DNA of 64,000 nucleotides, from positions 40,271-104,270 of the forward strand of contig CAVQCA010000157.1 of the NCBI GenBank assembly GCA_963710815.1, read 5' to 3'. The first letter of the stretch is position 1. Each line of letters begins with the position of its first letter. A program made the position numbers and the translations under genes. The stretch is from an uncultured Gammaproteobacteria bacterium (GTDB lineage: Bacteria > Pseudomonadota > Gammaproteobacteria > UBA9214). The notes beneath the pieces are model-generated. The model was not told the DNA's origin and made no database searches. It saw only the letters and a program-made list of their open reading frames with translations. Shown piece after piece: positions 1 through 64,000 of the stretch.

Positions 1-26
1 CATACCGTCCAGTACACTGCCCTGTT

Positions 27-1026
27 TTAAATCCGTTTTGGCTGTTGCCACCACATCGACACGCGGGCCGTACCGGGTGTTATCGCTGCATCGCCGAATA
101 ATACCGCCCTGGCGACGGTATTGGGCACCTCGAAATGACACAGGTGATAGGGGGTGTAGAAGCAGTACAGCGGCCCCTCTCCCAGCTTGTAAAGATTCAG
201 ATAGTGCTGCTGGATCGGATGATCGTGAGTCCCGAGCACGAATACACCCGGACCCGGCTCTGCTCCCACTACGTAATCGACTATCCCGGCCCTCGGTAAG
301 GGCCTCGATCGGATAGAGGTCAACAACCTCTTTCAGGGGAGTGCCGGACGGTACGGTCGGTCCGAACATACCACGCCTGGCTACCCGCATACCTGTGGCA
401 TTTGCAACGATGGCCTGTTCGAACGAAATTTTAGTGCCGTCCGCAAATGACGTCACCATATGCGCTTTCTGCTTCCATTGACGTGCAAATGCTTCCTGCG
501 TTGTCGGGTTCCTGTAAGGATCCTGCAAGCCCTTGATGTTGCCACACAAGACCGGCTTGACGCCTATACCTTTTACGAACCTGTACAGGTTCATTATCAC
601 GCCTGGCTGGTCACCGTCGGCATTGGTGATGACGACACCGGCTTGGTCCGCTTTCACCTTCAGGACAGGGCCGACCGTGCCATCGAGCTCGGCATTCATC
701 ATGATGACGTGTTTGCGGTTTTCAATCGCGGCGAGTACAACTTTCGCTCCGTACTCAACAGCACCGGTCACCTCGATGATAGCGTCGATGCCGGCGGCCT
801 GGCACAAGAGAATCGGATCTTCTGTGATAGCCGGCTGTCCGCGCCTGATGGCATTCTCCAGTTGCCGAACAGTGCCCACTTCACGGATGTCTTCATTTCC
901 CGCTTCCACATAGGCCCGTCTCGCACCGTCTATATGGCGATTGGCGATTGCCACGAGTTCCATACCGGGAACCGACAGATTGATCTGCAGCGCGATACCT
1001 CGCGCCATGAACCCGGCCCCTGCCAT
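27..1026 (-). CDS. SAF-domain NAD(P)-binding oxidoreductase (COG4091-like homoserine-dehydrogenase-like family); single frameshift near 300-335
   Basis: Manual minus-strand translation from ATG at 1026 gives MAGAGFMARGIALQ... (Rossmann GxGxxG) through ...GTPLKEVVDLYPIEA. It then continues only in the frame of listed ORF 27..326 (...GIVDYVVGAEPGPGVFVLG...ARAVLFGDAAITPGTARV, a SAF-like C-terminus). It is absent from the ORF track because the N-terminal frame has no in-window stop. Confidence 0.6.
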
Positions 1027-1122
1027 CGCAACACGTACGGGATTATCGGCCTTTTGACGACCTTTCAGCGCATTGTCGACTGAGAATCACTTCGGTTACC
1101 TCGTTAATAGATGTCGTGGCTT

Positions 1123-1653
1123 TTAATCGGAATAATCCGGCCAGTTGGCATCCTTCCCGGAGATCACCTCGGGCGGACACGGCCATGTTATATCGAATCC
1201 GGGATCATTCCAGCGCAGACCTCTTTCCGCGCCGGGAGTATAAAACTCCGAAACGAAATATGTCGCTTCGGTGTCGTCTTCCAGCGTGACAAAACCATGC
1301 GCAAAATGCGCGGGCACGTAGAGCATTTTGTAGTTTTTCGCCGTGAGTTCAACACCCATCCACTTCTTGTATGTGGGAGAATCGCGACGAAGGTCGACAA
1401 TAACGTCGTAAAGTGCACCCCGCGTGCAGCGGATGAGTTTTGTTTCCTCATACGGCGCGACCTGGTAGTGCATGCCCCGGAGTGTGCCTGCCCTGGCGTT
1501 ATACGATACGTTCGCCTGGGCTACCCGTGCCGCCAGACCATGTTCTTCCAGTTCCTTCTGGCACCAGGTTCTGGCAAAGAAACCGCGGTCATCTTCCAGC
1601 CTGTCCAGCTCAATGATGCATGCACCCTCAAGTTCAACCTTGTAAAATTTCAC
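1123..1653 (-). CDS. rmlC: dTDP/CDP-4-dehydro-6-deoxyhexose 3,5-epimerase (RmlC/RfbC cupin family)
   Basis: 176-aa ORF with the RmlC hallmarks (...RGMHYQ..., ...YVPAHFAHGF...) and typical length. Confidence 0.85.
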   Translation of the reverse strand: MKFYKVELEGACIIELDRLEDDRGFFARTWCQKELEEHGLAARVAQANVSYNARAGTLRGMHYQVAPYEETKLIRCTRGALYDVIVDLRRDSPTYKKWMGVELTAKNYKMLYVPAHFAHGFVTLEDDTEATYFVSEFYTPGAERGLRWNDPGFDITWPCPPEVISGKDANWPDYSD

Positions 1654-1741
1654 CGGGAAGAGCTCCTGCCAAGCAAAATATTCATGATTCCAGACACCTG
1701 TTCTTCTGGCGGAAGGTACAGTTGCCCGTCTCCCGGATCGC

Positions 1742-2788
1742 TCATCGCTGCCAGTGCAACTGGCTGTCCAGGCGCTTCTGCTCCCGGTGCTCGGAAAGAA
1801 CCTTGAGCCGCATCAGCCGGGAATTGCGAAAATCCTGATCGGAGAACCGCATGGATTCCAGTCGCTCCGCCAGATCCTCTATGGCCGTTTTCAGGGTCAT
1901 TCCCGGCTGATGATCCGGAGCCAGCTGCTTATACAGCGAAAAGTCAACCTGATAGGACCGCTTGTCGGCAGGGGCATCCTTGTTTATGGAGACTTTTACA
2001 CCGGGAATAATGCTTGCCACGGCCTCCGCCAGGTCACGGACCTGATAGTTCCAGTCATTGCTTCCGGCATTAAGGGCGAGAAATGTGCCACCTGCGGTAT
2101 TCGGCCGTTTCAACGCCCAGTCCATGGCGATTGCCATATCCTTGACATGAATCAGCGGCCGCCATGGTGTACCGTCGCTCAATACGGTGATCTCTTTTGC
2201 GGCAACCGCGCCGGCCACAAAATCATTCAATACCAGGTCCAGCCGCATACGATCACTTGAACCGCAAGCCGTCGCGAATCTCAGGCTCGTGACGACGAAA
2301 TTTTCGTCCGCAAGCATCTTGAGGTCTTCTTCGGTCTGTATCTTCGATTTGGCATAGGCGGTCAATGGATTCAACGGCGCCTGCTCATTGCGCGCACCGC
2401 CCTCCGCAAATCCGTAGACACTGCAACTGGAGGCGAACACGAAACGGCTTACGCCGGCTTCCTTGGCCATTCTTGCCAGGTTCACACTGGCCTTGTAGTT
2501 TATATCGTAGGTCACGTCCTTGAACCGGTCCCCCATCGGGTCGTTGGAAATCGCGGCGAGATGTATGACTGCATCAACATCGGACAGCAATCCAGATGAC
2601 AGATCGCGCACATCCCCGAAATGTTGCGTGTCCAGACGGCATTCGGGTAACGTTGTCGCACCTGTCAGGCAATGCGCAAAAAATCCCGTGTCATAACCGG
2701 TCAGGACAGACTCCGGAATAGACATGCGCAACCGCTCCAGCAAACGTGGCCCTACATAACCCATATTTCCTGTAATCAGAATTTTCAA
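1742..2788 (-). CDS. NAD-dependent sugar epimerase/dehydratase (SDR family), probably a CDP-sugar epimerase
   Basis: N-terminal KILITGNMGYVG Rossmann motif and SDR-epimerase-like body. The start is probably the TTG preceded by GGGAGG; the listed ORF extends 6 codons further. Confidence 0.75.
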   Translation of the reverse strand: MKILITGNMGYVGPRLLERLRMSIPESVLTGYDTGFFAHCLTGATTLPECRLDTQHFGDVRDLSSGLLSDVDAVIHLAAISNDPMGDRFKDVTYDINYKASVNLARMAKEAGVSRFVFASSCSVYGFAEGGARNEQAPLNPLTAYAKSKIQTEEDLKMLADENFVVTSLRFATACGSSDRMRLDLVLNDFVAGAVAAKEITVLSDGTPWRPLIHVKDMAIAMDWALKRPNTAGGTFLALNAGSNDWNYQVRDLAEAVASIIPGVKVSINKDAPADKRSYQVDFSLYKQLAPDHQPGMTLKTAIEDLAERLESMRFSDQDFRNSRLMRLKVLSEHREQKRLDSQLHWQR

Positions 2789-3002
2789 TCCAGTACCTCC
2801 CAGCAAGTACCTTGCTATAAAGAACCCAAATATACCGGAGTCACATTATCCAATGGCAGGGCTGACATTCTGCGCAACTCACTCATTGGCCCTTGTTAAC
2901 CGCCGTCATTCGTATTTTCCGTAGTCGTCTAACGCCCGGATGGATCATGGCCCGGGGCAACAGCTTGAGATTACCGCAAGGAAGGCAGGCGTCGATCCTG
3001 TC

Positions 3003-3776
3003 CTACCAGACTTTCCATGGCGCCTGCCCGCTTGCCCACAAATCCTCAAGGACGTGTTTGTCGCGCAGGCTATCCATAGGCTGCCAGAACCCGATATGCT
3101 GGTACGCTGCCAGTTCCCCATCGGCAGCAAGCGCTTCCATCGGATCTTTCTCCCAAGTGACCAAGTCACCTGAAATATAGTCCAATACATCGGGTTCCAG
3201 AACGAAGAAGCCACCGTTAACCCACGCACCGTCACCTTCAGGTTTTTCCCTGAACGATTGGACCTTGTCCTGATATTTCTCCAGTCTGAAGGCACCGAAA
3301 CGTCCAGGCGGTTGAACCGCGGTGAGTGTGGCAAGTGTTCCCCGTTTTTCATGAAACGCGATCAGGTCGCTCACGTTCACGTCGCTGACACCATCTCCAT
3401 AAGTAAAACAGAAGGTCTCATCGCCGATAAATTCCTTTACACGCTTCAGCCGACCACCGGTCATGGTGGTTTCTCCTGTATCTACGAGAGTCACTTTCCA
3501 GGGTTCTGCTTCATTGTTGTGGATCTCCCTGGTGTTGTTCTTCAGGTCGAATGTGACATTCGAACAATGAATGTAATAGTTGGCAAAATATTCCTTGATC
3601 ACATGCGCCTTGTAGCCGCAGCAAATGATGAAATCGTTGATCCCGTAGGCTGAATAGATCTTCATGATATGCCAGAGGATAGGTTTCCCGCCGATATCAA
3701 CCATAGGCTTTGGTTTCACGCTGCTTTCTTCGCTAATTCGAGTCCCGTAACCACCAGCAAGAATGACCGCCTTCAC
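3003..3776 (-). CDS. rfbF: glucose-1-phosphate cytidylyltransferase
   Basis: 257-aa ORF starting [36 protein letters not shown], the canonical RfbF/DdhA N-terminus, at the expected length. Confidence 0.9.
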
Positions 3777-3800
3777 GGATTTCCTCCCTGTACTTGTCAG

Positions 3801-5012
3801 TTAATGAATGAGTTCGCGAATTTCCTGGAACGTGTATTCGCTGAATGTCATGGCACAGGTAAACGCCGGTGATACCGCGTTAAGTATATGAAACGATCGA
3901 TCGTCACCTTCCACCCTGAAATCCATTTCAAGTTTTCGTGTAGCGGTATCCAGCAGCTGCGCCCGAATACCCGGCCTTCCCCATTTCGTGTAATACTCCG
4001 TCCGCAAACCATCCATCAGTTCGGCGGCGAGTTCAACGAGACGAGGCCGGTAAATTTTCCAGGTTTCTTCCCAGGCCAGCTTTCTGAAGCCGAAATCGTT
4101 ACGAATGAACAGGTCTGCCTCTCTTGTGATTACCTCGAGAAATTCCCCGAGGCGGAAATTATGCAATCCGCTGTAGTGTTCCCTCCAGAAACAAGGCATG
4201 GCCGTGGGGCCTATCTTGCTTTTGCCTTCAACCGTCACGGTATGGTGCACACCCAGAAACGGGTTACGCAAATCAGGAACCGGATAGATATTTGTCCGAA
4301 GAGGCTCTACCTTTTCATTGGCGTACAAATACAGGCCCTTGAATGGCAGGATACGGTAATGCTGCGCGAACCCGTAATCCTTCGCAATCTTGTCCGCATA
4401 CAGTCCTGCCGCATTGATGACATAACCGGCGGCAATGGCGCCGTTATTCGTAGAGACGACGCCGTTCTTGTGACCCGCGTATTCGACGTTATTAAGAATC
4501 CTGATGCCAGCTCTTCCGGCGTCTGACACGAACTCCCGCATCACCTGCCGCGGGTCCACGCTTGCGGTCGCGGGAGAAAACAGCGCACGCTCACAGGTAC
4601 GCACACGCGGCTCGATTTCCCTCGCTTCAACCTCGGTGATGCTTTCGAGGAGGACGCCGTTACGCTCAGCCCTGGCCAGAAGCTCATCGAGCACCGGCAA
4701 TTCATCAACATTCCTGGCGACGACGAGTTTTCCGCATCGATTGATGCTCAGGCCGCGCTCTATACAATACTCAGTCAGGCGCCTGTTGCCCTCCTTCGTC
4801 AGACGCGCCTTGAGACTGTCCGCTGTATAGTAAAAGCCGGCATGCAGAACACCGCTGTTACGCCCGCTCGCATGCTCACCGCAACCCGCCTCTTTATCAA
4901 TCAGGGTTACACTGCTGTCGGGAAAGTGCCGTTTCGCCTGCAGCGCGATATTCACACCAACCACGCCTCCACCGATTATAAGAAAATCACTTGTCGTCAT
5001 AATCACCGGCAC
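3801..5012 (-). CDS. FAD-dependent oxidoreductase, L-2-hydroxyglutarate oxidase (LhgO/YgaF)-like
   Basis: N-terminal DFLIIGGGVVG dinucleotide-binding motif and DAO-family body; 403 aa. Confidence 0.7.
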   Translation of the reverse strand: MPVIMTTSDFLIIGGGVVGVNIALQAKRHFPDSSVTLIDKEAGCGEHASGRNSGVLHAGFYYTADSLKARLTKEGNRRLTEYCIERGLSINRCGKLVVARNVDELPVLDELLARAERNGVLLESITEVEAREIEPRVRTCERALFSPATASVDPRQVMREFVSDAGRAGIRILNNVEYAGHKNGVVSTNNGAIAAGYVINAAGLYADKIAKDYGFAQHYRILPFKGLYLYANEKVEPLRTNIYPVPDLRNPFLGVHHTVTVEGKSKIGPTAMPCFWREHYSGLHNFRLGEFLEVITREADLFIRNDFGFRKLAWEETWKIYRPRLVELAAELMDGLRTEYYTKWGRPGIRAQLLDTATRKLEMDFRVEGDDRSFHILNAVSPAFTCAMTFSEYTFQEIRELIH

Positions 5013-5081
5013 CGGTATTCGCTGATTTGAGAGCGCTTGTTCATTTCAGACTTCGTCACTGGAACTCATCGACCATGGGCC

Positions 5082-6728
5082 CTAGCCAGGCAGCAGGCCT
5101 CTTGCACCCATGATCAGACCGGCAGCCATGGCCCCGAGGGTCAACCCGCTCCAACCGCCGCGCTTCTCGGTAATCAGCAGCTCGCTGGCGTAGAACAGAA
5201 CTATCATCTGTACGACGAAAGCAACACTGCCGCTACCCCACAGATGACCACGCGAGATGATCAATACCGCCAGCAGGCAAAAGGCTACCAGATAATCGGT
5301 CGCCGTCAGCTCGAACTCGATCTTGCGCCGGCGCGGCGAAAACTTCACGGCCGCTGCAAATGCGACCGCTATCAGGACAAAGAACAGCGCTTCCGCCAAC
5401 TCAGCATAACCTGACCAGTAGTGTGGCTGGTAAGTCGCCCAAAGATAGCCGACCTGGGCGGTGATGATATAAATCATGGCCCGGTGGAGTAGCGTGTGAA
5501 AACGCCTGCGCGCTACAAGATCAAGCATGATCATGGCGGACACCAGCAGCGAAGTCTTGGCGAAATAATCGGGCACGTAGGCAACGAACAGGCTGCCGGC
5601 TACCATGAAAAACGGGATACTCACGGACAGGTAGCGGCGTGGAAGAACCACAAGGAGGTTCCTGAGCGCGTCATGATCCATAACCCTGGCATGGTCCGGA
5701 TGGTGCGCCGGTTTCTTGAGTTTCCAGCCACTACGCTCCGCGATATGGATTGCGGCGAATATCACCAGGCAATAGGCCAGGTATACGCCCGTAACAAGAA
5801 TATCGGGCCCCTCGCGCAGCAGCACTCCGGTTGTCACGAAGATCATCTGCAGCGAATAGATGATAATCACCGATTCACGATGGACAAAGCCGAGATCGAG
5901 AAGGCGATGGTGTATATGATTGCGCGTCGCGCGGAAGATATTCATGCCACCGCGGGCTCGCTTGAACAGAACCACCAGAATATCCGCGATTGGCAGGCCC
6001 AGTAACAGCAGCACAACGGCCGGACTGAGATCGGTGTCAACTCTTTGGGTGAGCAGAATGGCAAGAAATGCCAGTGTATAACCGATGAACTGGCTGCCGG
6101 AGTCCCCCATGAACACCCGCGCCGGGTAGGTGTTATAGCGCAGGAATCCCAGGATACTGCCTACGACCGTAAAGGCGATGGTCAATGTCAGATAGCCATC
6201 CGTGGCGAAAAACGCCAGCAATCCGATAGCCCCGAGGCTGAAAAGCGATTCGCCACCGGCCAGACCGTCCAGACCATCCGAGTGGTTGATGGCATTGATC
6301 ATGCCTACAATTGCAAACAGGGTGAAGGCAGTGCCGAAGCCCGGAGAGACTTCTCCTCCCGGTACAAACGGGAACCGTATTACATATAAATCCCCGTAGA
6401 TTATTACGATCAGTGCGGCAATAAACTGTCCGACAAACTTGGGATAATGGCCGATTTCGTAAACATCGTCCCACAGACCGAAGATAAACAGCACACAGGC
6501 CCCGTAAACGTACGCCAGAGTCGTATTATCGGGCGTGAGCAACAGCAAGAGAGGCACCAGGCTGCCGATGACGATACCGATTCCGCCAACCCTGGGGATG
6601 GGGGTGGCATGGATTTTACGCTGAGTGGGGATATCCACCAGCCTGAAACGTGGTGCAAACCGGGACATCAGTGGTATCAGCACCATACTGATGTCCATTG
6701 CCGCAACCAACGCCACGAGATTATTCAT
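5082..6728 (-). CDS. undecaprenyl-phosphate N-acetylhexosamine-1-phosphate transferase (GT4 MraY/WecA/WbpL family) with an extended C-terminal membrane domain
   Basis: Polytopic membrane protein with the WecA/MraY motifs DDxxE-like (WDDVYEIG) and VFMGDSGSQFIGY. At 548 aa it is about 200 aa longer than WecA. Confidence 0.8.
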   Translation of the reverse strand: MNNLVALVAAMDISMVLIPLMSRFAPRFRLVDIPTQRKIHATPIPRVGGIGIVIGSLVPLLLLLTPDNTTLAYVYGACVLFIFGLWDDVYEIGHYPKFVGQFIAALIVIIYGDLYVIRFPFVPGGEVSPGFGTAFTLFAIVGMINAINHSDGLDGLAGGESLFSLGAIGLLAFFATDGYLTLTIAFTVVGSILGFLRYNTYPARVFMGDSGSQFIGYTLAFLAILLTQRVDTDLSPAVVLLLLGLPIADILVVLFKRARGGMNIFRATRNHIHHRLLDLGFVHRESVIIIYSLQMIFVTTGVLLREGPDILVTGVYLAYCLVIFAAIHIAERSGWKLKKPAHHPDHARVMDHDALRNLLVVLPRRYLSVSIPFFMVAGSLFVAYVPDYFAKTSLLVSAMIMLDLVARRRFHTLLHRAMIYIITAQVGYLWATYQPHYWSGYAELAEALFFVLIAVAFAAAVKFSPRRRKIEFELTATDYLVAFCLLAVLIISRGHLWGSGSVAFVVQMIVLFYASELLITEKRGGWSGLTLGAMAAGLIMGARGLLPG

Positions 6729-7249
6729 TGTGCTCCATATTGATAACCGTCACAGAGACGTTACGAGCGATACGACCCATGACAAGGTATTGGTTTTTTT
6801 GAAGCATCACCCGTACCGAGGCCACGCTGAATTCCAATTTCGGTCCTGCCAGGCATGCTATCGGCCCGAGAACTCTCCTGCTTGAACGGTTGCTGATTTG
6901 ATATTAGGGAGAAAGCCCGGGGATTGGCAGGCTTAGGGAAGGATGTCCCGGAGGATATATCCACAAATCAGAGTGCATCGTAATTCCTGATTGTAACCCG
7001 GGTACCGGTCTGGCCCGGGCGGTATAGCAAACACGGCGTGAAAACGAGTGCAACAGACTACTCCCGAGTCCGAAAGATGCTGGACCACTGCTGGGTTCTG
7101 TGCATTGCTCACTTTGCCGGGGTAAATATGCCAGATTGTGGGACAAGGATATCGCACTCCTTTCGGGAGAATCAACCACAAGAAACCCACCCTGGAGCCG
7201 CCCGAGTCGTGATTCATGCGTCCCTCCGGCCGCAACCCGGCGCATCGCC

Positions 7250-8077
7250 TCAACCATAGCGCCCGGTGATGTAATCTTCCGTCTGCTGCTTTTCGGGTTT
7301 GGTGAACATCTTCTCGGTCTCACTGAACTCCACCAGGCGGCCCAGGTACATGAACCCGGTATAGTCGGAGACCCGCGCTGCTTGCTGCATGTTGTGGGTG
7401 ACGATGGCGATGGTGTAGTCTTCCTTCAGTTCGTGTACCAGCTCCTCGATGCGCAGCGTGGAAATGGGATCCAGGGCCGAGGCCGGTTCGTCGAGCAACA
7501 GCACCTCCGGCCTGACCGCAACGGCGCGCGCGATACACAAACGCTGCTGCTGGCCGCCGGAGAGCTGCGTGCCGTTCTGGCGCAGGATATTCTTCACCTC
7601 GTCCCACAGCGCCGCCTTGCGCAAGGCCCACTCCACCCGCTCATCCATGTCGCCTCTGCCGAGCCGTTCATAAAGCCGCACCCCGAATGCCACGTTGTCG
7701 TAGATCGACATGGGAAACGGCGTAGGCTTCTGAAACACCATGCCGACCTTGGCCCGCAACCGGTTGAGATCCTGGCGAGGATCGAGAATGTTCTGGTCGT
7801 CCAGGATAATCTCACCCTCCGCACGCTGTCCGTGGTAAAGGTTGTAGATCCGGTTGAAGGCGCGCAAAAGGGTGGACTTGCCGCATCCGGAAGGGCCAAT
7901 AAACGCGGTGACGCGGCGCTCCGGTACCTCCAGGCTAATATCGTGCAAGGCCTTGTAGCGGCCATAGTAAAAATTCAGGTTGCGCACCAGGATCTTGCTG
8001 GCGGATCGTGTTCCGGCGACCGGGTCGGCAGTGACTCCGGTCCGCTTGTTGTTGAAAAGCTTGTTCATTGCATGCAT
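7250..8077 (-). CDS. pstB: phosphate ABC transporter ATP-binding protein
   Basis: Near-identical to the PstB pattern ([30 protein letters not shown]-terminal [10 protein letters not shown]). Start chosen at MHAMNKLF by alignment; the listed ORF is 5'-extended. Confidence 0.9.
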
Positions 8078-8105
8078 AGGGATGGCTTCTTTTTGCTGTA
8101 CACCG

Positions 8106-9017
8106 TCAATGGCTAACGGGACGGCCGCGGAGCAGGACCCGTACCAGGATATTGAGTACCAGGATACTGGCGGTAATGAGCAGCGCTCCGGCCCATGCAA
8201 GATGGTGCCAATCCTCGTAAGGGCTCATGGCGAACTGGAAAATCACCACCGGCAGATTGGCAATGGGTTGATTGAGAGACGTGCTCCAGAACTGGTTGTT
8301 GAGCGCCGTGAACAGCAGCGGCGCGGTCTCGCCACTGATGCGGGCAACCGCAAGCAGGACGCCGGTCATGATGCCGGCGCGGGCCGCGCGGTATACGACA
8401 TGCATTACCACCTTCCATTGCGGGGCGCCGAGCGCAGCGGCCGCTTCCCGCAACGACTCGGGCACCAGCCGCAGCATGTCCTCGGTGGTACGCACCACCA
8501 CTGGCAGGACGATAAAGGACAGGGCGAGCGCCCCGGCCCAGCCGGAGAAGTGTCCGGTACGCACCACCACCAGCTCATAGACAAATACGCCGATGATAAT
8601 GGATGGCGCGCTGAGCAGCACGTCATTCACGAAGCGCACCGTCGAGGAAATCCGGCTGTTGCGCCCGAACTCGGCCAGATAAGTCCCCGCCAGCACCCCG
8701 GCCGGCGTTCCGATGGCAACCCCGACGCCCGTCATCAGCAGGCTGCCAAGGATGGCATTTGCCAATCCCCCGGCGCTTCCCGGGGGCGGCGTGCTTTGGG
8801 TGAAAACGTCCCATCTCAACCACGGCAGACCGGCACTTACCAGCGTCCACAGCAACCAGGCGAGCCAGAACAGGCCGAAGAGCGTTGCAAGCAGAGACAG
8901 ACCCATGTAGAAAACATTCACCAGGCGACGCCGCGTGTACAGGCCGATCCTTGTTTGTCGTCTGCGCGACAGCGCACGCTCGATACCCTTTCCTGGTAAT
9001 TCTTCCGAAGATTGCAT
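8106..9017 (-). CDS. pstA: phosphate ABC transporter permease PstA
   Basis: Collinear with E. coli PstA (…FINDILLSAPSI…[17 protein letters not shown]… equivalents). Start placed at MQSSEE; the listed ORF is 5'-extended. Confidence 0.85.
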
Positions 9018-9099
9018 CCCCACCGCCTCTAGAAACCTGTTGTCAGGCAGAACCAGTCGCGACAACCAACCTGACGCGGGACGTGAGTCGTGATCGACC

Positions 9100-10065
9100 T
9101 CATGTTCGCATCCCTTCATTAGCGGCGAGGCGCGCCAGCATGAGTTTGGCCAGCGCCAGCACCACTGCCGTAATGCCGAAAAGAATCAATCCGAGAGCGA
9201 TCAACGATGACGTATACATCTCGCCCACCGCTTCCGTGAATTCGTTGGCGAGTGCGGAGGAAATGGTATTGCCGGGCATGAACAGCGACGCACTCAGGTT
9301 GTGGGCGTTGCCGATGACGAAAGTCACCGCCATGGTCTCTCCCAGGGCGCGTCCCAGGCCCAGCATAATCCCTCCCACCACACCCACCCGGGCGTAGGGA
9401 AACACCACGTTGCGCACCACCTCCCAGGTCGTGGCTCCCACCCCGTAGGCCGATTCCTTGAGGACTGCGGGCACCACCTCAAACACATCGCGCATAACGG
9501 AAGCGACAAACGGGATCACCATCACCGACAGGATCAACCCGGCGGTAAACACGCCGATTCCCATGGGGGGCCCCTGAAACAGGGCGCCTACCACCGGCCA
9601 GTTTCCCAGGTGATCGGTGACCCAGGGTTGCACATACTCGGCAAAGAGAGGCGCGAAGACGAACAAGCCCCACATGCCGTAAATGATGCTTGGTACCGCC
9701 GCCAGCAGCTCCACCGCGATGCCTACCGGTCGCTTGAGCCAGGGAGGGGCCATCTCCGTGATAAACAACGCAATACCGAAGCTCACGGGTACCGCAATGA
9801 GCATGGCAATCAACGAAGTCACCAGGGTTCCCACGATGGGAACCAGCGCGCCGAACCGCTCGGTAACAGGGTTCCATTCGCTGCTGACGAGGAACCCCGG
9901 GCCGAAGCGATCGAGGGCAGGCCATGCACCCACGGCGAGGGAAGCCAGAATAGCCGCCACCAGGACCAGCACCGCCACGGCAAAAAGCCGGGTTACACCC
10001 CGGAATGCCCAGTCCAGGCGCACCGCCCTGCGTTGCTGAACTAGCGTCCGATCCAGCCGGTCCAC
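9100..10065 (-). CDS. pstC: phosphate ABC transporter permease PstC
   Basis: 321-aa polytopic permease with the PstC-like EAA loop region (…[18 protein letters not shown]…). Confidence 0.85.
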
Positions 10066-10212
10066 ACTTATCCCCCAACCAAATACAGGTAATAATGCTT
10101 AATGCGGAAACACGGGGGGCTGCCTGAAGCAGCCCCCCGCCATCCCTGTTGGCCCCCATACACCCGGGGCCAAGCCACCATTTCCGGCTTCAGTGCACGG
10201 CGATCCCGCCAT

Positions 10213-11281
10213 TTATTGCGCCGCGGACCACACCGGCGCACCGTCCGGCCCACTGATAGCGCTGGCCCAGGTCTTTTCCACCAGTTCGACCACATTGGCC
10301 GGCATGGGCACGTAATCGAGTCCTTCCGCCATCTTCTGGCCGTTATGATACGCCCAGTCGAAGAATTTGAGCACCGCCGCGCCAAGCTTCGGATCGCTGC
10401 TGGCTCTTGTAGACCAGGATGAAGGACGCGCCTGTGATAGGCCAACTCTCCGCGCCCGGCTGGTCGGTCAATACCATATAGAATCCGGGGGCATGGGTCC
10501 AGTCCGCGTTCGCGGCGGCGGCCTGGAAGGTCTCGCTGTTCGGCTCGACGAAATTGCCAGCCTCGTTGCGCAGCTTCACGTGGTTCATCTTGTTCTGCAG
10601 GGCATAGGCATACTCCACGTAGCCAATGGAGCCCTTGAACTGTATCACGTTGGCGGCCACGCCCTCATTGCCCTTGCCACCGTAGCCGACAGGCCAGGAT
10701 ACCGCCTTTTCGTTGCCGACCTTGGACTTCCACTCCCCGCTTACCTTGCTCAGGTAGTTGGTGAAGATCCAGGTGGTGCCCGAACCATCGGAGCGATGAA
10801 CCACGGAGATAGCCATACCAGGCAGCTTCATACCCGGGTTGAGGCTGGCGATTGCCGGATCGTTCCACTTCTTCACTTTGCCCAGATAAATGTCGGCAAG
10901 CACCTTGCCGTCGAGCTTGAGGGCGCCCCGTTGCACGCCAGGCAGGTTCACTACCGGCACCACACCGCCCATGATCATGGGAAACTGCAGAAGGCCGGAC
11001 TTGTCCAGGTCATCAGGCTTCAGGGGGGCATCCGAGGCGCCGAAGTTAACGGTTCTGGCCTTGATCTGTTTGATGCCGCCACCCGATCCAATGGACTGAT
11101 AGTTCATCTTGACGCCGGTCCTGGCCGCATAGGCCTCGGCCCATTTGGCATAAACCGGGTAGGGAAAGGTTGCGCCGGCTCCGGATATGAACTGCACATC
11201 GGCTGCCGCGACGCCGGTAGTGACGGCCCAGCACGACAGCGCGAACAGCGCGGCCAACCATTTCGCAGCGTGTTTCATCAT
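10213..11281 (-). CDS. pstS: phosphate-binding periplasmic protein PstS; 1-bp frameshift near 10400-10420
   Basis: Signal peptide MKHAAKWLAALFALS and the canonical PstS body (ISGAGATFPYPVYAKWA…). The listed frame ends aberrantly (…SQQRSEAWRGGAQILRLGVS*). The adjacent frame continues with the canonical C-terminus AVLKFFDWAYHNGQKMAEGLDYVPMPANVVELVEKTWASAISGP…AAQ* to the stop at 10213. Confidence 0.8.
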
Positions 11282-11375
11282 GATCATCTCCTTGAGTTTT
11301 TCGTTTGCATGAGCCGTCCCGGGTGGGGCGTTCTCAAGCTCGGTTGCCATCCCGAAGGACAGGCGCGACACAATA

Positions 11376-11418
11376 ATGCAGTCATATGTCGATTGTATTA
11401 CAGCGATGTCACAACTTT
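11376..11418 (-). promoter_or_regulatory. candidate Pho box (PhoB-binding 7-bp repeats at 11-bp periodicity) upstream of pstS
   Basis: On the pstS coding strand: CTGTAAT-acaa-TCGACAT-atga-CTGCATT. This resembles CTGTCAT-N4 repeats and sits about 95 nt upstream of the pstS ATG. Confidence 0.3.
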
Positions 11419-11806
11419 ATTACGCTAATGTTACGGCTTTATTAGGAGGTAGCATACGAGGGTGGGATCGACGGGGAAAGATCCCTGTGTTGCAGAGAAA
11501 TTTCCTTTATTAATGAAGACACTCGGATCGGAGGCCCTGCACCCGTCGACAGCCGCCGGCGCCGGATATGGCCCCGCCTTGAAAACGGGCGCTCGGGCAC
11601 TCAGCGAAGTCCGCCGCGAACAGGACCAGGGCGACCGGGGACAGTGAACCGGCTCACGACACGTGTCCGGCCCGGCTGGCACAGGCGGATGCATGAGTAG
11701 ATTCCCACCTCATTGCAGGAGACAGACCGCGTTTCCTGGTCTACTCATTCCCACCCGTACATCCTGTATCGACAGTGGCCTGCTTGATGACGAAACGTGT
11801 CCCCAA

Positions 11807-12403
11807 TTATTTTAGGGAGTGAGTGAGTTGTGTCCATGCCGTATGCAGGTCGGCGGGGATGTCCTTCAGCCTGGGACGACGGATTCTGCCACGCAGGTCC
11901 TTCACCTGCAGCACATTGGACGGCTTGTCCTTGGGAAATACGGCATTGTCGATGAACAGGTGCAGCCCCCTGACCGGAATTCCGGGGACAATTACCCTGA
12001 CGGCGCCGATTTGCCTCAAGAGACCGGCATCGGGGTTGGGAAATTTGTAACTGCGGCCGTTGATGACCTGGGTCCATTCATCGGTCCGCGTGCTTCCGAA
12101 GATCAGTCCGTCATAGCGTTTGACGCCGATCACCAGGACCGCCCCGGCGGCGAGCGCCAGGAAATCGATGCTGGTTTCACCGCCCATTCCGTCCGGCAGA
12201 TGTACATTGCGCAGCATACGGGCGCCAAGCCGTTTTGCCGCTCGCCTGATCTGTCGGCTCTCCCGCCAGTAGCGCAGGGAATCACGGAACAGGTACAACA
12301 GAATCAGCAGTACCGCCAGGATAATTATCCCGGCCAGCCGCTGCTGTTCACCTGTGGTGAGGCTCTCTATCCAGGTCGGGAACGCATCCGTCATGGCCGG
12401 CAC
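11807..12403 (-). CDS. NERD (nuclease-related domain) protein with an N-terminal transmembrane helix
   Basis: TM segment GIIILAVLLILLYLF followed by a NERD-like core (…NVHLPDGMGGETSIDFLALAAGAVLVIGVKRYDGLIFGSTRTDEWTQ…). Confidence 0.55.
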   Translation of the reverse strand: MPAMTDAFPTWIESLTTGEQQRLAGIIILAVLLILLYLFRDSLRYWRESRQIRRAAKRLGARMLRNVHLPDGMGGETSIDFLALAAGAVLVIGVKRYDGLIFGSTRTDEWTQVINGRSYKFPNPDAGLLRQIGAVRVIVPGIPVRGLHLFIDNAVFPKDKPSNVLQVKDLRGRIRRPRLKDIPADLHTAWTQLTHSLK

Positions 12404-12480
12404 AGAGCTCGGGATCTACGCGGCGCCGGGTCCATAGATAATCAGGCGTTTCCGGAGAATACGCTCCCCTCCGGGTCGCT

Positions 12481-13389
12481 TTATCCGTCGACGCCGTGTT
12501 CGATCCATTTGCGGATGCGATTGGAGTCGCCGAACGGCGTCAGCTTCCCATAGGCATTGAGCAGTACGATCACCAGCGACCGGTCGGCGATCTCCGTCTG
12601 CATCGCCAGACAACGGCCGGCCTCGTTGAGGTAGCCGGTCTTGCTCACCTGAATCGTCCAGGCGTTATTTCCCAGCAGGCGGTTGGTATTGACATACTGC
12701 AGCGGCCCACGCCCCTTGTAGGGATAGACGCTGAGTGAGCGTGTGGTGGTCGCCTTGCGGATCAGCGGATACCCCAGGCTGGCGCGCACCATCTTTTCCA
12801 CGTCACGGGCCGAGGCGACATTGCCGGGATTCAGGCCGGCGGGGTCGATGAAACGGCTGGTTTGCATGCCGAGCGAGCCTGCCTTCCGGTTCATGGCCCG
12901 TACGAATGCCGCCCTGCCCCCGGGCCAGGTGCGGGCAAGCGCATTGGCGGCACGGTTTTCAGAAGCCATCAGAGCCAGCCGCAGCAACCGCTCCCGGGAC
13001 AGTGTGGCCCCGTATTGAAGACGCGAGCCCGTGAGCTGAATGAGGTCGCGGTCTTCCCTGGTGATCGTGATCCGCTCCTGCAGCGGCAGGGAGCCATCCA
13101 GAATCACCATGGCGGTCATGAGCTTGGTGATCGATGCAATGGGTTGGGGTTCGTCTGCGTGTTTGGCGTAGACCTCGTTGCCATTCCGGTCCACAACCAG
13201 CGCGGCGGCCGATTGGAGTTTGAGGTTTCGCGGATTCAGCAGCCGCCATACGCCGGCTGTCCCGGAGCTTTCGGGCTGGGCACGGGCAGATGGCGCCAGA
13301 CTGGAAACCCGCAGAGGCTGCTCTTGCGCGATGGTCGTTACTGCCGGGAAAGCGGCGCATAGACAACAGAACAGCAGGAGGTTTTTCAT
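12481..13389 (-). CDS. pbpG: D-alanyl-D-alanine endopeptidase (PBP7, class-C low-molecular-weight PBP)
   Basis: Signal peptide plus the SITK active-site motif (…PIASITKLMTAMV…) and the SEN and KTG (…VSKTGY…) motifs; about 300 aa. Confidence 0.85.
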   Translation of the reverse strand: MKNLLLFCCLCAAFPAVTTIAQEQPLRVSSLAPSARAQPESSGTAGVWRLLNPRNLKLQSAAALVVDRNGNEVYAKHADEPQPIASITKLMTAMVILDGSLPLQERITITREDRDLIQLTGSRLQYGATLSRERLLRLALMASENRAANALARTWPGGRAAFVRAMNRKAGSLGMQTSRFIDPAGLNPGNVASARDVEKMVRASLGYPLIRKATTTRSLSVYPYKGRGPLQYVNTNRLLGNNAWTIQVSKTGYLNEAGRCLAMQTEIADRSLVIVLLNAYGKLTPFGDSNRIRKWIEHGVDG

Positions 13390-13879
13390 CGTTAAGGCAC
13401 CGATAGTCACTCAAGCCGGGAACCCTGGTCGAGTCAGGCCCAGTCCCCCAACCGCAACCGGACTCCCGCCGGCTCGCCATATCCTGCCGGAACCGGCATG
13501 GTCCGGCAACATTTATGACGGCAGCCATACCAAATCTCTTGAACAGCAACAAGCAGCACAAACTTTTTGTTATCGAACACCCCTAACAAACATACGGAAA
13601 GCGATACCGGCGCGGGCAGGATCGGGGCACGGTAAACCGTGCTCATGCGGATCCTCTCATGACGGCCATGGAGCGGAACACCACTATCCTGCCGGATGCT
13701 ACAGGAGTAATGTTTACCGGGCCGGTCGTCGCCGTAGCCGTACGGGCCGTGCAGCGGGCACGGGAGAATTCGTATGGCGCGAATTCAGACAGGGAAGGTC
13801 GCCGGCAGCCGGAACAGTTACCTTTCGACATATTCGGAAAACACGTCCCCCTTTACCGCTCGGGCAGAACAATGAATTC

Positions 13880-14617
13880 ATGAACGCCGTATTCATGTCG
13901 CTTGCGACATTCCTTTCCACCCTGACAGGCGGGCTCTTCGCGTTCAAGTTTCGCGACCGGCTGCACTTCATCCTGAGCTTCACCGCCGGCGTGCTTCTTG
14001 GCGTAGTGAGCTTCGATATCCTCCCCGAGATCTTCGGCCTGGCCAGCGAACACGGCGCTGATCCCACCGGTGCGATGGTCGCGCTGGTGTTCGGATTTCT
14101 CCTGTTTCACAGCCTCGAGAAATTCGTTCTGGTGCACCACGTCCACGAGGAAGAATACGCGGAGCATCATCACCCGCGGGTGGGCATGCTCTCCGCCTTT
14201 GCCCTGATCGGACACAGCTTCATGGACGGCGTGGGAATCGGCCTCGCATTCCAGGTGTCGCAGGCGACCGGGATCGTCGTGGCGATCGCCGTGATCGCGC
14301 ACGACTTCTGTGACGGTCTCAATACGGTCAGCCTGATGCTCGTTCATCACAACACGACGCTCCGCTCGTTTGCGATGCTCCTGATGGATGCAATGGCCCC
14401 GGTCCTGGGCGCAGCCTCCACGCTGCTGTTCCGGCTGCCCCCCGACTCGCTGATACTCTACCTGGGTTTCTTCGCCGGATTTCTCCTCTACATCGGGGCG
14501 TCCGATATCCTGCCCGAGGCGCATTCCCAGAACCGCCCGGCCATCACCGGCAGCCTCATACTCTTCACCTGTCTGGGCGCGGCATTCATTTTTGCTGCGG
14601 TACACCTGGCCAGGTAG
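13880..14617 (+). CDS. ZIP-family divalent metal transporter (ZupT-like)
   Basis: Polytopic protein with a His-rich loop (HHVHEEEYAEHHH) and the ZIP signature helices (…GHSFMDGVGIG…, …HDFCDGL…). The real start is an internal ATG within longer listed ORF 13178..14617. Confidence 0.8.
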   Translation: MNAVFMSLATFLSTLTGGLFAFKFRDRLHFILSFTAGVLLGVVSFDILPEIFGLASEHGADPTGAMVALVFGFLLFHSLEKFVLVHHVHEEEYAEHHHPRVGMLSAFALIGHSFMDGVGIGLAFQVSQATGIVVAIAVIAHDFCDGLNTVSLMLVHHNTTLRSFAMLLMDAMAPVLGAASTLLFRLPPDSLILYLGFFAGFLLYIGASDILPEAHSQNRPAITGSLILFTCLGAAFIFAAVHLAR

Positions 14618-14694
14618 CCCAGAACAGGATGTAATTACTGCACCCGTTGTGGTAAAAAACGGTTTCCAGTCCTCTCAAGAACTGCGCCTGCTTC

Positions 14695-15213
14695 ATGATC
14701 GTCCTGTTTAACAAACCCTTTTCGGGTGCTGTCGCAGTTTACGACCCAGGGCGACAAGGCCGTGCTGGCCGACTATATCGATATCCCCGGGGTGTATTGC
14801 ACCGGACGGCTGGATTATGACAGCGAGGGACTGCTGGCCCTGATGGATACCGGCAGGCTGCAGCAACGCACCGCCAGCCCGAAATACGGCAAGAAAAAGG
14901 GGTACTGGGTACAGATCGAGGGCGTACCCGGGGAGCCCAACCTGAACAAGCTGCGCAAGGGTCGTTTGCTGAAGGACGGAGTAACCCGTCCCGCCAGGGT
15001 GGAAGTCATTGCCCCGCCCCCGTCTGGGCGCGTTTTCCGCCAATACGTGAACGCATAGACATCCCTACCTGCTGGCTGAATTTGACCATCACCGAGGGAC
15101 GCAACCGGCAGATGCGCCGCATAACGGCACATATAGGCTATCCCACTCTACGTCTGATACGTTACCGGGTAGATGGATGGTCGCCGGAGGGCTTCCCCTC
15201 CGGCGCCTGTTGA
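14695..15213 (+). CDS. rluE: 23S rRNA pseudouridine synthase RluE-like; two frameshifts (near 14720 and in the C-run 15012-15021)
   Basis: Reconstructed protein MIVLFNKPF|[69 protein letters not shown]…[11 protein letters not shown]|[54 protein letters not shown]…* is collinear with E. coli RluE. The middle segment is listed ORF 14726..15058. Confidence 0.75.
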
Positions 15214-15402
15214 ATCCTGGGGCCCGCGACCTGGAAAAATCCTTCGGAAAAATAGCGTTCGAGTGGTTCAATTTTCCCCTGTCTTACAAGGAAAATCCAA
15301 TCATCGGACACACTTGCGGAAACTGCGGGTTTTCTTTATTTTTCAAAATGTTCCAGAAGTCGAGAGCAACGGCTAATGTCATCCAGCCTTAAAGCCCCGA
15401 GA

Positions 15403-15570
15403 CTAGGAGCCTGTCGGACTTGGGTGATCGTAGCGAGCATGGTGGGAGAACGAGCACAGAGTTTCACGATATCGAGGCGCATAGTGGTTCTATGCAACGA
15501 AATATCGGGGGACTATGGGCCGTTCTCCCACCAGCGCAGTAGATCAATCCTAAGTCCGACAGGCTCCTAG
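15403..15570. mobile_element. MITE-like 168-bp element, copy 1 (about 28-bp imperfect terminal inverted repeats, CTAG at both ends)
   Basis: CTAGGAGCCTGTCGGACTTGGGTGATCG…CGATCAATCCTAAGTCCGACAGGCTCCTAG. The same element in reverse orientation lies at 30040-30207 and a diverged copy at 41526-41685. Confidence 0.8.
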
Positions 15571-15644
15571 ACTGACTCTTGGGATATTATTCTGCCAATA
15601 CCCGCGGTGACCGGGGAGGCAACGCGGCATTCAAGGAGTCGGTG

Positions 15645-16580
15645 ATGGCACTCTCATGGAAAGACAGCATCTATATGCAGCGCGAGCTGCTGGCTCAAAT
15701 CCTGCGTGAGCCGCTGGCACAGCTGGCGGAGAAATGTGCACCGGTCTGGGTGGATCTGGTAAAGCTGAATGCGGTTCTGATGGAAGGATTTCCCGATATC
15801 CCTCATTGCGCCATCCTCTATGCCCTCGGTACGGACGCGATACAGGTCAGCGACAACGTAGGCTCTTCCGGGCGGATCTCTGGACATTACGGACGCGACC
15901 GTTCCGAGCGCCCCTACATGAAAGAGGCAATTCCCCCCTGGGGCTACCTGCTCTCGGATGCCTACATCAGTCTGTCCAACCAGCGGCCTTCGCTCACCGC
16001 ACTGCAGATCGTGCATTCGAACACCGGAACACTGGGCTACCTCGGTGCGGATTTCGATCTGCGCAGCCTGCCAGTGACCTCGGAACTCTACGAGGAACCG
16101 GGTTACTGGCGGCAAGTGAAGGGGGATCCGGCCATCCGGGGCGGGCTGTTCCAGCAGACCCGGGTCGAAAGCCCGATGGATGGCAACATCGGGAATGCCC
16201 TGTCCATCCTGGAGGAACTGCTGACGCAACGCGGCATCTTCCAGTGCCAGATCCACTTCTCCAGCAGCCAGGCAACGATCTGGGTGGTGGACGATCCGTT
16301 TCGCTACCGCATCCTCGATCACGAGGCATTGACGGACCCGGATATCTGCCTGGTCTACCCCTTGCAGCCCTACCCGGAAAAAGCGCTGATTCCGCAGGAA
16401 GACATCGGCCTTATCCTGGACACCATGCGCGCGCTGCGCCTGACCGACAAGACCATCTATCTGCGCATGGCCTCGATCAATCTCTTCAATGGCATGGTCA
16501 GTCTGACCTTCTCATGCGATGGTTCACACTACATGCCTTACATGGAATTTCTGCTGAAAGACACGACTTTCTGGTTCTGA
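15645..16580 (+). CDS. hypothetical cytoplasmic protein, possibly with a PAS/Cache-like sensory fold
   Basis: 311-aa ORF with good coding character and an AAGGAG RBS 6 nt upstream of ATG 15645. I recognise no confident family. Confidence 0.5.
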   Translation: MALSWKDSIYMQRELLAQILREPLAQLAEKCAPVWVDLVKLNAVLMEGFPDIPHCAILYALGTDAIQVSDNVGSSGRISGHYGRDRSERPYMKEAIPPWGYLLSDAYISLSNQRPSLTALQIVHSNTGTLGYLGADFDLRSLPVTSELYEEPGYWRQVKGDPAIRGGLFQQTRVESPMDGNIGNALSILEELLTQRGIFQCQIHFSSSQATIWVVDDPFRYRILDHEALTDPDICLVYPLQPYPEKALIPQEDIGLILDTMRALRLTDKTIYLRMASINLFNGMVSLTFSCDGSHYMPYMEFLLKDTTFWF

Positions 16581-16608
16581 ACGGCACCCTGGTACGATTC
16601 GCGCAGGC

Positions 16609-18606
16609 TCACTTCCAGTCGCCGCGCAGCGCGGCCACGCGTTCCTGCAGACCGGCGGCGCTGACCGCGGCGGGCGGCACCGGCGTGCCAAGCGCCAGGG
16701 CGATTTTGTAAAACAGCGGTCGTGGCAGCTTGCCCTTCATCGCCGCCCCGCCCTTGCGGCTGAAGAAGCTCCCCCACAGTCCGCGCAGCGCCATGGGGAT
16801 AACGGGAACGGGATTGCGCCGGATGATCTTCACGATGCCCGGGCGAAAGGTTCTCAGTTCACCGTCGGTGGTGAGCCCGCCTTCCGGGAAGATGCAAACC
16901 ACCTCGCCCTCGTCGAGATAGCGCGAGATACGTTCATAGGCGCGAGCCAGCAGCTCCGGATCTTCCCTGGCCGGGGCAATAGGAATGGCCCCGGCGGTAC
17001 GGAAGACAAAGTTCAGCACCGGCACCTTGTAAATCCGGTGATCGATCACGAAACGCACCGGCCGCCGGATGCAGCCGGCAATCACCAGCGCGTCGACAAA
17101 GCTCACATGATTGCAGGCCAGCACCACGGGGCCCGTCTCCGGAATGTGCCCGAGCCCTTCCTTGCGGATGCGGTAGATGGTGTGGATCAGCAACCAGACG
17201 ATGAACCGCATCAGGAATTCCGGGACCAGCCAGAAGATATACAGGGCGACCACGGCGTTCATCAGCGCGATCACCAGGAACAGTTGCGGGATGCTGAGGC
17301 CCGCATTCAGGAGAAGGATGGCCATGACCGCGGAGACCACCATGAACAGGGCATTGAGGATGTTGTTGGCAGCGATGACGCGCGAGCGGTGGCTGGGTTC
17401 GCTGCGCTGCTGTACCAGTGCATACAGGGGCACAATATAGAAACCGCCGAACAGGCCCAGCAGGAGAATATCGAACAGCACGCGCCCGTGGCCCGATGAC
17501 CGCAGAAAGCCGGCGGCATCCAGCGCGACACCGGCCGCAGGGCCGCCCGGGATAGCCAGGAACAGATCGAGGCCGAAAACGGTGAGACCGATCGAGCCGA
17601 AGGGGACGAGTCCCAGTTCCACCTGGCGACCCGACAGGCGCTCGCACAGCAGCGACCCGGTGCCGATGCCCAGGGAGAAGAGCGTCAACAGCAGCGTCAC
17701 GACCTGTTCATTGCCTCCCAGGGTCACTCTGGTGAAGTTCGGCAACTGGGCGAGGTAGGTCGCCCCAAGCATCCAGAACCAGGAGATACCGAGGATGGAC
17801 AGGAACACGGTGCGGTGACTGCGGGCGAAGTTGATGTTGCGCCAGGTTTCCGTGAACGGGTTCCAGTTGATTCGCAGATCGGGCGCCAGCGCGGCCGCGG
17901 TCGGGATGCCCAGGCTACTGAGCCAGCCCAGGCAGGCAAGCGTGATGATCGTGACGGACACCAGGCTGGTGCCATTGACGGGTATGCCGATCAGCACGCC
18001 GCCGGTGAGGGTGCCCAGCAGGATCGCCAGGAAGGTCCCCATCTCCACCAGACCGTTGCCGCCGACCAGTTCCTCTTCCCTGAGATGCTGCGGCAGGATG
18101 CCGTACTTCACCGGCCCGAACAGCGACGACTGCGTGCCCATCAGGAACAGCAACCCGATCAGCACCGGGATGCAGCCGAAATGGAAAGCCACCACGGCAC
18201 CGCTCATAATGGCGATCTCCAGCACTTTCACCCAGCGGATGAACCGGGATTTCTCATACTTGTCCGCCAGCTGTCCGGCCGTGGCGGAAAACAGGAAAAA
18301 CGGCAGAATGAACAGGCCGGCGCTCAGGTTGATGAGCGTATTGGATTCCCCCATACCCTGGCCCGCGGCCTGAAAGGCGATGAGGATGATCAGTGCGTTC
18401 TTGTAGACGTTATCGTTGAATGCGCCGAAGAACTGGGTCAGAAAGAACGGAGCAAAACGCCGCTGCTTCAGCAGCGAGAACTGGCTGCCTGTCGCGATCG
18501 CCGGGCGTTCCGATGCCGGCGCGGTCGGGCTTGTCCCCTCGCCAGGCTGCTGAACGCTGGCCATCCTGGCGTCCGGGTATGTCGCATTGCCGTCCGTTTC
18601 ACTCAC
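16609..18606 (-). CDS. fused MFS transporter / 1-acyl-sn-glycerol-3-phosphate acyltransferase-like protein (LplT-Aas-type lysophospholipid transporter-acyltransferase fusion)
   Basis: N-terminal roughly 12-TM MFS domain followed by a PlsC-type acyltransferase domain (…ACNHVSFVDALV…, …FPEGG…). Confidence 0.75.
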   Translation of the reverse strand: MSETDGNATYPDARMASVQQPGEGTSPTAPASERPAIATGSQFSLLKQRRFAPFFLTQFFGAFNDNVYKNALIILIAFQAAGQGMGESNTLINLSAGLFILPFFLFSATAGQLADKYEKSRFIRWVKVLEIAIMSGAVVAFHFGCIPVLIGLLFLMGTQSSLFGPVKYGILPQHLREEELVGGNGLVEMGTFLAILLGTLTGGVLIGIPVNGTSLVSVTIITLACLGWLSSLGIPTAAALAPDLRINWNPFTETWRNINFARSHRTVFLSILGISWFWMLGATYLAQLPNFTRVTLGGNEQVVTLLLTLFSLGIGTGSLLCERLSGRQVELGLVPFGSIGLTVFGLDLFLAIPGGPAAGVALDAAGFLRSSGHGRVLFDILLLGLFGGFYIVPLYALVQQRSEPSHRSRVIAANNILNALFMVVSAVMAILLLNAGLSIPQLFLVIALMNAVVALYIFWLVPEFLMRFIVWLLIHTIYRIRKEGLGHIPETGPVVLACNHVSFVDALVIAGCIRRPVRFVIDHRIYKVPVLNFVFRTAGAIPIAPAREDPELLARAYERISRYLDEGEVVCIFPEGGLTTDGELRTFRPGIVKIIRRNPVPVIPMALRGLWGSFFSRKGGAAMKGKLPRPLFYKIALALGTPVPPAAVSAAGLQERVAALRGDWK

Positions 18607-18613
18607 GCGGCGC

Positions 18614-18796
18614 TCATTTGCCGCGCTTGTCCGGCACCCGTGGGCGCGTGGTCCCGGCGGGACGGTTCTTCGCGGGATCGCTGAAGGTAAAGCGGCCGAA
18701 CAGCACGCAGCCCTTCATCCCGGGATCACAGGGGCGATCGAGCACGCGCTGGCAGCGGCCGTTAACCTCGTGTGGACAACCCCAGCCACCGCTCAT
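18614..18796 (-). CDS. small Cys-rich hypothetical protein, co-oriented 8 nt upstream of the MFS-acyltransferase gene
   Basis: 60-aa ORF (…WGCPHEVNGRCQRVLDRPCDPGMKGCVLFG…) with four or more Cys, a possible metal-binding ribbon. Existence is uncertain. Confidence 0.3.
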   Translation of the reverse strand: MSGGWGCPHEVNGRCQRVLDRPCDPGMKGCVLFGRFTFSDPAKNRPAGTTRPRVPDKRGK

Positions 18797-18844
18797 TGCC
18801 TGTACCTCCGTCAGTCCTCGATGAAGTAGCTATTGTTGTGTTGA

Positions 18845-19083
18845 TCCATAAACACCGTTTTCACCGCAAAGACGCAAAGGACGCAGAGAAATTCTTTAAT
18901 GAAAACAAATCAAGGAAGCTCTGATGTGTCGTCATACAGGACGCGTGTTCCATCATCCAGATGCATGATTTTCTGGATTCCGGCATTCGCCGGAATGACA
19001 GTAAAATAGAAGTTAATCAGAGGTTACTTAAACTCTGCGTTCTTTGCGTCTCTGCGGTGATTAATTTCCTTATGGATGGACGC
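18845..19083. repeat. CGCAAAG-octad palindromic repeat, copy A, with a roughly 115-bp insert in the loop
   Basis: Left arm TCACCGCAAAGACGCAAAGGACGCAGAGAAA (18862-) and right arm CTCTGCGTTCTTTGCGTCTCTGCGGTGA (19034-19060). Outer ends CCATAAACACC / CCTTATGGATGGACGC match copies C and E. Confidence 0.75.
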
Positions 19084-19204
19084 TGCTATTGTAGGTGCGG
19101 GATCGTCTACAGGGAAGCAGGGAGCCCGCAGCTGCATTCAGATGCAGGGGATGGCTGCGCACCCAGCGGCATCGTCCGCCGTAGAGGCAACGGCATCCGC
19201 CCGA

Positions 19205-21124
19205 TCAGCGGGGTTCGACATCCCCCTGCCGCGCCTCCAGCTGCTCGCAGGCCACAAGCCACTCCCCCTCCAGGACTGCGCTCCGACGGTTCAGCTCCGC
19301 CTTCTCCCGCAGCAGGTCGTTCAGTTCGGCCTTGTTCACCGGAAGGTAGATCTCGGGCTCGGCGAGGCGCTGCTCGAGTTCGTGCTGGCGGGCGTGCACC
19401 CCGGCAAGCGCGGCTTCCGCCTTCGAGATTTTCTCGTGCAGCGGTTGCAATTGCCGGCGCTGATCGGCCTCCTGACGCTTTTTCTCCTTGCGCTGGGCTG
19501 CGCCGCCCGGGCCTTCGGCGTTCCCGGACGCATACCGGCTCTGCCGGTTCCGCGCGGTCAGCCACTGCGGGTAAACATCCAGATCGTCGGGGAATTCCTC
19601 CACCCGCCCGGCGTGCACCAGCACCAGCCGGTCACTGGTGACACGCAGCAGATGTCGGTCATGCGAGACCAGCACCATGGCGCCGGCGAAATCCTGCAGG
19701 GCCGTGGCCAGCGCCTGACGCATTTCCAGGTCCAGGTGGTTGGTGGGCTCATCGAGCAGTAGCAGGTTGGGCCGCTGATAGACCAGCAGCGCCAGCACCA
19801 GGCGTGATTTCTCCCCACCGGAAAACGGGCCGGTCGGCGCCAGCGCCTGGTCGGCGGGAAAGCCGAAGCCGCCGAGATAATCGCGTAGTTCCTGCTCGCG
19901 CGCCTTCGGGTCGAGCCGCAGCAGGTGCTGCAGTGGAGAGGCCTGCGCATCAAGCTGCTCGATCTGGTGCTGGGCGAAATAACCGACCCGCAGGTCCTGC
20001 GCCGGCTCGCGTCGGCCCTGCCGTGGAGCGAGTTCACCGGCCAGCAGCTTGATCAGCGTGGATTTGCCGGCGCCGTTGGGACCGAGCAGGCCGATGCGCT
20101 CGCCCGGCGAGAGGCTGAGTTCGACTCCACCGATGACCGTCGCCTCACCGTAGCCTGCAGCCACCGCGCGCAGACGCAGCAGCGGATCCGGCAGCTTTTC
20201 CGGCGCTCGCAGGCTGAACTGGAACGGCGAGTCCACATGCGCCGGGGCGATCAGTTCCATGCGCTGCAGGGCCTTCAGACGGCTCTGGGCCTGACGCGCC
20301 TTGGTGGCCTTGGCGCGGAAGCGTTCGACGAAGGAATGCATGTGCGCGATCTCGCGCTGCTGCTTCTCGAATTGCGCCTGCTGGCCGGCCAGGTATGCCG
20401 CGCGTCGGCGTTCGAACGCCGAATAATTGCCATTGTAGAGTGTAAGCCGCTGGCGTTCGATGTGGGCGATATGACTGGCCACACTGTCGAGAAAATCCCG
20501 GTCGTGCGAGATCAGCAGCAGCGTGCCAGCATAGGCGCGCAGCCAGTTTTCCAGCCAGATCACCGCATCCAGATCCAGGTGGTTGGTGGGTTCGTCGAGC
20601 AGCAGCAGGTCCGAACGGCACATGAGAGCCCGCGCCAGGTTCAGCCGCATGCGCCAGCCGCCCGAGTAATCGCCCACCGGCCGGTCTTCATCGATAGAGC
20701 TGAATCCCAGACCGTGCAGCAGCTGCGCGGCGCGGCTGCGGGCCGTGTAGCCGCCGATCACCTCGTAGTGCGCGTGCAGCGTGCCGATCTGTTCGCCATC
20801 GTGCCGGGCTTCCGCTTCGGCGAGCGAGGCCTCGACCGCGCGCAACCCTTCGTCCCCGTCGAGCACGTACTCGATGGCCGCGCGCGGCTCGGCCGGCGTT
20901 TCCTGCGCCACATGGGCGATCACCCAGTCGGCCGGATGCCGGCACGCGCCGCCATCGGCATGCAGTTCATCGCGGATCAGGGCAAACAGGCTCGACTTGC
21001 CGGTGCCGTTTGCTCCAGTCACGCCGACCTTCCAGCCGGGGTGGATCTGCAGGGTGGCGTTCTCAATAAGCAGACGCGTCCCGCGCCTCAGGGTGAGATT
21101 ATCGAATTGCAGCATGGGCACCAT
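19205..21124 (-). CDS. yheS: ABC-F family ATPase YheS
   Basis: Collinear with E. coli YheS along its whole length (two ABC domains, QLLHGLGFS, RFRAKATKARQAQSRLKALQRMELIAPAHVDSPFQF, C-terminal coiled coil). Start placed at MVPMLQFDNLTLRRG. Confidence 0.85.
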   Translation of the reverse strand: MVPMLQFDNLTLRRGTRLLIENATLQIHPGWKVGVTGANGTGKSSLFALIRDELHADGGACRHPADWVIAHVAQETPAEPRAAIEYVLDGDEGLRAVEASLAEAEARHDGEQIGTLHAHYEVIGGYTARSRAAQLLHGLGFSSIDEDRPVGDYSGGWRMRLNLARALMCRSDLLLLDEPTNHLDLDAVIWLENWLRAYAGTLLLISHDRDFLDSVASHIAHIERQRLTLYNGNYSAFERRRAAYLAGQQAQFEKQQREIAHMHSFVERFRAKATKARQAQSRLKALQRMELIAPAHVDSPFQFSLRAPEKLPDPLLRLRAVAAGYGEATVIGGVELSLSPGERIGLLGPNGAGKSTLIKLLAGELAPRQGRREPAQDLRVGYFAQHQIEQLDAQASPLQHLLRLDPKAREQELRDYLGGFGFPADQALAPTGPFSGGEKSRLVLALLVYQRPNLLLLDEPTNHLDLEMRQALATALQDFAGAMVLVSHDRHLLRVTSDRLVLVHAGRVEEFPDDLDVYPQWLTARNRQSRYASGNAEGPGGAAQRKEKKRQEADQRRQLQPLHEKISKAEAALAGVHARQHELEQRLAEPEIYLPVNKAELNDLLREKAELNRRSAVLEGEWLVACEQLEARQGDVEPR

Positions 21125-21337
21125 TGTAGCGTCCCGGACGACAAATGGCTGGCTGCATGGAATGCAGCCGGTCATAAACTCATGGCCGGCTAATATTTCA
21201 CTAACGTTCGATTTCTAGTATGGTACCCGCAACACTGGCAGCCTCACGGAGGATCGACCTATGCACGAATGACAGATAACGGCGACATAGTCTTCCTGTT
21301 AACGGATTCCCCACGAACCTGAACAGAGGTATGCCTA

Positions 21338-22141
21338 ATGTCGAAACAATCGCGTAGTAAATGCCGAACAGGCGCAACCAGGAAATCAGGCAGTCGAGCA
21401 GACCTGGAAATTCTCACCACCGATGGTGTCGTCATCGACATCAACACCTTCACTCTCCACCCCTCCCGCAACACCAGCCGCAACAGTCCCCGCCGCATCG
21501 AAGCCAGAAACCGGGCACAGGGGCAGTACATGGCGGCCATCACCGGCTACCCGCTAACGTTCGGTCTCGGCCCTGCCGGCACCGGCAAGACCTACTGTGC
21601 CACGGCCATGGCGGTGGAGGCCTTCGAGCGGCGCGAGGTCGAGCGCATTATCTTCACCCGCCCGGCCATCGAGTCCGGTGAAACCCTGGGCTTCCTGCCC
21701 GGCAAGGTCCAGGAAAAGATCGAGCCCTGGTTCGCCACCTTCCGCGGCTACCTCAACGATCTGCTCGGCAAGGGCGTGGTCGACTGTGCATTGAAGAACG
21801 AACGCATCATCTTCGAACCGCTCGCCTACATGCGCGGCAAGACCTTCGATGACGCCTTCGTGATCCTCGACGAGGCGCAGAACTGCACCCGCCTGCAGCT
21901 GAAGATGTTTCTTACCCGCATCGGCGAGCGCTCCCGGGTGGTGGTGAACGGCGACCTGAACCAGTCCGACATTGCGCGTGATTCAGGACTGCTCGATGCC
22001 GTCGCTCGACTGCGCGGTCTGCGTCACGTGCATATCCACGAATTCGGCTGTGGTGATATCGTGCGTAGCGACCTGGTGCGCGCCATCATCGAACGCTACG
22101 CGGACAATACACGCTCGGAGGGCAGCTACTTCTCGTATTAA
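21338..22141 (+). CDS. PhoH-like ATPase
   Basis: …YMAAITGYPLTFGLGPAGTGKTYCATAMAVEAFERREVERIIFTRPAIESGETLGFLPG…, a PhoH/YbeZ-type P-loop. The N-terminal 60 aa are low-complexity, so the start is uncertain. Confidence 0.75.
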   Translation: MSKQSRSKCRTGATRKSGSRADLEILTTDGVVIDINTFTLHPSRNTSRNSPRRIEARNRAQGQYMAAITGYPLTFGLGPAGTGKTYCATAMAVEAFERREVERIIFTRPAIESGETLGFLPGKVQEKIEPWFATFRGYLNDLLGKGVVDCALKNERIIFEPLAYMRGKTFDDAFVILDEAQNCTRLQLKMFLTRIGERSRVVVNGDLNQSDIARDSGLLDAVARLRGLRHVHIHEFGCGDIVRSDLVRAIIERYADNTRSEGSYFSY

Positions 22142-22164
22142 CGGAACGTTGGACCGTGAAGAAG

Positions 22165-22258
22165 TAATTTCACCGCAGAGACGCAAAGAGCGCAGAAAAA
22201 ACCTTTACTGACAACATATAACCGCTTTACACACTTCACGTCTCCGCGATGAAGATGG
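22165..22258. repeat. CGCAAAG-octad palindromic repeat, copy B (degenerate right arm)
   Basis: TTCACCGCAGAGACGCAAAGAGCGCAGAAAAAACC … CACGTCTCCGCGATGAAG, immediately after the phoH-like stop. Confidence 0.5.
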
Positions 22259-22494
22259 AGGATTTTGCACGGCAACAGCCAGTCGCGCAGCTGCGCACTG
22301 CAGCGTAACTACCAGCCGCAACTGTGGAAGATTGCGGGAAAAGTCATTCGTTGTCGCTATAATGCACCCCCAGAATCCATGCGGCGGTTACCATGACGCC
22401 ATGGGTACCTCGAATTATTCATTCACCTACTGTAGAGACGGGCTCTTGTGCCTGCTCCTACGAAAGGTATCTCCATTCTCGAGGGTGACCTCTA

Positions 22495-23319
22495 TTGAAC
22501 AAGCTTCACCCCCGGAACCTGGCCGCCGCGTTCGCGGCAATCGATGCCGAGGCGCGGGCCGAGCGGGCGAGGCAACCCGGCGCAGAGCGGCGCGCTGCAG
22601 TGGCGCTACTCACCGTGGCCGTCTGCCTGTTGATGATCCACTACCTGAAATTCGAGACCAGCTTCGAGGCATTCCTCGACTGGGTTGGCCAACAGACGGG
22701 AGATCCCGGTTTCACCCGCGTTTTACGGCATGGCCGCTGGTACGAACTCTACACCGAACTGTGGTGGGGCGCGGTGCATCTGCTGGGCTATGTCATACTG
22801 CCCTCGCTGGTGATCCGCTTCATCCTGCGCGAGCGGGTGCGCGACTTCGGTCTGCACTGGGGCGAGACCGTGCGCTATGCCGGCTGGTACCTGCTGCTGG
22901 CGACGCCGATTATCGGCTTCGCCTTCCTGGTGAGCCACCGTCAGGACTTCCTTGAACACTACCCGTTTTACCGACTGGCTTTCCGCAGCGGCTTCGACCT
23001 GCTCGCATGGGAGGTGATCTACCTTCTGCAATTCGCCTTCCTGGAATTTTTCTTCCGCGGATTTTTCCTGCACGCATGCAAACCGGCATTCGGCGCCAAC
23101 GCCATCTTCGTCATGGTGGTGCCCTACCTGATGATTCACTTTGCCAAGCCCTGGCTGGAGGCGAGCGGCGCCATCCTGTTCGGCCTGTTCCTGGGCGTGC
23201 TGGCGCTGCGCTCGCGCTCCATCTGGGGCGGCACGCTGGTGCACATGAGCGTCGCACTCAGCATGGATCTGCTGGCGTTGATGCAGACAGGTCATCTCCC
23301 GGGGCGCTGGTGGCCATGA
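22495..23319 (+). CDS. CPBP-family intramembrane metalloprotease (CAAX protease / Abi-like)
   Basis: Polytopic protein with the EExxxR motif (…LEFFFRGFF…) and downstream His motifs typical of the CPBP family. Confidence 0.7.
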   Translation: MNKLHPRNLAAAFAAIDAEARAERARQPGAERRAAVALLTVAVCLLMIHYLKFETSFEAFLDWVGQQTGDPGFTRVLRHGRWYELYTELWWGAVHLLGYVILPSLVIRFILRERVRDFGLHWGETVRYAGWYLLLATPIIGFAFLVSHRQDFLEHYPFYRLAFRSGFDLLAWEVIYLLQFAFLEFFFRGFFLHACKPAFGANAIFVMVVPYLMIHFAKPWLEASGAILFGLFLGVLALRSRSIWGGTLVHMSVALSMDLLALMQTGHLPGRWWP

Positions 23320-23461
23320 CGATGCCCGGGACCATCCCGGTAGTGCATCACGCTTACCGTGGCAGGCTGCCGGCGTTGCCGCAAATCGGCGACCTCCCGG
23401 AGCGTGGCCTGTCATGAAATCAGCCGGAGCAAACTCCGAGGGACATCACCGTTACCGGAGC

Positions 23462-24166
23462 ATGCTCTGGGCAATTCTTTTGCTGGCCGCGTTGCCCGCC
23501 TCGCTGCTGGCCAGCTGGCAATTGCTCACAAGCGCCGACTTTCTCTACCCGTTGTGGTACGACGTGATCGGCATCGACCGCACCATCGCGGAGTACGGAC
23601 CAAAGAACCGCTACAGGAAACACTTCGAACTCACTACGCGGGAGGAACGCAGCCGGCTGTTCGCCGCCATCGTCGCCGGGATCAATGACGGCGGACAGGG
23701 ACTGGAAACCCTTACCTACCACGACGCCCGGGGCCAGGCCGTCGCGCCGCTGCTGCGTTCCCCGGAGATCACTCACCTGCGTGACGTAGCGCGACTGGTC
23801 AATGGGCTTTACCGTCTCGGCCTGGGGGCCATTGTGGTATGGATTATCGTACTCGCCTGGCTATGGCGTATGCGCCTGCCGCCTCCCCCGCTCGGGCGCT
23901 ACTTCGCGGGCCTTGGTCTTCTCGCGGTCGTGTTGACCTTCGCCGTCATCGCTATCGGGGCGAAGAAGGTGTTCTATACCGCGCACACCCTGATCTTTCC
24001 GGCCGGTCACCAGTGGTTCTTCTATTATGAGGAGTCCCTGATGACCATGCTGATGAAGGCGCCTGACCTGTTCGCCGCCATCGCCGCGGAGTGGCTGCTG
24101 CTGACCGCCCTGTGCTACTGGCTGGGCATCCGCCTGTCACGCCGGATCGTCCGCCGCGTCACCTGA
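23462..24166 (+). CDS. DUF1461/TIGR01906-family integral membrane protein
   Basis: N-terminal TM, a large extracytoplasmic segment and C-terminal TM helices (…FYTAHTLIFPAGHQWFFYYEESLMTMLMKAPDLF…). Family assignment is from memory. Confidence 0.5.
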   Translation: MLWAILLLAALPASLLASWQLLTSADFLYPLWYDVIGIDRTIAEYGPKNRYRKHFELTTREERSRLFAAIVAGINDGGQGLETLTYHDARGQAVAPLLRSPEITHLRDVARLVNGLYRLGLGAIVVWIIVLAWLWRMRLPPPPLGRYFAGLGLLAVVLTFAVIAIGAKKVFYTAHTLIFPAGHQWFFYYEESLMTMLMKAPDLFAAIAAEWLLLTALCYWLGIRLSRRIVRRVT

Positions 24167-24270
24167 GCATCCTGCAGGAACGGCCCTTGCCGTGAAGGGT
24201 TTCCGGTCACGCCAGCCTCGTGCGCAGGTTGCCAGTTCCAGCAAGCTGATATATCTATAACCAGTGTTTA

Positions 24271-24393
24271 TCCATAAACACCATTCTCAACGCAAAGACG
24301 CAAAGTTCGCAAAGAAAACCAACTACAAAAACAATTAAAAGACTTTGCGTTCTTTGCGCCTTTGCGTTGAGCTTATTTCTTTATGGAGGACGC
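24271..24393. repeat. CGCAAAG-octad palindromic repeat, copy C (complete)
   Basis: TCCATAAACACCATTCTCAACGCAAAGACGCAAAGTTCGCAAAGAAAACC…(AT-rich loop)…GACTTTGCGTTCTTTGCGCCTTTGCGTTGAGCTTATTTCTTTATGGAGGACGC. Confidence 0.8.
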
Positions 24394-24409
24394 TAACGAC
24401 CCCCACGTT

Positions 24410-27400
24410 CTACAGCAGCACCCGTTCGATGCCGCCGTCGCGGACGCTGGAGATGAACTGCTTCTCCCATTCCCTGCCGAGCAGGTGGTTGGCGAGTTCC
24501 ACCACGATGTAATCGGTTTCGAGACCGGTGTCATCGGCATAGCGGGCCAGTCCCTGCTGGCAGGACGGGCAGGAGGTCAGCAGTTTGACGTTGCCCGCGA
24601 TGGCGGTCGTCTCCCCCGTCAGTGCCTGAATTCCCTGGGCGAGCTGCTCCTGCTTGCGGAAGCGCAGCTGGGTGGCGATGTCCGGGCGCGACAGGGCGAA
24701 GGTGCCGGCCTCGCCGCAGCAGCGGTCGGAGAGCATGACCGGCTGGCCCATCAGGGTCGAGGCGACCTGGATCGGGTTGTGGGTCTTCATCGGCGTGTGG
24801 CAGGGATCGTGGTAGAGGTACTGCACGCCCTGCCCCGCCTCGAGATGCACGCCCTTCTCCAGCAGGTATTCATGGATATCGAGCAGACGGCAGCCCGGGA
24901 AGATCTTGTCGAACTCGTACTCCAGCAGCTGGTCCATGCAAGTGCCGCAGGAGACGATGACGGTGCGGATGTCGAGGTAGTTGAGGGTGTTGGCGACGCG
25001 GTGGAACAGCACCCGGTTGTCGGTGGTGATCTGCTGCCCGCGGGCGGCATCGCCGCCGGCTTTCTGCGGATAGCCGCAGCAGAGATAGCCAGGCGGCAGC
25101 ACGGTCTGGGCACCCGCGTCGTAGAGCATGGCGAGCGTCGCCAGACCGATCTGGCTGAACAGGCGCTCGGAGCCGCAGCCCGGGAAATAGAACACCGCAT
25201 CCGAGGCCTCCGACACCTTGCGCGGGTCGCGCAGGATCGGCACCATGCGGCTGTCCTCCAGCCCCAGCTGCGCGCGCATGGCCTGGCGCGGCACGGAGGA
25301 TGGCATGGGTTTCTTTACGAAATGCACCAGCTGGGAGCGCAATGTCAGCGGACCGCTGGTCCCCTCCGGCAGCCCCCCGTCCCGCACCGGCACCAGCCGT
25401 CGCGCCAGGCGCACCGCGAGGCGCTGGCTGCGATAGCCCCAGTCGATCATCAGCTTGCGCATCAGCTTGATGGTCGCGGGATCGGTGACGTTGAGAAAGG
25501 TCATCGCCGCCCAGGTGATCGGGCTGTAGTGCTTCTGACCGCGCTCGCGCAGCAGCTTGCGCATGCGCATGGTGACTTCGCCGAAATCGATGTTCACCGG
25601 GCAGGGATTGAAACACTTGTGACAGACCGTGCAGTGGTCCGCCACATCGTTCATTTCCCTGAAGTGCTGCAGGGAAACGCCGCGGCGTGTCTGCTCCTCG
25701 TAGAGGAAGGCCTCGATGATCAGGCCAGTGGCGAGAATCTTGTTACGCGGCGAATAGAGCAGGTTGGCGCGCGGGATGTGCGTGTTGCACACCGGCTTGC
25801 ATTTGCCGCAGCGCAGGCAGTTGCGGATGTCGTCGTTGAGCGCGCCGAGTTCGCTCGCCTCCAGCAGCAGCGCCTCCTGCTGCACCAGGCGCAGCGACGG
25901 CGTATAGGCGCTGCCGAGTCCCGAACCGGGCAGCAACTTGCCGCGGTTGAAGTGTCCTTCCGGATCGATCTCCCGCTTGTAGTGTTCGAACGCGGCGATC
26001 GCCTGCGGCTCCATGAACCTGAACTTGGTCAGACCGATACCGTGCTCACCCGAGATGACGCCGCCCAGCGAGACGGCGAGTTTCATCACCCGGTCGACGA
26101 TCAGATCCGCCTCGTGCAGCATCGCATAGTCGGAGGAGTTAACCGGGATGTTGGTATGCACGTTGCCGTCGCCGGCGTGCATGTGGGTCGCGACGAACAG
26201 GCGGCTGGTGCGCAGCCCGGCATGGATGGCCTCGAGCTGCTCCAGCAGCCGCGTCCACTCGTGTCCGCCGAAAATCTCCGACAGCGGCCGCGCCACCTCG
26301 CCACGGTAGGAAATGCGCAGATCCCGACGCAGCAGCAGGTCCAGCACCCGGTCACCGGGCCGGGCCTTCGCCAGCACGTCCGCGTCCAGTAGCTCTGGAT
26401 GTTCCGCCGCCGGCTCATCCAGGTGATCGAGCAGGCTGGACCAGCGCGTCTTCCGGGCATCGAGCAGTTCCCGGGCGGCATCCTGCTTGGCCTGCACAAT
26501 GGTGCGATTCTCCTCGCTGTCGACAAATTCACCGTCGCGGTGCAGCGCCGCCAGGTCGCCGGCGAGGAATTCCCGCACCGCCTCGACGATAGCGAGCTTG
26601 TTGCGCGTCGAATACTCGATGTTCATGCGCTCGATGCCGGCGCTGTATTCATCCAGCCGCTCCAGCGGAATGACCACATCCTCGTTGACCTTGAAGGCAT
26701 TGGTATGCGAGGCGATCGCCGCGGTACGCGAGCGGTCGGCCCAGAACTGCTTGCGCGCCTCGGCGCTGACGGCGATGAAGCCTTCCGCGCCGCGCTGATT
26801 GGCCATGCGCACCACGGTCGAGCAGGCGTCGGCCACCGCCGTCTCGTCGTCGCCGGAGACGTCGATCAGCAGCACCATCTTGGGCAGTTCGCTGCGCGCC
26901 GCCTTGCTGCTGTACTTGACGGCCCGGACATAGCGTTCGTCCATGTGCTCCATGCCGGCCAGCAGCACATCCGGCCGGGCATCCAGGTAGTGCCGGGTTT
27001 CCACGATGGCCGGGACCGCGAGGCGCAGGTCGGTGCCGAAGAACTCGAGACAGATAGTACGCGTGTACTCCGGCTTGCGGTGCAGGATGAATTCCGCCGA
27101 GGTGATGAGACCGTCGCAGCCTTCCTTCTGGATGCCCGGAATGCCCGCGAGGAACTTGTCCGTCACGTCCTTGCCGAGGCCCGGTTTGCGCAGCGAGCTT
27201 CCCGGCACGCGGATGATTTCCGGCTCCTGCAGCGGCTGGTCGGGACCCTTCTGGTAGCGGATTACCCGGAATTCGACCTGCTCCTGCAGATGGATCTTGC
27301 CCAGGTTGTGGTTGAGCCGCTCGACCTCCAGCCAGTTGCCGTCCGGGGCCACCATGCGCCAGGAGACCAGATTGTCGAGCGCCGTGCCCCAGAGCACGGC

Positions 27401-28252
27401 CTTCTTGCCGCCGGCGTTCATGGAAACGTTGCCGCCGATGGTCGAGGCATCCTGGGAAGTCGGGTCCACCGCGAATACGTAGCCGTTGTGCCCGGCGTGC
27501 TCGCCCACCCGGCGGGTGACCACGCCGGCGCCGGCGCGCACGGTCGCCACCGGCCCGCTTACGCCGGGCAGTTCCTTCAGGTGGATATCTCCCAGGGTTT
27601 CGAGCTTTTCCGTGTTGATCACGGCGGAATCCCCGTGCAGCGGCACGGCGCCGCCGTGGTAGCCGGTGCCGCCGCCGCGCGGAATGATCGTCAGCCCGAG
27701 CGCGATGCAGGCCCGCACGATGTCACGAGTCTCCTGTTCGGTGTCAGGGCTGATCACCACGCAGGGCATCTCCACGCGCCAGTCGGTGGCATCAGTGGCA
27801 TGAGAGACGCGCGCCAGTCCGCTGAAGTCGATATTGTCGCGGCGCGTGATGCGTCCCAGGCGCTGGCGGATCCGTCGGCGCAGCTCCCGGGTGCGCGGAT
27901 ACCCGTCGGAGAAACTGGCAACGGCCTTGCGGGCGGCAGCCGCGAGCTGCAGGGCATCGGCATTGCCCTCGGCCCGGGCCACGATCTGGTCGAGGCGATG
28001 GTGCATCGCCCCGATCAGCGCATCCAGGCGCTTCTTGCTCGACAGCAGGTCGTCCTGAATATAGGGATTACGGTCCACCACCCACAGATCACCGAGCACC
28101 TCGAACAGCATGCGCGCCGACCGCCCGGTCACCCGGGAGGCGCGCAGCCGGTTGAGCAGATCCCACGTTGCCTCCCCGAGGTAGCGGATAACGATTTCAC
28201 GGTCGGAAAAAGAGGTGTAGTTGTAGGGTATTTCGCGGATACGTTCGGACAT
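24410..28252 (-). CDS. large FAD-linked oxidase / 4Fe-4S / CCG-domain dehydrogenase (YdiJ-like, D-2-hydroxyglutarate dehydrogenase family) with an N-terminal extension
   Basis: 1280-aa ORF with an FAD-binding PCMH domain, an FAD-oxidase C domain, a ferredoxin-type CxxCxxC…CP cluster region and C-terminal CCG repeats. Confidence 0.75.
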
Positions 28253-28346
28253 GGTGAGGATGGGCTCTGCGGGGCAATCAGGAATAGTGGGAGTGCTATT
28301 TTACCAGCGCCGCCGTTGGCCGACTAAGTGCTAATTGGTGGCGAAC

Positions 28347-28659
28347 CAAAAACCCTGTTTTCACCGCAAAGACGCAAAGTTCGCAAAGAAACTTATTTAC
28401 AAAAAACAATCCTGATTATTCCTGAAGTTCAGCCATGGCTCAGATAGGCGGCCTCCACGCCAGAGCCACAAGACCCGCCGTAAATACTTCCCTGTGGGCT
28501 CGACTGCCGCATCCCTGCGGCAGAAGGTCCTTGCGACCCTGACCCGGAGGCCGCCAGTTAACGCTACCAGTGGCGGCATAAACCGGATTGCAGAGTTTCA
28601 GGGATAATTAGCGAAACAATTAAATCCTTTGCGTCTTTGCGTTGAATTTATTTCATTGC
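28347..28659. repeat. CGCAAAG-octad palindromic repeat, copy D, with a roughly 200-bp insert (28411-28620) in the loop
   Basis: Left arm TTCACCGCAAAGACGCAAAGTTCGCAAAGAAACTT and right arm CCTTTGCGTCTTTGCGTTGAATTTATTTC. The insert is GC-rich with long-range complementarity GGCGGCCTCC…GGAGGCCGCC. Confidence 0.75.
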
Positions 28660-28672
28660 TGATAGACATCAA

Positions 28673-29608
28673 TCAGCGTGGATTGCCAGTGGCGTTGCGC
28701 TTCATGCGCGTGATACCGCGGCGTAGCCGGGTGATTCCCTGCAAGCTCATCTGCGCGATAAAGAACAGCGGTGACAACAGGACCACGAGCGCCTCGCCAG
28801 GGCGCATCAATTTTGAGAGGAACCATTCACGATACCTGGAGTGCGTGACAAGGTGCTTGAGTCTGGTGTTCTTCTTGCGGCTGACGGCGAAGTTGTCGCT
28901 CTTGCTGATGCTCTGGGTGGCGATCATCGGAAACAGCGCGTAGGTGGCGGGGAGCATCGCGTAGGCCGAGTCCAGTGCCTTGCCGATCAGCCGGCGCTTC
29001 TCGATGCCGGGAGCGCCCCAGGGATGTTCGTGCAGCCAGCGCAGCAGGCGCGGACTGACGATGTAGGCATGCGCGCAGCCCGAACTGGTGCGCAGCACAT
29101 TGGGGCGCACGAAATAGGCCCACAGCGGCCAGTGACCCAGGAAGAAGATCATCCAGTCCGGCGGCAGCCCATCGATAGCGCGTCCGATGGCGCGCACCGA
29201 CCGCGGGCTCAGGCGGCGCACGAACTGCACGTCATCCTCGAAGATCAGCGTGGTGTTGCAGCCCTGCTGCCTGGCGTGCTCGGCCACCGCGCGGTGCGAT
29301 TCCCAGCTGCCGATATAGCCGCGGCCCGGGAACCGCAGCGGACGATAGAACAGCACCTGCCGGCACAGACCCACCTTGTGGAACTGGGACGCGACGTTGA
29401 CCGCGCGGTCTTCCCGGCTCTTCAGCGAGATGCAATAGACACCATCAAGGAACGACCAGTCCAGCGCCTGCGCGGGGTCGATGCTGCCGTTGCAGTACGG
29501 GCAGGACGGGTCGGGCGGACAGGGATGGAATACCGGCTCGTCGGGGGGCGACGTCCCGGGTTCCGGTTCCACTTGTGCTGGCAGGCTATTTATCATTCCG
29601 GTGGCCAA
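28673..29608 (-). CDS. glycosyltransferase family 25 (LPS/LOS beta-glycosyltransferase, Lic2A/LgtB-like)
   Basis: …VYCISLKSREDRAVNV…IFEDDVQFV… matches GT25 motifs; 311 aa. Confidence 0.6.
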   Translation of the reverse strand: MATGMINSLPAQVEPEPGTSPPDEPVFHPCPPDPSCPYCNGSIDPAQALDWSFLDGVYCISLKSREDRAVNVASQFHKVGLCRQVLFYRPLRFPGRGYIGSWESHRAVAEHARQQGCNTTLIFEDDVQFVRRLSPRSVRAIGRAIDGLPPDWMIFFLGHWPLWAYFVRPNVLRTSSGCAHAYIVSPRLLRWLHEHPWGAPGIEKRRLIGKALDSAYAMLPATYALFPMIATQSISKSDNFAVSRKKNTRLKHLVTHSRYREWFLSKLMRPGEALVVLLSPLFFIAQMSLQGITRLRRGITRMKRNATGNPR

Positions 29609-30039
29609 GGTCCCAGATGATCAATGAATTTCCACGTAAAAGCCAGAGTCGCAGAGGAATTTCTCATGGAAAACAATTACAACGTATGGCGTCTCTGCTT
29701 TGGAATGACAGGCTGACGAGAGGGGGCAGCAGGTTTCGGTCTGCCGACGCACCACGGCGCACGGGATCAACAGCGCGTATTATAACCATTTTCGAATCGC
29801 TATAATACTTCTGTCACGACCCGTAAGTCGCCAGATGGTAAATGATAACGGACATCACCGGGTATTGACCGCATCAGGTGTTAACAATCCCTTGTCAGAC
29901 GCCCGGGGGAGCGAACTACGGGATCACCCTGAGTATTGGACGGGTTCCCGAATTCACCTCACGGGATCCTCCGTCCATGGCTTCATGCGGTAGAGGACAG
30001 AATTGGCTATGATAAGGGCTTGTTCAAGCCATCGCGTTG

Positions 30040-30207
30040 CTAGGAACCTGTCGGACTTAGGCTTGATCTACTGCGCTGGCGGGAGAGCGGCCCATAGTTC
30101 CCCGATATTTCGTTGCATAGAACCACTATGCGCCTCGATATCGTGAACCTCTGTGCTCGCTCTCCCACCATGCTCGCTACGATCACCTAAGTCCGACAGG
30201 CTCCTAG
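30040..30207. mobile_element. MITE-like 168-bp element, copy 2 (reverse orientation relative to copy 1)
   Basis: CTAGGAACCTGTCGGACTTAGGCTTGATC…GATCACCTAAGTCCGACAGGCTCCTAG. Its core is the reverse complement of the copy-1 core. Confidence 0.8.
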
Positions 30208-30242
30208 TGCGGCGGATGACCCCACACAATCCGTCCACAGCC

Positions 30243-31169
30243 ATGAACGCCAGTCACCAGCCCGTCTTCCAGCGCCGCTTCCTGCGGCCCCGCTACTGGT
30301 CGATCTGGTTTGTCGTGCTGATGAGCATTGTCCTGGCCTTTCTTCCCGGGCGGCTGCGGGCCGGACTCGGGGATGGCGTGGGCTGGCTGCTCTGCCGCCT
30401 CGATTCCAGGACAAGGCGCATAGCACGGAAAAACCTGTCGCTCTGCTACCCGCGGATGACGGACGGGCAAAGAGACCGTCTGCTACGGGAACATTTCCGC
30501 ATCGCCGCGCATATTCTGCTCGGTTACGGCCAGCTGCTGGTGCGCTCGCCGCGGCACCTCCGCAGGCAGTTCGATATTCGGGGACTGGAACACGTCGAAC
30601 AGGCCATCGCCGGGGGCAGGAATATCATCCTGCTCTCACCGCACTTTCTGGCCATCGAGTATGCCGGGCAATGCCTGTCACATCAATACGCCATGGTCAG
30701 CATGGTGCGTCTGCACAGCAATCCGCTCATGGACTGGATTGTGACGCGCTTCCGAATCCGTTACGGCGGAGAGGTCTACAGCCACAAGGCCAGCCTGCTC
30801 TCACTGGTAAAAGCCACTCGCGGCGGCAAGTGGTTCATGTATTTTCCGGACGAGGACAAGGGCGCAGAGAACAGTGTATTCATCCCCTTCTGCGGCATTC
30901 CCAAGGCGACCATCCCGCTGCTGGGAAAACTGGCAGAGAGTTGCCGTGCGGCAGTCATCCCCACGCTGGCTTTCTATTCATCCGAGCGGCGTCGGTTCAG
31001 TATCGAGTTTCTTGAACCACTGCAGGATTTCCCGACCGGGGACACCGCGCAGGATGCGCTGCGGATGAACCGGCTGATCGAGGACATGGTGAACCGGGAT
31101 CCCGCGCAATACCTGTGGACGGCGAAGATTTTCCGGACCCGCCCGCCGGACGAACCGGGGTTCTATTAA
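30243..31169 (+). CDS. lpxL: lipid A biosynthesis lauroyl acyltransferase (LpxL/HtrB family)
   Basis: Collinear with E. coli LpxL from MNASHQPVFQRRFLRPRYW (cf. …LHPRYW…) through …YLWTAKIFRTRPPDEPGFY (cf. …YMWLHRRFKTRPEG…). The listed ORF is 5'-extended across the MITE. Confidence 0.85.
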   Translation: MNASHQPVFQRRFLRPRYWSIWFVVLMSIVLAFLPGRLRAGLGDGVGWLLCRLDSRTRRIARKNLSLCYPRMTDGQRDRLLREHFRIAAHILLGYGQLLVRSPRHLRRQFDIRGLEHVEQAIAGGRNIILLSPHFLAIEYAGQCLSHQYAMVSMVRLHSNPLMDWIVTRFRIRYGGEVYSHKASLLSLVKATRGGKWFMYFPDEDKGAENSVFIPFCGIPKATIPLLGKLAESCRAAVIPTLAFYSSERRRFSIEFLEPLQDFPTGDTAQDALRMNRLIEDMVNRDPAQYLWTAKIFRTRPPDEPGFY

Positions 31170-31176
31170 ATCAGTG

Positions 31177-31294
31177 TCCATCCATGGACACCATGCTCAC
31201 CGCAGAGACGCAATTATTTCCAATAGCCTCGCTAAAGAATCTCTCTGCGTTCCTTGCGTCTCTGCGGTGAGTTAATTTCCTTATGGACAGACAC
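31177..31294. repeat. CGCAAAG-octad palindromic repeat, copy E (complete; variant CGCAGAG)
   Basis: TCCATCCATGGACACCATGCTCACCGCAGAGACGCAA…TCTCTCTGCGTTCCTTGCGTCTCTGCGGTGAGTTAATTTCCTTATGGACAGACAC. Confidence 0.8.
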
Positions 31295-31328
31295 TAATGA
31301 ATCAAGCGCCGTGGACGCGCTCAGGCTG

Positions 31329-31934
31329 CTAGCCGCCGCTCTCGCGGTTAATGCGGGCAAGCCGCGCGGTCAGCGTGTCGATGCCGCTCTTGCGAATTTC
31401 GGCGGCATAGCTGCTCCGGTTGCTGGCCACGAGACTGATGCCATCAATTGACACATCGTAGACTTTCCAGTCGCCACCCTTGAGATGCATGCGGTAGTCG
31501 ATGGGTATGGGTGCCCCATTCCCCTGCTCCACCTCGGTATGCACTGCCACATCATTGGCGGCGGCAGGCGCACGCAGGGGTTTGAAATCAATCGTCTGAT
31601 CCCTGTACTTCATCAGCGACGCCGCATAGAAGTGCACCAGATGCGTGCTGAACTCCTGGGTAAAGCGCTGCTGCTGTTGCGGATTGATATCTCGCCAGTA
31701 GCGGCCCAGCACCAGCTTCGCCGTGGCATCGAAGTCGAAGTGCGGCACGACGATACGGTTCAACAGCTTGTACATCGAGGCGGGGTCACGTTCGGCCAGG
31801 TCCGGCTCTTTGTTGAGCGCCTGGGTTACCTGGTTTGAGATATCGATGACCAGCAGGCGTGCGGAGTCCGCCGCTCCTCTTGCGACACCGGTGACAAACA
31901 GCACCATCGTCAACACGATAACCAAACGTCTCAT
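31329..31934 (-). CDS. MlaC/Ttg2D-family periplasmic phospholipid-binding protein
   Basis: Signal peptide plus the MlaC-like body (…LLNRIVVPHFDFDATAKLVLGRYWR…YRMHLKGGDWKVYDVSIDGISLV…), with GGAGG 6 nt upstream of the ATG. Confidence 0.7.
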   Translation of the reverse strand: MRRLVIVLTMVLFVTGVARGAADSARLLVIDISNQVTQALNKEPDLAERDPASMYKLLNRIVVPHFDFDATAKLVLGRYWRDINPQQQQRFTQEFSTHLVHFYAASLMKYRDQTIDFKPLRAPAAANDVAVHTEVEQGNGAPIPIDYRMHLKGGDWKVYDVSIDGISLVASNRSSYAAEIRKSGIDTLTARLARINRESGG

Positions 31935-32468
31935 CTTTAACCTCCATTACCGGGTTGCCGGTTCCCAAACCTTCCCACTCCACCGGTAGCTGAAACGGCA
32001 TCTGGAAACCCGCCGCCAGGCATTCGTCACGAGTGAACTGCCCCATTACTAGCAGATAGGATGCCAACGTTCACAAACTCATTCATATACATTAAGTTAT
32101 GGCGTATACCTCACTCCGGCAGCCAGATTTTACGGATCGATGCTGTCGTCCTTCAACGACGCCCTATCAGGCGCCATGTTTAAGTAGTTGAAAGATATGG
32201 ATATTACCTGTCTTTATCTGGCGTCAACCGGATGCAGGCGAGCTGACGATCGAATCAGGACCGCAGGGCCATGGCCGGACAGGCTTTGATCAGTGGTGAT
32301 CAGGTCTCCCGTCGACGGAATCGTGTATCAGGGACTGTCCAGAAGGGATTTCAATGTTTGCACGGAAGCACAGGTCGCCAGCCCCGTCTGATTAACCGCG
32401 AGACTGCCGGATCCCGGCTTTCGCGGGGAGGATGAGTTCGAAGAACCTCTGGACGCCTGTTCGACTGA

Positions 32469-33323
32469 TCAGCCGGATGCGAAGGTGTTACAGCTGCCGA
32501 TGTCGCCGTGCTCGATGCCGCGCTTGAACCACTCGACGCGCTGGCGCGATGTTCCGTGGGTGAAGTTTTCGGGAACCACGTAGCCGCTGCCCTCTTTCTG
32601 CAGGCGGTCATCGCCGATGGCGCTGGCCGCGTTGAGTGCCTCCTCGATATCGCCCTCCTCCAGCACGTGGCGGCTGCGATCAGCATGGTTGCCCCAGACT
32701 CCGGCGAAGCAGTCGGCCTGCAGTTCCAGCTTGACCGAGAGCGCATTGGCTTCCGCCTTGCCGAGACCACGCTGTTCTGACTGAATACGATCGCTGATTC
32801 CCAGCAGGTTCTGCACGTGATGGCCCACCTCGTGAGCGATGACGTAGGCCTGCGCGAAATCGCCGGGCGCGCCGTGACGGCGCCTGAGTTCATCGAAGAA
32901 CGAGAGATCGATGTAGACTTTCCTATCGCCGGGACAGTAGAACGGACCCATGGCGGCGCTGCCCGTGCCGCAGGCGGATTGGACGGCCCCGGTGTAGAGC
33001 ACCAGGGTCGGTTCCTGGTAGGTCTTACCCGACTGGCGGAAAATATCCGTCCAGGTATCCTCGGTATCGGCCAGTACCACCGACACGAAATCCGCCATCT
33101 GTTGCTCCTCCGGCGAGGGCTGCCGGTCGGTCTGGCTGACATCGGTGCCCAAACCCGTACCGGTTTGCATCATCAGGATATCCAGCGGATTGATGCCGAG
33201 AAAATAGCTGGCAACCAGCACCAGCGCGATGGTGCCGATGCCGCCCTTGAAGACGACGGGGCCGGCACTCCGTCCACGCCGGTCCTCGATGTTGCTGCTC
33301 CGACGTCCGGTCTTCCAGCGCAT
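32469..33323 (-). CDS. YpfJ-family putative neutral zinc metallopeptidase
   Basis: Collinear with E. coli YpfJ (MRWxGRR…DRR…GPFYCPxDxxVYIDLSF…HEVGHHVQ…ELQADCFAGVWG…SWFKRG). Confidence 0.8.
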   Translation of the reverse strand: MRWKTGRRSSNIEDRRGRSAGPVVFKGGIGTIALVLVASYFLGINPLDILMMQTGTGLGTDVSQTDRQPSPEEQQMADFVSVVLADTEDTWTDIFRQSGKTYQEPTLVLYTGAVQSACGTGSAAMGPFYCPGDRKVYIDLSFFDELRRRHGAPGDFAQAYVIAHEVGHHVQNLLGISDRIQSEQRGLGKAEANALSVKLELQADCFAGVWGNHADRSRHVLEEGDIEEALNAASAIGDDRLQKEGSGYVVPENFTHGTSRQRVEWFKRGIEHGDIGSCNTFASG

Positions 33324-33406
33324 GGGAACCTCCATTCCGGGACAGGAAAACGAAATCCGGGATCATCCCGTATCCGTCGTGCGCATGGTGTCGCACCGCC
33401 CGTCGA

Positions 33407-33631
33407 TCATACCCGCTTGCGGGACAGTCCGGACAGCAGCTTGAGCGCCAGCAGCAGCAGCGGCGTGCCGTGCAGGAACAGGTCGAAGATGTCTATCGGT
33501 CTGACCAGTGTTCCCGAGGCGAGCATCTTCAGCTTCTCCCACAGGTGCGGTTCCGGAACAAACGGCGCCAGCGCCATCACGACAGCCAGCGGCAGCAGCA
33601 CGGAAAGCGGAATGCTATCAAGCCATTTCAT
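33407..33631 (-). CDS. small hypothetical membrane protein (74 aa, two predicted TM helices)
   Basis: Hydrophobic ORF MKWLDSIPLSVLLPLAVVMALAPFV…LLLLALKLLSG. Upstream ORF 33618..34031 may be its frameshifted 5' part. Confidence 0.35.
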   Translation of the reverse strand: MKWLDSIPLSVLLPLAVVMALAPFVPEPHLWEKLKMLASGTLVRPIDIFDLFLHGTPLLLLALKLLSGLSRKRV

Positions 33632-34110
33632 GGTTCGCGTCCGGATTCACTATGTATAAGGGTGTAATGCCCGGTACTGTTGGCTTCATTTCGTTCTGCT
33701 CATAGGCTTCTTTTATCACGATTCTTTTCACAGTACCCAGCACACCGGATGCAGTCAAATCAGCCAGACAGGGCTGGAGTAGACGGACAGGACCGTCGGC
33801 CGCAGGGAAGCGGCCGGCGAGCCTTCGGAGACGGATTAACGGCGAATCCCGCCCGTTCTCCGGTCCGTCGCACCGACAGGACAGGGCCGGGATGATCAGG
33901 CTGGCGAACACCAGGTAGACACCGACCAGCTGCACGGACGCCGTAACACCACGGCATGCAGGGTAAATAAACCAACAGGAGAAATTACGCGTGCAGTGGT
34001 GGAAGGGCGGAGATCTGGCAACCCGCCGCATTGGTATCCACCCGGCAGTCAGGCGAACAGGCTCTGGCGGGAGTTGAACCCGTCCGCATTTCCAGCGGCG
34101 CTGTTCCTGC

Positions 34111-34320
34111 TTACTCGCCTTCGATCATGCGGCAACGCCGGCGGTATTCCTCTTCCATTGCCGCCAGGTGCCCGAGCACATTCTCCAGCGTCTCCTGTTT
34201 TGATGCGTCCTGGGCTTCTTCCAGCCACTGCTCCATTTCCTCCCGCAACAACGTCAGTATGTTCAGCGCGCCGATGAGCTCGTGCAGTTCACCAGGTTTT
34301 TCCGATGTGTCGTCGGTCAT
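34111..34320 (-). CDS. small acidic hypothetical protein (69 aa) immediately downstream of the ArsB/NhaD permease gene
   Basis: ORF with a 10-nt gap to the upstream gene and a helical, acidic sequence. No family recognised. Confidence 0.3.
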   Translation of the reverse strand: MTDDTSEKPGELHELIGALNILTLLREEMEQWLEEAQDASKQETLENVLGHLAAMEEEYRRRCRMIEGE

Positions 34321-34330
34321 GCGGGAAACC

Positions 34331-35674
34331 TCATAGATAACGCAGGTAGACGTATATCATAGCAATGAAAATCGACAGCAGCATCAACGGGAAGGCCATC
34401 AACATGAAAGGCATGAAACGGATAGGGTGCCCGGTGCGCTCCGCGAAACTCGCAATGATGAGGTTCGAACTCGATCCCACGAGGCTGCCGCTGCCGCCGA
34501 GGCAGGCCCCCAGGGAAAGCGACCACCAGACGGGAAGCAGCGCATGAGACCCGCCCAGTGAGGGTGCCATATTCTTGATCAGGGGAATCATCGTCGCGAC
34601 GAAGGGGATGTTATCCACCAGCGCCGAGGCGACCGCCGAGACCCAAAGCACGGAAATGGATGTCACGGTGGTATTGCCGCCGGTCAGCTTGAGCAGCCCA
34701 TGGGCCACGTTTTCCATCAGCCCGGTCACACCTACGCCGTAGACAATGATAAACAGACCGATAAAAAAGAAGATGGTCTGCCACTCCACGTCGGCGAAGG
34801 TCTGTTCGACCACCCTGGACTGTTCACCGGGACTGCGGGGCAGATTGTCCAGCAACAGCAGCAGTGAAGCGCCGAACATAGCGACGGTGGCGACCTCCAC
34901 ATGAAGGACTTTCGCCAGTGCAAAACCGGCAATCACCAGGGCGAGCACGACCAGCGATTGCCACAGCAGACGCCTGTCGGTGATGGCATCGGCTTCGCGG
35001 TAATCGAGCACGCGCTGGCGTCGTTCGGGGCTCGCCTTCAGTCCTCCTCCCCAGATCAGGTAGATCGGCAGCAACGTGGCGATAAAGGCCACCAGCGCGA
35101 GCGGGCCAAGGTTCAGCAAAAAGTCATTGAAGCTCAGACCGGCGGCGGAACCGATCATGATGTTCGGGGGATCGCCGATCAGCGTGGCGGTGCCGCCGAT
35201 GTTGGCGGCGAACAGCTGGGCGAACAGGTACGGGTAGGGATTTACCTTCAGGGCGTCGGTGATCAGCAACGTGACCGGCGCGATCATCAGCACCGTCGTC
35301 ACGTTGGGCAGCAGTGCCGAGAGCACCGCCGTAACCAGCGCCAGCATCACCAGGATACCCACGGGCTCCGCCCTGACCTTTTTCGCCGACCAGATGGCAA
35401 GATACTGAAAAATACCGGATTTCTTGGTAATCGCGACGATGATCATCATGCCGGTCAGCAGGCCGATGGTGTTGAAATCGATACCGCGCAGGGCGGCTTC
35501 CTGGTTGAGCAGGCCCCCGGCGATCATCAGCCCGGCAGCCATCAGTGATACGACCGCCCGGTTGATGCGGTCCGTCATGATGACCACATAGGTCAGCACG
35601 AAGATGACACCCGCGAACCATACGGGATCCATGCCCAGCAGCAGCCGGGTGGCTTCTGTTCCTTCAGTTACCAA
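34331..35674 (-). CDS. ArsB/NhaD-superfamily anion permease (citrate/arsenite-transporter-like)
   Basis: 447-aa polytopic protein with the duplicated-hairpin architecture and conserved …GDPPNIMIG… / …GSSSNLIIA… segments of the ArsB/NhaD/CitMHS superfamily. Confidence 0.7.
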   Translation of the reverse strand: MVTEGTEATRLLLGMDPVWFAGVIFVLTYVVIMTDRINRAVVSLMAAGLMIAGGLLNQEAALRGIDFNTIGLLTGMMIIVAITKKSGIFQYLAIWSAKKVRAEPVGILVMLALVTAVLSALLPNVTTVLMIAPVTLLITDALKVNPYPYLFAQLFAANIGGTATLIGDPPNIMIGSAAGLSFNDFLLNLGPLALVAFIATLLPIYLIWGGGLKASPERRQRVLDYREADAITDRRLLWQSLVVLALVIAGFALAKVLHVEVATVAMFGASLLLLLDNLPRSPGEQSRVVEQTFADVEWQTIFFFIGLFIIVYGVGVTGLMENVAHGLLKLTGGNTTVTSISVLWVSAVASALVDNIPFVATMIPLIKNMAPSLGGSHALLPVWWSLSLGACLGGSGSLVGSSSNLIIASFAERTGHPIRFMPFMLMAFPLMLLSIFIAMIYVYLRYL

Positions 35675-35675
35675 G

Positions 35676-36137
35676 TCAAACCTCGGCGGCGAGTATCTTT
35701 CTGGTTACATCCCAATAGGAGATCATGCCCACAAGCCGCCGTGTGGTCTTCTCGACCACCGGCACGCTGGTGCGGGTCTTGTAGAGAACGAGCAGTGTTT
35801 CCAGCAGGGGAGTATCGGGTTCCACCACGGTGACCTCTTCATTGATGCACAGGCTGATCGGATCGTCCTCTACCTCGATAAGCCGCCGGTGCAGGTCCGT
35901 TAGCGTCTCCCGGATGAAGGGAATCGTGGTCAGGCCCTCCTTCATAACGACCGCCTGTGGCAACATGAGACGCAGCAGACAGTGTACCCCGAAGACGCCC
36001 AGATAGCGGTCATTCTCATCTACAACCGGCAGATTGCGGTAGCGGTGATGCATGATGTACTGCGTGGCGGTGCGGACGGTATCGGTGGAACGCAGCACCG
36101 TCGGCTTTGGATCCATGATGGTATTGGCGGTCATGGG
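35676..36137 (-). CDS. CBS domain-pair protein
   Basis: Two CBS motifs (…YRNLPVVDENDRYLGVFG…, …TSVPVVEKTTRRLVGMISYWDV…). Start placed at MTANTIMDPK; the listed ORF is 5'-extended. Confidence 0.65.
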   Translation of the reverse strand, partial: PMTANTIMDPKPTVLRSTDTVRTATQYIMHHRYRNLPVVDENDRYLGVFGVHCLLRLMLPQAVVMKEGLTTIPFIRETLTDLHRRLIEVEDDPISLCINEEVTVVEPDTPLLETLLVLYKTRTSVPVVEKTTRRLVGMISYWDVTRKILAAEV

Positions 36138-36270
36138 CGATGAGTCATTGTCATGGAGAATGTGATTCCCACCTGCCCTCGCGTGGTCGCTGCATTCCGG
36201 TGTCCCACCAGGGGAAGACGGCCAATTCCCCGCGGTCACGATAGCATGCGCCAGCGGAGAGAGAAAGCAC

Positions 36271-37278
36271 TCAGAACTCCCGCAGATTCGCCTCGACCAG
36301 CCGGACATCCAGCTCGCCGATCCCGGCCCTCTCCCCCGAGATCAGCACCGGCAGACCGTTGCCGGCATCAAGGTAGATCGCGATAGCGCCGCGCAGCTCC
36401 AGCAGTTCGAAAACCGCCGGGTCTGCCCCCGGGCTGATCGGTTCGACCCGAAGCGACAGTTTCAGCACCCTCCGGGAACCGCTAACCCTATGCACGGCAC
36501 CACCGGCGTTCACGGTATAGTCGAGGTGACGCTTGGCCTCCACACCTGGCACGAGCCATACCCGATAGAGCGCATCATCATTAAAGACGCACAGGGGTCT
36601 GCCGCCGTTGGATGGCTCCCGGGACGATGCGCGATCGAGCAGCAGCTCCGGACTGGTCACGAAGTCGCAGCCGGCAGTGGCCAGGTCATACGGATAAAAG
36701 CTCCGTTTGATCTTGGTCCAGTCGACGGGCGGCTGCCTCCCCTCCTCCCGGCTGTCCGGCTCCACCCTGATCCGTGTGGCGCCATCTCCGGCGTAGCGAT
36801 AAACCTTGCGGGCACCGCCCGGTCCGGGTTTCAGCCGGTCGCGCTGCAGGACGGCGAGGCTTCCGGCGGCAAACCAGACCCGCCCCTCCGTGCTGTAGCG
36901 CTCAAGCACCGACTCCGCCAGCGCATGAATATCGAGACGCATGACCTTGCCGGCGACCTGCTGGAATCCCTCGTTTCCGAGCGCGGCATAGGGGCGCGCC
37001 TGCATATCACTACGCGAGGATTCCCCGAGATCTAGCGTCGTCGTAAGGCTGATCCCGAAACGGCTTGCCTCGAAGCGAAGCATGGTCCAGTCCACGCCGG
37101 GAAGGCTGCTCTGCGTGACCGGCGGAGCCTCGCCTCCGGCGTGGCTATACAGCGACAGGGGCAGCAGAAAGGCGAGCAGTGCGGTGCGCAGCGTCCACTC
37201 CCGCGCAACCGGGCCGGCGGTGGCCGCGGCGACAGGCAGTACGACGAATTCCTTTAAACAGTTCATTTCCGATCCCAT
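36271..37278 (-). CDS. hypothetical exported protein
   Basis: 335-aa ORF with a signal-peptide-like N-terminus (MNCLKEFVVLPVAAATAG…LLAFLLPLSLYSHA) and good coding character. No family recognised. Confidence 0.5.
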   Translation of the reverse strand: MGSEMNCLKEFVVLPVAAATAGPVAREWTLRTALLAFLLPLSLYSHAGGEAPPVTQSSLPGVDWTMLRFEASRFGISLTTTLDLGESSRSDMQARPYAALGNEGFQQVAGKVMRLDIHALAESVLERYSTEGRVWFAAGSLAVLQRDRLKPGPGGARKVYRYAGDGATRIRVEPDSREEGRQPPVDWTKIKRSFYPYDLATAGCDFVTSPELLLDRASSREPSNGGRPLCVFNDDALYRVWLVPGVEAKRHLDYTVNAGGAVHRVSGSRRVLKLSLRVEPISPGADPAVFELLELRGAIAIYLDAGNGLPVLISGERAGIGELDVRLVEANLREF

Positions 37279-37596
37279 GTCCTTGAATGAAATGCCTGAT
37301 CTCACGCGGTAGTATAAGCCACCCGCCCGCGTTTCTCGCCTGGCTGGAACGGCGCTCGCACCTTCCGCCGGATACGGCACTTCAGTCTCTACTTGTTCTT
37401 GAATAAGTACCTGTACCTATACAGAAATGTGACGCAATGCCGTTATTGCCTGTGTCGTCCCGATGCCTTGTGAGACAGGGACATGCGACAACCAGACCCG
37501 GACAATTGTCGAATTGCGCCCTGATAAACGGTCTGACACGGGCTCCTGCACAAGAGACGACGTTCGTTAACCAGTACACGGAAGAGGGACCTTGCA

Positions 37597-38805
37597 ATGC
37601 CGGTAAAAAAAATCCGTACCGAGGACGTCGAAGTTGGCATGTTCGTCTCCAGCCTCGACCGCCCCTGGAGCGAAACTCCGTTCCTGTTTCAGGGTTTTCC
37701 GGTCCGGGAAAAGACCGAAATCGATGAGCTGGAAAAGCTCTGCCGCCATGTCTACATCATGGTGCCTGACGAGGAGATCGAGCTCAGCGACGTTACCCCT
37801 AACAAATCCGGGGAGGTTTATCGCGACATCGTCGGACACAAACACTACCAGATCACCAAATCGGCCCAGGAGGAAGTACATGCGGTGCACCGCTCCCACG
37901 AGGAAATCTCCATTCTGGTTCGGGAGATCGAGGCCGCGCTGAACGATGACAAGGAGATCGATCTGCCGGCGATCACGAAATCCATCGAGTTCATGGTCGA
38001 CAGTATCGAGCGCAACCCGGACGCCTACATCTGGCTCACAAGGATCAAGAAATTCGACTCGACGATCTACAAGGATGCACTCAGCGCCTCGGTGTGGGCA
38101 ACGACTCTGGGACGGGAACTCGGGCTGGCGCGGGACAAGCTCAATGCCCTGTGCATGGGGACACTGTTCATGGACATCGGCAAGACGGCCCTGCCAAGCA
38201 AGCTGCTGAACCAGGCAGGACGACTGTCGGACGATGAATGGGCGCTGATGAAAACCCACGTCGAGCAGGGTGTACGCATCCTTTCGGAAAAGGACGGCAT
38301 TCCGGATGACGTCCTCGACATCGTCCGCACGCATCATGAGCGGCTGGACGGCAGCGGTTACCCCGCGGCCCTCAGGGGCGATGGATTACCCCTCCTCGGG
38401 CAGATTGGCGGCATCGTCGATTTCTACGTATCTGTAACACTGCCGCGGCCCTACGCCAAGGCCGTTTCACCCTCCAATGCCATTTACATGCTGTATCAGC
38501 AGCAGGGGCGCCACTTCTCCGAGCTGCTCGTCAGGAACTTCATTCATGCCCTGAGCACCTACCCCACCGGCTCACTCGTAGAACTAAGCAGCGGCGAGGT
38601 CGGCATTGTGATATCCCAGAACCCCGGCCTGCGCCTGAAGCCCAACGTGGTCCTGATCCTCGATCCTGACAAGAAGCCCTACGGATCCTACCCGATCATC
38701 AATCTCGCCGATTACAGCCCCGGACACACCGGCAACCCGATCAATATCGTAAAGACCATGGTGGACGGTGATTACGACATACGAGTTGAGGAACTGGCAT
38801 TCTGA
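37597..38805 (+). CDS. HD-GYP domain phosphodiesterase with an N-terminal DUF3391-like domain (likely c-di-GMP turnover)
   Basis: N-terminus MPVKKIRTEDVEVGMFVSSLDRPW…, as in DUF3391 proteins. C-terminal HD domain with …MKTHVEQGVRIL… and the HHERLDGSGYP motif. Confidence 0.8.
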   Translation: MPVKKIRTEDVEVGMFVSSLDRPWSETPFLFQGFPVREKTEIDELEKLCRHVYIMVPDEEIELSDVTPNKSGEVYRDIVGHKHYQITKSAQEEVHAVHRSHEEISILVREIEAALNDDKEIDLPAITKSIEFMVDSIERNPDAYIWLTRIKKFDSTIYKDALSASVWATTLGRELGLARDKLNALCMGTLFMDIGKTALPSKLLNQAGRLSDDEWALMKTHVEQGVRILSEKDGIPDDVLDIVRTHHERLDGSGYPAALRGDGLPLLGQIGGIVDFYVSVTLPRPYAKAVSPSNAIYMLYQQQGRHFSELLVRNFIHALSTYPTGSLVELSSGEVGIVISQNPGLRLKPNVVLILDPDKKPYGSYPIINLADYSPGHTGNPINIVKTMVDGDYDIRVEELAF

Positions 38806-38970
38806 CCGTCGGCCTGACATGGTTCCGCCAGGTCATGGGCCTTTCCGGCTGTTTATCCGTTCATACGCCCGCCGTACGATGGCGGGAAATCATGAGGTCG
38901 TTGCCGCAGCGGCGGGATGCATCGAATTGCCTCCCGTATCGGTAAAAAGTGCCACACGCTATCTTTGGCC

Positions 38971-39177
38971 TCAGTTTCTCAGGAAGTACGGCAGCGCGAC
39001 CAGAAGCAGACCGGCAAGAACGAGGTAATAGACGTTCGATATAACATAGGGGACGACAAACAGGGCAATACCGGCCACCAGCGGAACAACCGCCTGTTGC
39101 TTGCGGCCATAAATAAAGAATCCGAGCCCAACAGACCCGAAGATCACGCCCCAGAGCAGCGTCGAGGTATCGCCCAT
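38971..39177 (-). CDS. small hypothetical membrane protein (68 aa, 2 TM)
   Basis: MGDTSTLLWGVIFGSVGLGFFIYGRKQQAVVPLVAGIALFVVPYVISNVYYLVLAGLLLVALPYFL is strongly hydrophobic and plausible, but the family is unknown. Confidence 0.4.
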   Translation of the reverse strand: MGDTSTLLWGVIFGSVGLGFFIYGRKQQAVVPLVAGIALFVVPYVISNVYYLVLAGLLLVALPYFLRN

Positions 39178-39422
39178 AAGGGATGCCTGCCTCCTGACCC
39201 GTTATCGAATTGACCGCCAAAGTTCACTGAACACGTTCACGCCGCGGCACAGACTACCATAGACAGCAAAATCCCGGGCGAGGCTGATGAGAGATGTTCA
39301 CTCCATACGGAATGAACACATCGACGTGCCGCACCGCCGCCCCGGAACATTGAAGCGCGCGGCGCGTGTCCCCGATCGAAAGCGGTCCCGGACAGACACC
39401 TTACTGCGCGGTCAGCGGACGA

Positions 39423-41285
<1,863 letters not shown>

Positions 41286-41385
41286 GGGGGGATTGTACGG
41301 CCCTGCGACGACCCGGTCAGCCGGAAAACCGGAAAGAGGATGTAATCCATGATACAGGGACTATTCGGGCACGTTTCGCGCTAGA

Positions 41386-41523
41386 GTAGGGTTCATCCAT
41401 ATAGAAACAAACTCACCGCAAAGGCGCAAAGAACGCAAAGTGTTTGATTTTTCTTATTAAAAAGAATTTCTCTGCGTCCTTTGCGTCTTTGCGGTGAAAG
41501 CGGTGTTATGGGGACCCAGGAGC
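41386..41523. repeat. CGCAAAG-octad palindromic repeat, copy F (complete), directly abutting MITE copy 3
   Basis: CTCACCGCAAAGGCGCAAAGAACGCAAAGTG…(AT-rich loop)…TTTCTCTGCGTCCTTTGCGTCTTTGCGGTGA, a near-perfect 28-bp inverted repeat. Confidence 0.8.
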
Positions 41524-41525
41524 CT

Positions 41526-41685
41526 GTCGGATTCAGGATTGATCTACTGCGCTGGCGGGTGAGCGGCCCATAGTTCCCCGATATCTCGTTGCATAGCACC
41601 ACTATGCGTCTCGATATCGTGAAACCTCTGTGCTTCGCTCTCCCACCATGCTCGCTACGATCACCTGAATCCGACAGGCTCCTGG
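41526..41685. mobile_element. MITE-like element, copy 3 (diverged; CCAGG/CCTGG termini)
   Basis: CCAGGAGCCTGTCGGATTCAGGATTGATC…GATCACCTGAATCCGACAGGCTCCTGG, with the same core as copy 2. Confidence 0.75.
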
Positions 41686-41721
41686 AGTAAACAGAACAGT
41701 ACCAGCTTCCCGGAGGGCAAC

Positions 41722-43161
41722 GTGAAGGACAACCAGCAGGAGAGCATGACATTTCGCGAGGGCGTCAACCGCATGGTCGACCATGCCACGGTGGCAGCCA
41801 GCCTGGATCCCAACACCGCCAAGCTCATCAAGGCCTGTGATGCCGTCCTGCAGCTCCGGTTTCCGGTCAGGCTGCACGGGACGGTGGAAATCTTCACCGG
41901 CTGGTGGGCGGTGCACAGCGCCCATCGCCTGCCGGCCAAGGGCGGCCTGCGTTTCGCGCCGTACGCCAGCCAGGAAGAGACAGAGGCGCTGGCCGCCCTG
42001 ATGAGCTACAAGTGCGCGATTGCCGACATTCCCTTCGGCGGCGCCAAGGGCGCGTTAATGATCGACCCCGGCAAATACTCCGTTGATGAACTGCGCGAGA
42101 TCACCCGGCGTTTCGCCCAGGAGCTGGCACGGCGCGACTTCCTCGACCCGGCGACGAATGTCCCGGCGCCGGACATGGGCACCTCGGCCCGGGAGATGGG
42201 GTGGATCGTCGACACCTACAAGACCCTGTACCCGGAGGACGTCAACCAGGATGCCTGCGTCACCGGCAAGCCGGTCGACCGCGGCGGCATCCCCGGGCGC
42301 GTCGAAGCCACCGGCAAGGGAGTACATTTTGCCCTGCAGGAATTCTTCCGGCACCGCGAAGAGGTCGAGAAAACCGGCCTGACGGATGGTCTCGCCGGGC
42401 AGCGCGTCGTCGTACAAGGACTCGGCAATGTCGGCTACCACACCGCCAAATACCTCACCGAGGAGGACGAGGTCAGGGTCATTGCCATCATCGAGCGCGA
42501 CGGCGTAATCACGAACGAGGACGGGCTCAATATCCATGATGTGCGCCAGCACCTGGCCATGACCGGGGGGGTGAAGGGGTTTCCCGGGGGCGAATACAGC
42601 CCCTGCGGCAGCGAGGCACTGGAGATGGACTGCGACATCCTCATTCCGGCTGCCATGGAGTCGCAGATCAACGCCGGCAATGCCATGAATATCCAGGCAA
42701 AACTCCTCGTCGAGGCGGCCAACGGGCCGGTCACCTACGAGGCCGACGAGATCCTGCGCCGCCGCGGCATCGTGATCCTGCCGGACGTCTTCATCAACGC
42801 CGGCGGCGTCACCGTCTCCTACTTCGAGTGGACGCGCAATCTCTCCCACATGCGCTTCGGACGCCTGCAGCGGCGCTTCGACGAGCTGCGCGGAACTTCC
42901 TATCTCACCGCACTGGAAACCATGACCGGCAAGGAGGCACCGGGGGCGTTGCGCAACGATATCGTGCGCGGCGCGAGCGAGCTCGACCTGGTACGTTCGG
43001 GGCTGGACGACACCATGCGCGCGGCTTTCCAGGAGATACGCAACACCATGAAACGCTACCCGACGATTTATGATTACCGCACTGCCGCCTATGTCATCGC
43101 CATCCGCAAGCTGGCCCAGTCGTATTACGATCTCGGTCTGGCCGACACGCCGGTGGAATAA
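41722..43161 (+). CDS. gdh: NAD(P)-dependent glutamate dehydrogenase (Glu/Leu/Phe/Val dehydrogenase family)
   Basis: Catalytic-lysine region …KCAIADIPFGGAKGALMIDP… and the Rossmann …VVVQGLGNVG…; 479 aa. Confidence 0.85.
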   Translation: MKDNQQESMTFREGVNRMVDHATVAASLDPNTAKLIKACDAVLQLRFPVRLHGTVEIFTGWWAVHSAHRLPAKGGLRFAPYASQEETEALAALMSYKCAIADIPFGGAKGALMIDPGKYSVDELREITRRFAQELARRDFLDPATNVPAPDMGTSAREMGWIVDTYKTLYPEDVNQDACVTGKPVDRGGIPGRVEATGKGVHFALQEFFRHREEVEKTGLTDGLAGQRVVVQGLGNVGYHTAKYLTEEDEVRVIAIIERDGVITNEDGLNIHDVRQHLAMTGGVKGFPGGEYSPCGSEALEMDCDILIPAAMESQINAGNAMNIQAKLLVEAANGPVTYEADEILRRRGIVILPDVFINAGGVTVSYFEWTRNLSHMRFGRLQRRFDELRGTSYLTALETMTGKEAPGALRNDIVRGASELDLVRSGLDDTMRAAFQEIRNTMKRYPTIYDYRTAAYVIAIRKLAQSYYDLGLADTPVE

Positions 43162-43243
43162 CTCACCATAACAGTACGAAATATCGTATTCCGGCACCTT
43201 GTCGAGACCTGCGAGCCAGACACCGCCCGGGATGAATCTCTGG

Positions 43244-43507
43244 CTACTGAGGCGGCGGAGGAACACCCGCCGAGGTCAGGTAATCACGCAGATGGCGGAT
43301 GTCCTGTTTGCTGCACACGCCGCTGTGGTGGGGACGGTGCAGTGTGCCGATAACACCGTTCAACTCGATCTTCATGCGCGCGCCGTGGCCAGGTTCGATG
43401 ACAGCGCCGAGGTGGTGCAGGAGGGACTCGATATCGCGCCAGTGGATATTGCCACCCAGGGGTTCCTGAAGGATGGCATGGAGGAGACGTTCGTGACTGT
43501 GACTCAT
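43244..43507 (-). CDS. hypothetical protein, possibly HicA/YcfA-like (orphan; no hicB partner seen)
   Basis: 87-aa ORF. The …GHGARMKIELNGVIGTLHRPHHSGVCSKQDIRHLRDYLTSAGV tail resembles the HicA pattern GSHxxF…PHP.KDL…IL.QAG. Weak. Confidence 0.3.
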   Translation of the reverse strand: MSHSHERLLHAILQEPLGGNIHWRDIESLLHHLGAVIEPGHGARMKIELNGVIGTLHRPHHSGVCSKQDIRHLRDYLTSAGVPPPPQ

Positions 43508-43701
43508 TCCGGGGTACGATCCTGGTCAGTGAATGCCATTATCCTCCACCTTGCGTAACGGGAGGGCAAATTATTTCCCACGGACGGAATTCGCGAAACT
43601 TCCGGCGCGCCGGCAAATCCGGGATACGGGGGAACGATACGCGGGTGTTATTGCCAGATCAGTGAGGCACAATGCGACATAACCATTATAATTGTAAAAT
43701 T

Positions 43702-44448
43702 ATGGGTGAAATCAGGCCATCTCTGATCATCGGCGCCATCCTGCTGCTGGCCGGGATTCACTGCGGCGCGAATGCCGCGGGAACCCCCCCGCCGTTCAGT
43801 CGCGCCGACAATTCCCCAACGCTGGCGAAAGAACCGGCAGCCGGTCTCTTCCTCGTGGCCCGGCGCGGTCTGGATGATCCTCATTTTCGCCGGTGTGTTA
43901 TCTACCTGTTGCAACATGGATCACAGGGTTCCCTGGGACTGATCGTAAACCGCCCGAGCGGACTGAAGTTGACCGATGCCATATCGAACATCAAGGATGC
44001 GGGCCCCCCTCCCCGACGGATGTTCTTTGGCGGACCGGTGGAGGTCAGTACGGTGTGGATGCTGATTCGCGACACACAGGAAAATCGGCTGGTGCGGCAT
44101 ATTGCCGATGATGTCTACTTCAGCGGCGACCGCACGATACTGGATCGCCTGCTGAACGAAAAGAAACCGGACAATGCCCTGCACTTCTATCTGGGACATG
44201 CCGGCTGGCTGCCCGGCCAACTGGCGCTGGAGATCAAACAGGAGGACTGGTACGTCATTCACACCGATCCGGCGGTCATCTTCAGCACCGATCCTGGATC
44301 GATCTGGAAGCGGCTGATCGAAAAGCTCGACCCGAGCGGCATCTATGCCGGTGACGACAAGACCATGGATACCCCGGCCGCTGCTTTTTCGCATATACCA
44401 CAGGTCATTGATCTGACGAATCAACCCGGGCTCTTCCGGCGGGGCTGA
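43702..44448 (+). CDS. algH: YqgE/AlgH-family protein (UPF0301), here with an N-terminal signal-peptide-like extension
   Basis: …[14 protein letters not shown]…[10 protein letters not shown]…FGGPVE… is collinear with E. coli YqgE; start chosen at [18 protein letters not shown]. Confidence 0.7.
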
Positions 44449-44468
44449 TACCCCGCGCCTGTCACCCG

Positions 44469-44969
44469 ATGGGACGTTACCGCCCGCCCGCACCGAAATC
44501 CTCCCCCTACATCACCCGGGACGGCCATCGCGCCTTGCAGGAGGAATTGAAGGACCTGTGGTTACGCCGTGCCGATGTGACCCGGGCGCTCACAGCCGCG
44601 GCAGCGGAAGGGGATCGCTCGGAGAACGCCGAATACATCTACCGCAAAAAGGAACTGCGCGAGATCGACCGGCGCCTGCGCTACCTGCAGAAACGCCTGC
44701 CGGAACTGAAGGTAGTGGCCAGTCCACCGACCCGGCCGGAGCTGATTTATTTCGGCGCCTGGGTCAGCCTGCAGGATGACGACGACCGGGAACAGGTCTA
44801 TCGCATCGTTGGCGCAGACGAATTCGACACCCGCCGGGGCTGGATCAGCATGGACTCCCCGCTGGCCCGGGCACTGATGAAAAAAACCGTCGATGACGAA
44901 GTCCTGGTCGAGACGCCCGGCGGTGCAAGGCGCTACCTTGTCGTCGGAGTCAGCTATGACACTTTCTGA
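44469..44969 (+). CDS. greB: transcription elongation factor GreB
   Basis: …[26 protein letters not shown]… and …[15 protein letters not shown]… match GreB rather than GreA; 166 aa. Confidence 0.85.
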
Positions 44970-45140
44970 TGCGGGCGCCAGGAGCCTGTCGACTTGTGCC
45001 TCCATGCACACAGTGTTTCCATTCCAGAAAGCCATGACGAGGAATAACATCTCCCGGCCTGCTATTTCATTTCGGGCTGGACTTGTCTGGTCGGATCAAA
45101 CTGATACAGATAACCGGAGGCCCCGTTTGCCTTTATCGAG

Positions 45141-46628
45141 TCAAGCCTGCTTTCCAGCCTTGTCCAGGAAATAGAGCAGGAATCGTTCATCGTCCATTCC
45201 GGATTTATTCCACACATGAGAAAACACCAGCCAGACCCGATTGAACCCATCCACTTTCTCTACATCGGCAAGATAATCATCCCATGTCTTCCGCGAAGAA
45301 TTTCCCCGGATCACAGCCTCGGCGGGTATATCGTAACGTGCCTGATAGTACCTGAAAGCCATATCTGCCCCATAGTAGACATAAACCTTATCATCCGGTT
45401 CTCTTGATTTTCTAATATACTCCAGAACAGTCTTAATATCTTCTTTCACATAAGGCACGTTGTGGAGGCATTTGACAGTGCACCCATCACCGAACTAAAC
45501 AGCAGCATAACAATAACAACATACCATGCAGCACGGTATTCACTCCCTGTTATTTGCCACATGGCTTCGAGGCCAGCGGCGATAACGATAATCGTTCCCG
45601 GCACAAGGAAGTTTAACAAACGGGTACTAAACGGATATTCGTGAAAAGCGGATGCGACAAGCACAATAAGAACAGGCAGAACGAGCATGCCTGACCACAA
45701 CGGTTATTTCTCCAAATATAAATCAGCCGATAAGAAACAGGAGCGCAGCCACCCCAACTGCACTGAAACCAACAGGGTTGCCGAAGAAGTCAATAAAATG
45801 CGACCAGTACCAGCGAATGTCGGCAAATGATATTGGCGGGAAAGGTGCAAATGCGTCTTTCCAGTAAATATTTATCATCTTCGATAATGTCGCTGACCCC
45901 GCAGAAGAGCCTATACTGGATATTGCGTAGAGACCGAACGCGAAACTCCCGATCCAGAGAATCGATGACATTGCTATTCGAGCTACATCGAACCATTGCT
46001 TCTTCAGAAGAAACTGCGTTCCCGCACAAAGACCGATAGCGGCAAGAATAAATGCGGCCGGATGCGATAACCACACACCAAGAATGCCTGCCATGGTCAA
46101 CAATAACCAGCGCCGGATATTCCATTCCTCCAGGCTGTAGGCAGCTGCCAGATATAAAATCAGGGACACCATAATGTCCGAGGAGTATTGCTTGACTTCC
46201 GCGGCGTAATAAATCGCCCAGTGTGAGACAGAAAATATTGCCAACGCGATAATGGCTATCCGCGCCCCGAATAGCTTTAGTGCCAGCTTGTATACGCAAA
46301 AGACAGAGACTATTCCCGCGACCAGAGGGTAGAGTCGCAGGATATATTCATTACCCCCAAAACACCTGACAGCCAGGGTTTCAATAAGCAGAAACCCTAC
46401 GGGTGCCATTTGGTCATTCGCCAAAGGGTGAAATATGCTCCACACGGGAGTATGAACAAAATTCAGGGCCAGCTGACCCTCGTCAATCCACAATGAGCGA
46501 TTGCCGAGGTAATGCTTGATGCGGAAGAAAAGACCGATACCGATGAAAAACAGTACGCCGTAACGGTATCCAGTATTGCCAAACCAGCCCGAAGCCTTGC
46601 CAGCGGTCTTGCGCCCTGTATTTCTCAT
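45141..46628 (-). pseudogene. GT39/GT83-type (ArnT/PMT-like) polytopic glycosyltransferase split into three ORFs by two frameshifts; putative serotype-specific Gtr transferase
   Basis: Listed ORFs 45723..46649 (N-terminal 9-10 TM region), 45446..45700 (TM) and 45141..45458 (soluble C-terminal domain) are contiguous and co-oriented downstream of gtrB-gtrA. Confidence 0.6.
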
Positions 46629-46676
46629 ATCCATAACCTGCAGAGGCAACTCTGAAGGTTTGCTGGTTACGTAAGG

Positions 46677-47177
46677 TTATCCAGAGGAGTTGTAGTTTTT
46701 GCGTGTATGGCGAATCAGGAAATGACCTGCTCTTGTCTGAAGACGAAATACCTGGACGCATAAAAATTGAAAAACAGGGCGATGCCAAGACCCGATGGCA
46801 AGCGCCAGAACCGGATAAGTCACCATGACTGGAAACGTCTCCAGGCATATGCTGTATATCCCCAGATTAAGCAGGGCACCGATGCTTTGAACAGTAAGGT
46901 AACGGGCGTACTCGATTTTCTTGTTATTTCTTGCCTGGCTAGCGAATGTCCAGTGTCTGTTCAGATACCATGTAAGGGTTACGGCAACCGCAAATGAGCA
47001 AAGGCGCGCCCTGTACGGCCCCCAATTCAATCCGTTAACCAGTAGAGTCAGGACCGACGCATCGGCCATAAAGCCGATACCGCCGACAAATGTGAATGAA
47101 AAGAGGGGCTTATGAAGTTTTTTTGCCACAACAAATCCGGGAAAGCTGTCGTCACATATCCCGCAGGGGCATGGCAC
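46677..47177 (-). CDS. gtrA: GtrA-family polysaccharide-synthesis membrane protein (flippase-like)
   Basis: Small 4-TM protein (…FSFTFVGGIGFMAD…NRHWTF…) of the GtrA family, immediately downstream of gtrB. Confidence 0.65.
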   Translation of the reverse strand: MPCPCGICDDSFPGFVVAKKLHKPLFSFTFVGGIGFMADASVLTLLVNGLNWGPYRARLCSFAVAVTLTWYLNRHWTFASQARNNKKIEYARYLTVQSIGALLNLGIYSICLETFPVMVTYPVLALAIGSWHRPVFQFLCVQVFRLQTRAGHFLIRHTRKNYNSSG

Positions 47178-47193
47178 CGCCGTCGGCTCTTCT

Positions 47194-48195
47194 TCAAGCT
47201 ATCCGGTTATCTCCCCATCCGAAAGTATCCTTGAAAGCCAAGAAACGTGACGGCCCGGGTATACTCAAGTAGTGCAGGCGCTTTATTTCACGCCTGCCCC
47301 TGGTGACGGTGTCCAGAATCAATCCGCTTACCAGGCTCAGAAAGGCAAGGATCATTAAACCGGTCGAGAGAATTGCCGTCGGAAACCTGGGAACCAGGCC
47401 GGTTCACAGATAGGTGATCATCAATGGCCAGGCCAGAATTATTGCCACGCCAGCGAATAGTGCAAATATAGCCGCAAAAAATTGTGAGGGCCTGTCCGCC
47501 TTAACCAGCACCAGAATGGTCCCAAGTATTCGCAAGCCATGCCGGAATGTTTTCAGCTTGCTTGTTGAATTGGGTGGTCTTTCCCTGTAGGGAGTCTGCA
47601 TTTCCAGAATCGGCATTCCCAATTCCAGAGCATGGATAGTCAATTCGGTTTCGATTTCAAAGCCATTGGTCAAGACGGGAAACGACTTGACAAACCGCCG
47701 TGAAAAAACCCGATAACCAGACAACATATCACGCAAGCGGTTACCAAAAACCAGACCGGCAATTCTGGTTAAAACCACATTACCAAGCCGGTGGCCAGGG
47801 CGGTATGCGCCCTCGGCGTCAGTGATTCTCGCACCATTCACCATATCCAGAGATTTTGACAACAAGTGACCAATAAAAATCGGGGCGCTTGCCGCATCAT
47901 AGGTGTCGTCTCCGTCAACCAGCACATAAACGTCCGCCTCGATGTCGGCAAACATGCGTCGTATGACGTTTCCCTTGCCCTGCAGTTCCTCAACAAGAAC
48001 TATTGCACCAGCGGTTTGCGCCATCTGAGCCGTACGATCAGTGGAATTATTATCGCAAACATAAATAATTGCTGTGGGTAATGTCTTACGAAAATCGTTA
48101 ACCACTTTTGCGATACTGGATTCCTCGTTATAACAAGGAATCAATACTGCAGTCTTGATCGCACTTAATTCGCGCAGATGATCATACGAGTTCAT
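47194..48195 (-). CDS. gtrB: bactoprenol glucosyltransferase GtrB (GT2, Dpm1-like); frameshift near 47400
   Basis: N-terminal GT2 core (…VLIPCYNEE…DNNSTDRT…VDGDD…). The listed ORF ends …MITYL* at 47404, but the adjacent frame continues with the canonical GtrB C-terminal TM (…TGLVPRFPTAILSTGLMILAFLSLVSGLILDTVTRGRREIKRLHYL…) to the stop at 47194. Confidence 0.7.
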
Positions 48196-48399
48196 AACGT
48201 AATCACCAGAAATTCAAGAAATGCATGGAGATATTAGGAAAACATTAACCGATCACCCGACCCTACACATACCCAGTCAACCCGGACCTGTCTTCTTCCC
48301 TACCTGGCATAATTTTCCGGCCATCATGGTTCCAGAGGCTGATTTTATTGTTAGCCATACTGAGGCAGCAAGGCCAGTCTTATATCCAATTATCTGCAG

Positions 48400-48523
<124 letters not shown>

Positions 48524-48928
48524 CCTGCGGTTCGCCCCCGGGTGATAGTATCCTGTGTCGGCGGGGAGCATAGAGCCGAATAGATCGTCAGGCGGTGCAC
48601 GGGGTTTGGGCATCAGGGCAACCAGCCGGGCGATGACCTGCGCTTCTACCTGGAACATACCGGCTGGATGCCCCCCTGGCTGGCATTGTTTAGCCGGGCC
48701 GGCACGTTGTTTGGCCTGTCTCACCCTTTCACACAGCGTATCGGCCGTACAGACAAGTTTCCCGGCGATCGATGCCATCTCCACCTATTGCGAATCGTGT
48801 TCCCCCTGGTGCTTGAATATTAGCCACACGTTCCGTTCCCGGAACTCCGGGGAGTGTTTCGTTGTCTCTCCCTCATAAACCCGTCCTCTCAAGAAATGGG
48901 GTCTCCGGAAAGCCCGGAGCAAATCACT

Positions 48929-49892
<964 letters not shown>

Positions 49893-49897
49893 TAGTG

Positions 49898-49955
<58 letters not shown>

Positions 49956-50147
49956 TTACCAGTTCTCTTTAGACATGAAGAGTGCAGGCATCACACTGTC
50001 TAACAGACAAGCATAATCCAAGGCCATCATTGTCTTATAAGGAAACGTGAACCCACAGCTATTGCCGATTGGCCTGGTCACGTTTCACCTGCTGTCCTCT
50101 TTCTCCTAAAAGCCTCTCGGTTGCCTCATCAATGATCTGATCCGTGC

Positions 50148-50935
50148 TCAGGAGCGGCTCCACTGTGGAGGCAAGCCTAGAAACTCCCGGCATAGTTTTC
50201 TTGGCCTCAGCACCTTACGTGCCATCCCTTTCAATCCATGAAACATCCAGGGGCCAATACTTGGCAGTTCATGGGGCTTGTACTCCATCCCCAACGACTC
50301 ACACCAGTCCATCCACTTGAATGAATTCAACGAGTGAAATATCTTCACCGGTATCCAGCGGACACGAAGTGCATCGGCAACGATGGCCCCGTGCATAGCC
50401 TCTGTTATCAGCACTTCCGTGCGCATTACTTGATCCAATATGTCTTCGACATCACCGGACGGATCAATATGATGGATACCCGCCGACTCACAGGGTCTGT
50501 CCCAATCGATCAACTCTGCGCTCTGGTGATAGGAAAAGAAAGAGACTGGATAGTTTTTTTCCTTCCTGGGGATATCAGCCGCCCTGACGAGGATGCCCGA
50601 ATCCGTTATCGCATGCCGGCGGTCTAAGCCAAGCGCGTCTGCGCTGCGTGGTCCCCTTACGGCATAAATCGACCACTTTTCGTCAACCTTAGGTACATCA
50701 CCGTAAGCGACACCCGAACCCAGAACGATTTTCCTCGGCTGCTCCGGGATATGATGATTCAGCAGTGAACCAACACCCACGAATAGCGTCTCGGATTCAT
50801 TTGACATGAAGACTTACAGAACGCCAGGTAGGGATTATCGGTATCTATGAAAGAGCCTATCAGTTTAGGCCATAACCATATATTCAGATCATCGCCAAAA
50901 TTACCCCGCGGATTCTGATAATAGTATAATCGCAT
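50148..50935 (-). pseudogene. polysaccharide pyruvyl transferase (WcaK/ExoV family); frameshift near 50810
   Basis: N-terminus MRLYYYQNPRGNFGDDLNIWLWPKLIGSFIDTDNPY… (the canonical ExoV/WcaK start) is in one frame. The body …ETLFVGVGSLLNHHIPEQPRKIVLGSGVAYGD…WSIYAVRGPRSADALG… is in listed ORF 50148..50807. Confidence 0.65.
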
Positions 50936-51074
50936 ATTTCATATCGTACCGGGACAACAGTAGCGATGCCGTAAACCGGGTGATTCCAGGCTTCCCGAGA
51001 ATTCACGCAATGCCTTGATCAGCAAGCCATGCCACGATGGGAACTTGCAAGCCGCAACGAAAAATCAAACGTTA

Positions 51075-51527
51075 TTACTTTGCTTTTCTCCCTTCAACCG
51101 GCTTCCCGATCATCCATTTGCCACCTTGCTTTCCCGAACGTGAAGACGGGGGAGAAACTTCGAGTTCAATCCTGGCATTACGCCCGTCCGTCCAGTCGAT
51201 GGATACATTAGCATTGTAATTACCATCGGCTTTCTTTGTAATATCGTTCAGTACAAAACTGGCGCCCGAATAGTAGTTTCTCAGAAACTCTCCGGTGTCT
51301 CCTTGTTTCGATCAAACAGAGTACGATACTCATCATATGATTTCCCATTGAGGTACTGTTTGATCACTGCAACATTTCCCTCCTTCATGGCCTGGAACAA
51401 CGGTAAAAACGAGGTGTCGCGTACCACCCTGAACGTCTCCGGGTCATTGTCTCTCAGCCCTGGGAATGAGCGAAAGTCAAAGGGAGCAGTAGACCAAGCA
51501 GGGTAAGAAAAGACATTCGCCGCATAG
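51075..51527 (-). pseudogene. small exported hypothetical protein (signal peptide MRRMSFLTLLGLLLPLTFAHS) with two or more frameshifts
   Basis: Manual translation of three frames: signal peptide, then …GLRDNDPETFRVVRDTSFLPLFQAMKEGNVAVIKQYLNGKSYDEYRTLFDRNKETPE…, then …FLRNYYSGASFVLNDITKKADGNYNANVSIDWTDGRNARIELEVS…GKWMIGKPVEGRKAK*. Confidence 0.45.
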
Positions 51528-51535
51528 GTTATACC

Positions 51536-52339
51536 TCATTGCGTTAGGGCATTGAACGACTGATTGGCCAAGCCCTGATAGCCCAGGCCGTTGGGATGGA
51601 TATTGTCGTAATATTCCGTGGTATAGGTTGCCTTAAAGTAGTTGTAGAGATCCGGGCGGGATAACAGAAATATTGTTTCCCGCGATAGCACGCAACTCAT
51701 CAATTACGACATTATATTCCTGTATCAACAGACTCCGCGCACCATTGTCCGGATCAGGATAAGGTGTTGTATTAGTGCTGTCACCAAGCGCAATATTTAT
51801 TTTGGAAAGGATGACTTCATGACCCTTGCTGTTTATTGCGCTGATGATCTGCTGCATATTGTCCTTGAACGAACCTGCATATCCGGGGTCCCCTTTACTC
51901 AGCCCTTCACCACTCGGAACGGGTAGCCATGGCCTGGCATCATTCATGCCGTAGAGCACCAGATACCTTTTGGCTGCAGCGTACCTGTCCAACATCAACT
52001 GGCGGAAATAATCTGGCCAATCCACCGGCGGAGGTCTCACCTTGGTGGCCTTCATTCTTGACCGTATGGGGTATGCCAGTAAAGTTTGTCAGCAGATTGT
52101 TAAGAATCGGTTCATACCCACCAACGTACGGGATGGGATCACTAAAGTCCGGCGGGGGAGGACCATTGCGGCTATCGGCCGAGACATTGTCGCTGCTGAT
52201 ATCATCGCCATAACCCCAGGTAATGCTGTCACCCATCGCGACATAATATTGAATATTGGCTCACAAATGCCGCCGCAGAAGGCGGGAACAGGCTGACCGC
52301 CAACAGGAGCAGCAATACACCCCTATCGATGTTCATGGA
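51536..52339 (-). pseudogene. SGNH/GDSL-family hydrolase with signal peptide; three or more frameshifts
   Basis: MKFLASMNIDRGVLLLLLAVSLFPP… signal peptide. Block I GDSITWGYGDD is in ORF 51940..52236, the middle is in ORF 51633..52055, and block V …YDNIHPNGLGYQGLA… is in a third frame ending at 51536. Confidence 0.6.
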
Positions 52340-52934
52340 AGCAAGAAATTTCATCTGAAATACCCGAATCTTTTAGATAACAGCGCCTTAACCAAATGAT
52401 CCAAACTCGTTTCTGAGAGATATGCTAATGATAATAGATTAAAATGATATCCAATCAAAGAATATAGTCCCTTGGTACGAATCGGTTTATGGAGAAGCGG
52501 TTGAGTAGAGGACGATCATCATCCTCGCAGGCACTTTGGAGGTGCGAATCAGACCCCACCGGGTATCCGGAAGATACCCCAAGGTTATTATTAGTTTGAC
52601 CAGAAAGTCGGTGGGATTGCAAGGACTTTATGTATTGACAGTTATGAAAGCGGGCGGTGAATCAGATGCAAAAACGGCGCCGGATAAGCGGTATCGCTTC
52701 GTTCTTTGTAGCAGCTGTGGACCCCACAGTCCGTCGCCATGATAGCCACGCTGCCCGCCGGCTTCGTCGTCTGTTGCTGTTGGGTCCACGTGCATCTGGT
52801 CTACACCCAATGCCAGGAAATCCGTGATCACTGTATCGTCGCGGATTCTACCAGCAGACAGGCAAGACCCGCTGGAGATATGAGATCTCTCGTTTACATT
52901 TTCCCATTCATTAATCCTGAATAAAGGGTAGACA

Positions 52935-53913
52935 ATGCGACCTGTGTATTTCCTGTTTCCAAGAATGCGAATCAATAGCGGCGGGCACATTGCCCAGATA
53001 AAGTTTTTTAATCTGGCAAAATCAATCTGCCAGGCTTATGCAGCCACATACAAGGAAAAGGACCAGGACGATATTTTTCTGGATGATGTCCTTAAACAGG
53101 ATGTCGATGATGAAGCGATATATGTCGTTCATTGGGGCCCCGATGTTCAACATCTTCTGCAAATACTTTCTAATAAACATGTTGTTTATTTTGCTCATAG
53201 CAGTGGCTGGAACATCCGTATACCTTCTGAAATACCAATAGTTGCAGTAAGCAAACACACACAAGCCTTTTGGGGCAAACACGCACCTAATTCATTGATT
53301 TACTATCTGCCCAATATACTTTCTGAAAACTATACCCAGCTACAGCAACACCGCTCAATTGACGTTCTTGTGCAGAAAAGGAAATCTTCCAGATATTTAC
53401 TTGAAGAACTTGTTCCCGCCTTGAAACAAAGCTGCAATGTTGAGGTGCTAGATTCATGGGTCGATGATTTGGCAGAGGTTTTTAACAGAACTAAAGTGTA
53501 TCTATACGATTCTACCGATCACTGGCACCAGATTGGTGCGATTGAATGACTTTCGCTTGCCTCCGCTGGAAGCTATGGCATGCGGGTGCACCGTGATTAA
53601 CCATTGTAAACGATGCCGAGAGTGATTACCTGGATCGTGGATTGAATTGTTGACAAGTTACTCAGTGCAAACAAGGCAATACGACATTGACCGGATTGCA
53701 GAAGCCGTCAAACTGTACAATAGTAATCATCGTCTCAACCAATATGCCGAACTGATCGCGCAGTACAGAGAGCCCTGCATCAAGATGCGATTCACAAGGA
53801 TATTAGGTAACATTAACGAATTCTTTGATTGCACAAAAGGTTCAGAAGCCGATATTCCTGTCCTGGAAACACCTTCAAATTATTCTCAACTAGAGCAAGC
53901 ATCAACAACATAA
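52935..53913 (+). pseudogene. GT4-family glycosyltransferase; three or more frameshifts
   Basis: N-terminal domain is in ORF 52935..53549. The GT4 E-x7-E region …FRLPPLEAMACGCTVI… is in a second frame, and the C-terminus (…DRIAEAVKLYNSNHRLNQYAELIAQY…) is in ORF 53647..53913. Confidence 0.6.
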
Positions 53914-54161
53914 TCCCTTCATCTCTTAAGAGTAGCCGAAAAGTTCACCTTGAATCAAAGGTTTTGGTGTCGTAGCCAGAAATTGCTGAAAATGCACCAT
54001 TAAGGTTGTATCGACAAATCCGACATCCAGGGGATTCTGAAGAACGGATTATCTAGCATCAGGACGCTGAAAGCAAACGGGGAATTAACGTACGATACAC
54101 CACTCACGCCGGTATTGGCATTATAATACTCTCCTCGATTAACGACTTATCGGTAACCACC

Positions 54162-54461
54162 ATGACAAAGACTGAATGCTTTAACGCGACGCACCGCCTG
54201 CGCACGCTTGGAATCGCCGGCCTCCTCCTCGTCGTGCTCGGCGGCGGCACGGGCACTGCCCTGGCCGAGACCAAGGGCGACACCAAACTCGATGATACCG
54301 CGAAAGAAGTCGGCAACAATTTCGGCGAATTGCTTGAGGGCATGGGTCAGGAACTGAAGAAAGTCATCGGCTCGGACAACGGGGCGGACAGCAAAAAGGT
54401 TGACAAGGAAAAAAAGGAAGAAGCGGACGATAAATCCGGCAAACCCCCGGAAAAACAATAA
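54162..54461 (+). CDS. small secreted low-complexity Lys/Asp/Glu-rich protein (99 aa)
   Basis: Clear signal peptide (…LGIAGLLLVVLGGGTGTALAETKG) and a TATAAT-like -10 box upstream; co-oriented with the DUF2238 gene. Confidence 0.5.
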   Translation: MTKTECFNATHRLRTLGIAGLLLVVLGGGTGTALAETKGDTKLDDTAKEVGNNFGELLEGMGQELKKVIGSDNGADSKKVDKEKKEEADDKSGKPPEKQ

Positions 54462-54542
54462 GCAGCGTCCCCGCTCGGGCGGGGTTCGGGAACCCGATGG
54501 TACTGCACAGGCTGGATCCCCTCCTCTGACCCGGAGTAATGC

Positions 54543-55178
54543 GTGAACGCCATGCCATTTCGCACCAACCGCCCCTTGCAGGGCATGCTGATCTGGCTGG
54601 TGCTGATATGGGTGGTCACCGCAATCGAGCCCTTCGACCGCCGAGACTGGCTGCTGGAGAATCTGCTGGTCTTTCTCTACGGCTTCCTGTTGCTGGTTAC
54701 CTACCGGCGCTTCGCCTTCTCCAACCTCTCCTACGGGTTGTTCACCGTGTTCCTCAGCCTGCATCTGATCGGCGCCCATTACACCTACGCCGAAACGCCG
54801 CTCGGCTACTGGCTCCAGGAACTGTTTGACCTGCAGCGCAATCACTATGACCGCCTCGTGCACTTCTCCTTCGGCCTGCTGATTGCCTACCCGTTTCGCG
54901 AATTGCTACTGCGCGCGGCGGGCGTGCGCAAATCATGGTCATACCTGCTCGCCGTGACGCTGGTGCTGGCGTTCAGCGGCATCTATGAAATCATCGAGGC
55001 CATCGTCGCCGAAATCGTGAGTCCCGAACTCGGCTCCGCCTATCTCGGCACCCAGGGTGATGAATGGGACGCCCAGAAGGACGCCTTCGAGGCTTTTGTC
55101 GGCGCCGTCGTCGCCATGACCATCACCTGGATGTCGCTGCGCTCGCCCCGGTCACCGGACACAGGCGACAGCGGGTAA
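54543..55178 (+). CDS. DUF2238 (YjdF-like) inner-membrane protein
   Basis: About 200-aa polytopic protein (…LIGAHYTYAETPLGYWLQELF…NHYDRLVHFSFGLLIAYP…) resembling the YjdF family, recalled from memory. Confidence 0.5.
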   Translation: MNAMPFRTNRPLQGMLIWLVLIWVVTAIEPFDRRDWLLENLLVFLYGFLLLVTYRRFAFSNLSYGLFTVFLSLHLIGAHYTYAETPLGYWLQELFDLQRNHYDRLVHFSFGLLIAYPFRELLLRAAGVRKSWSYLLAVTLVLAFSGIYEIIEAIVAEIVSPELGSAYLGTQGDEWDAQKDAFEAFVGAVVAMTITWMSLRSPRSPDTGDSG

Positions 55179-55499
55179 ACGCTTGCTCCGACAGCGCCCA
55201 CCACCAGGATCTGGCGCCCCCCTCTCGCGGATGCTATCGTGAAATAGCCTCTGGAATGAACGGGGCCTGGTTAAACCTGATCACATCACTATGGCCACGG
55301 AACCACACGGAAAAGCGGAGTACGAGCTCTTTTTTCGATGTCTTCCGTGCACTTCCGTGGCGATTTATCGCGTCTGGGCCTTAACCACGTACCCTTCATC
55401 CCGGACCGGCAATACCGAATCGATCGCCATGCCAGACCCAGTTACACTTCGCCATGAACGGTCATACTCACCGCTACGACAGGCGGCTCTTCACCTGTC

Positions 55500-57320
55500 A
55501 TGAACGAATTCAGCACCAACGAGCCGCCGTCGACCAGTGGCGCCGGACACGGCCTTATCGCGAGGATCATCGCCCGGCTGGCGCAGCGCTACCGGGATAC
55601 TCCGCCGCCGCTGGATACGAACGAGTTGAGCCGGCGGCTGGCGGCGTTGGAGCTGACCGAAGCGGCGCTGCGCGATATCGCCGCCCTGGACGGGCCGGCG
55701 CCGCGCCCCCTGCAGGTGGCCGTGGTGGGGCCGACCCAGGTCGGCAAGAGCACCGTCGTCAACCTGCTGCTCGGCCAGGGTGTGGCCGAGGTCAGCCCGC
55801 TGGCCGGCTTCACCATTCACCCGCAGGGATTCGCGCTGCCGTCGCGGGAGGCGAATCCGGACTGGATCAAACCCTTCTTCCCAGGTTGGGAACGGCTCGA
55901 GAACACAGCCCCCAGCCGCGACCGCCTCGATTGCTACGCCTTGCATCACCTCACCGGCGACGCGCACGGGCTGCCTTCCGGCACCGTGGTCTGGGACACG
56001 CCCGACTTCGATTCCTTCAAGGCCCATACCTACCAGCGCGGCGTGCTTGAAGTCGCCGCGCTGGCCGACGTCATCGTGCTGGTGGTAAGCAAGGAAAAAT
56101 ATGCGGATCTCTCGGTATGGAAAACCCTGCAATTGCTGGAGCCCCTGCAGCGCGCCCTGCTGGTGTGTCTGAACAAGACCGGGGACAACACCCGGGACGT
56201 GCTGGTACAGGCCTTGCGGACACGCCTCGCCGAGCTGACACCCCTGGCGGAGAACATCGAAGTCATTGCCATGCCCTACTGGCCGGGGATCGATGCACCC
56301 GTGAGTGCTCCTCCTGGTGAGGTGGCCGATCTGCGCGCGGCGCTCGGGCGCGCGCAGACCGGCACCGACCGCAGCCTGCGCGCCGCCGGAGTGCGCAGAC
56401 TGCTGCAACAGCACTGGGGCGCCTGGATGGAGCCGGTACGCGTCGAGCTCGAAGCCGCCGCGATCTGGGAGCAGTCCATCGAGGCAGCCATCAAACAGGC
56501 GCTGGCAGCCTACCGGGACGAATTTCTGGACCATCCGAAACGCTTCGACACCTTCCGCCTGGCCATTCTGGAACTCCTGCAGCTGCTGGAATTACCCGGT
56601 CTGGCGCGATCGCTGACACGTGTGCGCCAGGTGCTCACCTGGCCGGCACGCCAGCTCTTTGATTCCCGACGCATGAAATCCCTCACCGGCCGCCTGCGCG
56701 GCAAGGCGGTGCATGACCTGCCCGGCGAGGAGCTTGTCCTGCGTGACCTGCTGGAGCAGCTGCTCACCACGCTCTCGCGTGACGCCCTGCGCCGCGGCAC
56801 GCCGCAAACCCCGGGAGCAGCCTTCTGGCAGGCGCTCGGCCAGCGCCTCGTCGAGCGCCAGACGGAACTTACCGAACAGTTCGCCGCGGCCATCCACCGC
56901 CACCACCTCGACTTCCAGCCGGAGATCGAGGCCGCGGCTCACGACCTGTACGCCAACCTTCAGCAGAAACCCGCCCTGCTCAACACCCTGCGGGCGGCGC
57001 GCGTCACCACCGACGCCGCGGGTGTCGCCCTGGCCCTCAAGACCGGGGGCGTGGGACTCAACGACCTGCTGTTCGCACCGGCGATGGTGTCGCTGACCTC
57101 CATGCTGACCGAGGGTGCACTGGGATCCTACATGACGCACGTCGCCGGGCGGTTGAAGCAGCGACAGTACGCAGCCGTGGAAAAGAGGGTATTCACCGGT
57201 GCGGTCAAAGCGGCATTGCTGGGTCTAACCGAAACCCTCGATGCCCCCGGTCTCTTCGGAATCACGCGAACGGAGTACGAGGCAGCGGAACAGGCACTGA
57301 GGGCGTGGCGGCATGACTGA
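55500..57320 (+). CDS. large P-loop GTPase (dynamin-like / MMR_HSR1-like) with non-canonical switch II DTPDFDS; paralog of the downstream gene
   Basis: G1 GPTQVGKST, G2-like TIHP, DxPDxDS in place of DxxG, G4-like LNKTGD, and a roughly 400-aa helical C-terminal region. It overlaps the next gene by 8 nt (ATGACTGA). Confidence 0.7.
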   Translation: MNEFSTNEPPSTSGAGHGLIARIIARLAQRYRDTPPPLDTNELSRRLAALELTEAALRDIAALDGPAPRPLQVAVVGPTQVGKSTVVNLLLGQGVAEVSPLAGFTIHPQGFALPSREANPDWIKPFFPGWERLENTAPSRDRLDCYALHHLTGDAHGLPSGTVVWDTPDFDSFKAHTYQRGVLEVAALADVIVLVVSKEKYADLSVWKTLQLLEPLQRALLVCLNKTGDNTRDVLVQALRTRLAELTPLAENIEVIAMPYWPGIDAPVSAPPGEVADLRAALGRAQTGTDRSLRAAGVRRLLQQHWGAWMEPVRVELEAAAIWEQSIEAAIKQALAAYRDEFLDHPKRFDTFRLAILELLQLLELPGLARSLTRVRQVLTWPARQLFDSRRMKSLTGRLRGKAVHDLPGEELVLRDLLEQLLTTLSRDALRRGTPQTPGAAFWQALGQRLVERQTELTEQFAAAIHRHHLDFQPEIEAAAHDLYANLQQKPALLNTLRAARVTTDAAGVALALKTGGVGLNDLLFAPAMVSLTSMLTEGALGSYMTHVAGRLKQRQYAAVEKRVFTGAVKAALLGLTETLDAPGLFGITRTEYEAAEQALRAWRHD

Positions 57321-59016
57321 CCGGCTCACACGACTGCGTGGTCAGGTCGGCGCCTGGATCAGCCGCGCGCAGACCATGGCATGGGTCGACACGGTGGAAC
57401 TACAGGCGCTGCAACGCCTGGAACAGCACACCCCGGCAGATCTGTTCAGCCGGGGGCAGCCCGCCCGCCCGCTGGTGGTGGCATTTTTCGGCGGCACCGG
57501 CGTAGGCAAGAGCAGCCTGCTCAACCGCCTTGCCGGACAAAACATCGCGCGGGTCGGCGTGGAGCGCCCGACATCCCACGAGGTCACCGTCTACGTGCAT
57601 GAAGCGGTGGAGCTGGCTACCCTGCCGGAGCACTTTCCCGTGGATCAGGTGCACATCGCGCGACATGCCGATAAGGCACGACGTGATGTCCTTTGGATCG
57701 ACATGCCGGATATCGACAGCACCGAACAAAACAACCGGGAACTGGCCTTTGCCTGGCTGCCCCATATCGACCTGCTGGTCTATGTGGTCAGTCCCGAACG
57801 CTACCGCGACGACATCGGCTGGCGGGTATTGCACCAGCGCGGCCACCGTCACGGCTGGATGTTCGTCATGAATCGCTGGGACGAAGGTGCTCCCGAACAG
57901 CAGGACGACCTGCTCACCATCCTGCATGAGGCCGGGTTTGCCGACCCGGTGGTGCTGCACACCTGCAGCGGTGACAGGCCCTGCCCGGATGACCGGTTCG
58001 CGGAGCTGGAAGCCTCCATCCGGGAAGTGCAGGCACAGCACGGCCAGCGGGAGCTGGAGCGGCTCGGACATCTGGCTCACCTGCATGACCTGGCCGCCCT
58101 GCTGCAGGCGGCGCTGCAGCGCCTGGGCACGCCGGCTGAGTGGGCCAACCTTCAGGCCGGGTTTCGACGGGAATGGGCAAGCACGGCGGTAGCGATCGTG
58201 GACGGCATGACCTGGCCCATCAAGGAGATTGGCGCGGAATTCGCCAGCCGCGATGCCGGTCTGCTGACCCGGCTGATCGGAAATCGCGAGGAATCGACGC
58301 CGGCAAGCCGTCAGGAACCGGGGAGCGCGCGCCCCGCAACACGAACCGCCATGGAACAGCAGGCGGTCACCACCCTCTGGGATAGCTGGGCGCAGGGCAA
58401 GCTGGCCGAGGTCTGCGACACCCTGGAGATCGCACTGCGACGCATCGACGTCGCCCCGCAGCCGCTGCTTACACGCCTGCAAGAGGTCACCGGGGACGCC
58501 GGTCGGACAGTCAGCCAGCGGCTGCAACAGTCCCTGCGGTTGGGACTCGCCCACCCCGGGACGGCATGGCAGCGGGCGCTGCGCCGCGGCACCGCTGCCA
58601 CGCTCAGCGTGCTGCCCATTGCGGCCCTGCTGTGGGTGTCCTACCAGGTGGTCACCGGCTTCCTGCATGGTGCCACCGGGCAGGCGGCCTACCTCGGGGT
58701 CAACTTCGCCATCAACAGCGCGCTGCTGGTGCTGGTCGCCTGGCTCCTGCCCTTCCTGCTGCACCGTCGCCTCAAACCCTCCCTGGAAACGACCGTGACA
58801 CGCGCGCTGCACACGGGCCTCGAACTCGGACTGGAGGAACTCCATGCCAGGGCGGAAACGGCATTCGCCGCGGCCGATGCGGAACGCGAGCGGCTGCTGG
58901 CCGAGGCCGGGAAGCTTCTCGAGGAACTGGGTCGGCACGGCGATGAGCCGCACCCGGCTCCCGGCGCCGCCGTGGCCCGCCTGCTCCCGGTGCAGGCACG
59001 TCCCGAAACCGCCTGA
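57313..59016 (+). CDS. large P-loop GTPase paralog with a C-terminal transmembrane hairpin (dynamin-like; possibly GTPase+DUF3482-type)
   Basis: G1 GGTGVGKSS, TSHE, DMPDIDS and NRWD in the same order as the upstream paralog. Two hydrophobic helices lie near the C-terminus (…LSVLPIAALLWVSYQVVTGFL…, …AINSALLVLVAWLLPFLL…). Confidence 0.7.
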   Translation: MTDRLTRLRGQVGAWISRAQTMAWVDTVELQALQRLEQHTPADLFSRGQPARPLVVAFFGGTGVGKSSLLNRLAGQNIARVGVERPTSHEVTVYVHEAVELATLPEHFPVDQVHIARHADKARRDVLWIDMPDIDSTEQNNRELAFAWLPHIDLLVYVVSPERYRDDIGWRVLHQRGHRHGWMFVMNRWDEGAPEQQDDLLTILHEAGFADPVVLHTCSGDRPCPDDRFAELEASIREVQAQHGQRELERLGHLAHLHDLAALLQAALQRLGTPAEWANLQAGFRREWASTAVAIVDGMTWPIKEIGAEFASRDAGLLTRLIGNREESTPASRQEPGSARPATRTAMEQQAVTTLWDSWAQGKLAEVCDTLEIALRRIDVAPQPLLTRLQEVTGDAGRTVSQRLQQSLRLGLAHPGTAWQRALRRGTAATLSVLPIAALLWVSYQVVTGFLHGATGQAAYLGVNFAINSALLVLVAWLLPFLLHRRLKPSLETTVTRALHTGLELGLEELHARAETAFAAADAERERLLAEAGKLLEELGRHGDEPHPAPGAAVARLLPVQARPETA

Positions 59017-59036
59017 CGGGATGCCGGCCGGATACC

Positions 59037-59300
59037 ATGGACCTTTCGAAATCGGGTGTCTGGTACATGATCCTCTGCTGGGTGTCGGCGATCGGCGGCA
59101 TCGTGACGGCTATCCTGTGGGCCGCCTCGAAAGGTCGCCCCCCGGTCGATGACGCATTGCTGCGCACGTCCCTGGAACGTCGCCTGAAATCCGGGGAAAT
59201 CAGCCAGGCGGAATACGAGCAAAGGCGTGAGCAATTGCGATTGGGACAAGTCCCCAGGCCGGAACCCGCCCGCGGTAGGAAACCACCACCACGGACGTAA
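59037..59300 (+). CDS. SHOCT-domain small membrane protein
   Basis: N-terminal TM helix (VWYMILCWVSAIGGIVTAILWAA) followed by the SHOCT-like motif …LERRLKSGEISQAEYEQRREQL…. Confidence 0.55.
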   Translation: MDLSKSGVWYMILCWVSAIGGIVTAILWAASKGRPPVDDALLRTSLERRLKSGEISQAEYEQRREQLRLGQVPRPEPARGRKPPPRT

Positions 59301-59555
59301 CAGTCACGCACCGCTCGCCGGACTGGCGACCGGGCCGGTCACAGATCCCGCCGTAAAAACACCATCGAAGCCGGCCAGGGCTTGCGCCCGGCGATCAATC
59401 GGGTCGCCCGCGAACATGATGTTTCATATTCAACGGGCAAATGCCGGTCCGCGTGCGTGGAGGGTGTCGATTCCAGAGGGACCGACAAGCCTCGTATTGG
59501 TGCGCCACCGCGGCCTGTGTATAGTAGGTTCACCGTCTGCACCTGCTTACCGGAT

Positions 59556-60467
59556 ATGACCATGGCTGTTCAGCCGACCCTACCGCCAGCCACTCCGCCG
59601 CCCTCTCCACTGAAAGAGATCGGCGTGAATCTCATTGACAACCCGGGTCAGTGGCTGGAAGGTGTGCTGCGCGAATTGACCACGGCGCTCAAGACACTCC
59701 TGCCACACCTGCTGGAGGCACTGGCGCTGCTCCTCGTTGGCTGGCTGGCGGCCTTTCTCATGCGCTGGCTGGTCAACCGTTTTGGCAAGGGGCTGGACGT
59801 GATTATGGCGGCTATCCACCGCTGGCTCGGCCAGGAAGTCACCCGGCCACGCTGGTCGGTCACGAGCCTGGTCGGCAATATCGCCTTCTGGATCACGCTT
59901 GCCTACGCCCTCAGCGCCGCAGCGGAACAGGTCGGTCTGGTCACCTTCGCCAACTGGGTGCTGGGGCTGCTCGGCTATCTGCCGCGGGTACTGATCAGCG
60001 CCTTCATCCTGTTCATCGGCTACCTGATCAGCAGCGGCATACGCAACATGATCGTGACGCTCGCCGATGCCAGCGGCTTCCAGCACGGGATTTCCCTCGG
60101 TCACCTGTCAGCGGGTTTGATCCTCGCCTTCACCCTGCTGCTCGGCCTCAGCCAGCTCGGGCTCGATGTCAGCCTGTTCGCCAACATCATCCTCCTGGCG
60201 GCGGCAGCGCTTTTCGGCAGCGCCGCGATCGCCTTCGGCATCGGCGCCGCCGACGCGGTGCGCAACGTCATGGCCTCGCACTATGTGCGCAAGGTCTACC
60301 GGACCGGACTGCGGGTGCGCGTGCAGGGACTGGAGGGCGAGATTCTGGAGTTGACACCGGTGGCGGTGGTCATGGAAACCGCGGACGGTGAGGCCCTGAT
60401 CCCGGCACGCCATTTTCTGGAAACCGTATCCATGATCGTCGATGAGCAGGAGGCCGGCCGTGCTTGA
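59556..60467 (+). CDS. MscS-like mechanosensitive-channel-family protein (TM-helix repeats plus a short MscS beta-domain-like C-terminus)
   Basis: Repeated conserved-TM-helix segments and a C-terminal …VRVQGLEGEILELTPVAVVMETADGEALIPARHFLETV… that resembles the MscS middle beta-domain. Start chosen at MTMAVQ. Confidence 0.5.
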   Translation: MTMAVQPTLPPATPPPSPLKEIGVNLIDNPGQWLEGVLRELTTALKTLLPHLLEALALLLVGWLAAFLMRWLVNRFGKGLDVIMAAIHRWLGQEVTRPRWSVTSLVGNIAFWITLAYALSAAAEQVGLVTFANWVLGLLGYLPRVLISAFILFIGYLISSGIRNMIVTLADASGFQHGISLGHLSAGLILAFTLLLGLSQLGLDVSLFANIILLAAAALFGSAAIAFGIGAADAVRNVMASHYVRKVYRTGLRVRVQGLEGEILELTPVAVVMETADGEALIPARHFLETVSMIVDEQEAGRA

Positions 60468-61293
60468 TGCCCTCACCAAAGGGTACCTCACCCGGCACCC
60501 GGCCGCCGCAGCGCGCACCCTGGCGCGTCTCGACAGCCGCGATCTCCAGGCCGTCTTTCAGGCCATGCCACGCCAGCTGGCCGCCAGTGTGCTGGAACAC
60601 ATGCCTCCGGTCTCGATTGTTCGATGCCTTGCACAGCTACAGTCCAGGACGGCAGCCGAGATCCTGATGCGCATCCCGTCGCTGACGGCCGTGGCGGCGT
60701 TGCGCCAGATGAACACCGACCAGGTAAAGAGACTGTTCGCCGCAATGCCGCGCGCGGCCGCCGCGCGGCTGCGGCTGCGTCTGCGCTACCCGGAAACGCT
60801 GGTCGGCTCCTTCGTGGATGCGGATGTGCTGACCTTCAACCTGGAACAGCGCGTGGGCGATGCGCTGCGGCTGGTGCGCCGCGTCGGCCAGCGCGTGGGC
60901 CACACGCTCTACGTACTGGATGAGCATCGCCGCCTCGCGGGTGTAGTCGACCTGAGCGATCTCCTCGGTGAGCGCGATCGCAGCAGGATCCAGCGGGTGC
61001 TGCGTCCCGCACCTATGGTGCTTAATGCACGGACGGCGCTGCAAACGGTCTCCAGTCATCCGGCCTGGCTTACCCACGACAGCCTGCCGGTAGTCAACCG
61101 CGAGGGCGTGTTTCAGGGCGTACTGTCGCGCTCCAGGGTGATGACGGAAGAACACCAGCTGTTCACCGAGGTGGCGGAACGCAATGAGCTCTCCATCACC
61201 CGAACCGCTCTGGCGGATATCTTCTGGCTGAGTGTGGCGTCGCTCTTTACCGGCAACAGCGGCTCGACCACGCGTCACAAGGTGAAGGACTGA
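60442..61293 (+). CDS. soluble MgtE-N/CBS-domain protein (MgtE lacking the transmembrane domain)
   Basis: Resembles the N-domain and CBS pair of MgtE (…VLDEHRRLAGVVDLSDLL…) but has no TM segments. It overlaps the upstream gene by 26 nt and ends 1 nt before mgtE. Confidence 0.6.
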   Translation: MSRRPAVLDALTKGYLTRHPAAAARTLARLDSRDLQAVFQAMPRQLAASVLEHMPPVSIVRCLAQLQSRTAAEILMRIPSLTAVAALRQMNTDQVKRLFAAMPRAAAARLRLRLRYPETLVGSFVDADVLTFNLEQRVGDALRLVRRVGQRVGHTLYVLDEHRRLAGVVDLSDLLGERDRSRIQRVLRPAPMVLNARTALQTVSSHPAWLTHDSLPVVNREGVFQGVLSRSRVMTEEHQLFTEVAERNELSITRTALADIFWLSVASLFTGNSGSTTRHKVKD

Positions 61294-61294
61294 G

Positions 61295-62602
61295 ATGAAA
61301 CCGGGACTCGACAACGCCATCCATATCCTGCAGCGTGACCTCATCGAAGACCACCCGGACGATGCCGTGCAGCTGCTGGAGCGGCTGCCGCCCGCGGAAA
61401 TCGCCGACGTCCTGTCCCGGCATCCCGTGACGGTGGCTGCTCCCGTCTGGGAACGGCTGTCGCCGGACATCGGCTGGCGGGCCATCGCAACCCTGGCGGA
61501 ACCCCGAACGACGGAGGTGCTGCGACACATAAGCGCCCCGCGTGCCGCGGCCCTGCTTGCCATGGCTGACCCGCAAACCCGTGAGGGACAGCTGGCGCGA
61601 CTGCCGGCCACCGCTGCGGACGAACTGCGCACCATTCTTTCCTACCCGGCCGATTGCGCGGGCGCCCTGATGGACCCGCGCGTGCTGCTGTTGCGTCCCG
61701 AGACCACGGTGAACGAGGCCCTGGCCCGCATCCGCGGGCTGCGAAGGCGCGGTGTGCACATGCTCTTCATCGTGAATGCAGAAAATCACCTCGAGGGCGA
61801 GGTGGATATCCAGGATATCGCCACCGCAAGCGGAACCACGCGTATCGAGGAGATTCAGCACCCGGTACGGGCGGTGGTCGATGCGATTTCACCGCGTGAG
61901 GAAGTGGTGGACATCCTGGAGCGCTACCGCCTCACCGACCTCCCGGTGGTGGATGCCGAGGGCCGCCTCATCGGCGCCGTGCGCTATCGCAACCTCATGG
62001 CCGCCGCCGAGGACGAGGCCACGGTCGCCATGCAGACGATGGTGGGCGTCAGCAAGGACGAGCGCGCCCTGTCGAAGGTATCCTTCGCGGTGCGCAAGCG
62101 ACTGCCCTGGCTGCACATCAATCTGGCAACCGCCTTCCTGGCCGCCTCCGTCGTCGGCCTGTTCGAGAATACGATCGCCAAATACACCGCGCTGGCCGTG
62201 CTGTTGCCAATCGTGGCCGGACAGGCCGGGAACACCGGCGCCCAGGCGCTCGCCGTCACCATGCGCGGCCTGGCGCTGCGCGAAATCCGCATTCGACACT
62301 GGCCGCGGGTCGTCTTCAAGGAGATGTCCACCGGCTTCTGGAATGGAGCCGCCATCGCCACCACCACCGCCCTTGGGGTCTGGGTATGGAGCGGGTCCAC
62401 CGGACTGGCTGGGATCATCGGCGTTTCCATGATCCTGTCCATGGTCATCGCCGCGATCTTCGGCGCGGCCATCCCTCTGGTGTTGACGGCGATCGGTCAG
62501 GACCCCGCGCAATCCTCAATTATCGTGCTGACGACTATCACGGACGTCACCGGCTTCTTCAGCTTCCTCGGCATCGCCACGCTCTTTTCGGGTTATTTGT
62601 AG
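61295..62602 (+). CDS. mgtE: magnesium transporter MgtE (full-length: N-domain, CBS pair, 5-TM pore domain)
   Basis: …ADELRTILSYPADCAGALMDPRVLLL…, a CBS pair, then the TM domain with …VGLFENTIAKYTALAVLLPIVAGQAGNTGAQ… (MgtE signature). Confidence 0.85.
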   Translation: MKPGLDNAIHILQRDLIEDHPDDAVQLLERLPPAEIADVLSRHPVTVAAPVWERLSPDIGWRAIATLAEPRTTEVLRHISAPRAAALLAMADPQTREGQLARLPATAADELRTILSYPADCAGALMDPRVLLLRPETTVNEALARIRGLRRRGVHMLFIVNAENHLEGEVDIQDIATASGTTRIEEIQHPVRAVVDAISPREEVVDILERYRLTDLPVVDAEGRLIGAVRYRNLMAAAEDEATVAMQTMVGVSKDERALSKVSFAVRKRLPWLHINLATAFLAASVVGLFENTIAKYTALAVLLPIVAGQAGNTGAQALAVTMRGLALREIRIRHWPRVVFKEMSTGFWNGAAIATTTALGVWVWSGSTGLAGIIGVSMILSMVIAAIFGAAIPLVLTAIGQDPAQSSIIVLTTITDVTGFFSFLGIATLFSGYL

Positions 62603-62604
62603 GA

Positions 62605-62691
62605 GTTCAATGGGGTCAGACTCGATTGATCGTGAATTTTTCAATCGGTTACCACATACCGTACGATCAATCGAGTCTGACCCCATTGAAC
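62605..62691. terminator. bidirectional hairpin terminator (29-bp perfect inverted repeat, 29-nt loop containing TTTTT) between convergent mgtE and the DASS transporter gene
   Basis: GTTCAATGGGGTCAGACTCGATTGATCGT-(29 nt)-ACGATCAATCGAGTCTGACCCCATTGAAC, placed exactly between the two stop codons (62600-62602 and 62696-62698). Confidence 0.6.
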
Positions 62692-62695
62692 TTTG

Positions 62696-64000
62696 TCAGA
62701 ACCGCCAGACCAGCGGCACGATGGCAAGTGACACCGCAGCCACCAGCAGGTTGAGCGGGATACCCGCCCGGAGGTAGTCGCTGAACCGATAGCCGCCAGG
62801 TCCGTAGACCATCAGGTTGCACTGATAACCGATGGGCGTGGAGAAGCTCGCCGAGGCAGCCATCATGATGGCGATGGCGAACGGCATGAAACTCACGCCG
62901 AGGCTCTCGCTGGTCGACAGCGCGATGGGGAACACCAGCACGGCGGCGGCGTTGTTGGTGATCAATTCGGTGAACAGCATGGTCACCAGATAGACGACGG
63001 CAAGCGTGCCCCACGGGCTTCCCTGGGCGAGCGAGATCACGGTCTCCGCGATGGTCTGCGCCGCACCGGTCTTCTCCAGGGCGGAGCCGAGGCCGAAAGA
63101 GGCGGCGATGGTGACGAGCACCTGCCAGTCGACCGCGGCGCGGGCCGCCCCGCCGGTGGTGCACCGTGCCACCAGCATCAAGCCGGCCGCCACCAGCGCG
63201 CCCTGCAGCATCGAGACCCAGCCGGCGCTGACCACGACCACCATCCCCGCCAGTATGGCCACGGCCGCCAGGGCCCGCTCATGGCGCAGCGGGTGGACGT
63301 TCTCCAGGCGGCTTACCAGGAAAAAATCGCGCGAGTTGCGCTGGCGCTCGACGAACGAAGGATCAGCCTCGAGCAGCAGCGTGTCTCCAGGCCGCAGCAC
63401 GATGTCCCCGATCTTCTTCTGCACGCGTTCGCCGTTGCGCGCCACCGCAATGACGGCGGCATTGTAGATATTGCGGAAGCGTCCCTCGCGGATGCTTTTG
63501 CCGACCAGCGGACAGCTGTCGGAAACCACCGCCTCGACCAGGGCGCGTTCCGGGCGTCTCCCGCCCAGCTTGAACACCTGATCGGTGGCCGGCACCAGGC
63601 CGCGGAAGCGCTGCAGGTCCACCACGGAATCGAGGATGCCGGCGAACACCAGCCGGTCATTGGCCTTCAGCCGGTGGTGCGGGGCGACGGCGGGAAACAC
63701 CTCACCGTCGCGTTCGATCTCCACCAGATACATCCCCGGGAGGTGACGCAGTCCGGCTTCCTCGACGCTCTTTCCCGCCAGCGGGCTGGCCGGCTGCACC
63801 AGCATCTCGACCGTGTAGCGGCGCGCGTCATCCCGGGGATCCATCACCGGGCGGCGGTCCGGCAGCAGCCAGCGCCCGAGCAACACGAGGTAGGCAATGC
63901 CCAGCAAGCGCGGCCGGCAGCCCGACCCGGGCGATGTCGAACATGCCGAGCCCCGGCAGCCCGGCGTGACTGATCAGCAACCCGTTAACGACCAGGTTGG
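62696..64000 (-). CDS. DASS/SLC13-family anion transporter with TrkA-C (RCK_C) domains; 5'-partial (runs off the window), frameshift near 63905
   Basis: Listed ORF 62696..63907 contains TrkA-C-like segments and DASS TM helices. Upstream of 63907 the adjacent frame continues with …NLVVNGLLISHAGLPGLGMFDIARVGLPAAL… to the window edge. Confidence 0.7.

Follow-up and report, generated by a model that had tools for sequence, protein, structure and literature searches.

A CTAG-flanked MITE with IS1182-like ends and a covarying, strand-asymmetric hairpin in Proteobacteria

The locus and its three repeats

The window, that is the whole 64-kb stretch of gammaproteobacterial DNA that was analysed, contains three copies of a short palindromic repeat, set beside genes that Pfam identifies as the housekeeping genes lpxL, gdh and recQ. 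The features are as follows, where the A strand denotes the better-folding strand of the element and TIR a terminal inverted repeat.

15403–15570, plus strand: MITE copy 1, 168 bp; the A strand is the plus strand
15403–15424 and 15549–15570: TIRs of copy 1
15403–15406 and 15567–15570: terminal CTAG at both ends of copy 1
30012–30030, plus strand: TIR-like stretch ATAAGGGCTTGTTCAAGCC beside copy 2, possibly the relic of an older copy
30040–30207, minus strand: MITE copy 2, 168 bp; the A strand is the minus strand; 36 bp upstream of lpxL
30040–30061 and 30186–30207: TIRs of copy 2
30040–30043 and 30204–30207: CTAG flanking copy 2
41516–41685, minus strand: MITE copy 3, 170 bp; the A strand is the minus strand; in the divergent recQ–gdh spacer

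The original prediction of three dispersed copies of about 168 bp, lying in both orientations, is borne out, all three being found at 89–95% identity to one another and at lengths of 168–170 bp, with copies 1 and 2 95% complementary over 169 nt. The inverted repeats that had been claimed for their ends are present as 22-bp TIRs: a 19-nt TIR pattern is matched six times in the window against an expectation of 0.16, and a 24-nt core three times against an expectation of 0. The repeats are, in other words, genuine copies, and a chance match is ruled out. Similarity between them ends exactly at the CTAG boundaries, beyond which the flanks are unrelated, and the CTAG that had been noticed at the ends of two copies brackets copies 1 and 2. 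A search of the window with a profile built from 51 family members returned only these three copies, with no fourth at E ≤ 10, and scored copy 1 at 157.6 bits on the plus strand and 45.6 bits on the minus strand.

For copy 3, the left boundary first proposed, 41526, has to be moved to 41516, the former having cost the element 10 bp of its right terminal repeat. The TIRs of this copy are of a variant form (GGATTCAGG/CCTGAATCC) and its flanks have decayed to CCAG...CTGG, in contrast to the intact CTAG pairs of copies 1 and 2. A reading of CCAG and CTGG as a compensatory pair was dropped, since the T>C change at that flank position recurs independently in 15 single ends, making two independent changes in the flanks of copy 3 plausible. 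Given that copies 1 and 2 differ by some 5%, and copy 3 by some 10%, the copies in the window may no longer be active.

The distances from the repeats to the neighbouring genes depend in part upon the start codon that is chosen. The 36 bp given between copy 2 and lpxL is correct, and the 37 bp between copy 3 and gdh holds for a GTG start at 41722 and grows to 60 bp with the ATG at 41746; the GTG start yields a protein of 479 amino acids, which is the length of the closest listed homologues, and an exact-protein lookup with the window's GDH translated from the ATG returned no record. For copy 1, the 9 bp put forward is reached only by counting from a TTG at 15579 that was called mechanically; from the ATG at 15645 the distance is 74 bp. 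Copy 3 does adjoin a palindromic repeat, as had been described, and that repeat is a member of a second palindromic family. The open reading frames at 15376–15570 and 41393–41752, which had been suspected of being artefacts, are indeed repeat-encoded, sharing the peptide ISRRIVVLCNEISG read from copies 1 and 3; these two frames and the three repeats should thus be annotated as MITE copies and not as genes. The stretch at 30012–30030 may, very tentatively, be read as a remnant of an earlier copy: in the relative L129 a full MITE begins exactly at this position (GGCTATG|CTAGGAGCCTGTCGAG...), and L131 reads ATAGGCGCCTGTTCGAGTC there.

Target site and mobility

The target of the element is CTAG, which is found on both sides after insertion. 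This had been guessed from the window, and it is seen with an IS1182-family insertion sequence (IS) on the Pseudomonas aeruginosa plasmid pPAG5, which lies between two CTAGs (GGTAA-CTAG-[IS]-CTAG-GGTATGG) where related plasmids have one. When the flanks of this IS were joined into a 400-bp query, 103 of the 106 matching plasmids covered at least 80% of it, and the best 12 of the 106 gave single-piece matches of 404 bp; the one junction that was read, from P. koreensis p1, is GGTAACTAGGGTATGG, with a single CTAG. Among metagenomic copies of the MITE itself, 42 of 60 are flanked by CTA...TAG. In these sequences a 4-bp duplication of CTAG is indistinguishable from a 2-bp duplication of its internal TA. 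In the tandem copies of L114 only AA separates GGCTCC from GGAGCC; a shared CTAG junction would read GGCTCC-TA-GGAGCC.

Comparison with relatives was the means proposed for establishing mobility, and two of the three insertion sites prove to be empty there, which demonstrates mobility; synteny of the copies does not extend to every relative. The site upstream of lpxL that holds copy 2 is empty in L131 and L132, where it reads CATCGTGTTG-CTAC-TGCGGCGG with a single CTAC. Copy 3 is missing from the recQ–gdh spacer of L255 and L261 (94% GDH identity) and of L257 and L259 (90%), in which the spacer has diverged too far for the exact target to be read. In addition, a 98%-identical copy occurs in a separate metagenome contig (L137), the alignment being limited to the element itself.

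Relationship to IS1182-family insertion sequences

The 22-bp termini of the MITE, CTAGGAGCCTGTCGGACTTAGG, match the ends of full-length IS1182-family ISs, in the best case at 20 of 20 bases. Such a full-length IS with the same TIRs was what the original prediction had looked to for the identity of a parent, and the parent proves to be the IS1182 family. The common TIR, CTAG(G/C)AG(C/T)CTGTCGGA(C/T)TT, is shared between the MITE and the ISs at 17–20 of 20 nt, and the MITE TIRs are assigned to the ISAzo1-like group of the family. The 20/20 match is to a complete IS in L041 (598–2369, transposase at 751–2153), whose ends read CTAGGAGCCTGTCGGATTTGGG; the ends of the ISs on a Methylobacter plasmid (CTAGGAGTCTGTCGGACTTAT), on pPAG5 (CTAGCAGCCTGTCGGACTT) and of ISAzo1 itself (CTAGCAGCGTGTCGGACT) are of the same kind, and matches to IS ends also lie in L127, L126, L125 and L105/L034. 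Moreover, the metagenome-assembled genome JBOIEG contains a multicopy element in which the exact MITE TIR is followed by the C-terminus of an IS1182-type transposase (PF13751), and one of its contigs, L034, carries both a MITE and an IS end.

The full-length ISs were reached by tblastn on plasmids. A protein search with a 49-aa transposase fragment returned only truncated proteins at contig ends, and two matches to this fragment inside long contigs are relic fragments. Along 2.6 kb inward from single TIRs in genome loci, transposases were not found, only host genes, from which it follows that such TIRs are truncated copies or solo TIRs. In practice, short-read assembly breaks off at these MITEs and at their IS partner: many contigs stop some 105–125 nt inside the IS.

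The MITE is 168 bp long and lacks a transposase, as compared with ca 1.55–1.77 kb for the ISs. No IS1182 transposase was detected by tblastn in the 64-kb window, nor in the 717 kb of MITE-bearing contigs, which hold 141 MITE locations. The match between the MITE profile and the full ISs is confined to the terminal ~23 nt, the interior being unrelated, such that the element is not part of a larger IS. Nor does it match any RNA family of Rfam: the whole window gave no match at the gathering score, and copy 1 gave none at E ≤ 10. The element is below 300 bp, has no gene of its own, its covariation being that of a hairpin, and shows TIRs, target duplication, dispersed copies and presence/absence polymorphism. 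That it is a MITE with IS1182-family ends appears to us very probable.

Members of the family come from the genomes of gamma-, beta-, delta- and zeta-proteobacteria and hardly vary in length (167–170 bp), two scans of sequence collections giving at least 120 matches each. Its cultured hosts include Geobacter sulfurreducens, Thioalkalivibrio denitrificans and Pseudomaricurvus alcaniphilus. Truncated and solo-TIR remnants occur at other loci, and a blastn search of PLSDB plasmids gave no match to the unit. No published description of this MITE family was found in the literature, the only matches being a table of ISMac2 MITEs and a G. sulfurreducens primer, omcE_fwd, that happens to lie over one element (PMC11077965). 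What is new with respect to the original prediction is the true left boundary of copy 3, an interior unrelated to the IS, and a strand-specific, covarying hairpin that persists across classes.

The hairpin and its strand asymmetry

The whole unit, and not its ends alone, is an imperfect palindrome, with a predicted RNA minimum free energy of −103.8 kcal/mol (z = −12.0). In the family alignment 93.8% of hairpin cells are paired, as against 78.2% in shuffles and 34–47% in slid controls. Arm covaries with arm: double changes affect 43 of 63 pairs and 460 cells, a level equalled by 0 of 500 shuffles, and GC/GU/AU intermediates can be followed at alignment columns 33–149, 25–154 and 85–102. Length and bulge positions are kept across proteobacterial classes, and a CGAG motif with unpaired A or GA appears three times on one arm. 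Part of this covariation could, however, have arisen from intramolecular gene conversion instead of selection.

The two strands are not equivalent in this respect. The A strand is on average some 13 kcal/mol more stable than its complement, and is the more stable in 50 of 55 elements; for copy 1 the values are −104.8 and −96.3, respectively. Counted on the A-strand structure, G·U and A·C oppositions stand at 262:63; when the structures of both strands are combined, the count is 263:117. The alifold energies are −83 (A strand) and −35 (complement). The asymmetry persists with DNA energy parameters, at −56.2 vs −48.0 kcal/mol. Strand-specific covariation, together with the folding advantage of the A strand, suggests that a single-stranded form, be it RNA or DNA, matters to the element.

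Signals of expression and of orientation are slight. A promoter scan found no sigma-70-like promoter inside the three copies, and a terminator scan no U-tract terminator. From heuristic ORF calls the insert is weakly biased with respect to flanking genes (102 sense, 76 antisense), with a mild sense excess of ~26:14 in co-directional gene pairs; of the window's own copies, two out of three run antisense to the nearest gene downstream. Orientation with respect to local GC skew is 26 vs 21 (p = 0.56), which is not significant. From these orientations, neither an RNA role nor one of ssDNA linked to replication draws independent support. Seventeen flanks coincide exactly with the TAG stop codon of a gene.

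Proposed mechanism and alternatives

In the mechanism that we propose, an IS1182-family DDE transposase encoded elsewhere would bind both ends of the MITE and move the 160-bp unit into a CTAG tetranucleotide, leaving CTAG on both sides of the insert; mobilisation would be in trans. The interior is no deleted IS but a family-specific imperfect hairpin of ~120 nt, of fixed length and with conserved bulges, kept by compensatory substitutions, of which only the A strand folds optimally. As to why the hairpin is conserved, we infer a contribution made in the single-stranded state. Whether a single-stranded A-strand form, as transcript or as ssDNA, does contribute to the persistence or propagation of the family we would put at about an even chance.

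Two further readings give that single strand a definite role. In the first, the element would be above all a structured RNA that moves, either a gene or a module acting in cis; its A-strand transcript would be functional (say, as an attenuator, as a determinant of stability or for RNase III, or in regulating the IS1182 transposase), and the IS1182 ends would be only its vehicle. In its favour are strand-specific covariation with G·U intermediates, the constant length and bulge positions across classes, the sense excess in co-directional pairs and the flanks placed exactly on stop codons; yet Rfam has no match even at E ≤ 10, the copies have neither promoter nor terminator of the kinds sought, the orientation bias is not significant and most of the window's copies are antisense to the gene downstream. 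We regard this reading, which is compatible with the MITE explanation, as unlikely. Fainter again is the prospect of a folded ssDNA that is recognised during transposition or replication, in the manner of integron attC sites or IS200/IS605 ends, with the bulges marking the active strand. The survival of the asymmetry under DNA parameters, the thrice-repeated CGAG with its unpaired A or GA on one arm, and a terminal stem that, in the folded strand, rebuilds the duplex IS end would all suit it, but IS1182 transposases are DDE enzymes, which are not known to act on ssDNA, and the GC-skew correlation is not significant; on this balance we consider it improbable.

Readings that dispense with transposition of a TIR-bounded unit by a DDE transposase have very little left to them. 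REP/REPIN palindromes spread by a RAYT (Y1) transposase are likewise palindromic, intergenic and multicopy, and gamma-type copies do carry GTAG in both arms of the A strand, but this GTAG is not conserved in beta- and delta-type members, the termini are identical to IS1182-family TIRs, CTAG is duplicated and empty sites are clean, and 168 bp far exceeds the 20–40-nt units of a REP, which makes such an origin extremely improbable. Just as hard to credit are fragments of a larger IS or other gene, or what internal deletion has left of one, that multiplied not by transposition but by duplication together with the sequence around them: truncated and solo-TIR members are known at other loci, but duplication of an IS or gene fragment is refuted by similarity that ends exactly at CTAG between unrelated flanks, by an interior without resemblance to full ISs past the terminal ~23 nt, and by the existence of empty orthologous sites.

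Significance

Under the IS1182-linked MITE explanation, a repeat that is very abundant in the environment gains both a defined transposase family and a defined target, CTAG. At these loci CTAG frequently overlaps a TAG stop codon, so that the element lands directly beside gene ends and starts. A bolder reading, which we offer tentatively and think unlikely, sees in the family more than the debris of an IS: an old, structurally constrained mobile hairpin that rides IS1182 transposases across the Proteobacteria, with the one-strand fold, its bulges and length conserved and its covariation tolerant of G·U, as the functional unit. If that were so, it could be a mobile structured RNA acting on neighbouring transcripts or on the transposase; were it instead a folded-ssDNA substrate, transposition by the DDE enzymes of IS1182 would include a single-strand step that has gone unrecognised. 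Should the strand-specific covariation be a mark of function, the family would lend itself well to the question of why MITEs retain long hairpins, with hundreds of natural variants and cultured hosts as material.

Comparison with known systems

The closest relatives by sequence are the IS1182-family ISs, which, like the MITE, have CTAG on both sides; the comparators are ISAzo1 of Aromatoleum aromaticum EbN1 and the ISs of P. aeruginosa pPAG5, a plasmid of Methylobacter sp. YRD-M1 and a Limisphaerales chromosome. Comparable in organisation are the MITEs of ISMac2, also of the IS1182 family, in Methanosarcina acetivorans, which measure 160 and 169 bp with inverted repeats of 25–26 bp, one of them having a 4-bp direct repeat (Kamoun et al. 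2013, PMC3852290). These are likewise non-autonomous partners of an IS1182-family IS, although their host is archaeal, neither a conserved, covarying interior nor spread across classes is reported for them, and the comparison is one of published descriptions.

In integron attC sites and IS200/IS605 ends, too, conservation falls on the structure, the bulges and one specific strand of an imperfect palindrome and not on its sequence. This is a functional analogy and not a membership: the MITE lacks GTTRRRY core sites, stands in neither an integron nor a HUH-transposase context and has the ends of a DDE-type IS. Identity with an attC site was rejected for want of R''/R' core sites (RYYYAAC/GTTRRRY), the ends reading CTAGGAGCC...GGCTCCTAG and the neighbours being the housekeeping genes lpxL, gdh and recQ.

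ERIC, Correia (NEMIS), RUP and Chunjie are bacterial MITEs that fold as long RNA hairpins (Delihas 2011, PMC3184786). With the present element they share the form of intergenic palindromes (100–235 bp) with TIRs and very stable predicted hairpins, occurring in both orientations near genes. They differ in TIR sequences and targets, and identity with Chunjie in particular was rejected on its 9-bp direct repeats and A+T-richness. Furthermore, where these families are limited to a genus or family, the present MITE spans several proteobacterial classes and, unlike them, combines a fixed length with strand-biased covariation.

Copies in the window

The repeat occurs three times in the window, bounded in each case by a 22-bp terminal inverted repeat (TIR).

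MITE copies, with genes identified by Pfam
15403-15570, + strand: copy 1
30040-30207, - strand: copy 2, 36 bp upstream of lpxL
41516-41685, - strand: copy 3, in the divergent recQ-gdh spacer

The original prediction had the positions of copies 1 and 2 right, as well as the distance of copy 2 from lpxL, but its left boundary for copy 3 (41526) fell 10 bp short. Copies 1 and 2 are 95% identical, with copy 3 at ~90%. A 19-nt TIR pattern matches six times in the window against 0.16 expected, and a 24-nt core three times against 0 expected. A profile HMM of 51 family members finds only copies 1-3 in the window and makes their orientation clear, scoring 133-158 bits on the assigned strand and 32-46 bits on the other. 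The ORFs running through the copies are, as had been supposed, repeat artefacts, ISRRIVVLCNEISG being common to both only because the same repeat is read. Some 70 bp upstream of copy 1, at 15312-15330 (+), lies a terminator-like hairpin, ACTTGCGGAAACTGCGGGT then TTTCTTTATT.

Parent elements

Ten contigs of the MAG JBOIEG terminate in the exact MITE TIR followed by a non-MITE interior, which codes for a DDE transposase C-terminus (...VEPVFGIIKAVMRFRQFLLRG..., Pfam PF13751/PF01609) whose best tblastn plasmid matches are annotated 'IS1182 family transposase' at 74% identity. Moreover, a 1.77-kb IS1182-family element on a Limisphaerales chromosome (L041, 598-2369) has CTAG at both sides and a left end matching the MITE TIR at 20/20 positions. 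Together with the ends below, it provides the full-length IS with the same TIRs by which a parent family was expected to be recognised.

Ends of full-length IS1182-family elements
ISAzo1: CTAGCAGCGTGTCGGACT
pPAG5 IS: CTAGCAGCCTGTCGGACTT
Methylobacter plasmid IS: CTAGGAGTCTGTCGGACTTAT

Some MITE copies carry at both ends a GCAG variant of the TIR, as in the pPAG5/ISAzo1 type. The similarity of the MITE profile to the full-length ISs is limited to the terminal ~23 nt; the interior is therefore no deletion derivative of any sampled IS. The MITE is in all likelihood a non-autonomous partner of IS1182-family ISs.

No IS1182 transposase was found in the window (64 kb) or in 717 kb of metagenome contigs, the latter perhaps partly because assemblies break at the IS. 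A viral contig (L001, IMG/VR UViG_3300002449_000390, 1-117) and JBOIEG contigs L018, L025, L039, L044, L049, L054 and L072 end inside an IS1182-family element, ~10-125 nt into an IS with the exact MITE TIR. Since assemblies break at the IS in this way, little weight can be put on its not being found in contigs that bear a MITE. Relic IS1182-family transposase fragments (66-72 aa ORFs) occur in long contigs (L122, 3974-4268; L123/L124, 4001-4219), one keeping a diverged right end, CCCAAATCCAACAGACTGCTAG; those of L123 and L124 are set in a dense graveyard of IS110, IS66, IS256 and IS3 types.

Target site and mobility

The joined flanks of the pPAG5 IS, used as a query, matched 106 related plasmids, of which the 12 listed aligned in one piece, over 4 bp more than the query length. 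The single junction read among these is GGTAA-CTAG-GGTATGG, against GGTAA-CTAG-[IS]-CTAG-GGTATGG in pPAG5, so that CTAG is the insertion site of the IS and is duplicated by it, a pattern that TA duplication within CTAG would yield identically. This filled and empty pair, with the CTAG round copy 2, upholds the suspected TA/CTAG target.

Empty orthologous sites, which the original prediction proposed as a check on mobility, exist for copies 2 and 3, and show that the MITE has moved. In relatives that share the neighbouring gene and whose LpxL is 87% identical, the copy 2 site is ...CATCGTGTTG-CTAC-TGCGGCGGATGA..., against ...CATCGCGTTG-CTAG-[MITE]-CTAG-TGCGGCGGATGA... in the window; a third relative (L130) is empty too. 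Copy 3 is absent from relatives with 94% and 90% identical GDH, in which recQ-gdh synteny is retained, the former having the neighbouring palindromic repeat only and the latter neither repeat nor copy.

The spacer upstream of lpxL is a repeated landing site. A fourth relative (L129, 9778-9960) has a separate MITE copy ~30 bp upstream of the copy 2 site, and at its position a TIR-like relic is seen in the window (ATAAGGGCTTGTTCAAGCC, 30012-30030) and in L131, one of the empty-site relatives (ATAGGCGCCTGTTCGAGTC, ~5375-5395), perhaps what is left of an older copy since deleted.

CTA...TAG flanks are present in 42 of 60 metagenomic copies. Flank decay (L135-L254) is non-random: reading inward, T>C occurs 15 times at position 2 against three at position 3. 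This commonest deviation, giving CCAGG, a Dcm-like CCWGG site, could reflect a mutation hotspot or be methylation-related, and its recurrence explains the CCAG...CTGG of copy 3 as flank decay. On heuristic ORF calls in the genome set, the TAG within the adjoining CTAG is also the stop codon of an ORF in 17 flanks, such that the MITE often appears to sit directly on a stop codon and regenerate it.

Loci with an ORF-ending TAG
L006, L026, L036, L043, L051, L059, L063, L071, L076, L084, L086, L095, L104, L110, L111, L114, L120

Distribution and hairpin

The TIR pattern, run over a collection with a single genome for each species, matched at least 120 times; the matches listed lie in gamma-, beta-, delta- and zeta-proteobacterial genomes, with one full element in a MAG labelled Bacteroidetes, MAGs being open to misbinning. 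Thioalkalivibrio denitrificans and Pseudomaricurvus alcaniphilus are among the cultured hosts. Among the matches listed, at least ~50 loci have two inverted TIRs at an AGG-to-CCT spacing of 163-167 nt, or 167-171 bp once the CT...AG flanks are counted. Interiors are strongly diverged (mean column identity 73%) yet alignable end to end with one architecture, and subfamilies track host class (Burkholderiales, Desulfuromonadales, zeta and gamma types). In metagenomes, the 22-nt core of the window's subfamily matched at least 120 times, mainly in sediment; the matches listed comprise 141 locations in 717 kb of contigs, 63 of them full length and 39 of these exactly 168 bp. A separate contig (L137) carries a copy with 98% identity to copy 2, the alignment being confined to the element itself.

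The whole 168-bp unit is an imperfect palindrome (copy 2 RNA MFE -103.8 kcal/mol, z = -12.0). RNAalifold on a 51-sequence alignment predicts 59 pairs, 42 with compensatory double changes. In a 63-pair structure on this alignment, 93.8% of cells are paired against 78.2% when shuffled, and two-sided changes in 43 of the 63 pairs (460 cells) are equalled by none of 500 shuffles, which disregard relatedness; sliding the partner by 1-3 columns, a control that does not, lowers pairing to 34-47%. Conservation extends to the bulges and internal loops, which are asymmetric, for example GTAGCGAG facing CGCAGTAG, and the 5' arm carries three CGAG motifs with unpaired A or GA.

When elements are oriented by these asymmetric motifs, the better-folding A strand (+ for copy 1, - for copies 2 and 3) is on average 13 kcal/mol more stable than its complement, a difference in this direction being seen in 50 of 55 elements; of the five that depart from it, three have no orienting motif. 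Alifold energies are -83 and -35 kcal/mol respectively, and DNA parameters agree in direction (-56.2 against -48.0 kcal/mol). G·U exceeds A·C by 262:63 in consensus pairs (36 positions against 6) and by 263:117 on the union of structures predicted per strand, with 42 of 51 sequences leaning likewise; several pairs toggle between GC, GU and AU, A·C being nearly absent. We read this, with moderate confidence, as selection acting on one strand in single-stranded form, common descent of the copies being only partly controlled.

Neither a sigma-70-like promoter nor a U-tract terminator was found within the window's three copies. For copy 1 the A strand has the sense orientation of the downstream ORF; for copy 2 it is antisense to lpxL, and for copy 3 antisense to gdh and sense to recQ. 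Across the family it is sense to flanking genes 102 times and antisense 76, and ~26:14 between co-directional genes, neither being significant on heuristic gene calls; against local GC skew the ratio is 26:21.

Other repeats in the window

A second palindromic family is more abundant than the MITE, its arms (CACCGCARAGRCGCAAAG; 13 matches in the window against 0.25 expected) forming mostly inverted pairs around an AT-rich centre.

Second palindromic repeat family
18862-18879/19042-19059
22171-22188
24288-24305/24352-24369
28362-28379/28627-28644
31198-31215/31252-31269
41414-41431/41479-41496

It also appears to be mobile. In the recQ-gdh spacer it is present in the window and in L255/L261, and missing from the relatives L257/L259, which read GCGCTAGAGTAA then CAGGCTCAGG. 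Three uninterrupted runs of A, 123, 125 and 34 nt long (48400-48522, 49515-49639, 49902-49935), stand in sequence of 59% G+C and were scored by the repeat search as 30 copies of one 'family' (D1); their appearance is that of a masking or assembly/data artefact, not biology. A 43-nt direct repeat, 91% identical and 843 bp apart (19725-19767 and 20568-20610), could be an internal duplication within a gene.

Comparison with known elements

With parent family and target identified and mobility evident from empty sites, the unit is a MITE and works like one, as first proposed. Chunjie is ruled out as its identity, having 9-bp direct repeats (PMC3184786); REP/REPIN is rejected, as is an Rfam family, no Rfam match having been found. 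In the part of the literature that was covered, this proteobacterial family was not found described, and its sole trace is an incidental one, a G. sulfurreducens primer in which the TIR is included (PMC11077965). IS1182-linked MITEs are on record for Methanosarcina acetivorans, 160 and 169 bp long with inverted repeats of 25-26 bp, one of them with a direct repeat of 4 bp (PMC3852290). In kind, the MITE is ordinary; what is unusual is that a hairpin of fixed length is conserved across classes, that it is kept up by covariation and that it has a strand bias.

Follow-up and report, generated by a model that had tools for sequence, protein, structure and literature searches.

What are the palindromic repeats that recur between the housekeeping genes of a Thiohalobacter-like gammaproteobacterial MAG, and what moves or maintains them? 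The window analyzed here, a 64,000-nt stretch of this genome, carries seven copies within 18.8-41.5 kb of a housekeeping region (Table 1); five are well preserved and two decayed. A sequence-only reading had described a repeat family at 18845-41523 that always lies in intergenic DNA, and both claims are borne out: every copy has housekeeping genes on either side, and the arm motif TCACCGCAAAGACGCAAAG, allowing up to 3 mismatches, has 11 matches in the window and none in shuffled sequence. Paired heptads of the form CGCARAG-N0-3-CGCARAG occur 16 times in the window vs 0.02 expected, all confined to 18865-41493. Folding, a check proposed by the same reading, yields strong hairpins for copies C, F, and G (z-scores of -6.8, -8, and -5.7) and no strong hairpin for B and E (-1.4 for both). 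The arm of copy G is 98% identical to that of copy A over 47 nt. The MITE that had been placed beside copy F adjoins copy G, at 41518-41683. A sister family of the CCACGGAA type is also present in the window and in Thiohalobacter.

Table 1. Copies of the putative MITE in the window and features found in the loop of copy A.
Feature	Position	Strand	Description	Flanks
Copy A	18837..19084	+	MITE with 112-nt secondary insert in loop; arms 18861-18888 and 19033-19060	8-nt direct repeat GCTATTGT at 18829-18836 and 19085-19092
Insert in copy A loop	18914..19025	.	112 nt; own 8-nt inverted ends CTCTGAT.../...ATCAGAG	
REP in copy A insert	18974..19000	-	CGTC superfamily; TGTC-ATTCCGGC-GAAT-GCCGGAAT-CCA	
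Copy B	about 22147-22262	-	old, partly decayed; good arm 22170-22197, partner arm decayed	
Copy C	24263..24394	+	intact 132-nt MITE	AACC / AACG
Copy D	28337..28670	+	MITE with ~200 nt of foreign sequence in loop	AATT / AATC
Copy E	about 29636-29710	+	decayed remnant	
Copy F	31173..31295	+	123-nt MITE	AATC / AATG
Copy G	41388..41517	-	inverted orientation; type-1 end adjoins unrelated 169-nt MITE	

A lineage-specific 25-base pattern recovered at least 120 further metagenome stretches, which reveal a uniform architecture. The unit is 131-133 nt long in 25 of 38 distinct elements, and most elements measure 108-109 nt from the left core to the right end. Each unit opens with a 15-nt terminal inverted repeat (TIR), followed by a 9-nt non-pairing spacer, a 28-nt arm, an A/T-rich loop of ~28 nt, and the mirror-image arm and terminus. 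The arm consists of TCACC and three CGCARAG heptads. About 28 nt outward from each arm, conservation falls to background, and this drop sets the limits of the element; conservation stops at the TIRs, AGTGTTCATCCATAA at one end and TTATGGATGGACACT at the other, and these are the conserved outer boxes of the sequence-only reading. The heptads are conserved above the TIR tips, as measured in the arm left unconstrained by the search. The A/G positions of the two arms agree at chance level only; perfect pairing of the hairpin is not maintained. Covariation of the two arms at the TCA[A/C]C position is seen in 34 of 35 pairs vs 21 expected. Lineage sites lie in convergent (29), tandem (50), and divergent (13) gene contexts, and the orientation of the element relative to transcription is random (28 vs 22, p = 0.48). 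This gene context and random orientation are typical of a tolerated selfish element.

The flanks of the elements bear the signature of transposition. Identical 4-nt flanks border 13 of 37 distinct elements, compared with 1.44 expected from a mismatched-partner control; three of four flank positions match in five additional elements, and likewise around window copies C, D, and F. The duplicated 4-mers vary by site (ACTT, AAAT, AGCT, AATT, AAGT, AGAT, AATC) and sit in a T|ANNT|A context, with the preceding T in 11/11 and the following A in 10/11 cases. Where the first and last bases of the element are variable, they change as an inverted rather than a direct pair (L204, L239, L251), fixing the duplication at 4 bp. 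The picture is imperfect in that perfect duplications are found in only 13 of the 37 elements and the repeat around copy A is 8 nt, not 4 nt. Small (below the ~500 bp usual for MITEs), multicopy, and non-coding, with no ORF inside the unit, bounded by terminal inverted repeats and a target duplication of fixed length, the elements have the structural features of a MITE.

Orthologous regions of relatives with 94-97% identical flanking protein confirm the presence/absence polymorphism that the sequence-only reading had proposed to look for together with target duplications. Copy A is missing in L122, C in L121, and F in L120. Copy C is truncated in L120 and a GTAG-type REP takes its place in L121; the copy F site in L120 holds a GTAG-REP dimer. 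The good arm of copy B is kept in L120, L121, and L122, and copy E is equally decayed in all three.

Our preferred reading, to which we assign a probability of about 0.7, is that the window copies form a MITE family that duplicates 4 bp at T|ANNT|A, is mobilized in trans, and carries hotspot loops and a heptad core. The element would insert at T|ANNT|A with duplication of the central four bases, which points to a transposase that acts in trans, cuts with a 4-bp stagger, and may be of the DDE type. The heptad core would be the cis-site for the mobilizing protein, a subterminal binding array; the foldback structure could, secondarily, favor transposition or host tolerance. Inserted copies would then be inherited vertically and decay, as B and E may have done, and gene conversion or replacement probably homogenizes copies, as suggested by the near identity of the A and G arms.

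The source of the presumed enzyme was sought in several ways. A search of the 64-kb window, of 720 kb of metagenome loci from the lineage, and of the stretches enclosed by distant ends detected neither an autonomous element nor a transposase bearing these termini. Candidate long versions of the element, in which a few far-apart ends delimit a larger segment, enclose ordinary genes (NlpC/P60, DUF1499, acyl-CoA dehydrogenase) and no transposase. All-against-all ORF clustering for a recurrent neighbor protein returned only ubiquitous superfamilies at 119 genome loci and, at 120 metagenome loci, only spurious ORFs that translate the repeat.

The loops of the elements accumulate other sequences, as had been claimed for copies A and D. 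The copy A insert is window-specific: L120 and L121 have orthologous copies of the element without it. The REP within it has the CGTC-1 architecture of Di Nocera 2013 (PMC3733652), with a TGTC variant of the tag, an 8-bp stem starting AT, a 4-nt loop, and a CCA tail, and the same module occurs in element loops of L155 and L136. For copy D, the window and a relative of 97% identity have different loops; the loop sequence in the window has a relative at 33789-33844 and belongs to another repeat family, and inserts of this type recur at the equivalent loop position in L179 and L200. Tagged REP hairpins are present in 7 of 86 loops vs 0.6 in shuffles, in keeping with the insertion-target role that had been suggested. 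GTAG or CGTC REPs lie between heptad arms in L155, L136, L126, and copy A, most copies being without a REP, and nested arms occur in L083, L084, L088, and L113. We found no conserved cargo; loops of different genomes are not homologous. The hairpin loop thus appears to be a preferred landing site for small elements, namely CGTC- or GTAG-tagged REPs and a second cargo family, and their insertion generates BIME-like mosaics.

Could the element itself be REP- or REPIN-like and spread as a single-stranded DNA hairpin through a RAYT or an IS200/IS605-type HUH tyrosine transposase, as the sequence-only reading had considered? The palindrome is strong, and genuine GTAG and CGTC REPs lie in the loops and adjoin the element. 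In Anabaena and Halothiobacillus, REPs are reported to lie within longer palindromes unrelated to them (PMC3733652), RAYT-like 'TIRYT' genes are flanked by long TIR families (PMC3733652), and IS200/IS605 enzymes occur in bacteria and archaea (PMC6006769), which would fit the distribution of the arms described below. Elements in L155 and L136 lack both outer boxes and duplications. However, the lineage family has 15-nt TIRs and 4-bp target duplications, neither of which HUH elements make, and which together argue for a MITE moved by a staggered-cut transposase and contradict HUH- or RAYT-mediated mobilization in this lineage. By definition, a REP is an imperfect palindrome of 20-40 bp that bears an unpaired GTAG or CGTC tag at one end, whereas the arms begin with TCAMC, the palindrome is ~84 nt long, and a single arm has neither its own hairpin nor a GTAG or CGTC tag; only the cargo of copy A fits the definition. 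Nor is the element an IS200/IS605-derived PATE, a class defined by subterminal hairpins and the lack of TIRs and duplications, as both TIRs and duplications are present. No IS200-like, HUH, or RAYT-like ORF was detected in the window or in the related loci covered (~1.9 Mb; 276 loci) by a search of low power (an HUH...Y motif regex and phmmer with an approximate IS200 TnpA query) that is weak evidence because RAYTs are single-copy genes. Thus, what stands of the REP/BIME-like interpretation is a non-autonomous palindromic repeat family that forms mosaics with true REPs; that the repeat is a REP, or travels like one, we consider unlikely.

The heptad arms extend far beyond the lineage. In data with one genome per species, TCAMC-(CGCARAG)2-3 arms occur at no fewer than 119 loci spanning at least 16 bacterial phyla and the archaeal genus Methanoperedens, so the assumption of a taxon-specific family fails. 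The arms are usually paired around unrelated loops; 19-28 nt of the arm are kept across phyla, and flanks and loops are not. The spacing from heptad to heptad varies between genomes from 0 to 5 nt. IMG/VR contigs also carry arms. Cultured carriers include Thiohalobacter, Sorangium cellulosum So0157-2, and Thioalkalivibrio sulfidiphilus. None were found in 5,426 E. coli genomes; phages gave one partial match, and 72,556 plasmid records gave three weak ones for the arm and none for the full MITE. No duplication was detected at any fixed distance from the arms in the cross-phylum sample, so the transposition mechanism is shown for the window's lineage only. The overall pattern is the reverse of that of an ordinary MITE: the TIRs are lineage-specific and the internal arms are common across phyla.

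Several roles may account for this core, among them a transposase-binding array, a landing pad, and a host-useful hairpin. The binding array proposed in the sequence-only reading is possible, judging from the heptads being the most conserved part of the element. Tentatively, and with more doubt than confidence, we propose that the TCAMC-(CGCARAG)2-4 core could be a pan-prokaryotic cis-module read by one conserved DNA-binding enzyme, a candidate new lineage of transposases or recombinases. The elements would then constitute a prokaryotic 'foldback' superfamily with tandem-heptad arms, including the CCACGGAA-type sister, whose loops serve as dedicated landing pads for REPs and small elements.

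A different explanation would make mobility incidental: the hairpin or protein-binding array would be useful to the host, as a 3'/5' stabilizer of mRNA, as a target of an RNase, or as a place where a nucleoid or regulatory protein binds, and be selected site by site. The supremacy of the heptads in conservation, their persistence over 19-28 nt across phyla while flanks and loops vary, the covariation of TCA[A/C]C in 34 of 35 arm pairs vs 21 expected, and the depletion of the lineage family in divergent intergenic regions are all consistent with such selection. Yet orthologous copies in close relatives are decayed or swapped for unrelated palindromes, orientation relative to transcription is random, and a heptad spacing of 0 to 5 nt is awkward for a phased binding array; moreover, the motif is present in an archaeon, where bacterial host factors are not available, and missing in E. 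coli. A U-tract is lacking, as is any consensus for a promoter or terminator. Overall, a host function is improbable. The suggestion that the repeats serve as terminators fails: they lack the U-tract that directly follows the G+C-rich hairpin of an intrinsic terminator, and they have flanks that are T-rich 5' and A-rich 3', no terminator-scan match, and no preferred orientation. Consensus scans for promoters, terminators, and Shine-Dalgarno sites gave no matches. In many cases an arm sits 10-50 nt ahead of an ORF start (by crude ORF calling), but a Shine-Dalgarno site would not survive in the GTTGA variant, and the motif is also carried by Bacteroidota and archaea, so this idea was dropped.

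That the copies are structured non-coding RNA genes or a cis-regulatory RNA family is very improbable. The fold z-scores are very negative and some copies are situated 10-50 nt ahead of gene starts, but no Rfam match reaches gathering thresholds, the apical region varies in length and sequence, both orientations are equally used, and transition sites lack compensatory variation. We give practically no credence to integron attC sites, or an attC cluster without an integrase. The copies resemble attC sites in being imperfect palindromes with a variable center, and their GTTGA variants fit GTTRRRY, if fortuitously; most copies, however, end with GGTGA, unlike an R' core, the copies are separated by large housekeeping genes on both strands rather than by promoterless cassettes, and no integrase was found.

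The MITE reading places the element next to bacterial families such as Correia/NEMIS of Neisseria, ERIC/IRU of enterobacteria, RUP of Streptococcus, and Nezha of cyanobacteria. It shares with them a short, non-coding, intergenic unit of uniform length and many copies, TIRs and a short target duplication, a long hairpin fold, and, presumably, mobilization in trans. In contrast to these MITEs, its conservation peaks internally, in the three tandem heptads of each arm, instead of at the termini; the internal part is common across phyla while the termini are lineage-specific; and no parent IS was found in the loci searched. To our knowledge, no IS family combines a 4-bp duplication at T|ANNT|A with AG...CT termini. 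Among other systems, REP/BIME/REPIN repeats with RAYT (PMC3733652, PMC2817692) are likewise interspersed extragenic palindromes that form mosaics, and the heptad element adjoins and surrounds true GTAG and CGTC REPs. It differs from them in lacking their tags, in having an arm that is no palindrome alone, in its target duplications, in showing no RAYT association in the sampled loci (a weak test), and in a sequence conserved far beyond one genus, where REP families are mostly species- or genus-specific.

Drosophila foldback (FB) transposons are eukaryotic and kilobase-sized; they are alike by analogy only, with long inverted arms of tandem short repeats around a variable center with unrelated cargo, and there is no sequence relationship and no sign of a related enzyme. 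CIRCE/parS-type palindromes are the only common class of non-coding prokaryotic motifs of at least 16 nt known to us to be near-identical across many phyla. Each of those is a single site linked to a particular regulon or to the origin region and is bound by a known conserved protein, whereas the heptad copies are dispersed, variable in number, decaying, and associated with target duplications.

The heptad hairpin core is apparently previously undescribed. In Rfam, nothing matched at gathering thresholds, and permissive thresholds gave only miRNA-like matches attributable to chance. Literature searches with exact sequence fragments returned no papers or primer coincidences only, and concept searches returned no description of the motif. 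It is absent from the text of the main REP papers and from one set of supplementary files. The family is thus uncatalogued as far as Rfam and the searchable literature extend.

Interspersed palindromes are usually species- or genus-specific and co-evolve with the enzymes that mobilize them. It is therefore unusual for a 19-28 nt non-coding motif to be nearly unchanged in Acidobacteriota, Planctomycetota, Bacteroidota, Myxococcota, Proteobacteria, and an archaeon, and this argues either for a trans-acting factor of very conserved specificity or for repeated horizontal spread of one module. In practical terms, the repeats will break or confuse metagenome assemblies and yield spurious small ORFs, and in many environmental genomes their loops show where intergenic rearrangement can be expected to concentrate. 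Identifying the trans-acting factor could reveal a new mobilization system and a natural sequence-specific DNA binder.

The heptad repeats of the window form a real family, as the sequence-only reading had proposed, and this family is mobile in the window's lineage. At ≤3 mismatches the window contains 11 matches to the 19-mer TCACCGCAAAGACGCAAAG, with 0 expected by chance, and CGCARAG-N0-3-CGCARAG pairs occur 16 times, all within 18865-41493, against 0.02 expected. Direct reading of the sequence and a repeat finder bear out seven sites (copies A to G, see table). Both inverted arms are present in copies A, C, D, F, and G; B and E are decayed. Single-strand folding z-scores are -5.7 to -8 for C, F, and G and -1.4 for B and E. 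Every copy is intergenic, again as proposed, and the genes around the copies are of ordinary chromosomal kinds (MFS-acyltransferase, ABC-F ATPase, PhoH, Rce1-like, Lit, a 1280-aa DUF3683 FAD/Fe-S oxidoreductase, LpxL, MlaC, Zn-peptidase, RecQ, and glutamate dehydrogenase). The nearest named relatives of the oxidoreductase are from Thiohalobacter and Thiogranum, which places the window in an uncultured gammaproteobacterium close to these genera. The heptad motif has no Rfam entry, and a literature search outside subscription journals found no paper containing it.

Positions of the heptad copies and of other repeats and features in the window
Feature	Position	Strand or orientation	Detail
Heptad copy A	18837-19084
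Heptad copy B	~22147-22262
Heptad copy C	24263-24394
Heptad copy D	28337-28670
Heptad copy E	~29636-29710
Heptad copy F	31173-31295
Heptad copy G	41388-41517	inverted
Copy A loop insert	18914-19025		own short inverted ends
REP in copy A insert	18974-19000	-	TGTC-ATTCCGGC-GAAT-GCCGGAAT-CCA
Copy D cargo	28409-28618		further repeat family
Copy D cargo family, second copy	33789-33886	inverted
GTAG-tagged REPs adjoining copy A	19088-19135
GTAG-tagged REPs adjoining copy B	22420-22465
Sister family, single copy	~55289-55362		GCCACGGAA-C-CACACGGAA...TTCCGTG-CAC-TTCCGTGGC
Unrelated MITE, ~169 nt	15402-15570	-
Unrelated MITE, ~169 nt	30040-30208	+
Unrelated MITE, ~169 nt	41518-41683	+
Perfect 30-nt inverted repeat (I16)	62604-62692		AGTTCAATGGGGTCAGACTCGATTGATCGT, spacer 29 nt; unrelated to heptad family
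Uninterrupted A-run, ~123	48400-48522
Uninterrupted A-run, ~134	49506-49639

The lineage-specific left-end pattern ACACCNNTNTCAMCGCARAGRCGCAAAG (25 bases) matched at least 120 metagenome stretches. Among the matches listed, 25 of 38 distinct copies measure 131-133 nt and the core-to-end spacing is mostly 108-109 nt. Column conservation reaches background ~28 nt outward of each arm; this drop sets the termini as AGTGTTCATCCATAA and TTATGGATGGACACT, which are the "outer boxes" of the sequence-only reading. The lineage element is bounded by terminal inverted repeats and flanked by 4-bp duplications. Among the matches listed, both termini were located in 37 distinct elements, and their 4-nt flanks are identical in 13 and agree at 3 of 4 positions in a further 5; combining the left flank of one element with the right flank of another yields 1.44 perfect matches. 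The duplicated tetranucleotides vary by site (ACTT, AAAT, AGCT, AATT, AAGT, AGAT, AATC) and are thus not part of the element. The preceding base is T in 11/11 cases and the following base A in 10/11, indicating a target T|ANNT|A. Where the first or last element base deviates (metagenome loci L204, L239, and L251), it does so as an inverted-pair and not a direct-pair change, which sets the duplication length at four bases. Three of four flanking bases match in window copies C (AACC/AACG), D (AATT/AATC), and F (AATC/AATG); the direct repeat of copy A, GCTATTGT, is 8 nt long and does not fully fit the 4-bp rule. Many copies of uniform length, bounded by terminal inverted repeats and a short duplication of fixed size, make the element a MITE by definition.

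Orthologous intergenic regions were aligned with those of the syntenic contigs L120, L121, and L122/L123, whose oxidoreductases are 94-97% identical. Copy A is present in L120 and L121 without the 112-nt loop stretch, which was therefore inserted later, within the lineage of the window; the site of copy A in L122 holds unrelated sequence. One arm of copy B is conserved in 4/4 genomes, and copy E is an equally decayed remnant in 4/4. Copy C is intact in the window; L120 has a truncated form of it, and L121 a GTAG-type REP in its place. Both the window and L120 have a copy D with a long loop, of differing sequence, and copy F is absent from L120, where a GTAG-REP dimer occupies the same position. 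Heptad copies are thus inherited and they decay; on a short evolutionary scale they are also acquired, lost, or replaced. The GTAG-tagged REPs are Pseudomonas-like (GTAGGAGCGGGCTCGCC...); those adjoining copies A and B, and those substituting for heptad copies in relatives (L120 7240-7317, L121 6613-6700), make it probable that a RAYT is also present in the window's lineage. Both L120 (~13960-14020) and L121 (~6760-6820) carry a palindrome resembling a textbook bidirectional terminator, AAAAAGGGGACATTCTACTTTTCGCTGCAGCGAAAAGTAGAATGTCCCCTTTTT, 3' of the oxidoreductase gene; the window is without it.

The loops gather other elements and are a hotspot for further insertions. The inserts that had been noted in the loops of A and D hold up, A's being specific to the window and D's differing from the loop in L120. 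In the REP of copy A, the TGTC tag variant, the 8-bp stem that begins with AT, the loop of 4 nt, and the CCA tail each agree with the CGTC-1 architecture described by Di Nocera et al. (PMC3733652). On a single IMG/VR contig of 16 kb (L155/L136), eight heptad elements carry this module in their loops, and GTAG- or CGTC-tagged hairpins occur in 7/86 loops of ≥30 nt, compared with 0.6 in shuffles. REPs within longer unrelated palindromes have been reported, in palindromes other than the heptad one (PMC3733652). The copy D cargo is 79% complementary over 56 nt to its relative at 33789-33844 (I8), and inserts of its type occupy the identical loop position in loci L179 and L200. Rfam gave only a sub-threshold Ysr224-like match for this cargo family, at the second copy (~33.8 kb). 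Loops are more structured than shuffled sequence (mean z = -2.6), and some loci have nested arm sets; L084, for example, has three arms on the left and three on the right.

A sister family follows the same design, with GCCACGGAA-N-CACACGGAA-NN-CACGGAA in inverted pairs, and suggests that foldback elements whose arms are built of heptads form a wider class. It occurs at 38 lineage metagenome loci among the matches listed; in Thiohalobacter sp. COW1 (L126) at least 12 of its arms in 24 kb flank GTAG and CGTC REPs. Short tandem units, including CACAGAT(G/T) and GTTTGCA, directly adjoin heptad arms at loci L047, L057, L102, L074, L017, and L043 (carriers are Acidobacteriota, Kiritimatiellae, and others), which hints that further families follow this principle. 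The unrelated ~169-nt MITE has terminal inverted repeats of ~22 nt (AGGAGCCTGTCGGACTTAGG); identity among the three copies is 92-95%, and one of them adjoins heptad copy G. The two A-runs, ~1.1 kb apart in a low-GC stretch (41-50% at 46-54 kb vs ~60% elsewhere), have the look of an artefact of assembly or masking, or else of a highly unusual homopolymer.

Heptad arms are widely shared. A one-genome-per-species scan with TCAMCGCARAGRCGCAAAG returned at least 119 loci; our own uniform-random model gives ~35 chance matches in 596 Gb, so isolated matches prove nothing. Among the matches listed, a third CGCRRAG heptad continues 91 of 152 arms (chance rate ~0.1%) and 113 of the 152 are paired with an inverted arm ≤500 nt away. 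Carriers include Acidobacteriota, Thermodesulfobacteriota, alpha-, beta-, and gamma-Proteobacteria, Nitrospinota, Nitrospirota, Verrucomicrobiota, Bacteroidota, Chloroflexota, Planctomycetota, Myxococcota (complete Sorangium genomes), Kiritimatiellota, Fibrobacterota, Latescibacterota, Chlamydiota, two candidate phyla, and two Methanoperedens MAGs. Heptad arms are found in 29 IMG/VR stretches and 3 of 72,556 plasmid records, in essentially none of a phage collection, and in 0 of 5,426 complete E. coli genomes. The viral contig L140 (IMGVR_UViG_3300014202_001126) carries partnerless single arms at 350, 2695, 4617, and 9133, after stop codons of successive co-directional genes and in one shared orientation. 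Loops from different genomes are unrelated, and sequence outside the arms is lineage-specific.

The inverted repeats and fixed duplication of the lineage MITE imply a transposase with staggered cuts. We infer a DDE-type enzyme acting in trans, with the heptads as candidate subterminal binding sites; the window, 720 kb of lineage loci, and the stretches between far-apart ends yielded no transposase. HUH enzymes of the IS200/IS605 or RAYT type leave no target duplication, so the 4-bp duplications argue against mobilisation by either type, the former of which the sequence-only reading had offered for these elements. The cross-phylum sample shows no duplication at any fixed distance from the arms, and the transposition mechanism is thus demonstrated for the window's lineage only. 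A separate HUH-type route may operate in other lineages.

The hairpin may also have a host-level role. In the lineage MITE, heptads in the search-unconstrained arm are better conserved than the terminal repeats. The two arms agree at the A/C position of TCAMC in 34/35 pairs (21 expected) and at chance level at all A/G positions; the constraint therefore acts mainly on single-arm sequence, and perfect pairing is not maintained. Intergenic sites of the lineage element are convergent (29), tandem (50), or divergent (13), and orientation relative to transcription at tandem sites is 28 vs 22 (p = 0.48), a context in keeping with a selfish element that is tolerated. Within the window, the repeats are a new MITE family, an ordinary kind of thing; what is unusual is the conservation of an internal heptad hairpin across phyla and the use of this hairpin by REPs as a landing pad.

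Follow-up and report, generated by a model that had tools for sequence, protein, structure and literature searches.

Between greB and a DUF2238 gene in the genome of an uncultured gammaproteobacterium lies an AT-rich block of glycan-modification genes in which every gene is disrupted, by about 21 frameshifting indels and one nonsense codon, and the question is whether the breaks belong to the organism or to its assembled sequence. The sequence-only reading had left two explanations side by side, decay into pseudogenes or mis-calling of homopolymer-rich AT DNA. Within the window, i.e., the whole analyzed stretch of 64,000 nucleotides, the frameshifts of this block are probably an artifact of the local consensus or assembly and not gene decay; the technical side of the earlier choice is favored, but through another mechanism, a poor consensus with homopolymer fill-ins over a strain-variable region.

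The GC content of positions 44982-54071, with three homopolymer tracts left out of the calculation, was 48.0%, compared to 55.4-65.2% (mean, 60.4%) in the other 9-kb windows (n = 73), and GC3 was 0.39-0.58 in the island ORFs versus 0.68-0.87 in those of the flanks, which bears out the proposed AT-richness. The limits of the island were set by the empty site of a same-species contig, L086, positions 1-166 of which align to window positions 44816-44981 and positions 175 onward to 54072-64000. The island placed earlier at 45141-53913 thereby stands, with a slightly wider extent. In the same contig greB immediately adjoins the genes for a 99-aa protein and DUF2238, the arrangement that the sequence-only reading had suggested looking for in relatives lacking the island.

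The features of the island and its borders are as follows (coordinates, strand, description; a dot marks features with no strand).
44469..44969, +, greB, the conserved left flank, intact and with no indels relative to contig L081
44982..54071,., whole accessory island, 9.1 kb, missing from contig L086
45067..46634, -, putative PMT_2 (GT-C type) glycosyltransferase (PF13231, 28.7-29.6 bits versus a cut-off of 26.1)
46715..47129, -, GtrA-family small membrane protein, a proposed flippase (PF04138, E 1e-19, 70.9 bits versus a cut-off of 26.1)
47152..48195, -, GT2 polyprenyl-phosphate-sugar synthase-like gene, GtrB/DPMS class (PF00535, E 1e-13)
48400..48522,., A123 tract, standing in for 190 nt of normal GC-rich sequence in contig L082
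48523..48880, -, IS3-family transposase relic, about 60% GC (tblastn, 50-57% identity to annotated plasmid IS3 transposases)
48896..49892, +, first GT1-like glycosyltransferase (weak Glyco_trans_1_2 match)
49515..49639,., A125 tract within the first GT1-like gene, with normal coding sequence at its edges in contigs L082 and L083
49902..49955,., A34-T12-A8 tract between convergent genes, the matching part of contig L083 being about 110 nt of complex sequence
50060..50935, -, putative polysaccharide pyruvyl transferase (PF04230, 33.7-35 bits versus a cut-off of 25.3)
50960..51535, -, uncharacterized ORF(s), about 150 aa, broken in frame at least once (frame tracing only)
51539..52354, -, predicted secreted SGNH/GDSL esterase (tblastn with homologs P0121-P0123, three HSPs in three frames)
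52935..53913, +, second GT1-like glycosyltransferase, its frame switching three times, near 53549, 53590, and 53640 (frame tracing)
54162..55178, +, conserved right flank, the 99-aa small protein (54162-54461) and DUF2238 (54543-55178), both intact

Besides the empty form, the locus occurs in a cassette-only form in L081, with intact genes for a GT2 protein of 347 aa, a GtrA protein of 137 aa, and a PMT_2 protein of 522 aa. The full form was found in parts, with an intact N terminus of the first GT in L082 and an intact pyruvyl transferase in L083. The cassette is joined to both greB and the DUF2238 flank in L081 and to the IS3 relic and the GT N terminus in L082; L083 joins the GT C terminus to the pyruvyl transferase. 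These reference contigs come from other samples and strains and speak for the normal intactness of the genes, not for their state in the source strain. For 51.0-54.07 kb no near-identical reference contig was found, and the right junction (53.9-54.07 kb) is contained in no independent contig.

Three forms of the locus in independent same-species contigs indicate, on sequence comparison, that the island is genuine, horizontally acquired, and strain variable, occupying a variable slot between greB and the 99-aa/DUF2238 pair. Deviant composition is combined here with presence/absence polymorphism around an intact empty site within one species, as in genomic islands, and the low GC content and the empty site agree with the earlier proposal of a horizontally acquired glycan-modification island. 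In the sister species (L087 and L088), the same slot holds an 886-aa GH17/GT2 gene. With greB as a probe of GTDB species representatives, amino acid identity reached 75% at best, and none of 80 loci shared the synteny; the matches identified the class only, Gammaproteobacteria, with the best among relatives of Ectothiorhodospiraceae, Sedimenticola, and Thiohalobacter. Look-ups of the exact greB, DUF2238, AlgH-like, and P0003 proteins gave no match. The serotype conversion suggested earlier, if taken in the phage sense, found no counterpart: the 64 kb contain no tRNA, and no flanking repeat of at least 11 nt, att site, or phage or integrase gene was detected, so the prophage or tRNA/att/integrase setting of phage-borne gtr clusters is lacking. 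The sole mobility trace in the island is the IS3 relic.

Profile matches reproduced the gene content read from the sequence earlier, i.e., GT2, GtrA, PMT_2, two GT1-like proteins (weak matches), a pyruvyl transferase, and an SGNH protein. The first module (44982 to about 48400) would constitute a three-component periplasmic glycosylation cassette: family profiles place a GT2, a GtrA, and a neighboring PMT_2/GT-C protein together, and a gtr-type three-gene cassette is present in the window as far as such profiles assign it. The GT2 enzyme would put a sugar on polyprenyl phosphate in the cytoplasm, the GtrA-family protein would carry the lipid-linked sugar over the membrane, and the PMT_2 enzyme would pass it to a periplasmic glycan, as their families suggest. 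In a search of the island proteins against NCBIfam the GT2 alone was named, with AglJ and a dolichyl-P-hexose transferase as best matches, both below the equivalog cut-offs; its best PDB match was the DPMS 5MLZ (E 1e-6), and no GtrB structure was matched at E <= 1e-5. The GT2 is accordingly placed by profile in the polyprenyl-phosphate sugar synthase class, a class-level match that need not mean GtrB orthology.

In the window the GT2 gene carries a TGA at 47406-47404 (CGA to TGA, nonsense) and a +1/-1 indel pair at 47198/47182, while its homolog P0001, 96% identical, is intact. The truncated 263-aa ORF occurs as such in a public protein collection (P0003), which speaks only to the presence of the stop codon in the deposited sequence. 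A +1 insertion at 46788 throws the final ~25 codons of the GtrA gene out of frame. The PMT_2 protein, which in L081 is polytopic, encoded on the same strand, and starts 70 nt after gtrA, is interrupted here by 1-nt deletions at 45726, 45700, and 45465 and 1-nt insertions at 45145 and 45085.

Between the modules lie features that the sequence-only reading had not mentioned, the IS3 remnant and the three homopolymer tracts. The relic covers only the N-terminal helix-turn-helix (HTH) part of OrfA, about 60-100 aa with an in-frame stop, and is 98% identical in L082, where the stop is apparently also present (the called gene begins just after it). It contains no DDE domain and gave no Pfam match, and the full set of IS3 parts (OrfA HTH, OrfB DDE, terminal inverted repeats) is not present. 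Apart from the A123, A125, and A34-T12-A8 tracts, no homopolymer in the 64 kb exceeds 8 nt, and all three tracts occupy places where related contigs carry ordinary sequence. At the A125 tract, L082 reaches 34 nt in from one side and L083 20 nt from the other, and both contigs then stop.

The second module (about 48400-54071), after the IS3 relic, comprises the two GT1-like transferases, the pyruvyl transferase, and the secreted SGNH esterase, and may serve further decoration or de-O-acylation of a polysaccharide. The first GT1-like gene has 1-nt deletions at 49380 and 49454, the A125 tract in place of its interior, and four further indels at 49656-49839; its initial 220 aa are intact in L082 and its C terminus in L083, and the halves on either side of the tract are consistent with one protein family. 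The pyruvyl transferase gene lacks 1 nt at each of 50804 and 50180 relative to the intact copy in L083, which encodes 291 aa, and a metagenome scan with the pyruvyl transferase returned a single near-identical contig. The small ORF(s) at 50960-51535 had no match in Pfam, NCBIfam, or the protein search. In the SGNH gene the frame switches at about 52000-52030 and at 51655, with a further probable switch close to the signal peptide, and the C-terminal stop agrees with that of P0121-P0123. After frame repair, the protein matched Lipase_GDSL_2 over positions 1-177 of 178 (53.6 bits), i.e., at full length. It shares 69% identity with the P0121 SGNH domain, and the conserved blocks (GDS, G, GxND, and DxxH) are recognizable as VAMGDSITWG, NEGHQGETS, LYGMNDA, and DNIHPN. 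In the repaired second GT1-like gene a Glycos_transf_1 match spans all three junctions (E 9e-6, just under the cut-off). With a concatenated query of SGNH, small ORF, and GT1-like protein, the best 120 of 136 matches were SGNH relatives only and included no close relative of the GT1-like gene or the small ORF, and a Pfam scan of the three minus-strand frames revealed nothing beyond the four families already found.

Relative to the same-species contigs L081, L082, and L083, 5.7 kb of the island showed 27 indel events at 4.0% mismatch, and frame tracing added about 6-7 further indels in 51.0-54.0 kb. The earlier observation that almost every gene is frameshifted extends to disruption of all genes, but its count of about 12 was too low. 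The flanks showed 2 indel events in 10.4 kb at 2.8% mismatch, giving a ~25-fold higher density of single-base indels in the island at a similar substitution divergence. The right-flank genes at 54162-55178 were 99.7% identical to L081 with 0 gaps, and the gene table and alignment of L086 also back their intactness. Comparison of about 15.6 kb of flank genes with sister-species proteins disclosed a single frameshift, a +1 G at 63904, which hits the gene of a conserved CitMHS transporter left unbroken in both L086 and L087, and nucleotide alignment of the right flank to L086 gave the same single 1-nt indel. Elsewhere in the window, neighboring ORFs on the minus strand (7.2-11.4 kb and 34.1-37.4 kb) proved to be distinct, unbroken genes and not pieces of split ones; they encode PstSCAB, a CitMHS transporter, and a CBS protein. 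Recoding, including programmed frameshifting, was likewise rejected, the sites being too many and unrelated, with no shared motif.

The technical explanation offered earlier, in which a flow-based or nanopore platform would have mis-called homopolymers of the AT-rich DNA, is contradicted by the indel positions and hardly credible. The island is indeed AT-richer than its flanks, and the density of its 4-5-nt runs is raised about 1.3-1.6-fold over the rest, but this slight rise is insufficient for a 25-fold indel excess. Of the 23 single-base indels, 15 sit at run length 1 (52% of background bases) and only 5 in runs of at least 3 (18% of background bases), and the sugar-nucleotide/glycan cluster at 1-7 kb, with 54% GC, retains intact ORFs of 257-548 aa. 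A chimeric join, in which part of the island, notably 49.6-54.07 kb, would come from another genome or locus and have been stitched in via low-complexity tracts, is very unlikely. It would suit the position of the three tracts at segment boundaries, the end of both L082 and L083 inside the A125 gap, and the stretch from 51.0 kb to the right junction, which no independent contig spans; the linkages in L081, L082, and L083 nevertheless tie the flanks to the cassette, the cassette to the IS3 relic and GT N terminus, and the GT C terminus to the pyruvyl transferase, the GT halves around A125 fit one family, and GC content is even at 45-48% over 48.9-54.07 kb.

Real and very recent pseudogenization of a dispensable island, e.g., under phage or host pressure on the decorated glycan, with the tracts as a separate assembly problem, is unlikely. 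The island is accessory, and the empty and cassette-only forms make a real loss of function plausible; the relic common to L082 points to a history of decay in the region, the C-to-T nonsense change is a typical real mutation, the truncated GT2 ORF recurs as P0003, and the involvement of all genes is expected once an operon has lost its function. In a decaying pseudogene, dN/dS would be near 1, substitutions would greatly outnumber indels, and indels would fall in runs, a pattern that the island does not have. The substitutions bear the mark of purifying selection, with dN/dS of 0.48 for GT2 and 0.45 for PMT_2 and a third-position excess (62 of 126 differences), and the genes therefore were functional until very recently. 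In a three-way comparison, 26 substitutions and 9 one-base indels were private to the window (1:2.9), compared to 80 and 2 in L081 and 298 and about 2 in L082, the indels of both contigs being all intergenic. In mutation-accumulation studies in E. coli, indels amount to about one tenth of substitutions and are concentrated in homopolymer runs. The pyruvyl transferase has its two frameshifts and yet only 3 substitutions in about 820 nt relative to the intact copy. Nine of 13 single-base insertions, the flank +1 G at 63904 among them, add a G on the plus strand, a bias that looks like a systematic process and, with the missing homopolymer enrichment, fits decay poorly. The indels also share the same 9 kb with clearly nonbiological tracts. 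The window-private substitutions clump at the margin of the A123 tract (48373-48392) and where the sequence is garbled (47171-47223), and no clear association was seen between indels and switch points between L081-like and L082-like haplotype segments. Under the preferred reading, a consensus or assembly artifact, the single-base indels (roughly 30 in all), together with the nonsense codon and the tracts, most probably reflect a locally poor consensus, with errors independent of homopolymers, probably caused by low or mixed-strain read support over a region carried by part of the population. Such errors are unusual in short-read assemblies, and nanopore or 454 data usually do show a homopolymer bias; both points count against an artifact. 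It is improbable that the indels are real and that a burst of some 30 non-homopolymer single-base indels inactivated a functional, recently selected island while substitutions barely accumulated.

The cassette resembles three-component Gtr-type systems (Mann & Whitfield 2016; Kelly et al. 2024, PMC11127046) in combining GT2, GtrA, and PMT_2/GT-C proteins on one strand with close spacing. It differs in the order GT2-GtrA-GT-C instead of gtrA-gtrB-gtr(type), in a GT2 nearer by sequence to archaeal DPMS/AglJ-type synthases than to solved GtrB, and in lying off a prophage, without a tRNA/att site. Low GC content, presence/absence polymorphism, conserved flanks, alleles that form a fine-scale mosaic among strains, and other glycan genes in the slot of the sister species recall strain-variable O-antigen/capsule replacement islands, although integrase and flanking repeats are missing here and only the IS3 relic is present. 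Spurious pseudogenes arise from low coverage and assembler choice (Cooley & Wright 2024, PMC11017572), and small indels produce frameshifts in long-read metagenome assemblies (proovframe preprint, bioRxiv 10.1101/2021.08.23.457338). The island shares with the cases in both works 1-nt indels in genes intact in near-identical sequences and an error density tied to local data quality; here, in contrast, the errors are limited to one 9-kb region, accompanied by tracts of 54-125 nt, and without homopolymer preference.

The main value of these findings is a caution: annotated at face value, the locus gives a block of eight pseudogenes, read as a lost serotype-modifying function, whereas independent contigs show that the genes are normally intact and that the locus is polymorphic in the population (empty, cassette-only, and full). 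Homopolymer fill-ins that occur along with a G-insertion bias and with 1-nt indels outside homopolymers may flag locally unreliable stretches in metagenome-assembled genomes. If the indels were real, they would suggest that an unusual mutational process prone to indels, with a G-insertion bias specific to one strand, acts locally on a foreign surface-glycan locus rich in AT. An accessory glycosylation cassette with predicted pyruvylation and esterase functions in a variable slot would itself be typical of surface-glycan diversification and unsurprising.

The segment between greB on the left and a 99-aa gene/DUF2238 pair on the right (44982-54071) differed in composition from its surroundings, with 38 to 51% GC per 1-kb bin at 45-54 kb versus approximately 60% around it. 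After exclusion of three homopolymer tracts, 44982-54071 had 48.0% GC, compared to 55.4 to 65.2% in the other 9-kb windows (73 of 73). GC3 ranged from 0.39 to 0.58 in the island ORFs and from 0.68 to 0.87 in the flank genes. These GC and GC3 values confirmed the AT-rich island claimed by the sequence-only reading, and the fragmented reading frames claimed across the segment were borne out by ORF and six-frame translation tracing. The suggested search for tRNA or att sites was negative, with no tRNA gene in the 64-kb window and no flanking repeat of at least 11 nt around the island.

Genes were mapped by frame tracing on the six-frame translation and checked against references. Pfam matches on the fragments were obtained for PMT_2, GtrA, GT2, and PS_pyruv_trans.

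Features of the island, with the basis of assignment
48195-47152, minus strand, GT2 (frame tracing and reference mapping)
47129-46715, minus strand, GtrA (frame tracing and reference mapping)
46634-45067, minus strand, PMT_2 (frame tracing and reference mapping)
48880-48523, minus strand, IS3-family OrfA relic (50 to 57% identity to annotated IS3 transposases)
48896-49892, plus strand, first GT1-like gene, interrupted by the A125 tract (frame tracing and references)
50935 to approximately 50060, minus strand, pyruvyl transferase (frame tracing and references)
51535 to approximately 50960, minus strand, ORF region without assignment (frame tracing)
52354-51539, minus strand, SGNH esterase (frame tracing and homologs)
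52935-53913, plus strand, second GT1-like gene (frame tracing)

After frame repair, the SGNH protein matched Lipase_GDSL_2 end to end, and the Glycos_transf_1 match of the second GT spanned its three frame junctions. SGNH homologs (the best, P0121, with 69% identity) aligned in three frames and had the same terminal residues, which marks the stop at 51539 as genuine. The in-frame stop of the IS3 relic appears to be common to the window and the same-species contig L082, since the gene called in L082 begins just downstream of it.

The island was compared with same-species contigs from elsewhere. In L086 (ENA ERZ27251509, 19 kb), whose GTPase is 99% identical to that of the window, 44816-44981 abuts 54072 onward; this empty site showed that the flanks do adjoin in a relative without the island, a check that the sequence-only reading had proposed. 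In L081 (Logan run SRR28024173, 5.1 kb), the GT2-GtrA-PMT_2 cassette sits between greB and the DUF2238 flank; positions 1180-5079 aligned with window 48402-44490 and positions 1-931 with 55018-54088 (99.7%, gap-free), and 48403-54087 (5.7 kb) was absent. In L082 (JGI 3300036918), the cassette is followed by 190 nt of ordinary sequence, the IS3 relic, and the first GT. As judged from these sequences, the island is real, acquired, and polymorphic, because independent contigs show empty, cassette-only, and fuller forms.

Several genes broken in the window were intact elsewhere. A protein search with the frame-repaired GT2 gave three informative matches: the window's own truncated 263-aa ORF on a 140,947-bp NCBI/ENA contig (P0003), an intact protein of 347 aa with 96% identity (P0001), and a protein of 357 aa with 89% identity (P0002). 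In L081, GT2 (347 aa), GtrA (137 aa), and PMT_2 (522 aa) are all unbroken. L082 has an intact N-terminal part of the first GT (220 aa), and L083 (JGI contig Ga0315540_10092945), near-identical to window 50180-50997, has an intact pyruvyl transferase of 291 aa.

Three abnormal tracts, which the sequence-only reading did not mention, were present: A123 (48400-48522), A125 (49515-49639), and A34-T12-A8 (49902-49955). Beyond these, no homopolymer exceeded 8 nt in 64 kb. A123 stands in for the 190 nt of L082, and L083 has 20 nt of coding sequence in the A125 interval and approximately 110 nt of complex sequence instead of A34-T12-A8. Compared with the sequence replaced, tract lengths were 123 versus 190 nt and 125 versus roughly 250 nt, the latter figure being an estimate from Glyco_trans_1_2 profile coordinates. 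By this comparison the tracts cannot be biological, because coding or complex sequence occupies these positions in related contigs, the lengths do not match, and the tracts are confined to 9 kb. L082 (1-34) and L083 (1373-1392), from different JGI metagenomes, both terminate 20 to 35 nt inside the A125 interval; assembly across the middle of the first GT gene thus seems to be difficult in general, suggesting a repeat or a strain-variable segment there.

Alignment of the island with L081, L082, and L083 (5.7 kb) gave 27 indel events, 23 of them single-base, and approximately 230 mismatches (4.0%). Same-species flank alignments (10.4 kb) gave approximately 290 mismatches (2.8%) and only two indel events, a 92-nt palindromic insertion at 62603-62694 and a +1 G at 63904, a non-homopolymer site, which frameshifts a conserved CitMHS-family transporter intact in L086 and in the sister-species locus L087. 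Island indels are therefore about 25 times denser at a similar substitution divergence. Every other flank gene within 39.3-44.97 kb and 54.1-62.6 kb matched its sister-species protein in a single HSP.

Homopolymer mis-calling in AT DNA, one of the two explanations offered by the sequence-only reading, failed on these data. Run lengths at the 23 single-base indels were 1 (15 indels), 2 (3), 3 (3), and at least 4 (2), against background shares of bases of 52, 30, 12, and 6%, so that no homopolymer enrichment was found among them. Homopolymer density in the island was only 1.1 to 1.6 times the outside value, and a lower-GC (54%) sugar-nucleotide/WecA-like cluster at 1-7 kb, serving as a control, has intact ORFs of 257 to 548 aa; lower GC alone gives no frameshifts. 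Relative to the same-species contigs, 9 of the 13 single-base insertions in 44982-54071 and at 63904 were G on the plus strand (binomial probability of approximately 7e-4 at a G content of 0.24, calculated by hand), and no base bias was found among single-base deletions. The G bias may be a platform or polishing signature, and the +1 G at 63904 carries it as well.

Differences from L081 were patchy, with a third-codon-position excess (62 of 126), and dN/dS was 0.48 for GT2 and 0.45 for PMT_2; most of the substitutions thus date from a time when purifying selection was acting. L081-like and L082-like sites are interspersed among them in a fine-scale mosaic. In a three-way alignment of 45536-48398, private substitutions and 1-nt indels numbered 26 and 9 in the window, 80 and 2 in L081, and 298 and approximately 2 in L082, all private indels of the latter two being intergenic. 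Window-private substitutions are concentrated next to A123 and in a garbled stretch (47171-47223) and include a CGA to TGA nonsense codon (47406-47404).

Between decay and technical error, the alternatives posed by the sequence-only reading, the technical side was thus favored, with its homopolymer mechanism refuted. The breaks in nearly every gene are probably a local consensus or assembly artifact, as the indels show no homopolymer preference, have a base and strand bias, and lie in recently constrained genes that are intact elsewhere. The tracts and the assembly-private indels share the same 9 kb. A locally unreliable consensus would be the simplest account: not all of the population carries the island, so that fewer reads, of mixed origin, would support it. 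Spurious pseudogenes are known to arise from low coverage and from effects of the assembler (PMC11017572), and frameshifts in long-read metagenome assemblies typically stem from small indels (10.1101/2021.08.23.457338).

Real recent decay, for which the dispensability of the island, the IS relic inside it, and a nonsense change by ordinary transition speak, is unlikely, as it would need an indel-to-substitution ratio and an indel spectrum unlike those of spontaneous mutation. In E. coli mutation-accumulation studies, indels are about one-tenth as frequent as substitutions and concentrated in runs, hence the poor fit. A chimeric join of island segments is likewise unlikely for 44982-51000, which L081, L082, and L083 together tile.

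Elsewhere in the window, the 62603-62694 insertion, seen relative to L086 between convergent MgtE and CitMHS genes, forms a perfect hairpin of approximately 87 nt with 29-nt arms (GTTCAATGGGGTCAGACTCGATTGATCGT) and resembles a MITE or REP element; no further copies were found in the window or in 89 fetched loci. The 1-7000 glycan gene cluster appears, by eye from translations, to encode two epimerases (one RmlC-like, one NAD-dependent), a glucose-1-phosphate cytidylyltransferase-like protein, an FAD oxidoreductase, and a 548-aa WecA/MraY-like transferase, and it probably belongs to an O-antigen or LPS locus. At 7250-11416, the minus strand carries a complete pstSCAB operon for phosphate transport; the ORFs of this operon overlap when read from stop to stop but are separate intact genes and were rejected as split genes. 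Adjacent large GTPases at 55500-59300 (606 aa, MMR_HSR1, and 567 aa, with a faint Dynamin_N match) look like a bacterial dynamin-like pair; a small protein with a SHOCT domain comes next, and all three are kept in L086 and L087.

At the sequence level, the cassette shows the features of three-component periplasmic glycosylation systems, which comprise a polyprenyl-P-sugar synthase, a GtrA-type flippase, and a GT-C transferase (PMC11127046). Its GT2 is closer in sequence to DPMS/AglJ-type synthases than to the solved GtrB, its genes are ordered differently from those of the Shigella paradigm, and no phage link of the cassette was found. Judging from family membership, the second module would contribute additional sugars and pyruvate ketals, along with the removal or transfer of acyl groups. 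In the sister-species loci L087 (5141-10001) and L088 (1857-6717), whose GTPase is 87% identical to that of the window, a 98-aa gene and an 886-aa glucan-synthase-like GH17/GT2 fusion replace the gtr island and DUF2238 between greB and the GTPase gene. This slot is a hot spot of glycan genes across species, and the island is an ordinary further example of a well-known locus type.

Follow-up and report, generated by a model that had tools for sequence, protein, structure and literature searches.

Six co-oriented genes in a 64,000-nucleotide stretch of DNA from an uncultured gammaproteobacterium (the whole stretch is called the window here) raise the question of whether a pair of dynamin-like GTPases and a set of ion-channel genes form one functional system. 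The first-pass annotation had read them in that way, as a compact operon that might serve membrane stress and ion flux or act as a dynamin-type defence-like system. ORF calling on the window recovered all six genes where they had been placed. The genes and their flanking features are as follows.

55179-55499, unstranded: intergenic gap 5' of G1, 321 nt
55500-57320, plus strand: G1, soluble dynamin/mitofusin-like GTPase, 606 aa (ORF, Pfam)
57313-59016, plus strand: G2, membrane-anchored dynamin-like GTPase, 567 aa (ORF, Pfam, hydropathy, AF2)
59037-59300, plus strand: SHOCT gene, small membrane protein, 87 aa (ORF, Pfam, hydropathy)
59556-60467 (mechanical ORF from TTG 59382), plus strand: MscS-like gene, mini MscS-like membrane protein, ~303 aa (Pfam)
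60442-61293, plus strand: gene 5, soluble MgtE_N/CBS protein, 283 aa, TM-less (Pfam, 2yvy match)
61295-62602, plus strand: gene 6 (mgtE), full-length MgtE Mg2+ channel, 435 aa (Pfam, TIGR00400)
62604-62692, unstranded: perfect inverted repeat, arms 62604-62633 and 62663-62692 (folding energy, z)

The junctions already described were found again: G1 and G2 overlap by 8 nt (G1 stop and G2 start in ATGACTGA), a 20-nt gap separates G2 from the SHOCT gene, the MscS-like gene overlaps gene 5 by 26 nt, and 1 nt lies between gene 5 and mgtE; the gap before G1, put at about 320 bp, measures 321 nt. The junction that had been left out, from the SHOCT gene to the MscS-like gene, measures 81 nt if the latter begins at the TTG and about 255 nt if it begins at ATG 59556. 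The ATG, and not TTG 59382, is probably the true start, since the resulting product length fits homologs of 301-303 aa (291-303 aa among the homologs overall). A terminator and promoter scan found no terminator-like site or strong promoter inside the six-gene block, and a promoter scan of 59301-59555 gave nothing convincing. By eye, this interval holds TTGGTG and TATAGT separated by 17 nt, which is weak evidence for a separate promoter. Rfam profiles detected no riboswitch (M-box) or other RNA upstream of either the GTPase pair or the MscS-like/MgtE genes; a sub-threshold Guanidine-II match inside G2, the sole such match, was taken as chance.

In close relatives the site upstream of G1 is filled by a GT2 glycosyltransferase gene (884-886 aa), whose copy in one of them, locus L007, has a weak GH17 match; tblastn with the L007 protein as query found no such gene in the window. 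On the other side, mgtE is convergent with a CitMHS/TrkA_C transporter gene, and the inverted repeat fills the space between them. This had been called a perfect 29-bp hairpin terminator. The repeat is indeed perfect, with 30-nt arms, a 29-nt spacer, a folding energy of -66 kcal/mol and a z of -11.9, but it has no T-run and is therefore not a canonical intrinsic terminator; with its long loop and no T-run, it was not called by the terminator scan. L007 lacks it and has 26 nt in that intergenic space. The repeat may be a hairpin that ends transcripts arriving from both sides, or a small repeat element that has been inserted.

The two GTPases carry the following motifs and segments.

G1 residues 77-84, nt 55728-55751, plus strand: P-loop GPTQVGKS
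G1 residue T105: switch-I Thr
G1 residues 165-172, nt 55992-56015, plus strand: G3 variant WDTPDFDS
G2 residues 60-67, plus strand: P-loop GGTGVGKS
G2 residues 128-136, nt 57694-57720, plus strand: G3 variant WIDMPDIDS
G2 residues 187-190, plus strand: G4 NRWD
G2 residues 429-485, nt 58597-58767, plus strand: TM hairpin (hydropathy, AF2)

Among the Pfam profiles that had been suggested as a check, MMR_HSR1 and Dynamin_N (PF00350) do match both GTPases, but the Dynamin_N match of G1 (19.6 bits) falls under the cutoff of 27 and that of G2 (31.4 bits) is local to the P-loop, covering profile positions 1-34 only. A faint NCBIfam 'slr1306 family' match on G1 was set aside; the literature on that locus tag is unrelated. 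At the structural level, the AF2 models of G1 (pLDDT 81.9) and G2 (pLDDT 83.6, pTM 0.72) shared the same best Foldseek matches, namely BDLP (2j68/2j69), Cj-DLP1/2 (5owv/5oxf), IniA, Fzo1 and mitofusin, in alignments of about full length with E values from 1e-10 to 1e-6. For G2, BDLP 2j68 came first (E 4e-10), and Cj-DLP1/2, IniA, EHD and mitofusin were also found. TM-scores of these predicted structures against full-length BDLPs are low (0.2-0.4), as expected from hinge conformations. The models flank the G domain of both proteins with N- and C-terminal helical bundles of the BDLP/mitofusin type, a predicted neck and trunk, and put the TM hairpin of G2 where BDLPs carry the paddle. This hairpin had been noticed as C-terminal; hydropathy and AF2 both find it, between long helices, and a long returning helix (residues 491-544) follows it. 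With both models matching BDLP, Cj-DLP1/2, IniA and mitofusin, the proposal of a bacterial dynamin-like pair with one membrane-anchored partner stands; a BDLP-like stalk, and in G2 a paddle site, are predicted by the models. A Pfam MgtE match on the G2 hairpin (E 7e-4) was dismissed (hhalign against the MgtE of the window, probability 0.4%). G1 has no TM segment; its residues ~500-540 form a conserved glycine-rich hydrophobic segment of low pLDDT, which is a candidate paddle. As for the description of the two GTPases as paralogs, they share a homologous G domain (hhalign 98.8%, 140 columns) but their homology does not extend beyond it.

By analogy, G2 in the cytoplasmic membrane may recruit soluble G1 into a heterotypic complex, and the membrane would be tethered, stabilised or resealed as the G domains dimerise in a nucleotide-dependent manner and the helical bundles move at their hinges. 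A route of this kind has been proposed for Cj-DLP1/2, DynA/DynB of Streptomyces and IniA, and membrane remodelling by G1 and G2 may be proposed by analogy only. Bacterial dynamin-like proteins (DLPs) are mostly encoded as side-by-side operon pairs (PMC6104087), and DynB has two TM segments as its anchor and DynA as its partner (PMC8748795).

With G1 as a single-protein query, genome contigs gave 1 locus, and metagenome contigs were then searched with an alignment. Among 90 related loci, G2 lies directly 3' of G1 in 89, the exception being a contig end, and the called genes overlap by 4-11 nt. The GTPase family has ~383 representatives at 50% identity. We found no dedicated family model for the pair, and a literature search for a DxxG-to-DxxD dynamin variant or for this GTPase pair returned nothing relevant. 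Neighbour clustering revealed no universal third gene adjoining the pair, only lineage-specific synteny; the neighbours are housekeeping genes (such as Rnf, ClpX, cysS, amidase and EPS/exosortase genes), whose synteny is stable within lineages.

The unusual motif pointed out earlier, DTPDFDS in G1 and DMPDIDS in G2 at the place of the dynamin DxxG, is present and unchanged across the family: DxPD[FI]DS was found in all complete sequences from the loci (86/86 for G1, 80/80 for G2), down to ~35% identity, and the GTPase motifs are unchanged also in 48 G1 and 48 G2 aligned sequences. In both subunits an invariant Asp stands where the universal switch-II glycine of DxxG would be. The P-loop GKS, switch-I Thr and Walker-B Asp are likewise invariant in both paralogs, down to ~35% identity. 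Set against the canonical G1-G4 series (GxxxxGK[ST], switch-I T, DxxG, [NT][KR]xD), the pair departs from it, with G3 deviating in both proteins. G4 across the family is N[QHR]WD in G2 and NK without the specificity Asp in G1, so that the base specificity of G1 is uncertain. The Cj-DLPs have the canonical DxxG motif, and the G3 motif of DynA/DynB differs from that of G1 and G2. A G-to-D change in DxxG could mean that GTPase activity is lost.

Judging from these motifs, G1 and G2 would still bind nucleotide but would hydrolyse it, or switch, in an altered way. As GTPases they may be slow or locked, or the replacing Asp may coordinate a cation or water. A further reading, which we think less likely than not, is that they represent an undescribed and widespread subclass of mitofusin-like heteropairs, present in sulfur-oxidiser-type Gammaproteobacteria, Planctomycetota/Phycisphaerae and others, in which the glycine has been exchanged for an essential Asp, catalytic or regulatory, which would give them a mechanism unlike that of any characterised member of the dynamin superfamily. 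Such a mechanism would take the form of an Asp-coordinated cation or water, or of an obligate heterodimeric active site. Rather unlikely, in our judgement, is that the proteins bind nucleotide but are dead as catalysts, pseudo-dynamins that serve as static membrane scaffolds or tethers and not as mechanochemical GTPases. Substitution of the DxxG glycine in Ras-like GTPases impairs the switch-II transition and hydrolysis, all members of both paralogs have Asp in its place, and G1 is missing the NKxD Asp besides; yet the P-loop GKS, switch-I Thr and Walker-B Asp stay constant over large divergence, which argues for a working active site and against decay. The replacing Asp does not vary either, and this constancy points to a role that it has acquired.

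The linkage of the pair to the channel genes was counted where a locus continues for 4 kb or more past G2, as 38 of them do. Genes of the MgtE module follow the pair in five, all of which have a G1 at least 69% identical to that of the window and also share the outer flanks, with the GT2 gene upstream and the CitMHS gene downstream. In the other 33 of the 38, which comprise every relative with a G1 at most 59% identical, no SHOCT, MscS-like or MgtE gene accompanies the pair; where identity is 44-59%, the neighbours are unrelated. The SHOCT gene, too, is found beside the pair in the close clade only (L001, L002, L007, L008, L014, L015 and L017). The trio of MscS-like, MgtE_N-CBS and MgtE genes was found without GTPases or the SHOCT gene in three distant contexts (L011-L013) in other gammaproteobacteria: Thiosocius teredinicola CP019936, a contig with a protein named Chromatiaceae, and a third metagenome contig. 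A conserved six-gene unit coupling dynamins to ion channels, as first proposed, is thus contradicted by the gene-neighbourhood survey suggested with it, in which linkage is not conserved and each part occurs without the other. We consider it likely that the locus combines two independent modules, a translationally coupled dynamin-like pair (55500-59016) and a Mg2+ trio, which are neighbours in one gammaproteobacterial lineage only, with the SHOCT gene between them. No sign of joint action of the two modules was found in this analysis.

It is improbable that the six genes are instead a single membrane-stress/ion-flux operon, with the SHOCT, MscS-like and split MgtE proteins as working partners of the dynamin-like pair. 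Their common orientation, tight junctions, freedom from internal terminator-like sites or strong promoters, and an order that is stable across seven close relatives all fit such an operon, and the stable order in the close clade, the 20-nt G2/SHOCT gap and the lack of an internal terminator make co-transcription and a lineage-specific functional link possible. Linkage is nevertheless lost beyond the clade with at least 69% identity in G1, and within that clade the outer flanks are syntenic too, so that the shared six-gene order can be plain vertical synteny. Further points against one operon are the gap of ~255 nt that precedes the MscS-like gene, a DUF2237 gene that stands between G2 and the SHOCT gene in L002, and the upkeep of the trio on its own elsewhere.

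On the reading as two modules, the second (59556-62602) runs in order from the mini MscS-like gene through a free copy of the cytosolic Mg2+/nucleotide sensor of MgtE to MgtE itself, and would be a channel for Mg2+ uptake to which a further, regulatory subunit belongs. The domain calls made earlier for the SHOCT gene and this module all hold in Pfam, as SHOCT, MS_channel_1st_1, MgtE_N with CBS and no TM segment, and full MgtE. The SHOCT protein has a TM segment at its N-terminus (residues 7-31) and a SHOCT domain at its C-terminus (28.7 bits, cutoff 27). 'MscS-like' is right for the N-terminal TM-helix family, matched by Pfam MS_channel_1st_1 (PF05552, 38.8 bits, that family only) and, in the N-terminal part only, by NCBIfam msc (39.5 bits, cutoff 100), but the Pfam MS_channel core (TM3, beta-domain, C-terminal alpha/beta) was not found. 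The protein has TM-helix repeats and a short C-terminus that resembles a beta-domain, its similarity to the TM3/beta-domain of MscS/YnaI in PDB is borderline (E about 0.4), and it stops ~70 residues past its final TM segment, too early to hold the MscS C-terminal domain. Gene 5 has MgtE_N (57.5 bits) and CBS (41.3 bits) domains and no TM segment by hydropathy; an alternative GTG start at 60460 would give 277 aa, the length of its homologs, which form a conserved 277-aa family. It matches the cytosolic domain of Thermus thermophilus MgtE (2yvy, E 5e-13) and shares 28% identity with the neighbouring MgtE over residues 12-235 of the latter (E 2e-19). In gene 6, MgtE_N, CBS and the MgtE TM domain are all found (Pfam MgtE, 104.6 bits), and TIGR00400 mgtE reaches 229.9 bits in a match of almost full length, a little short of the equivalog cutoff of 232.75. 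Gene 6 has the same N-domain/CBS/TM architecture as T. thermophilus MgtE (2yvx/2yvy), and gene 5 aligns with the cytosolic domain of the latter; the difference is that here the sensor is also duplicated as a separate TM-less protein, always between the mini MscS-like gene and mgtE. A literature search found no description of this trio arrangement.

The other proposal, a dynamin-type defence-like system, was weighed as an Eleos-like (LeoA/LeoBC) anti-phage pair, for which the channel genes might serve as effectors, and has little probability. G1 and G2 do match the PADLOC LeoA profile (E 9e-8 and 4e-11) and, more weakly, LeoBC (E 0.049 and 6e-4 for the pair), LeoA is among the structural matches, and in B. 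subtilis membrane binding by DynA is required for phage defence (PMC12998192). The LeoA/LeoBC matches, however, take in only ~30-50 residues surrounding the P-loop, out of 559-601 profile positions, and the pair sits among housekeeping neighbours in lineage-stable synteny, not in variable islands. A tblastn search of 72,556 plasmid and 50,697 phage records found no homologs of G1 or G2. Neither a full-length match to LeoA together with LeoBC (or LeoB plus LeoC) nor the patchy context of defence islands or mobile elements was found, and the defence claim was dropped on these grounds. That G1 and G2 are no membrane remodellers but GTPases of the Era/EngA type, associated with ribosomes or RNA and extended by unrelated helices, can hardly be credited: MMR_HSR1, Der/EngA, Era and YlqF are their best sequence-level matches, but these span ~40 residues from the P-loop to switch-I and fall far under the family cutoffs, BDLP, mitofusin and IniA come first in whole-model comparison, and G2 has a TM hairpin.

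G1 and G2 are a new variant form of the bacterial dynamin-like pair, not part of a six-gene ion-flux or defence system. Known systems compare with G1/G2 as follows: (i) Campylobacter jejuni Cj-DLP1/Cj-DLP2 (5owv/5oxf; PMC6104087) are likewise encoded by adjacent co-oriented genes for proteins of ~600-700 aa, have a G domain with helical neck and trunk, are among the best structural matches of both models (TMq up to 0.40) and form a heterotypic complex, such as may be supposed for G1/G2 by analogy. They differ in having 10-12% identity to G1/G2 and no predicted TM hairpin like that of G2 in either protein, and the HcpA-like gene of their operon is missing beside G1/G2. (ii) Streptomyces DynA/DynB (PMC8748795, citing Schlimpert et al. 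2017) are a soluble and a two-TM-anchored DLP encoded side by side, a likeness drawn by description only; they work with FtsZ and SepX in septation during sporulation, and no such partners are linked to G1/G2. (iii) Nostoc punctiforme BDLP1 (2j68/2j69) and Mycobacterium IniA (6j72) are the first Foldseek matches of both models, with alignments of about full length and the same order of G domain, neck, trunk and membrane-inserting tip; identity is 12-15%, the tip is an amphipathic paddle or lipid-binding loop and not a TM hairpin, and G3 is canonical. (iv) Mitofusin/Fzo1 (9kfd, 5yew, 6jfk) are eukaryotic fusion proteins of the outer mitochondrial membrane with 13-16% identity and DxxG; their likeness to G1/G2 is one of predicted fold and does not show direct descent. 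(v) Eleos (PADLOC PDLC03839/03841) belongs to the same superfamily and has paired genes and weak HMM matches to G1/G2, which differ in having neither the split LeoB/LeoC architecture nor an association with mobile elements.

The 'dynamin plus ion channel' system is a lineage-specific juxtaposition and should not be handed on as a new system for defence or ion flux. Its magnesium half suggests an unstudied mode of MgtE regulation, in which a mini MscS-like protein and a free sensor domain accompany MgtE. Bacterial dynamin-like proteins are few and poorly understood, and are models for mitofusin-type membrane fusion and repair. The G1/G2 family would enlarge this set by a heteropair of one soluble and one TM-anchored partner, both with an invariant Asp in place of the DxxG glycine. 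Keeping all nucleotide-binding elements but that glycine, the pair offers a natural experiment on the part played by switch II in dynamin-type catalysis.

The six co-oriented genes that the first-pass annotation had described as a compact operon are all present:

55500-57320, + strand: G1, dynamin/mitofusin-like GTPase (ORF, 606 aa)
57313-59016, + strand: G2, the adjoining dynamin/mitofusin-like GTPase (ORF, 567 aa)
59037-59300, + strand: SHOCT protein (ORF, 87 aa)
59382-60467, + strand: gene 4, MscS-like protein (mechanical ORF, TTG start)
60442-61293, + strand: gene 5, MgtE_N/CBS protein (ORF, 283 aa)
61295-62602, + strand: gene 6, MgtE (ORF, 435 aa)

The junctions are as claimed: G1 and G2 overlap by 8 nt (ATGACTGA), 20 nt separate G2 from the SHOCT gene, genes 4 and 5 overlap by 26 nt, and 1 nt lies between genes 5 and 6. 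The gap upstream of G1 measures 321 nt, and a Pfam profile search backs the domain calls of all six proteins. By hydropathy, the SHOCT protein has a TM segment at its N terminus, and G1 and the MgtE_N/CBS protein have none. Homologs of gene 4 are 291-303 aa long, a length that agrees with an ATG at 59556; this start leaves ~255 nt between the SHOCT gene and gene 4, which makes the block looser than had been described. The MscS-like identity of gene 4 holds in part: its matches are confined to the N-terminal TM-helix family and, with borderline significance, to the TM3/beta region of MscS, and it is without the MscS C-terminal domain.

Relatives of G1 were gathered by exact-protein look-ups, from one genome locus and, using the G1 alignment, from 80 metagenome loci; six-frame ORFs were labelled with G1 and G2 HMMs, and the other four proteins by phmmer. 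G2 lies directly 3' of G1 in 89 of 90 G1 loci, the sole exception stopping at a contig edge. Of these loci, 38 extend at least 4 kb past G2, and only 5 of the 38 have genes of the MgtE module (genes 4 to 6); SHOCT or module genes occur in two shorter loci as well. In all seven module-bearing loci (L001, L002, L007, L008, L014, L015 and L017) G1 shares 69% identity or more with that of the window, and these loci likewise have the same genes farther out (upstream DUF2238 and a GT2 glycosyltransferase, downstream a CitMHS/TrkA_C transporter); the six-gene order is thus ordinary synteny of close relatives. Linkage is loose even there, a DUF2237 gene separating G2 from SHOCT in L002. Where identity drops to 44-59%, the neighbours are unrelated (among them MCP, porin and FeoB; the genes of an Rnf complex; and a PglD-like acetyltransferase together with EPS/exosortase genes), and clustering of all neighbours revealed no universal third gene beside the pair, only lineage-specific synteny.

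The MgtE trio also occurs by itself. The MgtE_N/CBS protein, 277 aa long, represents a conserved family. In three distant contexts (Thiosocius teredinicola CP019936, a contig with a source-named Chromatiaceae protein, and a third metagenome contig) its gene is flanked by a mini-MscS-like gene (291-302 aa) and an mgtE gene (435 aa); the junctions vary between a gap of 2 nt and an overlap of 8 nt, and neither GTPase nor SHOCT genes lie nearby:

L011, 7091-10142: distant trio locus
L012, 7091-10143: distant trio locus
L013, 7133-10144: distant trio locus
Window, 59556-62602: counterpart

With the GTPase pair found without the module and the trio without the GTPases, the survey refutes the proposal that the six genes are a conserved unit, and a six-gene functional unit is not supported. 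The trio itself (mini MscS-like protein of ~300 aa, TM-less MgtE_N+CBS protein of 277 aa, MgtE of 435 aa) is kept across several gammaproteobacterial lineages, including the isolate T. teredinicola, and no description of the arrangement was found in the literature searched. The gene 5 product matches the structure of the T. thermophilus MgtE cytosolic domain on its own (2yvy, E 5e-13) and shares 28% identity with the adjacent MgtE over residues 12-235 of the latter; it is therefore a free-standing paralog of the Mg2+/nucleotide sensor. It may modulate MgtE gating, with the mini-MscS-like protein as a putative accessory membrane subunit. Upstream of the module there is neither an M-box nor any other Rfam element, and the entire 64-kb window (1-64000) has no tRNA genes or Rfam matches at gathering score.

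On both sides of the block, the window differs from some of its relatives. Upstream, a low-GC stretch of ~9 kb (44980-54100; GC 0.41-0.50 vs ~0.6-0.65 around it), lying between greA (44469-44969) and the DUF2238 gene (54543-55178), is missing from the syntenic relatives L007, L008 and L017. It contains glycan-modification genes and is probably a horizontally acquired glycosylation island:

45723-46649, - strand: PMT_2-like
46677-47177, - strand: GtrA
47404-48195, - strand: GT2
50148-50807, - strand: pyruvyl transferase

Close relatives have, between DUF2238 and G1, a GT2 glycosyltransferase of 884-886 aa, with a weak GH17 match in L007, which presumably resembles NdvB-type glucan synthases:

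L007, 6246-8906: GT2 glycosyltransferase
L002, 6252-8906: GT2 glycosyltransferase
L008, 6258-8918: GT2 glycosyltransferase
Window, 55179-55499: corresponding site

By tblastn the window has no trace of this gene, so the 321-nt gap marks a difference in gene content. Downstream, the perfect hairpin reported as a terminator is real as a hairpin: an inverted repeat at 62604-62692 (30-nt arms, 29-nt spacer; fold -66 kcal/mol, z -11.9), single-copy within the window, takes up all the space between mgtE and the CitMHS/TrkA_C gene, which converge here. Its role as a terminator fares less well, given that it has no T-run, that the terminator scan made no call there, and that it is missing from the close relative L007, where the equivalent gap is 26 nt. 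Instead of a native terminator, it could be a small palindromic element that has been inserted.

The GTPase pair is widespread. An exhaustive HMM search of 1.84 billion cluster representatives returned 383 proteins at E <=1e-30, and in a JGI metagenome scan relatives of G1 were encoded at 424 loci. Among the source names are Thiohalobacteraceae, Gammaproteobacteria, Burkholderiales, Phycisphaerae and Planctomycetota. Homologs of the pair number zero among 72,556 plasmid records and zero among 50,697 phage records, and its neighbours are housekeeping genes whose order is stable by lineage, a pattern that favours vertical inheritance over a mobile defence island. The defence-like system that had been suggested is not supported by this context, nor by PADLOC, whose LeoA matches are local only.

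Some neighbours recur within lineages. In the low-identity clade, L032-L092 (31 loci, G1 at ~35-41% identity), the pair is always transcribed divergently from a small ORF that has a lipoprotein-like signal sequence and lies ~68 nt before G1. An upstream gene that by eye seems rich in coiled coils is also present in 24 of these or related loci. The ORF and this gene may each be a lineage-specific partner, or simply syntenic. A convergent PglD-like acetyltransferase gene lies 3' of G2 in 11 loci (L006, L010, L023, L025, L029, L030, L034, L042, L047, L048 and L068), termed Planctomycetota/Phycisphaerae-type from neighbour content, not taxonomy; a polysaccharide-export, exosortase (EpsH) and TPR cluster comes next in 9/11, and the order is lineage-stable.

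Sequence-level likeness of G1 and G2 to known GTPases is limited to the P-loop to switch-I stretch, with local matches to MMR_HSR1, Der and Era and in PDB profile searches, and no NCBIfam model reaches its cutoff for either. The two were taken to be paralogs; homology is found across the G domain (hhalign 98.8%, 140 columns; BLASTP 28% over 148 residues) but not beyond it. Confident AlphaFold models built on alignments of 48 sequences each (G1 pLDDT 81.9, pTM 0.78; G2 pLDDT 83.6, pTM 0.72) share a build of N-terminal helices, G domain and long helices, the last amounting to ~350 residues. In a Foldseek search of the PDB, the dynamin superfamily heads the list for each model (E 1e-10 to 1e-6, alignments about full length), with best matches to Nostoc BDLP (2j68/2j69), Cj-DLP1/2 (5owv/5oxf), IniA, Fzo1, mitofusin, EHD and SynDLP, so that the dynamin-like reading is backed at the level of models. 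The TM hairpin of G2 is borne out by hydropathy at residues 429-485, and the model places it between the long helices, where BDLPs have a paddle; a 54-residue returning helix follows it in the model, giving a mitofusin-like order. Residues ~500-540 of G1 (strongly conserved, glycine-rich, hydrophobic, of low model confidence) are a candidate paddle or partner interface. Most bacterial DLPs occur as side-by-side pairs (PMC6104087), and Streptomyces DynB, the partner of DynA, has a two-TM-segment anchor (PMC8748795); the architecture of G1/G2 is thus of a known kind. The models support an uncharacterised heteropair of one soluble and one TM-anchored BDLP/mitofusin-like GTPase.

The unusual G3 motif, DxPD[FI]DS where DxxG is expected, is real in both proteins. 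Invariant residues are W165, D166, T167, P168, D169, F170 and D171 in G1, and W128, D130, P132 and D133 in G2. Over the 90 loci, 86/86 complete G1 sequences and 80/80 G2 sequences spanning the G domain have the variant, down to ~35% identity and with no DxPG revertant. The P-loop, switch-I Thr and Walker-B Asp are likewise invariant, so that the G3 change does not resemble decay. The G4 motif is N[QHR]WD in G2, and G1 keeps NK with the canonical Asp absent. Beyond the next strand, both proteins have the motif S-x-E-[KR]-Y-x-D-x-x-x-W. The glycine of DxxG in GTPases touches the gamma-phosphate through its backbone and allows switch II to move. With Asp at this position, the mechanism of hydrolysis or switching is probably modified, the main mechanistic alternative being a catalytically dead scaffold. 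The architecture of the pair is familiar; the invariant Gly-to-Asp change in G3 is a genuine oddity that merits biochemistry.
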